Origin: Phoronis australis
Lineage: Eukaryota > Animalia > Phoronida
Assembly (NCBI GenBank): GCA_002633005.1
Contig: NMRA01000039.1
Coordinates: forward strand, 910,335 to 974,334
Direction: 5' to 3'
DNA length: 64,000 nt
Every line of letters starts with the position of its first letter. The first letter of the stretch is position 1. The notes below the pieces were generated by a model, which saw only the letters and a program-made list of their open reading frames with translations, was not told where the DNA came from and searched no databases. Both the position numbers and the translations under genes were made by a program. Below are positions 1 to 64,000 of this stretch, piece by piece.

Positions 1-462
1 ATTATGGTATGAAATGACTGGTACTCCATGTGTTCTGTTGTATAATTGATGCGTGACAAGTTGCATTGAGTGCCTGATGGATTGTCTCAATTGCCATCTG
101 TTAATAGCGGTTTGTCAACAACGTGTTGCAAACAGTGTTTGCGACACAACACGTTGGGGCACCTGATGCATTATGCAACAGTTCAACAAGTCGTGCAAAA
201 AAAATCGATGTTCTTATTGAAGCTAGGTGTTTTTCCATTTACGTTTTACAAAATCATTCGAGGGACCAATTTAAAGTCTCCTTTGCATTAGGCATTGATT
301 ACTTCTTCCAAGATTTGCTGAAAAGCTGGTTGGGATTGGTACCTCTTGGATAATTTTCAAATGACAGACACGATCATGAAAAATGAAGTGCTTGTGTACA
401 AATGCAGACTAATGCATTACTCATTAAATGCTAAAATTTGTTTCCCAACTGGTAACTGAAGA

Positions 463-1012
463 GCCTTTTGCATTACGGATTTAGAACGGTGGACTAACAT
501 TCTTTCTCGACCACAATCATTTTAGACCCAATGCAAAAGGTGATTTGGAACGGTCTAAATTTAGTACGGTACTAAAGTTAGTACACTTGCAAAGACCCAA
601 GTAACGAGCGTACCAAAGCTGGTTCAATTGCATAAAAGCTCAATGCGAAAGGTTTGGTCTGGACTATTTTGCTCGACCATCCTAAATTATCTCCCCACTT
701 CACATGATTTTGGAGTTTTCCAGGCATTTTGCACACTCTTAATGTTGTTGCCATTTCTGTTCACTCACTGTTCACTGTACAATTAAAGTTAAACATGTCT
801 CAAAATAAGAATAGAAATTGGAATTGGTTGTCGGATCCGTTTTGTGGTACAGCGTAGTGACATCTCGAGTATGAAGAAGCTTTAAAGATAAGATGGCGGA
901 ATGTTAGTCCGGTCTACTGAGAATGGTTCCAATTTGGTATGGTGGGTTGTCACGCTGGTCTAAAATATGTTCTGACCACAAACTAATCTGGACTTACTCT
1001 AATGCAAAGGAA
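463..1012. mobile_element. Non-autonomous DNA element (MITE-like)
   Basis: Imperfect terminal inverted repeats gccttttgcatta ... taatgcaaagg, with internal recurring tagaccc/ctcgacca motifs. Confidence 0.45.
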
Positions 1013-1134
1013 GCATTACTGATCCATTCCCATTGACATCTGAATAGAACTAAGCATTACTGATCCATTCCCATTGAGATCTGAATAGAACTAAGCATTA
1101 CTGATCCATTCCCATTGACATCTGAATAGAACTA
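1011..1134. repeat. 41-bp tandem repeat x3
   Basis: Unit aagcattactgatccattcccattgacatctgaatagaact. Confidence 0.95.
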
Positions 1135-1349
1135 ACCACAAGTTAAGGCATTGTTTACTTTTATCAACAGCTTCTGATTGGAGACTGGGGAACAGAGATG
1201 ACTGTTAATGATAGCACTGTGTACACTCATTACACTGTAGGCTGACCTGGCCTGTTACTAGTTACTAGGAATACCCTTAAAGAATTTGAAGATATTCGAA
1301 TGTTCACAGTGCCTGCTGCTGACACTGCCATCATATTGCCTCGTTTCAG

Positions 1350-4300
1350 TTCGCTCTCGTGCTGGAGGTCATGCGTCATTTCGGCATCTTGTTAGAAGTG
1401 CCGTACGTTCGCCGCCAACTGACCGACCCACCGTATTATCTGGTACCAGCCTGTACTCTGTCTGAGAAGTGGTTTTTCCACGCCAAGAAAGAGTCGGAGT
1501 ATCACACGATGCTAATGGTTTGTATGATAACCACTCGACGAGGCAGTGTGGCCTGGTTGATAAGTGCCCGCTTTCTTTACTCGAGGTCGTGGGTTCAAGT
1601 CCCACCAGGTCACACTGCTAAACCCTTGAGCCAGGTTTCTAGCTCCTCAGCTCAGTTTTAACCATATATTAATAAAGCATAAAAATATTTCCAGGTGATC
1701 AGTGCAATGGGTCCACATGCGAGGCCTGCGCACGTCTGGTACAACGTGTATCAGACCGCCTGCAATTATTTTTTTTTATATAATAACCACTCATTAAGGT
1801 TATGTTGGGCCTTATCAACAAGTTTGTACATTTAGACAAATATCTACTCAACTACAGAATTTAACTCAACAGGTGTATAATATACTTTTGAAAGTAGAAA
1901 TTCCGTAGAATTTGATTTTTGACTTTATATCAATCCGTCACTAATTAGGTCACTTGACCTTGCTTTTTCGGGAAATTTAGCAAACATGTAAAGAACATTG
2001 GTTCCATAGCAAAACAACAGGATCAATAACATGACCAAATTTTGTATGATATAAATGATCAAGATAAAATCTCAAAAGTGCTGTACAGTTTCCGAAATTA
2101 TCATTTCGTTTTTGTTGTGTGCAACATAAAATTTTTCCTATTTTTTGATAACCCCAAATGCAACAGTGTATAAAGCATAGTTTCGGAGTTTCCTGTGAAG
2201 CAGGATGTGGTGCCCTTTTGGAGGGTCAGCTATCATAAAACACTTTATACAAGGATTATTTTATTTTGTAGAAATTATTTCTGTGTGAAATGACAAAAGA
2301 TGTTTAAAACCTTTGTCACTGTGCTTACCTTCATCAAATTCTGCCGTTCTAGACGCAAATGTACTGGCCGAAATTTCACTTGAGTCCTACCAAAGAAACC
2401 GACGTGGAAGTGAACTATGATTTCAAGTTTACGATGTGTTACCCGTCCAATTTGACGGCACGGCTTCTCAGGGAAATCGTCAAGCTAGGTGGCGTTACTC
2501 TGCTCTGGTCCAAAGGGTGTCTCGTCACAAAGGGAGCGGTGGAAATATTTATATTCAACAACATGCATGGAGGTCAGCCATTTTGTTTCATTTCAAGGTC
2601 TTTAACAAGTAATATTTCCTTGCAGTATTTCAAGAATACATTTCACAAGTTAACTTGTGCGTTCACAGAGATCAACTGCAACCAGTTTGACCAAAAAGAA
2701 TGTCTCGTCACAAGATACATGTTAATTACTTTCTTTGATTGGCTATCGTACATCGGTCAGAGCATAATTCTGAAGATAAATCATTGGTTGGTTTATCAGT
2801 ACATTACGGACGGAAAGCGAGACATCATCACACTGGTGCTAATCTTGAATCTTAGTCTTGCCGCACTTCTTATAATCTTTAGGGGAAATTACATTGGATC
2901 AAAAACGTAACTGGAAAACCCACCAGGTATTGGTTTATATGCTAATCCGTATTGGTCTTCTGATGCTGTGGCATGAAACTTGGTTTAAAAGTTATTTTAA
3001 TTTGTTGAATTTGAAGTAGTTTCTAGGAATGTGACGTAATCACTTTCCTTCGCTACATTGGATCAAAAACGTAACTGGAAAACCCACCAAGTATTGGTTT
3101 ATATGCTAATCCGTATTGGTCTTCTGATGCTGTGGCATGAAACTTGGTTTAAAAGTTATTTTAATTTGTTGAATTTGAAGTAGTTTCTAGGAATGTGACG
3201 TAATCACTTTCCTTCGCTGTGATGTTAGAGGTCCTCGATTATTTCTGAGAACCAAAAAGCTGTTAATTAAATGTAAGTGTTGGTTTTTAGACTTTTGTGA
3301 AAAGTGAAGTTTATATACTGTACAAGCCAAAAGTATTCACACAAAATGACTGGTAATTCCCCGTCATGACAACTGGACAGAAGCCGAATTTGTAAGAGTA
3401 GTCTCCCCTGATGTGACAGAGAATGACTAGGAATTGACAGGACAGTTAGTAAAGTGGCTAAGCCATGCTGTAATTAGAATTGTGCCGCCGTAATAGTTAT
3501 TACCGGTGATTTTTGCTGTTAACAGAATTTGCTCTCACAATGGGGAATGGTATTACGGTATGTCTGATAACTTTTGTCTCATGTAGCAGTAACAGGGAAG
3601 CAGCCATAAGAATACATCACGGTAATTCTTCATTTATTTAGAACACAACATGGTCGACAAGTGATGTTCTGTTTCGTTAAATTTTTCCTCAAAAGTGAAG
3701 ATTAAAATCATTTAAGTCCATCACAATCATGGTTTGCAGTTTGTAGATGTCATAAAACAACATTTGCTTAAGATCCCATTATTTGCAAAAAGTTAATCAG
3801 CCATTGAAAAATTGAAAAGTGGCCATTTTTACAATTTTTTTGTGTGAAATAAGTAGAGAATTACCCCATACTTCTAATCTTTAATTCATTTATTAATAAA
3901 AGCTGTCAATACAAAATTTTAGCTCACATAGTTTCGAGCAATCATTCAAACAATGGTTTGGTTGCAAACAATTTAGTTTCATGCGTGATTACAGCTGACT
4001 GTGTTAATTTGTTCACAGTAATGTGTTGTATCTGTGTTGACACGATTAGCTTGACAGTTCATTCTCAATTCTTCAGGGACCATTTACCTCAAAGTCCGTC
4101 TAATCTTGCTACATTTGTCACTTGTGGTCAGAGAAGTGACCGAAACATTGTCCTGTAGTTTCTCATGCTACTTTTTTGTTCTGTCTTGCAGTATATGAAT
4201 ATGATGTGGCCAACGGATGGCGTGCGGACTTAGAAATGTTTACGATCTATCTTGTAGTATTGTTTTCGGATACTATCGAGGTGGGAGCCAGAGTAACCAA

Positions 4301-5266
4301 GGGAACCGCTGAAACGATGGCTATAACTCACGAATACCTGTGGAGTGCACTGAATCCCTATCTCCTGTTGATAGAGTACATGGTTGACCAGTATCCATTG
4401 TTAGGGGCCAAGGTCAGTGGTTTGTGTTGTATTGTGGACTCCCCTAAAAATTCTACAGCTTGGGACTGTCTAAAATTTGGGACACTGAAATTCAAGCCAT
4501 AATTGAATTTTCCTGGTGTTGAAGATTGAGCAATTTTGGTGTACGTCATGTTTCTCGAATGTTGGACACTGCAATTTGCATCAACAAAATCAGAAATAAA
4601 AGTAGCTGCCAATTTAAAAAACTCTTCTTTCTCGTAATTCTTGAATTTGGAATGGCCAGTATTGCCTAGTTCTAAAATTTGGTACAAACTCTAACCTTGA
4701 GCAAAATACTTTATTAAGTTTTCACTGTCCCAAACTGGAGAATTTGCACCATGCTCCTGTTCAATAATTTTGTATTGCTCAACATCAAATACATTCTGTT
4801 GCTGTGGCACTTGAATTCGGTGGCTTTTACCCACAATGCTTCACATTTGGCTGGTACTGATACCTTTGAATTCTTGTTTCATACATTTATCATCACTTGA
4901 ATTAATTCAATGCAAGTACAGTTATATACTAAAGACGCATCGTGACATTTTCGATTGGAACAATGTGGGAGGGTAAATACGAGGATTTATTACAAAAAAA
5001 TTAATGTTTACGAATGAAGTGTTTTTTCCTCAGCTTGCAAGTGGTGGTGAATTAACGACAGCTTCAGCTTCTAAAAAGTTTCTCCTCTAAACACAGTTTG
5101 GCGAATGCCTGCGTATTTTTGTTGCAGCACCGTATCCCATGTCCAGGCAACTGTTCAGAATCAGTTGCACATACATTTTCTCCCGTTGAACTGGTGCCAG
5201 GTCAGTCGTTGAAGTGTCCTACCTGCAGTGAACCAGTCGAGGAAAGCAAAAGGATGTTGATGTCAG
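1350..5266 (+). CDS. Roco gene exons 1-4: C-terminal part of a first COR domain
   Basis: Spliced peptide VLEVMRHFGILLEV...YYLVPAC...YWPKF...NYDFKFTMCYPSNLTARLL...LLWSKGCLV...IEVGAR...LWSALNPYLLLIEYMVDQYPLLGAKHRIPCPGNC...HTF...KCPTC. It parallels the downstream COR (LLHLTEAFDLTF...IVPCLL...EWP...YTFDYLPAGLFNRI...IWKTGSLL...YQVPCSEC...CHK) and MFHAS1/LRRK-type COR domains. Confidence 0.75.
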
Positions 5267-8200
5267 GTGAGCAGAAGTTTTAAAGCCCCATACAGTGCTA
5301 ACTGAGTCATGTCAAAGGCACAGATCTCAAACTGCATTTTAACTCTTTATGCACAATAGATATTTGCCTGGCAGAGTATTCGAGGTTTTGTTGAAAATTC
5401 ACGTCTGACATTTCAAACTCAAATGCCAAATCAGAATCGTTTAGTATTTGAGTCCATTTAAACGTCAACAGGTGGCACTGATTTCAAAATGCATTTTATT
5501 TCTTTTTACACGACAGATATTTGCCTGGCAGAGTTTTCAAGATTTTGGTGAAAATGCAGGTCTGTCATTTCAAACTTGAATGCCAAATCAGAATCATTAA
5601 GAGTTTGAGTCCGTTTAGATGTTAACGGGTTAGTAAACACTATTGGTGTATTTGGCAGTGAATGTGTAAGTCATTGAAAGGGGCGTTTGGCATTGAAAAG
5701 GTTCAGTCAAGTTTTGGGTGATGTTTCAGTTCGTAAAAGTGACCTGCCAACTCCACTCAGTCCACACTGGAGACACAAACTAGTCATTAAAAACCTTTTT
5801 AAGAAAGGGATCTCTGCTAAAATGTAAATTTATTAGAACAAATTAATTCATAGAAATTCGAATAGATGTCAGAGTTGCTGTAATGTGAACTTGTCATGGG
5901 AAGACATGATGGGTTATTGCCTGGGAAACAGGATTTTGTCCACTTGTTTTTGGCATGTAGTGTTTGTTCTCGATTTTATAGTGCCACTAACAGTACACCC
6001 AGATTCATCACTGTGGGTACAGTTGCTATCATGACGCCTGGGCTTACATGGAATTCATCCTCACAGTGGTCGTCTGTCATGACGAGGACTGTTGGCTTGT
6101 GTAACTTGGTCACGAGGATAGATTAGTCGGCCAAAATTACCAGTAATGATGGGCCAGGTCATCACCCATCACTTTCATTGCAAGCAGAATTGCCCATCCC
6201 AATGGGAAACGATATATTTTGTCCACATGCTTTTCACGTGTATTGTCACTAATGATTGAAGAACAAAAAGTCCAACTGACATTGAAGTTTCAGTACATAG
6301 ACTATACCTGATTCAGTGTAAAAATCTTTCAATTTGTTCCATCAGGTCGAAAGCGAGTGGCGCACATTCATCAGTGGGTCACAATCGACTGGCAGGTCAC
6401 GTGCACGATGTGTCAGAACTGCGTGAAGCCCCTGCAGGAACTGTGTCCTTACAACCACATTGGAGACGAGCTGAGCTGCCGGTGTGTCAACTTTGGATGG
6501 TGTTGTCGTAACTGTGGCATATGCAGGCGATGTTCGGCACTCCTGTGGGTAAGTCGTGTATCATGCGTCTGTTTCATTAAAACTGATTCAAGAGTAAAAT
6601 CAGAAATTTTGTCTTTCGCTCCACAAATGATTGAATCTCACTTGAACAAAAGTACAAAGTCTTTTAGAGTATACACATATTTATTAAGTGTTAGTTTATG
6701 AGGTAATCTTTATGAATTACTTATAGACTGTGATGTGCACACAATTTCTTGTTGACTAAACCTTTCTTTAGCAGTTGTGAAGTGGGTGTGTATGACCAAA
6801 TGTTTATCTTAAATCTTAACAAGTCATTTTTCAGTCCCGAGGGGACAAGTGGCTCCTGACTTAAGTCAGAAATTTTGACTTATGCTCCCATGTGTCAATT
6901 ACTGATTAAAGTTTTCTTCATGAATGTGTTACCACATCGCAGTCTAGAAATAATTTCTGAAAATTGTACAAGCATCTCAAGTAGCAATTGTGTATGATAT
7001 TTTCATGCAACTTGTACTTTTGCTAAGGTGAGGTATTTGTTCTTCATAAATTGTGAAGCATGAGACGAAATTTCTGATTTAAGGCTTATGTCACTTTTCA
7101 TGAAATGGACACCTGGGGTCGGTGCACTTGTTTGTATCCCAAACTTGGTCATACATCGTCAGCTGCCAATCTGAAGCTGAATTAAAGATACTCTCGTAGC
7201 GTCATAAGCTGCGTAGTGAAAATTACTTGTAGTATTTATTATTTGCCCCTTCAACACAGCATGAAGCCTTTTCAAAATAAAAATAATTTCATTTAGAATT
7301 CTTAAATTTAATTTTTGAATTGTGTATGCAACCAGCACAATTTTAGTGACATCTTTGGGTTGATGATGCTCGTCCCTTGTTCTGAACTGTTAAAAACAAA
7401 GGGTGGGGTCTCTTTAAAATGACATCCATGAATATAACGCGACAATTATTCATATGCTTTCTTAACTTTAGTACTGTTGCATTATGGCCTGAATATACAA
7501 CTAGTCAGCATAGTGGCTTAGAATTTTACAAATAGATGATTGTAAATCATGGGTGTTGTTCCACACAATAGGCTTTTTGAAACTGAGATGCAAAATCAGT
7601 GAAATAGTTCTTTGTAAACCCTGATCTAAGTCATACCACCGGTTTATGGTTCTGACCGATAAGATACTTGTTTTATTACCCCCTATGCGTTCTGAACATC
7701 CAAGCCCGGAATTTGGATTGAACTACAAGTCTGTAACTTGACGTGACACCTCCTCCGTATTTCAGAAAATGGACAAATTTTTGTATCCTTCCTTCACGTC
7801 TGCTAGCTTCACTGCTATTGCTCCATCTAGTGGCCAACTTTCAGGAAACATTGTTTGCCTGCCTGACGGTAGTACTGAAGATAGGTATGTCTCGTTAACA
7901 TCGGTAGTATAAGGCCCATTATTCAGATAGGAATATCGTTGTTCCAATGTCCAATTCACATCGTTTTAAACATTAATTTTTAAAATTTTTGGTTACTTGT
8001 TCTTCGAATATACAGTAATGCTATGTCACAGATTCTTTACTTTAGGGCTTAATCTGATGGAAAAGTGTAACTTCATTTTATTCATCAATTTTGCATTTTG
8101 TCCATTAGATCTGAGGTTAACTGTCCAAGAGTTGGGTTACTTTTACAATGTACAGCCAGAGATAATTGTAAAGCTTAAAAGCTGTCTGTGATGCTAATTT

Positions 8201-11200
8201 TGGGTAGTGGAGCTGCAACTGGCTTCTACCTAGTAGTTTTAACTCGGTACTAAAGTCCCCTCTCGTATAGAAGGTAGTTTGACCCGAAACTTATACCAAG
8301 TCTTTGTTTTGTACTTGTCTTCAGCTCAATGACTGTGGCGTGCAGCAATGCCTTTTCAAAGATCAGTCACACCACCCTGTGCTTGGTAATTCTTGATGAA
8401 GGACCGGTGACGATAACAATCGACAAAATGTAAGCTATTATACAACCAAGGCATATGCAATTGCCAATGCAGTGCGCGACTCTGATTAAGTGGCCTCCCT
8501 TTACTAGTTAGGTGGCACTAATGCGGTGTTGTCAGCGCTTGATTGAAACATGTATCACAGTTAGATTACGCGCTGATGCCGTGTAGCTGTGTCCTGAGCA
8601 AAGCGTGTGAGCTGTGATCCTTCAGTTGGCTCAGCTGTACAAATAAGTATGTCAATCATGGTTGGGAGGTATCGTGCGATGACCTAACATCCCGTCCAGG
8701 GGATGTCGAAAGACTTTCACTTGTTCATGCTACAGATAGCTTGATCTGTAACTGGCTCTGATGGCTCATGAACTGGTCTTTCTTATATCAATTCAACGTC
8801 TGTCATGAAAAGGGAACCAGTAACATGCAGTTAAAGGGTCAAAGCACCAACTGGGAACAATTTGTCGGTTCAAAGAACCTCACCTGTGAATTCCGACGGA
8901 TCGAGGTCTGTCAACTTGGTTTTGTCAGTTCTTGGCAATCCCAGAAATCACGTTGTATCCGAGCTTGATATAACTTGTGTGCACCCACTGGAACGTGCAT
9001 GCGTCTAGTTTATTCAACGTTAACACCTCTTTCGGGTGTTCAGGTTATGTGGGTCCCTAGAAAAATTTGGCGCCTAATGTTCATAACTTCATGTCTCAGA
9101 AATGGTTGATTGTATTCATGTGAAACTTTCAAGTAGTATACTTTATACATTGTTCTCAAAAATGTTTTTATATCATTGTTTTCTAAATGTTCGGTTTTTG
9201 CACAAAGAGTTATCAAAAATAAGTCTTATTTATGATTTTTATGAAAAATTGCTTTAATTAAAATGCAATTAATATTGTAGACAATTGTAACAGCACTTTC
9301 GAAATATTAGCTTCAACATTTGTATCAAATGAAATTTGGGCCTGTTATTGATGCGTTTTTATAAATTTTACTAAAAGTAAATGGTCACGTTACTCAATTT
9401 ATGACTGATTGGTGTAAAGTTAAAAATCAAAGTCTACAGGTTTTCAGCTATCAGAAAATATACACTTTGCCAAGTTAAATCCTAAAGTGTTGTAGGTATT
9501 TCACCTAATTCACGGATTTGTGGGTAAGATTCCAGTACGTAACCTCACGGCCTTCAACTTTGTGGTAAAATTTCAGAGATCCGAGATACAAAGAAGCAGA
9601 CGACGAGATAGTATTTAAATTTGAAGCTCACACTGGAACCCTGACAACCGAAGGTCAAACAAGGTCACTTGGAAATGAGGCTGTGTGCCACACGGGTGAC
9701 ACATTGATTGTCGAGGTGGTCAGAGATTACGAAAAGGTCGTGGACAAGAAATTGGTTAGTTTCTTGTATTTTAGTTGATTTTCGTGATAGGTTTATATTT
9801 TAATCATAGCTCACTTGAAATTCTTAGAATGTCTCTTACACTCCTGACGATTGCTCTGTTACACTGTCTTACAGTCATTTTTTCGTACTGTTGAACTGAG
9901 GAAGAACAACTGTCTGCTAACCACTGCTGAACTTTCTCACGGATGTGGTTCAACGATAACGTTGTCATCAGACGGGGAAAAGAAGCCAAGAGTGATCATT
10001 TATAGTCCATCTGCAATGGTATGTTGATTAGTGTCGTCTGAATCTGATTTTCTTACATTTTGAAAAGTTACGGTAAAACCTCACAAATTTAGGGCACAAT
10101 GTGGCAGACAAGTGCAAAATTTTATAATTTTTCCGTTTATTTTCAATTTTTGCCAAAGATTGGTAGTGTAAGGTTCATGCTTTTCCATGTTCATGTTCTG
10201 TACCTTATCTATCAATATTATGGGAACTCCCAACAATTTTAAAGAAACATTTGAAAAATGATAAAAGGAAATTTTGGTAAGTATTTTCACTTATAACTAA
10301 TAAGATTTCCGTTTACTTTAAGCCCCTTGCCTTGTCTCACTCAGTATGAACCATAATGATATTTTTGGGAGGAACAATGTAATGATTGGATTTGGCAGTT
10401 ACTCTCACTTTGAGGTGCAACTTGTTTCCTGGCCTGCCGTGAGCATTGTGCTGTTTATTCCCTCCTTGTTCCCACTCCAATGGAAAGAACAAAAGCATCT
10501 TGCTGTTGACCCAATTTTTCTAATTCTGGTGTGCAAGGAAGGGCGATTTGACATGAATATAACCCAATTTCGTAGTTCACGGAGTTTTTGAGATGTTTGC
10601 CGTTTTTATGTGAATTATCTCAGGCAATTTGACGGCGTCAGGATCACCAAGAATTTTAAAAAATGCCAGGAAATATCCCACTACTTCAAATCTATATGGA
10701 ATGCAGATACCAGTCCATCAACTACACCACTGCGTATTTCTTCATGTCAACGGTATATCGGAAAATGAATAAACTTCATTCATCTCTGTTCCAGACTTTG
10801 ACATCTGCTCACTTTGATGCTGGTGCTGCGATGATATTTCATACGGGTGTAGGGAACACGTGGTCTGTTGGTCGCATAGCCACCATTACTGAAGACGGAG
10901 ACCTGGTTTTGGCGGATGACAAAGGGAGCGAGTATAAGTTCAAGGTGACCTCTGAGAACATCTTGCCGGCTTGTTTCTCGCAGGAGCTGAACTTGTTGCT
11001 GAATGGAGGTTTGTTGAAATTGATAGAAATTATCCAACCTTTATTCACAGTAATTAATAAAAGAAGCACTCTTTGGGGCAACAGTAATTTTCTTAATTGT
11101 CTTTAAATCTTTAATTCCTACATTGTTGCAAATTCTCAAAATTTTACCAAGTGTTGTTAGTTTTACAGTTGAATAGAAAAAAACAAGCGGATAATGAAGC

Positions 11201-14200
11201 AAACTTTGTACTCATCTGCCATCCGGTGTCAAACTGTAGTATTTTCCTGTGAGCGTGCTCCATCTGGTGACAGATTGCCACCCACCTTGACTTTTTTATG
11301 TATTAATCAGTTTTTGTTACTTCCCTGTAAATTAGCTTCGGGAGCACTTCTTAGTTAGCGCATATCAAGTACTGAGGTTCAGGTTGTCTGTAGTAATGTC
11401 CAGTCATGTGACCATACACACATGGTCTGTGTTATTGACCTGCTGTAACCTCACTCTAAGGATGTTTGTCTTGAATGTTTAGCTGAGACAGTGTGACTAT
11501 AACACCTGCAATATGCTTTATTTAGAAAATCTCAAGGACGAGGTCATTGGTTGTAAAATCATCACATTTATATCTTGTTCAGTGGCCATTCCTGCTGCTG
11601 AATATCTTACCAGGTTTTCTCCATTGTTTTATAGTGCAGGTTGCCTGTTGTCAGCAATACACTCACACACAACACACACACATGCACACAAACGCACACA
11701 AACCAAGTATAAAATAATTATCTAAAACCTTTCATCCTCAGATTTCCAGGGTGGGTAAGTTCTTATCAATGCTTGGGGAAATTATCAATTAAAAGGCCAG
11801 GTGACTTGGGGTCCATAAAGGGTAACGATGAAATTAACAGCTTACTCGTTGCCAAGCTATTTAAGATGACCGGTAACGCTGAACGAGAGTATGTTGTAAA
11901 TGTATCCAAAAGCTCCATGAAAATAGAATCCTTTTTATGATGCTATCAGACATTTTAGACATTTTGCTTATGCTGATTTACCATCAAAAAAAAATAATTC
12001 TTTGCCACCATCTGACGCCAGTTCTTGTTGTGTTTAGAACCTTGTGTAGCTGAGAAGAAGCTGGCCCAGTATTTGCTAAACCATGGCTACACAACACCCC
12101 AGTGGTCACTGTTCAACTATAGCAGAGGGTTCCAACCACACAAGCCAGTTAACACATGGTTCTGTTCTGAAGGCATCTACAGTTACCGAGGTATTGTTAA
12201 AGTTATATTGAGCACTGTTTGAGTCAGTTAAAAATTAACTAAGATAAAATAAGAATAAAATGCTTTCTAAGACAAAAATAACACTTGTGTACTTCATTCT
12301 GACCACGGTATAATGATAGAAAACAAGGCAGCATTGACACGCCTTATTTGAAAACTTGCTTTCGGCTTTTGCAAAATTAAACCAAAACATTTGTCGCTTG
12401 CCATTGTGTCCTGAGGTGATATCCACGTTACCGAAACTGCACTCAATACCTTTATGTATTTTGCCACTGTTTGATTCTTTGTCAGTGTGATCTCGTGTTA
12501 AATGTTATGACCACAAGAAGGCACTGGTTGTTGAAAGATTCACTAATAATGTAGTTCTCGTTTAATACGAACTTATGATAATTGTCTGTTATTCTGTGCT
12601 TGAGTATGTTATACGTGATTATGCAAACCACTGTGTTGTACAAATTTGCTCGTGATAGCCCCTAGATTAGAGCTATAAATAACTCAAAATTTCTAAGTCC
12701 AGTATCGAACGTATGGGTTTAATGTTGTGGGTCATCAAGTGCAGAGTAATATTACATAATCGTCCTTGTAAACCTTGATGTACTCGAGCACAGAATACTA
12801 AGAATAACTGTCAAACATCTTGAGTTCATGCAAAATGTAGAATGGAAAATCTAACTTCGAGTTTGATCTTGATTAAGAAGATCAGATCCCAGGTTTGAGT
12901 GGTTATTGCACCATAAGGACTTTTACTTGAAAACAGCTCCATAATCATTGGTACACCTTATGGCCTATACCTTACCATGCACATTGTTGGTAAATGTCAA
13001 GGTAATATTCATACACCTCTTTACCAATGGTGCATCCCACACACAGCATCAGAGTGTCATGAACTATATTTTGTGCTCAGCTTAGCTGGACATGTTAATT
13101 GGTTTTTGCTAATGTACCTAAAAATTATCCAAAGTCTAAAAAGTCACTTAGTGTGATTTCGCATTTTAATTTTCTACATGAACGCAAGAAACATGTAAAT
13201 GACCTCCAAAAATAGAAGGTTGCATTGTTGCAATTAAACAACAGCTAGGTTTTGTAATTAGTTTTATGTCAAGCATGTCAGCAAGATAGAAACTCAGTTA
13301 CAAGAGAAGTTTTAACTTAAAAGCCTTCTCAAAACTTTCATGCTTTTTAAAGTCTTCTATTTTTGATGTGGTTTTGAGTTTTCCTCCATTAGACTTGGTA
13401 GCGATATGATGCAGATATAACTTAACAAATTGATTGTCCTTTGATTTTTTTCTCCACTAACGTCTGTGAGTTATTTTCACTTTCAGCTATTCAAACAGTC
13501 ATATCAAATTTTGGGGTTCGCTCCACCAAAGGTTTCAAGCCCAATTTCGGAATCGCCTTGCTTCCGTTCATGGACTTCAACAGATATGTGCTGGTACCCT
13601 CACGCCAGGTCGCTCAGAACTGGGAGAAACTATCTTACATGCTACTGTGCCCAGGTTCATCGCAGATGGGTAAGTTTTGGGTATGCTAAACTTGATTCAC
13701 CTGCTACTTACCCAGAAATCCACTGTGACATTTGGCGTACCTTTACTTCCAACTGGTGGCTAATAACTCAAGGTAATAGGGCCGTCCCGGGTTACATGGT
13801 GATAGAACTTTCCTTTGTTTCGGAAATTAGAAAGCACGTGACCTCGTTTTAGAGATCAGGCACATTTTCATGTCTCTTATTGATGTCGAGATGGAAAAGA
13901 ACTTCAGATCACGCATCCACTGGTTTGTCCAGTTTATCAAACATTCTCACATCGGAGTTGCAGCCCACAGGACTGGAGTAATACTTTGTTAGCATTGGAA
14001 GGACGTAGAGAGTAATGCAACCGAGAAAAACTTGTAAAGAATCGAACAACAACAAATAACGTGTGAAACTCCAGTGGCTCGAAAACGAGGCAGAAAATGT
14101 GCCTGACGGATGCTTACGGCATTGTGGGTAAATACAGAGAGATTCAAGTACCGCTGTGTAATCCAGGATGGGCCTATTTGTCTATTGTGGTGTGTCCTGG

Positions 14201-17200
14201 GCATAAATGAGGAAGTGGAATAGTGGCTGTGGATTACTTTCTGCACTCTAGACCAAAGTTGGTCTACACCCTGTTTATTGTGAGTAATTAAAAGCAGTTA
14301 ACTGCCTGAATCAGACACCAGAGAAAGATTAGTACATTTTAGCTGATGTAGGAGTGTTTCTTTAGTGCCGTCCACACACATCCACACACATCCTAGTGTT
14401 GTTTTCATCTAAAGCCACATAGTATGCACTGGTCACTAAATGGCGGATAAATCAAGGGGTGCATTCCATCAAATTGCTTCTTCTCCTACAGGTTTTTAGA
14501 TAGACTCTCCGAATTTTGTTTAAAAGCAGGCACTACAGATCTGCATCCGAAATTTATGTGGCATTGAAATCGGATGGTACCGAGTTTCCGGGTCAAAGGT
14601 CATTAAGTGCAAAAGTGATTTTTGAGCTAGACCTCACATAATCACGTATATAATTTTCATTCGTAAAGAAAATTCAGTCACAAACTTTGGGGTCATTAGG
14701 TGCAGTTTTCCGTTGATATTCTTACTCTTCACTCTTGCTCTTTCATAGTTACCAGGGACATCTCTCTCTTTCACACAAAGGATGCAATTTCTATGCAATG
14801 TAATGCGCCTATACTTCACTATGCACACGCATACACCACGTGCAGAGTTGTAAGTGTGCAAAAGCAATTGCGTTCTAGTTCTTATTCTTCTTCCGACCAA
14901 ATTTGAGGCTTAATAACTCCAGATTGGGTGCAGGTACGTTCTTTAAATTCAGCATATGATTTTTGACAGTACATAAATTTTGATTCGTTATATAATCATA
15001 TTCCATATTGCACCGGAAGGGGTCGTTTGGTGCAAAGGTCATAATTTTCAAAATGCTACTCCTCCATCAGTTTTAAAACTATCTTTTTCAAATTCGGTGC
15101 ACAGGTATAAGTCAACATGACAATTTAAAAAATTACTTTTCTAAGTAATCGAATCATCCAATCAGATAAAACAGGTCAAAGGTCATTGGGTGCAAACTAA
15201 AATTTTGAGCTAGATGCTTCAGATTCACAAGTCTGATTGGTACGTCTAATTCAATTCGAAATACAAAGTTTCAGGTCATTTAGTGCAGCCGTGGGGTCAT
15301 TAGGTGCATTTTTCTTCTGCAAATTTGTCCTTTTCATTCACCAAGTATTCTGATGTGTCAACCGTTAGACAACTGTGATTCTCAGCATTAAATATACTTT
15401 TACGGACTTTGCAATAGTTCTACTAAAGGGGCTTGTAATGCACTAGATGGGGTCAATTAGTGCTAAGGTCATCTACTTTTGAAAAGGTTATTTCTCCTAT
15501 ATTTTTCAAGGAATTCTCTTCAATTCCAGCACATTGGTTTTAACCTACATGCCAATAAAATACCTTACTTTACTAAGCAATAGGGCCATCCAATCATAGA
15601 GAATAGGTCAAAGGTCATTGAGTGCAAACTAAAATTGTGAGCTCTTCAAATTCACAAGTCTGATTGGTATGTCTAATTCAATTCCAAATACAAGGTTTCA
15701 AGTGATTTAGTGCAACCCTGGGGTCATTAGGTGCATTTTTCTTCTGAAAATTTGTCCTTTTCATTCACCAAGTATTTTGATGTGTCAACCGTTTGACAAC
15801 TGTGAATCTCAGCATTAAACAGACTTTTCACGGGCATTGCAATAATTCTCCTCAAGACGCTTATAATGCACCGGATGGGGTCAATTAGTGCAAAGGTCAT
15901 CAAAATATAAACATGTAATTGCTTCTACTATTTTAAAGAATTCCTTTTCATATTGGTAAACGGGTTGCTGTCAGTAACTTCCCATAACAATTCCTTTAAT
16001 ACACACGCGCAGAGTCCATTATTGTCACGCCGTGACAATAATCTTTCTAGTTTCACCACTATTATTGAAGCAAGATTTAAAAACATTTTCCAGAAAAGTT
16101 GTAGTAAATTCACAACATAGAAACAAATGTGTCAAAGTTTCTGGGGCTTGTTTACAAAATGTATAAGGTGAGGATTCCGAGACGCCTGTTTTGTAATGAC
16201 ATGAATTTGATAAAATACATATTTTGTCAAAGGATTTTACTTTGAAGTTTTTGTCATAATTTTGAAGAAACCAAATTTCAATGGGGTTAAAAACTTCAAT
16301 TTTCTTTACAAAGCTTATTTGCTCTTTCAAGACAGTCATTGTGTTCTTATATTTTGTTTGAATTGAAATTGAGGTCTGTCACCAAGATGTTGCTTGGAAT
16401 TCCTGCCTTGGCAATTGAAACTAAACCACCGTGACGAGCAACTTAATGGACCTTAAAAAGTGTTAAGCAACAATGACTTATCAGTTCTTCTAAGTGCTAA
16501 TTTTATAACAGCAAATGGCCAGCTGTTGTTTTATGCGACTTTCCCACTTAGGCCACCACTCCCTCTTCTGAGGAGTTTCAGTCACTGGGTAAGCTTATAC
16601 GCCTGGATCTTAACAGCATTGATTTCATAACTCCTTAAAATATCTGGTTTAAACTGCAGAGTTGTGCAACTTTTCTGCAGTGGGAAAGGTTGAATCCACT
16701 CCGACAGGAGTATTTGCTAGAGTTTGCAATGTGCAACACACGTTTCCAATCGAGTGTGTGAATCAACTTTGCCCTCTGGTGTTTAATCCAGAGAACTAGT
16801 GATGACTGCAATGTTGCTTGCTGTATTCAATAGACCCGTAATAGGAAAGTGATGTTTGACAGGAGGAATAAGTTTATTGCCTTTAAAGACACCACAGCTA
16901 TGTAATGATACTGCTCATATAACAGACCCTTCATTCTATGTATGATACTGCTCATATAACAGACCCTTCATTCTATGTATGATACTGCTCATATAACAGA
17001 CCCTTCATTCTATGTATGATACTGCTCATATAACAGACCCTTCATTCTATGCTCACTGATACAAATGCGTTGTACTTCAGACATAAATGTGGGCACCGCT
17101 GTAAAAGACTGGCACATCATGTTGAAAGACATCCAAGAAATCAAAGATGGAGGCGAACTGTTTGCCCACAAGGGGACGCTGCAGTTCCTTATCTTGTGTC

Positions 17201-20200
17201 ACGTGTTCTTGCTGCAGAATCAAGTGAGAACTGTTGTTCATTATTTATTTTTTACCATCATGGTGTTACACTGCAAGTCATATTATTTTGAATGTTTGTT
17301 ATCGTGTGCTGTGGTTATTTTACTTATGTCATGCGTACTGTGATGTAGCTTCAACGGAGCGATGAGAGGCGCAGACACAAAAATCTTTACACCCCTGTTT
17401 TAGGGCGTCCTTCCAAAATGGGCCTAAACCGAGCAACTCCAAAAATTGAGTAGGTTAAAGTGAAGAACTAGAAAAATTAGTATGTTTTCAGTTAAAGTTA
17501 TTGAGCTCTGCTTAAGCGGATCAAAAATGGCCACCTTTAAAGTAATATAAATTTCGAATGAAGCAGACAGTTTATTTAGCCAAAAATAACGTCTACAAGC
17601 TCTCTTCCAACCAAAGTAAAACCATGGAGAACAACAAGAGTTAACTTGCCTGATTTCATGATTCAATTTTTTGTGATGGTCGCACAATTAGATTTAAGGT
17701 TTTGTAGGACCTTATCAACAAGTCTGTGTTTTTAACACTGAAAATACCTAGAAAAATTAAGTATAAATTTGAACTCAGTGAATATTTTCTGAAAGTAAGA
17801 AGGCTGTGGTATTTGATTTTTGGCTGTTTAGCAAACTGGTATAAATTGGGTCACGTGAACATGTCTATTAGTAAAATTTAGCAAAAAAGAAGGTTTATTG
17901 ATAACAAAACAACAGTATCATTCACACGATCAAATTTTATTTGATATGAATATTCAGGTGAGTTATCAAAATGATGTTACAGTTTCTGAAATATTATTTC
18001 GTTTCCGTTTTATCAGCTCTAAAGATTTTTCATGAAAATCATAAATAAAGTACTAAGTTGTGATAGCTCCTCAAAAGTGGAACATTGTTGAAACAATTCC
18101 TAGCAGTGTTTTTTGAATAGTGCGTAACGCATTTTGTCCGAAAGTTTCATATGAATCCAGTCAGAGGTTTCTGTGATATGATGTTCAAAGTTGTGCAAAT
18201 TTTGGCCATTTTTGTAGGGTCCTACATAATCTTAAGCATTTGACACTTGTCATTGTATGAAACATGTAAGCTTTATTCATATTTGGGAATTATTGGTATG
18301 TTATACATTAACTTATTATAAACTTATTATTGGTATGTTATACATTAACTTATTATTAACTTATTATTGGTATGTTATACATTAACTTTAGGACACAATA
18401 TGGCGGATGTGATATATTGAAAAATTGTGAGCATCCAGGACAATGTTTGAAGTCCGTGAAAAATAGAAAAAAGCAGTTTTGGAGAATTTTTGTTTTGTCT
18501 AAAATTGATGAGATTTTGCCTTAAGTAATAAAAATTAGTAAAATGTGACAATTATTGGTCATAGTTTTATGCTGAGTGAACTTTTGAAATTTATTTATAG
18601 TTGTAGTTTATGTGATGTGTGCCATCAGGTGTTGCGTCTTTATTTTCTTTCGCCAATGCATGTGATTGACCTCATTTATCCTAAACTGAGTACTTCCATT
18701 TGGTTTGTGTTTCAGGTGGTTTTACCTACAGGATACGAAGCCTTGTTCCCAACTGATTTAAATCTGAGTGAAACAGAGGTGAGTCTAACTTTGCCAGGAG
18801 TGTGTTGAGTTTGTAACCTGATGAGATCTCTCACTACACTGGTTAGGTCAAGCCAAGTAATGGGAATAAAAAATACTTGCGATGATGAATCTTCAAAATG
18901 AACCAATCACTTTTAAGTTACTCCTTTTGGTCCTTGGTGTTGTTACTTGTATGTATAAATAAAACTGTTAACTCGCGGTATTGAATAACCATTCAAAAAC
19001 GAAGCTAATTTCACATCAAAACATGAACCAAAACAATCTTTGTGTTCAAAGATGGCGCTGCGTGTAGCTTAACGTTATGCGTAACTTCATCATCAAGTAT
19101 GAGCATTTTTCTAAACGTCTGCAAAACTATAGAATTTTAAGTGTATATTTTTCTGAGTATAGAAAGCATGTAGAATTCAAGCTTAGACTCCCCTACCGGT
19201 CTGGCATTGCCTGGGTCACGAGACCATGTTTAGTGAAATATGGCCAAAAATGAAAAGTGTTAGCTTCTTGATGGAAAAATGACTTCATTTAGCACTGTGA
19301 TGTTCAAATTGGAGTGGAATATCTGCTGTATGGGGACTGGCATCAGCTGAGATTGAGGAAAATCAGTTGTTAATAAAAGCTTGTTTTCTGGTTATGAGAA
19401 CTGAAGGAGCATCTTGGAAAGAGCTTCAAGAGGGTGTCTGAGGGGTGGACATGTTCCGTTGAATTTGCGCTCGACACAATGGAATTCCGGCATTGTCTTG
19501 ACGTGTCCATATTAGAATTGGTGTCTCTTTGTATTTCAGTTGACGGATGGTCTGGTAAGACTGCTGCACCTTCAACTCCAGTCCTGTCTTCTCAAGACTG
19601 TTTACGTCATGGGGTCAGAGTTCATCTACAACTTCTCGCTGCTGCAGTCTGGTGGAAAAATGATGGAGAAGCGTCTGCTGGGATTACTAGAGGCTGAGAG
19701 CACGGGGGTTCCGTGCCAGGTTCACAAGGTCGTCTGGCATGTGGCTAAGAACAATGCAAGTTTTTTGTTTGTTTTGGAGTACCTTTGAGTGTTGCTTATC
19801 ATTGTGTCGTGCTCAACCATTCAAATTTCATTGTAGTCTCTGGATATATTAAGAGCACGCTGTTAAACGGTGGTGTACAGGAGTAAAGTTGCTCCATTGT
19901 GCTGCTCAGGTAGGTTATACAATAATGATCGGGACATATCAACGAAAGGACAGCGGTTGAAATTCGCATTATTTCTCTTCTGTTGTTGCTCAAACAATAA
20001 AACAGTTCAATTTTTGACGACAGATTCAGTTTTCGTGGTCTGGAGTGTCTAAAATGGTCAAGAAAGAATGTTGCCGTGAACAGGCAGCAGTCATTCTAGG
20101 TGTGGTTATTCAGAAAACATTGGGGATAATAAAACAATTTTCTTCTCAGTCAGGACCACAAACCCTTTGTTAAGCTGTGTATAGTTACACAGTCCAACTG

Positions 20201-23200
20201 GAAGGGTTGTATGATTAAGAACAGGGTTCACAAAGGATTGCTTTCACTGACCTTGCATGTCAATTTCAAAACACTTGTTGTATGTGAATGACACCCATGG
20301 GCAGAATTCTAAGCCTCTATGTGGTCTAGTTAACCCTTCTAAGCCCCAAGTGGTTGTCGCTGACACCCATCCCTGTTCCCAAATCCCCAAGCAAAAGAAT
20401 CTGGTCCAAAAATTGTATGCAGATTTGTGTTCTAAAAGTTGAAGTGTGCAGACAGGGCTTAAGTCTGCAACAGCCGGTAGACATGGCATGTGTTGAACAT
20501 TCTTTTTAAGCAAGAATATTAGACCAGGACCAGTTTTATCCACATTCTTTCTGGCATAGCTTCTGTCGTGAGTTAGTGATGCAGGTAATTAGATTATAAT
20601 ATGCCATGCTGGAAACTACTCTCCACTGAATAGCTCATGGCTTGGTTTTTTTGTTGACAAAATCGCCTTTTCTTGAAAAATTTTAAAAATTCAAAAACCC
20701 ACCTAGTCTAATTTTACTCCTCCATTCAGATATTATAGTTTCCACCAGTATCGGTGTCCCAAAAAGAAAATAAGAAAATAGTGCTTGGATGCTTTTAAGC
20801 CTGTTTAGGTATGATATGATTAGAAACAGTAATTACCCTCACTATGTGACCTAGTGAATAGAGTCACTCTATTGATAACTATCCCCCTATCATGGATAGG
20901 ACTGGTCTAGCTGACCATGCGACATTTCAGAACTTCAAAAGATTTCTTCAAATCGACACTTGAAAGGGGATGTTTACAGCATGTCCTGTCATGCAGTGAT
21001 TATACAATTGGTCATGTGTTTACAGCATGTCCTGTCATGCAGTGATTATACAATTGGTCATGTGTCAGGGCTATTATTGATTGTAATATGATTTCGACAG
21101 ATGTTATAAGAAAAAAATCAGAAAAAATTTGATATTTTTGAAAACACGCTCAGTGTTCAAATGTTTAACTTCTTCCAAGCTCTCTGTGATTCGCTCCATC
21201 TAACTTAACATATGACAAAGATGAATTTGAATAGGCTTGATTTATTCATATTTCCACAACATTTTCCTTACTGCAGAAGAAACATGTGAATAAGAACAAG
21301 CCAAAAGACGAGGAAAAAACGGATGCTTTGCCATTGGTCGACGCAAACAGTTGCTACAACCCTTGTGTCAGGGGAGTTAAACCTGCACCAGACTGCACGC
21401 GTGATCATCTGGTTGAGGTGAGTCCATATTTAAGCTGCAGGGTTCATGTTAGAAAAATACTGCGATGGGTCACATGACGGGCAAAGGAAAGTTGGAAATT
21501 CACAGCTGTTTCATCATTGAAGGGAGGAAGAAGTCTAATGTCAATGCAATTAACTTGTTGAATTCAATGTTATACATTAGGTTGGCTGGTTATGGCTGTA
21601 ACAGTTATTCTTAATGATATACCACAACTATGTCTTGAGCCCACCACTGGTCAGCTTTAGCCCTGTTCAGACCAACTAAACCCTATCGTTACTAACTCTT
21701 TCTTTAGTTAATATGCAATTGTTACCGTTCACACCGACAGTTAAAATTGTTCAAACTCTAGTTCATGCTTTTTGTCGCTCGTCGCCGGCGCTGTCGCTTT
21801 CCAGTTTACCCCAGTTAGCACCTCGGCACATTGTTTCCATCCAGCAGCACTACCTACTGAGCTATACATTTTATAACCGCCATGTTTCACACAGAATTAC
21901 ATCGGTTCTAACCTCTTGCTAAAGAAGAGAGTTTTAACCACGCTACAGTACTGGTACAGCTTTTAAAGTGTTCCAACCAAGAGCTATTAATCTTTAAAAC
22001 TGGGTTTTAAAGTTAAAACCGCTTTGGTATGAATGGATCATAGGTATATCATCAAATTTGTTCCTGCATGCTGTATCAGTTTGAAAAATTTTACCTAACT
22101 GCTGGCAAAAATGTAAGTATTTTCAGTTGGAACTTATTGTGTTTCTGCGGATGGAAAACAGAGTGAGATTTTATAAAGGAAGAGGTGTGTGTGATCGGAG
22201 CGTCTGAATCATGGTGACCTCTTGAGTTTTATAGCCCCTTCTTGATTGGTGCTGCAAAATCAGACGACGCTTTATAATGTAGGGGTTAAAATTTCACTTC
22301 AGATTATAAAATCTTTGCATTGAAAATTAGGTTTCTGCCCAAACTTTCACCGAGGACTGGGTCGCAATGAATAGCAGATATTTGACGTGCTGCACTTCAG
22401 TACTGTGAGTGCATGAAAGTTCCAATCACTCGATCTAAGTTCAAATTGATGCGTGCAGGACAGGGTTGGCAGTCTTCATTTTCATTTTGCAGTTTATTGG
22501 CTACTACCCAAATATTCTTCACTTGTGCATTCAAAGATGTGATGTAAAGACGGGCATTAGAGAGATTGCAAGGTTGTGTCCCCATCTGGAGATATTGGAG
22601 CTGGTGAACAACGATATTTGTGAAGTAAGCATGACGAGACTTGAGAGTGCAGGTGTAGTAGTTATATAGTAATGATAAAACTTGATGTGTGGTTAATCAT
22701 GGTGAACAAGGGTCTAGTAGGGTAACAAGAAGCTTACAGCAAAACACATGAACTGTGCGCCATGCTCGCCCCCCATTTAAATTTCATTCTATCAGGGCTT
22801 GGAATTTTCTGTGGAAACGCGGATTTCCGCTTTTTTCAAATGTTCTGTCCGCGCATTTTATTATATTTCCGCTTAAAAAAAATCGGATTTGATATAAAAT
22901 TTCCGCGGAAAATTCCTTTCTTACCGCGGTGCTGCAGACGATGTTCACCTCAAAAAGCGGAAGTTGCTCTTTATGTTTCGGAGGAACATATATTGTCAAC
23001 ATTGCCGGGGTATCTGGGATAGTGTGGTGGGATTTTCAATGGCATCTCGTGTTGTTATAAACTGCGGCGACAAATACTACTGCTCTGCAGCCAAAAATGT
23101 GTGGGTTGGGAGTGGACGGACGAGCTAAAAGGACGCAGATGCATGCTACTTATGTTGGTAACGTTTTTTTTTATTTCCCGATTTTTTCGGGGGAAGGTTC

Positions 23201-26200
23201 ACTTTGACCGTTTCAAGGCTGGGTAGCGCGCATGATTTGGGCCATAAAAGTTTCCGCGTTTTTTGTCATTGGTCATTCCAAGCCCTGTTCTATTCTTTGG
23301 GGTTGTTATGACCACTCTGAACAAGGGTGGTGTACACTAGTCAAGTTGCAATATTGCGTTGCTCAGGCAGGTTACACAATAGAGGTTGGGTCATCTCGAC
23401 AAAGAGACAATATCTGTATTGTACATTTATGTCTTCCGACAAAAATCGTTAACTCTTGAAATTAACACCAGTTGTTATCAAGAGTTTAGATTTACGACAA
23501 AGATGTATGTGCTTGCACAGTCACCCGTCGCTCTAATTTTGAAACGGCAAAAAACAATGAAACTTTACAGTTCACACATGTGCTCACGACACAAACGAGA
23601 ATGGATTACTTAGAATATTGTGGCACTGCGCAAATTAGACCATAAGATTGCGGATTCATAAATTTGTGAAATTTGTTACTTTTTCAGGAATTTTAACTCA
23701 GGTTTACTGATATTCCATGCTAATTTCTGTGTATTTACTTAAAAATTATCAGTGTAAATTAAATTCTTAAGGGATATAAAATTCAAAACAAAGGAAACTA
23801 CTTTACTGCGTAGTAATACTAAAAGTTATTTCATTTCGGCTGATCTGACTGAAGCAACCTCAGCTAAAACTTCACCAATACGTTTGGAGAGAGCAGGTAC
23901 AGATGTCAAAATTTTATGAAGATTTCGAATTTTCTTTTAGTTTAAATCCATCAGACGAGCAAAAACGGGAAAACAGACGTGTTGTTTTGTTAGGCAACTC
24001 TTATCTTAATACCATCAGCTAATGTGTATTAGCGTGAAATCACGTGTTACCGGGCAAAAATAGGCATGTGGTTTACTCAGGAATTTTAACCGACCCAAAA
24101 ATGAGGGGTGGACTTTCTGGCCTGTCTATCACGACCAAAACACATTATGTCTCAAACAAAAGAAGCCACTGGTGAATGTTCAGACACTGTGATGAATGCC
24201 TACTGTAATCGCAACCTGTCAGTAGGAATGTTTAGCATGATGTCATTTTGACCTCAGTATGACATTTTGGACCCAGTCTCTCTTCTTATTTCCGGGTCCA
24301 AATTGTGTCATCTACTAGCTGCCATGACCCATCATCACTAAACATTTAAATACCCATTCAAAGTTGCCATTCTAGAAAAGTGATGCAGTGCGTAATGAAC
24401 ACTACCAAACGTTTATGAAAGGCTAAAGTGAATATGAAAGTAGTAATCAGCTATGTATTTAGACAGTGCTTTCCAGTGGCATAAAAGTAATTATCTGCTG
24501 GCAAATATGTACCTGTCAACCCACAATATGTACTTTCCCTCTGAGAGGCACGGACTCTCTTTTTATGCGCCCACATATTTATATGTGGACGCATTTTGCC
24601 GTCATCTCCATCTGTCCATCAGTCCTTCTGTCGTCCTTCCGTCTGGCGTCAGCCGCTCTATCTCCAAAACCCTGTGACGTATATTCATGAAATTTTGCAC
24701 ATAATTCCTTTAATGGATGGGACCGCATGAGTGAATTTTCAAATGGATCCGACTACCGGTGTGCCCCCTAGTGGCAATTTTATTTTTTTACGCTTACGTC
24801 TATATCTTCAAAGGTCCTCAATGTATTTTCATAAAATTTGGCATACAGGCATCTATTATTGAGATGACGCTATCCTGTTTTTGGATGGATTCGACTTAGT
24901 TTGCACCAACTAGTGGCCATTTTTGCAGTTTTCGAGTCTGTTTTGAAAATTGGTATGTGAAAATTGGCATGTAATGCTCTTTTTATAAAGAGGAGGGCTG
25001 ACTATGATTTTGACTACTGTGGCGCCTCCTAGTGGCAGTTTTGTTTTTTTGCGCAACTGGTTGTAACTCCTAAACTGTTCGCAGGATGTTTACTGAATTT
25101 AGCAAGTGTATTTATCTGGTGTTGACAATGAATGACGACGACCTCTGGACGGATCTGACTACTGGTGTGCCCCCTAGTGGCAATTTTATTTTTTTACGTT
25201 TATCTCTGTATCTTCAAAGTCCTCAATGTATTTTCGTAAAATTTGGCATATAGGCATCTATTAGTGAGATGACACTTTCCTTTAATCGGATGGATTTGAC
25301 GTAGTTTGCATCACTTAGTGGCCATTTTTGCTGTTTTCTAGTCTGTTTTTGGCGTCCTCCCCTCTATCAACCAAACCGCTCTAAGGATGATTGTGAAAAT
25401 TGGCGTGTATGTGCTTACTATGAAGCTGACAATGATTTTCCGATGACTTTGACTACCGTGGCACCTCCCAGTGGCAGTTTTTTTTTGCGCCCATGGCTGT
25501 ATCTCCTAAACCGTTTGCAGGATCTGTGCTAAATTTAGCAAGTGTATTTATGTGTTGATGACAATAACTTTCGGACGGATCTGACTACCAGTTTGCCTCT
25601 AGCGACAATTTTGCCTTTTTAGGTTTACTTCTGTATCTTAAAGGTCCTCAACGAATTTTCAGAAAATTTGGAGTATAGGCATCTATCGATGATATGATGC
25701 TATCCTCCCGTTTTCAGATGGAATCGAGGTACTTTGCACCACCTAGTGGCCATTTTTCCTGTTTTCGATCAACCAAACCATTCTAAGGATGATTTTGAAA
25801 ATCGGCATGCATGTTCTCAGTGTGAAGAGGACGGTTGACGATAACTAATATGACTACTGTGGCGCCTCCTAGTGGTAGTTTTGTTTTGTGCCGCCCATAG
25901 CTGCCTCTCCTAAACACACTGCAGGATCTTTAGTAGATTTAGTAATTGTATTTATATGAAGCAGACAACAAAGACGTCTTTCAGGCAGATCCGGTGAATG
26001 CTGTGCCCCCTAGTGGCAATTTCATTTTTTCCATTTTTCTTTGTTGCTCTGAAGTTCCTTGACAGATTTTTATGAAATTTGGTAAATAGCTTTCTATTAA
26101 AAAAGCTATGGCATTTTCCCGTTTTCAGATGGATTGGACGTTTTTGCACCTTCTGCTCGCTATTTTTATGAAACAAATTGGCTATTTTTATGAAACAAGT

Positions 26201-29200
26201 AAACAACCCTAGAAGCACACCGTTTGCGGTGCATTCGTGGGTGCATTTCAACGCTCCGCGTTGCTCTTGTCAAAGGTGTGTTCTTCTTGTCATTTTTCAC
26301 AGTACTCAACAGACATTATGAAATCTACCAAATATTAAAGTGCAAGCAGTTCAGTTTGGTCAGACACCTTTTAAATCATCCTCAAATTAATTCTCATGTC
26401 ACATGCCGTTTCTGTTCACCGGTCCTATTCACTGCTAGCAATTCGGCACGAATATAATAACTTTATTGGGAGTACTAAGGCCACCGGCCCTTACACATTT
26501 AATTTTAATAAGCATCAGCGGCGTCCAAATGTGATGGACTTTCATAAAAATAATACACAACATTATAATCCTTTCTCTTCTAGCAAGGAATACAATGAAT
26601 ACCCACACCAGGACTTCATCCTAATGTGAGATGATTCATGGATGTGTCTGGGAATAGGTTCCTTAATTCTGATATGTATCCTGTATTTCAGCTGCCTGAA
26701 GAGCTTGAAGGCTTGAAGAATTCTCTCATCCACCTAAAAGTTTCTGAGCCTAGTCTCAAGGGGGCATTGCCTGAGTGGCTAGCCAAGTTTCGACGCCTTC
26801 GTTACCTGCAGCTTGACGAGTCTTCTGTCTCTGCACTGCCAGAGAATGTTGGCGACCTGCCACTGATGAACTTGACCATGAAAAATTGTCCAATAAGAAG
26901 ACTGCCACCAAGTTTTCAAAAACTAAAGGTTTGCATTATGGGGCTTTACAAAATTCTTGAGATACTTGCAAAATAATGTAGTGTAACTGTAACCATTGCT
27001 TGACATAGCGTAGTAAAAGATTGAAAGTGCGACATTTTAGGAGCCCAAATCCGTAAATACGAGTGGCAAACATGCCGTCACTCGTATTTTCAAGCGGATA
27101 TTTTTGCCCAAGTCAAGTGCTGGTAATGCATTTTTGTTGTGACGTAGTGTTGTTATATAATAACAATCACTAGAATTTGTGATGAGTATTTAGTGACTAA
27201 TTATTCCCATAATAAGCGAAATTATTGTCATCTAATTGATACTTTCCTCGTTTCAGAGACTGTCAACTTTAAAAATTCCCGGCATTCCTTGGCCTGCCTG
27301 GCAGAAAAACAAGACATTCTTTTCCATGAATGAATGGAAAAGTTATTGTGAACAAATTGGCTACTACAAATGTTACGAGCCACAGGTTAGTAAATACCCA
27401 GCACGTCAATTTGCTGAAATATGTTACAGAGAAAATTCTCCAGTTGGGAACAAAAATAAATTGATGGAAAATTTTCTTCCTAAGTTGTTCTTTGGTGGCA
27501 TGTGAATGGAAGAAGCCATGCTAACATTGTGAAGTAAGAGTTTCCTTTGTTAGAATTTTTTTGTGAAATTCGTGACAAAACGAAATTTCACTTACCTGTC
27601 GTGTTGTGTCCTAAAGTTTTCTCTACTGTACGTTTTGTTTGATGGTACAAAGTTTCTTTTTAGAATTTTTTTTCGCAACAATGGCGCATTTTATTGATAC
27701 ATGTGCAAACTTGGCAGTTCATACTCACCCATCTGGCTCAGTACCCAATGCTCTCTTAGACTAATTTTTATCACTGAGAGAGACAAACATTTGATTACAT
27801 GGGACTACGGATTACTGCATTTTGTTGTTTTTGCTGACACCGTTTCCTACGTTTTGCTTGGAGATTTTTAGTTTTCCAGCCATGTGTGGACTAATTGGGT
27901 GCATGATTCTTACAACCCAGCTTTGAGTGTTATAAAAATTCATTGTTATTACAGAGGAATAATGTTTGTGAAACACATAATTGTGCAGTTGAACTAAAGC
28001 CAAAGACAATTTTGTAATTTGTTCTGGTCTGTTTTTTTTTGAAAATTGATGTTGTGGTGTGTTAATTTTAGTTGTCTATGTTTTCAAAAATATTAAGTTT
28101 TCCCAGGGTTGCCTGTTGCTAGTTGAGATGGGGTTGAATTATTTTTTTCTATAACAATGAGGCACAGGTTTCAGAATGAGTTGAGTGCATTCGTCTGGAA
28201 TTCTTGTTTTCTTCAAACAGTGAGACACAGTTTTCAAAATGAGTTAAGTGCAGACTCGAAGTAACTTTGCAATTCCTGATAGAATCTTGTACAAATTTTT
28301 ACATTTCATTGTTTACTGTTTTGACAGGAGGATCTTGAAGCATGGTTCCAACAGTTTGAAGTTGAACCTGGAAAGCTGGACTTCTCTGGCTTCAGTGATT
28401 TTGTGGACTTCCTCATGTGGAACGTCCCTCGGTTACAGACAGACCCAGAAACCAAGACATGTATGTACATTTTTTAACACAACTTCACCCGTTCTGTTGA
28501 CCAAATACTATTAAAATCAGTTTGATGAGAAGTTAATCATTGGTAGGTCTACCAGGGGAACATCACCAGGACCATGTATCATCTTATGGATGAGCATCCA
28601 CAACATATTGGTAGTGATGTCGAGAAAGGGAAGACTAAAGAGAATGAGATTCTAAACTTGGCAGATGAAAAGATATGTATACTTGTCTTGTATAGAATCT
28701 CATCAGACTTTAGTGTATGTGTTTTTGGATTTTCTTTATTGGTTGTCTGTAGATTAGTATGCATGTTTGGCTTTTCTGTACCTCTTCAAAGGACTAACTG
28801 TCAGGCTCTATTGTCATCGAAGTGGAGTCATTTTTGGACATCTTCGTTCCAGCAATAAGTTGAAAAATGGCCAGAATCTAAGAATTCACTGTGATGGACA
28901 ATCACTGCCACGAGGGAGTAGGACCCGTGAGAGCTTGTGGAGTTGGAAGTGTGGCACTGTGGTTGAAGAGTCAACTTCTTATCAAAATCTACGTATGACT
29001 GTATCTTTTTAATGCCCTTCATAATTTGCTGGATTCTCTGCACACAAAGATTATGAAGACATATGGAGATGAAGATTTCTTGGACTGGATTACATGTGGG
29101 TGTCTTACTCATTGACCTTTCAGATGACATGCTTGGCATGAAGAGGTGTTATCAGTCAGTCTCTGTCTGACAAATTCAATTGTGTCAGAGATGTTAGGTA

Positions 29201-32200
29201 GTTGACTTGGTCTGGTATCATGATGTTGGTGATCCAGGAAAGGTATCGTGATGGTGAACAAAGGCTCTTCAACGTACCGAGAGCTGCCACAACTGAGACA
29301 TGATACCTCTGGTCGGTGATGGTGGAGTCTTTCATTTCCATTTTGATGCTGTTCAGTGTGTCACGCAGTAATATATGTCAATCCTCTTGTCTTACATTGC
29401 CATAGCGTGGGAAATGTTCTTGAATTTCACAAATCAGCTTTTGAGGGATCTTCATTAATCTAGAAGGTCTGTTCGTGCACTAGAAGAGTCCCGATATCTC
29501 TTTCAGTATTGGGGTTGTCTTTGTTTCATGGATGTTGTCTTTGAAGCCTGGTACATGTCTAAAAGTCTGTAGCACTGAGTTGCCAATTAGCACAAGCTGC
29601 CAGGGTTGTGGAATGACATCATAGACAGTGGAGCAGCTGACTCTACGTTGACATTCGAGGGCATGGGGAGTTGCGAAGTCTCCGGACTATGGACCAGACA
29701 TCAGTGGGTTAAACCAGTTTTGGGAGTACTCAACCATCGCGTTTCCCTCGCAACGTCTGATTCTTCTGTCACTTGCACTCTATGAAATGATTTGCTCGAC
29801 CTGTTAATTAAGCCATATGTGATAGCGTGCGCGTAGGGCCACTTTCCTGCAGGTCTTTAGGGTTGACTTTCTCAGGTCCTTAGAGAGGCCAAGAGTCATA
29901 AGGCGTAATCTGGCTGAGTCATTGTAGAAGCCATTGCTGCTGACTTAGACAGGAAAGAAGTGGGTTTCCCAACCATGATTTCTGCAATGTGAGACTGAAA
30001 CTTCATACTTGACTTTCTTCCTTACGTTTTCATTGGACAGATTTTCTTCTGACGGTACAGTCAGATCAATGAGGGTGATAGTCTTTGTCTTCTCTGAGAA
30101 TATGATGATGTCAGGCCCTTTGTCTGAAGCGGCAATATGTGGAGGGAATACAATGTGATGATGGAATTCCTCATCCATTACTGAGTACTAGTTGTTTGAG
30201 TAGTATAGGATGTTTATAGCACTGTCTCTTGTCATTGGCAAGTCGAGGTGCTTTTAATGTATTTAATGCCATGGGCAGACTCGAAGCGACACTATTCTCT
30301 ATGTTATTGGCTGCCTCTTCTTAAATCCAGAACATTTCTATTGGTTTGTCTTCTACAGAGCTCGTTTATAATAAGGTGACACTCTCTGTCTCCCAGTACT
30401 TTAACTCCGTTCCATTTCCGTGACCGTGCTTTCTTAAACAAACTTTCATTATAAAACTGTTGAGTACTCGGATACTCAGAGTATTCGTTCAAGTGGTACT
30501 TTATCACCTGCATAGACTTCAAAACCGTGGTAAGTCGTGTCAGCTGGAGGCTTTATTTGTTTCTGCTTCTGTATAGTGCACTGGCTGTTATGATTCTACA
30601 CAGACCAACCCATTTGTTTAGGAACTTTGTGCACATAGCTTCCAGTCCCTTTGCGTAAGAGATGGGAAAGTTGTATTTAATGAATTCCCACGTTAGCTGG
30701 TAAGTGATAGCGTGGTTATACATCCAGAGGTGACACTTTCTGGTCTTTCGGAACATGTCACTTAACTTGAGTTTGACTTTGTGTTGAATCTCCTCATCAC
30801 TTACATTTAGATGATTGAGCTTTCCCAGGAATTTCATTGGTTGACTTTATGGATGCATTTGACATCTTTCCCATGAATCTTCATTTGGCGGTCAAATATA
30901 ACATACTGATAGTCAGGACCAGACATTCTTGTCATAGCCAGAGAGAAACATTTGGACATGGTATTTGTTGTCTTTGTCATCAGTTTTAGTTTACATTTCC
31001 TGCTTCTTTGATTGACTATGAAATTTGAAATATGCAGTTACCACAGCCTCAGATAAGCAATGAATCACAGTAACCATAATTTCTAGGCAAATATGATTAG
31101 ATCCATTGGTTACCTGTTGATAACTCTGAATGGTACCTTTTTGTGTTGAGGAGGTGTGGCCTAGTGGGATAAGTGTCCGCTACCTTTATTCAAGTGCATG
31201 GGTTAGAGTCCCACTGGGGCACACCGCTAGGCCCTTGAGTCAGGTCTCTAGCTCCTGTGCTCGGTTCAACTATTATATATATTAAAGACAGGTTATGGGT
31301 TCCTGGTAATCAGTGCAGTGGACTCGCGTGAGTGGCCTGTACATGTACCAGACACCCTGCAATTATTTTTATTTCCTTACTGTGTACAGGTGGTGGAGTT
31401 CCTCCTGAGATATTTCATTGCCAGTCACTGAGAGTTTTGGAGATGCAATATCAGGCCTTCACAGAGATCCCAGAAGACATCTGTCATCTCCGACGAATTG
31501 ACGTCTTTAACGTGGCGCACTGCAAACGACTGGAGAGAATAAATGAAAAGATTGGCGTTCTTAATCTAAGAGGTAGGTTGGATCTGAAATCCATTATAGA
31601 AATCTTGGAAGGTGTGAAATGAGACAAGGATGCTGTGATGTTATAGGTTTGCATCATGCCAATGTAAGTAACATCTATCCAAAATCAAACTGCTAGCTTA
31701 ATTACTGAACAGGCGATCACCTGAGTGACACTTTCTGAATTGTATGAATCCTATCTCACAGATCTATACTCTGAGATACGCTCACATTGACACAGGTCAT
31801 TGATATGGGACCCCTATAATAGGTAGTGTTACAATCATATGACGTCGTTCTATTATTGATAACAATCTCGATTTGTGAGCTTGTATTGGTTTCTTGTACA
31901 AGTCTTTGTATGTAGTTACTCAAGAAGCTTTTATCTATTTATTTATTATTGTAATATTTTCAATGAGGGCACCCCCATCAGTTCTCACTGCTTTCCATGG
32001 GGGCCTTTTACGAGCTCACAATTCTGTTTTACTTCATACTTGCTGCTTAAATGCAAATTTATCGATAGCAGTGGTCGTATTTTTGACATTTAGTATTGAC
32101 AGTGACGATATCATAACGATATCATAATGATAACCGTGATACTATTTTTGGTGACCATCATTTCCCAACCTGCAACCTTACTATGAATGCTCTTTACTTG

Positions 32201-35200
32201 TTAGGATTTATACAATACGCACTCTCCTCAGATATGGATTTCCATGACTAGCTTCTCTTGTTTGGAGATTGTGGAACATATAGATGTCATTGCTAACTGC
32301 TGCATGTTCATCATAACGTTCTCTCCCACCCACTTTAGACACTGCGCACTATGAAAACTGAATCCATCATTGAAAATTGAATTTTTTTCATTATTTAAAT
32401 GGCAAAATCCTTTAACTGCAAAAGAAATGAGAAATAATGCACAGTCATGGAACTGCTGTTTCTTTGTTGTGATGTCTCTTCTTCTATCGCTAAAGACATT
32501 GGGCAACTTGACTTGAAAACACCACCACTTGTCAATCAGAGTGATGTTGGTACTGCTGAAGACTAGTGTAGTGCATTAAAATTTGAATGACTGTACTAAC
32601 ATTTACAGTGCTGGCGCTGGCAGACACGCCAAACCTTCATACCCCGCCCCAGGAGGTGGTGTCTAAGGGAATGCATCAGACCATAGTCTACTTGAAGAGA
32701 CTGGGGGAGGGGTCTCGGGCGTGCATGAGAACCAAGCTGATGTTTGTTGGTCTGGGCGGAGCAGGAAAGACTAGGTGAGTGGTCAAGGTTAAGCCCTGCA
32801 ATGTGCAGTGTTACCTGAGTGTGTACGATGACTGTTCAACTCTACACTTAGCTCAGTGCAGTCTTCACACCCTGTAAAATATTGAGCAATGTGCTCGGCA
32901 TTACTGAGTATTGGTCAGTTATGATATTACTCAGTACTGTTCCAGCATAGCTCAAGATTATTCAGCGTTCACTTATTAACATTGTTTGTTATATTGCTTA
33001 GAAATGGTTGTAACATTGCTCAGTGTTAATGAGTTTTGCTCAGCGCTGTTCAATGTTGCTCAGCGTTGTTCAGTATTTCTCATGATTGTTCAATATTGCT
33101 CAACGTTGTTCAGTATTGATCAGTATTGCTCAGGAGCTCTCAGTAGTGCTAAGGAGTTATCTTGGGAAATCGGAGAGGGAGGGATATCTTTACCAGCTTG
33201 AAGGGCATTTGAGGAAGAGCAGTGCTCATTTTGCCCATTTTTGGAAATTTCCAGTATTGTGTGACTTGAGTTTTCGACTGGAAGCATTTCTGTTACAATT
33301 TATTTTTATTTGTAGACTTGTGAATGGTACTTAGGTGCAGATATTTATTTGCAAACGTTTTAGGCTAAATCATCCTTCTTCCACAGACGATAGCATTACC
33401 ACATTGGTAAGCAATGATGTCTTACTGTCACACTTTCCTTTCATTTACTTTAATGATAGAATTGACAGTTGCTCTCCTTCCTTCTTAGTTTAATGCGGGC
33501 GCTCATGTCCAGTGATTACAAAGCACCGATTACTCAGAATGAGGCTATCACGGACGGCATTGACATCACCACCTGGACCATCTCACGGAACAAAGAGACA
33601 GTCAGCTACAGGTACATTAGCTTGAAGCCTCGTTTATAAATCTTGTCATTGTGCAAATAATCTTCAGCATGATCTTGCAGCTGGGATCTGTCCTGAGATG
33701 ACTGCCAGGTCTGGTGTCTAGCTGAGTATTTGTCTGTGTGCATGAGTGGACACAAACCACCAATCTGTTATTGTTCCTATTCACGGGACAATAGGGATGC
33801 AAGGCGATTACATCTTAAGTCAGCCATCTTGATTATAAACCATAGCTAGACGACATAACCACTAATAATTTCGGGATTTGTTTAAAAATGTTTGATATTA
33901 AAACATGATGTTTTGAGGATGAATGTCAGTGTCAGTCATTGGGGGAAATGTGCAAAACCTAAATAGTTTTTTGATTGAGTATTTTAAATATCTCAAACAG
34001 CTTCACAAACGCAATTGCCTAGTTTTAACCTATCAATAACTGCAATACATGAATCCGCCAAAACAAAACTGGTGAACAGCATGTGGTTTCTGTTCCACAT
34101 GGTAAGTGAAAATTTGTAGCCACAAGTGACTCAGGAGTATCTCATGTTACAAAATACAGCATTGAATATGAGCAATCTTCACATAAACCAAATTTTTACA
34201 CGCAACACTGTCCTTGGTGCATTTCACAGTTGTTCCTCTTTATTTCCAGTGTGTGGGACTTTGCCGGCCAGACCCTGTACTACCATACCCATCAGTTTTT
34301 CCTGTCATCTCGTTCCGTCTACCTTCTCATGTGGAACACTCGTCTCGGTTTCGAGCATGCAGGCCTTGACTTTTGGCTCAGCAGTATCCGGTGCCATGCC
34401 CCCCAGGCACCAATCTTCGTTATTGGAACCCATGCGGATAAGGTAAATTAGAGGCTACCCCAGCCGGTCAATTTTTCTCTTTGTCCAGTAGTTATCCTAG
34501 AACAGAGTAGTGGTGAAATTCTGATTCAACCATCCTGCAGATCCTGTTGTGTGCATGCCAATTATGAAATCAGTTTTAAGTTTTATTGGCTCTGCATGGT
34601 AGTGCTTCACTAGGATTCCATGTCTCTTTATAATATGGTTACAGGTCTCCAAGTCCGAACTGCCTACAGAGAAACTCAAAGAGAAATACCCCTCCATTGT
34701 GAGTTTCCACCTCATCAGCTCACTGACGGGTCAAGGGGTCGAGAACCTCCTGGACAGCATAATTAAGGCAACTCTTGAACAACCGTACATTGAAGAGAGG
34801 ATTCCCGATGCCTGGCTGAACTTTGAGAGTGCCATCTTGGGGAAACGGTCAACAGAGAGTGTGATGGATTGGAGTGTAGTGAAGCAACTGGCTTCGGTTA
34901 GTACATATAAGTTCTTCACTGTGAGGGACGGGTACTGTGAGGGTCAGGGACCCTGTAGGGTCACAATTACAAGTGTGTTTAATTAAAGGTATATTCCTGG
35001 AATTTTGTCAGCTGATTAGTTTCTATTTTCATTGAGCATGGTACAGTAAATTGACATTTTGCCTAGTATTCGCTCACAATGTTGTGACCTGTGTGGAGGA
35101 ATATGCAACTGGTGTCTGACATCATCTCCAGCCAGTCAATTGGGACTATCTCTTGATTCCTTGCAATAAACAAGTAGGGGACAAACAGACTTGTTGACAT

Positions 35201-38200
35201 GGTCACCATCGTCCAGCTGTCATTTGCAGACTCTGAGGCATCTATGGCCGGTTGCATGAAACAGTCCAAAATAGGGACTCAATTAAGGTCCCTAAATCTT
35301 TTGCGTATTTTTGTCTTTATGGACTCACGGATGTAATGTTTTTCTATCATGATTTCATCTTTATTATGAGCTCCTCTTTGATTAATGACAATTTCTAACA
35401 ATATAACTAAACACTGATCCCAGAGTTCATTGAAAATAAGTAAGGACTCAGTCCTTAAATTGGGGGTGTTGCATGAAAAGATTCCTATTTTCAACAGTAT
35501 TGACAATTCAACTTGGAGTTCACTCCAGAAGTTGACTTAGAAATGAAGCTAAAACAAAGGGCAGTCGATGTTTTCACAAGTCCAAAAATACGCAGCAGAT
35601 TTAGGGAACTTTGTTGAGTCCCTATTTTGGGACTGTTTCATGCAACCGGGTACTGAACCCTCCACACATGCTCTCCACCTCACAGAGTCTGCTTGAGTTG
35701 ATTGTCTGGGAATTATGTCATAGGGCAGGTTTCCAGGATTCATTTATAAAATCCATTGCTGTGCTTGTCTTAAGACCTTCATCTGTTAAACTTTGGTAGT
35801 AATTGTCTCCATTTTTCTTTAAATAGCAATCGCCATCCTATGAAACCACATCTTTGTTGTACTTGTTTAGTGTTGGATGCTATCAATTATCTTCACTTTT
35901 GCAGAAATGTGGTCTCTTTGACGATGAAGTCAATCAGGCAGTTCAGTTCATACATGAGCTGGGCTCTATCCAGCACTTCCCGAATGAAAGGCTGAGGAAC
36001 AAGGTGGTCATCAACCCCCAGTGGATTGTTGATGTCATGGCTTGTGTGGTGTCAGTGCACAACTCTGTTATACAGGTAGGAGGGGCATTACATCCAGGAG
36101 GGAGGGGTATCTACTTGTCTGGCAGGTTGGTAAGATGTAAGGGGAGGGGTCTCTGATATAATGGGTTATATCGTGACAGTACACAAATCTGTGATACAGG
36201 TAGGAGGGGCATTACAGTCATCTAGAAGGGAGGAGAATCTACTAGTCTGGCAGGTTGAAAAGATTTAAGGGGAGGGGTCTCTCATGCCATGGGTTATATG
36301 GTGTCAGTACGCAAATCTGTGATACAGATAGGAGGGGCATTACATCTAGAAGGGAGCAGTAGCTACTAGTCTGGCAGGTTGATGAGATCTGAGGGGAGAG
36401 GTCTCTGGTGTAATTGCTTGCATGGTGCCAGTGCACAACTCTGTCATACAGGTAGGAGGGGCATTACATCCAGGAGGGAGGAGTCTGCTAGTCTGGCAGG
36501 TTGATGAGATCTGAGGGGAGGGGTCTCGGATGACCTGGGTTGTGGGGTGTCGGTACACAACTCTGACATACAGGTAGGAGGAGCATTACATCCAGGAGAG
36601 AGCAGTCTCTGGCAATCGTCATACAAAAACATAGATCCAGAGGAGTTAGATTTAGAAGGAAGTGGTCTTTGTTATATGGATAGGTCGAGTTGAAATGATG
36701 TTTCATTCCAAAACTCACAAGTACAATACTGAGCGGTATTAGATGGAAAAGTGTTTGATTCAAAACTGAGCCTCTCCTTTACAGAATGGTGAGCTGAAGC
36801 ACAGGGACATTGGCGTTATTTGGAAGAATTATGACAACGCACTACACACATGGTTATTGCATCTAACAGAAGCCTTTGACCTCACGTTCCCACTGGGTGA
36901 TAAACCAGTAAACATAGTGCCTTGTCTACTGCCGCAAGTGCAACCGCATGTGAGTGTCCAGTGTTGTGAAACTTATACACCTCATATTGGCTGTCACAGA
37001 TCTGGTTTTGTTACTTTGTCTGTTATTGACATTGGTGTTGTCATTCCGAGTCAATGAAACATTAAGACTTGATATTCGAGTTGTGAACAGAAACTGATGT
37101 TAGGTTGTCGCTTTTTAAGTTGAAAGTGATCTTCATTTCTTCTAAATTCATTTTAGTTTGAATAACTAGCAGAAAGTGGTTTTCATTTGTTTTTAATTCA
37201 GTGAAATTTGAATAAGTAGCAGAAAGCGGTCTTCGTTTGTCATTAATTCGAAATTGGTTTAATTGGCAAGCAGAAAATGAACTTCATTTGCCTTGATTTC
37301 ATTGTTATAGTTTTAACAACAAACAGAAAGAGGACTGTTCTTTACTTTCTTAACATTCATTGTAGTTTGAATGGCCTGATGTACGTGGTGAGAAAGACTT
37401 ACGAGAGACAAAGATAGAGTACACCTTTGACTACTTGCCGGCAGGTTTATTCAACCGTATCCAAGTACGGTTGAGCGAGTTCTCTGACCAGGCGACCATA
37501 TGGAAGACAGGCTCGTTGCTCAACAAGAACAGCCATCTTGCCCTGATCATGCAGAAAGGCGATACGGTGGTCATCGTCAAAGTTCAAGGGCCGCGACCTG
37601 AGAACATCCTCCTCCTTATCCATGAAGTCTTTGAGAGCCTAATTACGGAATCTTTCCATGGCGTCAGGTATGAGTACCAAGTGCCATGCTCCGAATGCAT
37701 GGAAGCGAACCTAAAAGAACCGACCATGTTCTCGGCGGGGGTCCTGCATAGTGCTCTGGAATTAAAGGCCATGTTCTTGCAGTGTCACAAGCGATTCCAT
37801 ACGCTTTCCATCTCGCATATTCAAACGACAATGCCACCTGATTCAACGACTGACTTTGACCTTCACCTTCAGAACATGGTGCAAGATCTTGGCAGTCTGC
37901 AGAATAACTTCCCGATAGACTTATTCTTTCTGTACTGTGCTAGCAATGCCCCTGCGGATGAGGCGTCGTGTTCGTGGGTTCACCCCAAAGTCGTGCAACG
38001 GGATCTTGAAGAAGCTGGCTTTACGACAACCTACATAATGAATCTCAAGGAAGAAAAGTTGGATGATGTTGCCATTCGCATGTCGGAGTCAAAAATTGTT
38101 CTCGTTTTCATATCAGATGACTTTGTCGCTGATGAGACGTGCCAGCGAATGTTCCGTCATGTTAAAGAAAACCTGAAGAAGCCCATATTACTACTGGTTG

Positions 38201-61700: not shown

Positions 61701-62923
61701 TTGAAAATTCACTTGTCTGCCACACCGTGACCCAAGCAGAAGAATTCTTGCTGTAATCTAAGATTTGCCAGATCCCTATGGATTGTGCTATGATGCCAAA
61801 AGTTTGAAAACGGCCAATAAGGACCAGACAGGAGACAGTCGTCAGTTGGAAGACATGTTAAACAACTTGCCTACCTAGCACACAAAACTTCATACCAAGA
61901 ATCGACAAAAAAAATCCACAAAGGACAGCAATCCTTAAAACTTTCAATCAGCAAAGAACTGTGCTATATATTGTACCAGAGTACTTCCGGGTTCCGACAT
62001 TCTCACGTTCACACGTGTTATATTAATTGGTCTCTGAATAAACTTTGATATACCACAGAAAGCATACTTCCTTTTTCTAAAAAAATCCACAAAGGACCAC
62101 AATCCTTAAACTTTCAATCAGCAAAAAACCGTCAATTGTTCCCATGCCAAGAAATCACTCCTCATCTGTGCAAAGAACAAGTTGAGACTAATTTCATAGC
62201 GGTACGTGGACTACATCAAAAGCAAGATTCTTTCCTGCATGACAATTGGTTACAGTTTGAAGATTATGCAGTACCCTTGAAAAATGATCAAATTTGGCAA
62301 ATTTCAGAACATCATAACTTAGCAAAGACCTATTGGATTAAATATGAAACTTTCAGATACCAGTCTTTATGCAAATGAATGTTTTCCAAAATGTTGTTAG
62401 GCATCGTTTTTGAAATTTTCCACTTTTGCATGACGCGGTATCAAAAAAGAGGACTTTTATGTAAAAAACTCAGAAGTTGTGTGAAATGAGAATGAAACAA
62501 TAATTTAGAAAACTGTGACAGTATTTTTAAGATTTCATACTGAACATATATATTGAAAAAAATTGGTCATGTTACTGACACCGTCGTTTTGCAACGGACG
62601 TACCACCATTTTTGCTAAATTTTATTAAAAAGACGGTCATGTGACCCAATTAATAACAAATTGGTATTAAGTCAAAAATCAAATTCTACAAGGTTTGTAC
62701 TTTCGGATAATAAATACTTTTATCGAGTTAAAACCCATAGTAACTGTTTTGTAAGTCCTATGTAACCTTAAGTCCTTCAATTGAAGTGATTACCTGAGCT
62801 GCAGTTTTGTTAATAGATCCTGAGTATCCACCTCTGTAGAGTGAACAACACCCAGGTTCGCCTCTATGGCCACGTGATCCTCACCCTTCAGCTCTATGTC
62901 AAATATCGTCTTCAGCTGGCCTC
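52722..62923 (-). CDS. GSDME: Gasdermin (GSDME-like), 5' exons outside the window; 7 exons, ~365 aa visible
   Basis: Minus-strand exons 62923-62794, 61432-61252, 58896-58671, 57240-57119, 56164-56081, 53847-53701, 52931-52722, all GT-AG and in phase. Motifs: EVDTQDLLTKLQLRKLNLNHELVKQVRNNSRLVLCVI (GSDME-like R-I/L-N-L-x-H...VLCV), FKIPQNTALAYQALELLV (IP..T..AY...EL), GTEGGF, linker DAVDG, and C-terminal YLFDALSEM. Confidence 0.9.
54363..54480. repeat. Near-perfect ~118-bp palindrome/hairpin
   Basis: aaaagttgttgaagacacgacacttgtcgttattgacaatctttattccatt ... aatggaataaagattgtctataacgacaagtgtcatgtcttcaacaactttt. Confidence 0.9.
55090..55213. repeat. Imperfect inverted repeat (MITE remnant)
   Basis: ttcactttgctgct...gtcaac...catctgattg ... 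caatcagatg...gttgac...gcggtaaagtgaa. Confidence 0.65.
55701..55877. repeat. 29-bp tandem repeat x6
   Basis: Unit attag(a/t)ctgagccacgtgcacctg(c/a)tcac. Confidence 0.95.
57770..57968. repeat. ~98-bp tandem duplication of a hairpin-like unit
   Basis: aaaatttgaatctaatactgg...ctgtattagattcaaa occurs twice, and each unit has inverted ends. Confidence 0.9.
59379..60784. mobile_element. Non-autonomous Tc1/mariner-superfamily (pogo/Tigger-like) element, ~1.4 kb
   Basis: TA|CCGTATTCGCCGTAATAACCGCCC ... GGGCAGTTATTACGGCGAATACGG|TA: 24-bp TIR with one mismatch, TA duplication, no transposase ORF. Confidence 0.88.
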
Positions 62924-63599
62924 CTGGACATAGACACCCACACATTATATACAAGTAGCACATCAAATGTGGATTTCAAATGGACTTTTGATAATGGACA
63001 GGTTTACATACACCGGGGGAGGGGGGCTGTATTGAACATGGCATAATAATGTAATATACTGCATTGTTAAAGTCGTGTTCAATACAATATGCACACAAAG
63101 CGTATTTGAAAAATTTTATGTATTAAGTATATAACATGTATTTATGCATGTATGTATTGTATACATAACATCAGAAATGGACTTTAATTGGGCCCCCGAA
63201 CATGGTCAAAGACATACACAGCACAATGCAATCTACAAAAGGCCAATTAAACTGTACAAACATTAGTTTATATTGACTGAGACCGTCTTTTGGAACACTT
63301 TATTTCAATTTCTGGATGATATCAGGAAAATAGAGTATTCCCGAAAACTAGACTTTGAACCTAATCTCAATTTTTGTCTTGAACTGAAGTGTCCTTGAAC
63401 AACCCAAGTCATGTGTGACATTTATAACAACTGTCATAAAAACCAAACATGGGATGAAACTGGGTCAAGCAAAATTTGACTAGCAAACACAAAAACAAGG
63501 TCATTACACGCTATCTCAAATGGGTCAAACTTGATGTCACCGTGGCACTGAAATGACCGAACTTGGACTAACATTGCTACCAAAGCTTCATTGCATAAA

Positions 63600-64000
63600 T
63601 TGTGGATAATGAACCTTGTGCAAGATAAGAAGCAAAGTGAATGTTTGTCCCACTTCCCTAGGTCTTAATCTGCTAGTGCACAATAGGAAGTCCTCATGCT
63701 GGCCATCCTCATACATGCCTTCGACTTTATGGTAAAATTCTCCAATTTGGGACAACCTCTAAAACTTGGGAATATTACAGCAGAAATTGAATTTTCTGGA
63801 TTCTAAAAACTGAAACATTTTGACATTAATCACATTTCTTAACTTTCAGATGTTTCGTTTAGTCTGAAAACAGTAGACTTGGAATTTAATTTTACTGTAT
63901 TTCTGGTGATTCTTGAATTTGGGACGGCCAGTGTTGCCAATTTCTAAAGTTTGGTACAAGTTCCAGTCTTAAGCAAAGTAATTAATTTTTTGTTGTCCGA
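63600..64000 (-). mobile_element. Decayed coding repeat of an unclassified transposon; related fragments at ~4500-4800 and ~49900-50150
   Basis: attcttgaatttgg.a.ggccagt.ttgcc.a.ttctaaa.tttggtacaa is shared with ~4636-4690, and gtttgtcccacttccct is shared with ~50014. Confidence 0.55.

Follow-up and report, generated by a model that had tools for sequence, protein, structure and literature searches.

We identified, on the + strand of a 64,000-nucleotide stretch of the Phoronis australis genome (hereafter the window), a gene whose exons belong, with high confidence, to one polypeptide carrying two ROC-COR units of the Roco type, the first of them a degenerate unit that standard annotation misses. 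Splicing 36 GT-AG exons from 1350 to 44765 (+) gave one open frame of 2283 aa with a single terminal stop; an earlier version of the chain, with 34 exons, gave 2161 aa and no stops. The encoded order is the second half of a first COR (COR1), a Cys-rich domain, a linker, leucine-rich repeats (LRRs), an intact ROC2-COR2, two TIR domains (TIR1, TIR2) and a CaaX-like end. The first ROC (ROC1) would lie upstream of the window and is known from orthologs only, and the full protein is very likely a single Roco of roughly 3000 residues. The earlier note had given the gene an extent of 1350..37840; those exons are real, but the gene continues to 44765, and the TIR-TIR-CaaX end had been overlooked.

Exon 1 in the window (1350..1517; weak donor, earlier exons upstream) encodes the second half of the COR-A subdomain of COR1, and exons 2-4 (2353-2572, 4192-4412 and 5128-5266) encode its COR-B with Cys pairs, with RNA depth over these three. 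All four exons have AG/GT ends and matching phases. Pfam did not detect a COR in exons 1-4 taken singly. Once spliced (249 aa), they matched a family COR-B1 profile at E = 7e-30 and a COR-A1 profile at 8e-8, both built without the window sequence, bearing out the earlier claim that exons 1350-5266 hold the C-terminal part of a COR. The score against the canonical COR-B profile was E = 3e-4 only, so COR1 is real yet far diverged. Comparison with COR profiles, which had also been proposed, gave a profile-profile match (hhalign) of the N-terminal COR at P = 97.8% (E = 1e-12, 238 columns; reversed control 0.2%), and ROC1 matched ROC at P = 84.7% (reversed control 1.0%). Among the same 75 proteins mean identity was 19% for COR1 vs 56% for COR2, and 17% for ROC1 vs 64% for ROC2; the first COR is thus the more divergent, as had been supposed. 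Canonical ROC and COR profiles by themselves detect unit 1 weakly, which is why annotation misses it. The AlphaFold model of the N-terminus of the Lingula ortholog P0085 (pLDDT 65.6, pTM 0.68) had LRRK1 (E = 2e-12) and CtRoco (E = 2e-11) as its top Foldseek matches, and LRRK2 matched too. Its COR aligned to 3dpt_B (Z = 13.1, rmsd 4.3, 273 aligned) and its ROC1 to the small GTPase 2q3f (Z = 12.7, rmsd 3.0, 153 aligned). A search of the ESM Atlas with exon 2 returned no usable match. COR-A and COR-B were both found in unit 1. We are close to certain that it is a true Roc-COR descendant, and the orthologs support a first ROC upstream of the window, where the earlier note had expected one.

Downstream of COR1, exon 5 (6346..6548; E = 2e-12 to P0085) encodes a Cys/His-rich domain, probably zinc-binding, that is common to many relatives. 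Exons 6-9 (7766-7884, 8325-8429, 9577-9754 and 9875-10018), placed by alignment and with RNA depth, form the linker. Exons 10-11 (10795-11008 and 12038-12190) are MBT-like by eye and by paralog position, with E = 2e-10 to an ortholog profile. The paralogs P0073 and P0113 have a SPRY domain downstream of COR1; the two linker exons scanned for SPRY gave zero match, as did exons 10-11 for MBT in Pfam, and neither label was confirmed for exons 6-11. Exons 12-16 (13487-13669, 17081-17223, 18716-18778, 19540-19728 and 21277-21417) encode an unnamed family domain whose profile matches 45 other relatives. The LRRs occupy 22493..32700 (exons 17-22: 22493-22624, 26692-26928, 27257-27385, 28328-28460, 31390-31572 and the start of 32609-32774), about 600 residues from COR1, and are interrupted by an insert whose counterpart in relatives resembles an EF-hand. 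FBXL-type LRRs and a motif-less ROC1 were seen in relatives alone.

The second unit has the make-up of an intact Roco, a ROC with G1-G5 followed directly by COR (Pfam Roc, COR-A and COR-B). ROC2 (exons 22-25, 32701..34896; PF08477) retains the P-loop (32749-32772), switch I (33547-33564), G3 (34254-34271), G4 (34425-34442) and G5 (34717-34731), and COR2 (35905-36075, 36785-36949 and the 5' part of 37366-38335, to 37840) matched PF16095 at E = 7e-12 and PF25497 at E = 8e-29. TIR1 (37900..38335; motif 38131-38151) has Met where TIR2 (38904-39131, 40336-40490 and 40989-41114; motif 40392-40409) keeps a Glu in helix C, the position that we take, from SARM1-type TIRs, to be catalytic. This Glu is present in TIR2 of the window gene and 124 of 125 relatives and in TIR1 of a single relative (1/125, Trichoplax), so that TIR2 is predicted to be catalytic and TIR1 inactive. 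On single window exons TIR_2 scored E = 0.001, below the Pfam cut-off, and full-length relatives pass. The five C-terminal exons (41565-41759, 42410-42667, 43683-43774, 44146-44342 and 44602-44765) encode a conserved unnamed domain, and the last of them ends in the CaaX-like sequence (44751-44762), with Cys at -4 in 108 of 142 proteins, predicting a C-terminal prenyl anchor. No kinase was found in the window exons or in 11 relatives; TIR_2 follows COR2, and the kinase-WD40 arrangement of LRRK1/LRRK2 is absent.

In the clade of the window gene ROC1 is further modified. A dynein microtubule-binding domain (PF12777) sits inside it, matched by residues 436-576 of P0085 at E = 1.5e-16. PF12777 was present in 5 of the 11 relatives scanned, and the insert in 6 of 142 proteins overall. 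The window gene groups with seven relatives at a support of 0.995, five of which carry the insert, and its own ROC1, upstream of the window, may likewise do so. The insert resembles the microtubule-binding domain of axonemal dynein (PF12777; 8glv, 2rr7); unlike in axonemal dynein, it is set in a pseudo-GTPase fold without an AAA motor, and its microtubule binding is putative. In the orthologs PF12777 was accompanied by no AAA domains, which sets them apart from dynein heavy chains.

The doubled module is a family trait and not a peculiarity of the Phoronis australis genome. Unit 1 was found in 87 of 125 N-termini, and in 73 of the 75 relatives with long N-termini, from placozoans (Trichoplax included) to lancelets. 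Middle domains differ among paralogs (MBT, SPRY, PLAT and C2, by Pfam accession), and database labels read 'serine/threonine kinase' or 'uncharacterized'. The family unites LRR, Roc, COR and TIR_2 in a single chain, which is the composition of the actiniarian Novel Gene 1 (PMC5094078), and other such invertebrate LRR-Roc-COR-TIR genes are Aplysia LOC101848126 and LOC101845043 (PMC9334734) and the Trichoplax MBT-ROCO-TIR (PMC4104024). These genes probably belong to the same family; LOC101848126 is our relative P0040, with COR1 at 245-429. The excerpts of these three papers name one ROC-COR; a first unit, a pseudo-GTPase, an inactive TIR1, a CaaX terminus and a dynein-type insert go unmentioned in them. 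The doubled module is likewise not reported in the literature excerpts searched, which cover the LRR-ROC-COR-TIR half; PMC6321704 mentions neither ROC nor COR, and the phrase 'second cor' in PMC3128523 is 'second cortical'.

The LRR-ROC-COR order and the intact G motifs of ROC2 are shared with Chlorobium tepidum Roco (3dpu, 6hlu), Methanosarcina Roco2 (4wnr) and human LRRK1/LRRK2, and models of both units from relatives match structures of this group. In contrast to classical Rocos, the family has two ROC-COR units per chain, the first without nucleotide motifs, and compared to LRRK1/LRRK2 a TIR-TIR and CaaX-like end replaces the kinase-WD40 and the ROC1 of the clade holds the dynein-type insert. 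Bacterial LRR-AP-GTPase-COR counter-invader proteins, which bear C-terminal effectors (PMC8195603, as excerpted), follow the same logic, with LRRs as sensor, a GTPase as switch and the effector at the C-terminus, whereas the window protein is animal, about 3000 aa long, doubled in its module and predicted to be anchored in a membrane.

We tentatively propose, at slightly under even chances, that ROC1-COR1, predicted to be a dead unit, is a built-in regulator of the intact ROC2-COR2, which would gate the predicted catalytic TIR. The protein would be prenylated and sit at a membrane, where COR1 would cover the surface through which COR2 dimerises, or compete for it, thereby mimicking the resting dimer of a GTP-free bacterial Roco; CtRoco is a dimer without GTP and a monomer with it (PMC5714945). 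An LRR signal together with GTP loading of ROC2 would bring release, upon which TIR2 may cluster and then cleave NAD+ or recruit adaptors, in the manner of bacterial LRR-Roc-COR-effector defence proteins. That unit 1 acts on unit 2 through direct contact in cis is a little more doubtful. COR1 and ROC1 are poorly conserved, unlike what a tight, obligate COR1-COR2 interface predicts. A one-chain model of COR1 and ROC2-COR2 from P0066 (a weak test, with 28 sequences, without ROC1 and from a gene model short by about 630 aa) folded each part well (pLDDT 79.4), but at a pTM of 0.53 their relative placement is not confident, and the intramolecular pseudo-dimer suggested in the earlier note is to be read as hypothetical. 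These same results suit another arrangement of the one gene, to which we give a comparably modest probability, in which the dead unit works on its own as a scaffold that serves localisation or sensing, by tethering the protein (perhaps to microtubules in this clade, via the dynein-type insert) or by binding ligands, and in which ROC2-COR2 forms homodimers across molecules in the way usual for Rocos. The threefold higher conservation of COR2 over COR1, the capacity of unit 1 to accommodate sizeable insertions, the dynein domain among them, and the varying middle domains of the paralogs also favor a scaffold. However, a ROC fold and both COR subdomains are kept jointly in 75 relatives, which exceeds the needs of a simple tether, and the dynein-type insert is rare (six proteins).

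Active ROC GTPases carry a P-loop (GxxxxGK[ST]) and a DxxG motif, and these are lacking in unit 1 of the relatives: not one of the 62 ROC1 segments aligned from bilaterians, five of them from the clade of the window gene, has a P-loop, vs 129 of 129 ROC2. P-loop-like matches in P0053, P0087 and P0109 fall outside the aligned ROC1 position, and the GTPase domain at the N-terminus of P0095 is of Rho type and was excluded from the count. The window gene's own ROC1 is therefore, judging from its orthologs, very probably without nucleotide motifs. The double Roco of the earlier note stands as to its two units, but in relatives its first ROC is a pseudo-GTPase, which indicates a dead-plus-live pair and not two working switches. 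In Trichoplax, ROC1 retains the P-loop together with G4, and nucleotide binding may thus have been ancestral; even there the G3 motif is missing, and we consider it very improbable that ROC1 of the window gene binds GTP, with mutual activation of the units in cis.

The union of both units in one chain is supported by the open frame, which runs without a stop from exons 1-4 via the LRRs into ROC-COR, and by colinearity with orthologs. Both the single polypeptide with two CORs and the phase-matched continuation had been claimed before, and the 36-exon frame upholds them. Model residues 1-2150 aligned in one piece by BLAST to the single protein P0080, residues 3-2150 to P0088 and 59-2157 to P0112 (proteins colinear with residues 1-2150 come from Lineus, Capitella and Paralvinella), and the linker by itself matched P0112 at E = 7e-23. 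A six-ortholog profile matched exons 2, 3, 5 and 10 (E = 3e-13 to 8e-5; best chance match E = 4.8 among 1781 reverse-strand peptides), exons 1, 4, 9 and 12 weakly (E = 0.08-0.44 only), exons 6, 17 and 20 at E = 3-13, and exons 7, 8, 11, 13-16, 19, 34 and 36 not at all. Reading frame and splice sites guided the choice of the weak and unmatched exons, which, with the exception of exon 36, were also positioned by alignment, so some boundaries may be off; exon 15, like exon 1, has a weak donor. Candidate exons near 9496, 11525 and 11741 were excluded because the orthologs leave them no room, and the three forward frames of 1-1349 held no recognisable exon. RNA reads from three raw-read runs, picked by species label only, were mapped to 1-11600; across 11601-44765 (exon 11 onwards) the model was built from sequence. 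In two runs low depth on one strand was seen in the bins of exons 2-10, similar all along from exon 2 to exon 10, with near-zero depth in four of six non-repeat intron bins; exon depth was absent from run X3. Two adjacent genes, the first a pseudo-Roco that stops behind the Cys-rich domain or linker and the second an LRR-ROC-COR-TIR gene, joined as an artefact of model building, would fit the lack of exon-exon junctions over 1-11600 among the joints listed (mostly repeats), the several linker exons placed by frame and weak similarity and the half-only database models (P0156 of Liolophura, 1348 aa, with unit 1 alone; P0214 and P0029 of Brachionus plicatilis), yet they are highly unlikely: six orthologs, drawn from four phyla, are colinear with the chain over its whole length, the model has neither a stop nor a 3' end from exons 5 to 17, RNA depth stays similarly low from exon 2 through exon 10, nearly all long relatives are fused and many short models carry a partial flag.

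At its fullest, and we regard this as unlikely, the finding would describe an animal family of ancient origin, present from placozoans to lancelets, whose members hold the Roco dimer within one chain, in which a dead Roc-COR locks a live one in cis until GTP frees a TIR NADase, and in which a domain acquired from axonemal dynein ties the switch of this clade to microtubules. If true, it would offer a single-chain natural model for the asymmetric dimer debated in LRRK2; the way in which the Roc-COR cycle is governed by dimerisation is a matter of continuing debate (PMC6337361, PMC5714945). Dead and live units kept from Trichoplax to lancelets would serve as a probe of a partner Roc-COR unable to bind GTP. 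A large invertebrate family is thereby re-annotated: kinases are absent from the relatives scanned, a pseudo-GTPase is hidden in the chain, one dead TIR is paired with a live one, and a prenyl anchor is predicted. This combination suggests a switch of intracellular immunity that parallels NLRs and bacterial LRR-Roc-COR-TIR proteins.

Exons were chosen by eye and with a profile built from six orthologs, for which a reverse-strand control (1,781 peptides) gave a best match of E=4.8. The window is animal DNA (34-45% GC, rich in introns), and a Pfam search of 28 open stretches returned LRR, Roc, COR-A, COR-B and weak TIR_2 matches across 22439-40511, with no COR-like match to exons 1-4 taken singly. 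A stop-free chain of 34 exons with AG/GT ends was obtained; with the exon 16 donor corrected and the two last exons included, the Roco gene (1350-44765, plus strand) has a frame of 2,283 aa with a CaaX-like terminus. Ten exons had no profile match and were placed by frame, splice sites and alignment. For the first 16 exons, a splice-site scoring matrix trained on exons 17-34 placed 10 acceptors and 13 donors in about the top 6% of decoy sites, with middling scores at the other sites. The end of exon 26 and its donor site recur in tandem copies within the next intron (36040-36620), providing possible alternative donors.

The earlier note had proposed one polypeptide with two COR domains, which the stop-free exon chain and collinearity with orthologs support. 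Three protein searches (the last with 120 of 145 matches listed) gave at least 142 distinct relatives. The spliced model gave a single alignment to Lineus P0080 (1-2150 to 667-2797), aligned in one piece with both Capitella P0088 and Paralvinella P0112, and was collinear with six orthologs over 34 aligned exons, save where ortholog models are cut short or gapped. P0156, P0214 and some other database models comprise one half only. In a FastTree tree of the second unit, ROC2-COR2, rooted on Trichoplax and carrying no claim on the order of events, the window gene grouped with P0080, P0085 (Lingula), P0088, P0099, P0112, P0138 and P0009 (support 0.995). RNA reads from three runs chosen by species label (X1-X3) were examined over window 1-11600. 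X1 and X2 displayed a depth of 0.1-3.4 in the exon 2-10 bins, where their first mates map to the minus strand; this would fit plus-strand RNA provided that the library is of the usual stranded type. In these runs depth was zero or close to it in four non-repeat intron bins and higher in two (2710-3096 and 11224-11600). Over the same region no exon joints were present among the rows listed and X3 had no exon depth, so the predicted single gene is called mainly on homology. Low one-strand depth in X1 and X2 was also seen outside the gene model at 11224-11600 and 11525-11611, and an AG/GT-bounded open stretch near 11525-11611 is a candidate alternative exon.

A full canonical ROC-COR was found in 129 of 142 relatives, 125 of them with >200 aa upstream. 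Of these 125, 87 gave a COR-B1 match and 79 a COR-A1 match to an iterated profile with an ortholog seed; where the upstream stretch reached 1,500 aa or more (75 relatives), COR-B1 was found in 73 and COR-A1 in the other two. Carriers of this first unit, ROC1-COR1, include molluscs, annelids, a brachiopod, nemerteans, a flatworm, rotifers, the nematode Plectus, a hemichordate, lancelets and Trichoplax. Pieces of unit 1 were seen in P0209 and P0186 (Cichlidogyrus), P0143 (Macrostomum) and P0214 (Brachionus), which belong to flatworms (a parasitic monogenean among them) and a rotifer; an apparent dynein-type insert was noted in three of the four. In profile-profile comparison COR1 matched canonical COR (P=97.8%, E=1e-12, 238 columns), pairing COR-A with COR-A and COR-B with COR-B in the same order (reversed controls <0.5%), and the region upstream of COR1 in relatives matched ROC (P=84.7%, 108 columns; reversed 1.0%). 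An AlphaFold2 model of the 1,003 N-terminal residues of P0085 (26 sequences, pLDDT 65.6, pTM 0.68) was also compared with solved structures, its matches describing a relative's model and not the window's own protein. LRRK1, CtRoco and LRRK2 filled the top 31 listed Foldseek ranks, and VIA-align matched the LRRs to FBXL2 (Z=13.8, rmsd 2.4, 143 aligned), ROC1 to the small GTPase 2q3f (Z=12.7, rmsd 3.0, 153 aligned) and COR1 to the CtRoco COR 3dpt_B (Z=13.1, rmsd 4.3, 273 aligned). The profile and structure matches support the identity of the first COR and, in relatives, the first ROC expected upstream; the first COR is also the more divergent, as it had looked in the earlier note (mean identity 19% vs 56% for COR2).

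The P-loop was present in ROC2 of all 129 relatives and absent from every one of the 62 ROC1 segments that 77 upstream regions yielded (Trichoplax lying outside the 62), and mean identity was 17% for ROC1 vs 64% for ROC2. By extension from these relatives, the window gene's ROC1 is a putative pseudo-GTPase. Judged by position, ROC1 in both Trichoplax records (P0093, P0290) has a P-loop, otherwise unseen among the relatives, together with a G4 nearly identical to that of ROC2, and lacks G3; these two records are the best candidates for the ancestral state. At what we take to be the catalytic position of TIR domains, TIR2 has Glu in the window and in 124 of 125 relatives, and TIR1 has it in Trichoplax (P0093) only among the 125. 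A Cys fourth from the end occurs in 108 of 142 proteins, partial ones counted.

A dynein microtubule-binding domain is located within ROC1 in relatives of the window's clade. PF12777 was present in P0080, P0085, P0088, P0099 and the paralog P0048 (5 of 11 scanned), and a custom profile detected the insert in 6 of 142 relatives, adding P0138. Its best solved-structure match was axonemal dynein 8glv (E=1.5e-16); pLDDT in this part of the P0085 model fell below 50 in places. From the sequences of these relatives, we infer that the window gene may carry the insert. Unnamed non-dynein proteins (P0144, P0146, P0197 and others) have four to five tandem dynein-type microtubule-binding domains, with no motor evident at these lengths, so the insert is not unique.

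Beyond the Roco gene, a gasdermin pore-forming domain exon lies at 58666-58896 on the minus strand (PF04598, E=9e-7, above cut-off), with no gasdermin match in the other eight stretches scanned. Further exons are likely from about 46700 to 63000, and this probable gasdermin gene is convergent, tail to tail, with the Roco-TIR gene. Two minus-strand features lie in Roco introns: a degraded retroelement-like insertion in intron 20 that includes a piece of ubiquitin hydrolase (28831-30846; PF00443, E=5e-7) and a zf-RVT fragment of a non-LTR element in intron 12 (16028-16378; E=0.007).

CtRoco is described as mainly a dimer without nucleotide or with GDP and a monomer with GTP (PMC5714945), the dimer forming via the C-terminal part of COR (PMC6337361), and C-terminal effectors are described on bacterial LRR-AP-GTPase-COR proteins (PMC8195603). 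From the nucleotide-dependent dimer and these effectors we infer a mechanism in which unit 1 would substitute for the resting partner of unit 2, and GTP on ROC2 would free TIR2. A one-chain model of COR1 with ROC2-COR2 from P0066, in whose gene model the two lie close together, was well folded (pLDDT 79.4) at a pTM of 0.53, had structure matches restricted to the canonical half and lends this mechanism no support. Nearly as likely as the resting-partner role, unit 1 may instead be a scaffold or localisation part.

LRR-Roc-COR-TIR and MBT-bearing forms have been described in anemones, Aplysia, oyster and Trichoplax (PMC6337361, PMC11378527, PMC9334734, PMC5094078, PMC4104024, PMC8195603, PMC3128523). 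A full-text literature search found no doubled Roc-COR, Roc pseudo-GTPase with COR or Roco dynein domain, and a text search of PMC6321704 gave no match; figures, supplements and subscription articles, Marin's surveys of Roco proteins included, fell outside this scope and could show unit 1, among them PMC4104024 Fig. 1, PMC11378527 Fig. 2, PMC9334734 Fig. 6 and the list of architectures in PMC5094078 Table S10. The doubled Roco architecture is well supported as real and conserved, and within the Roco family it appears new to the literature.
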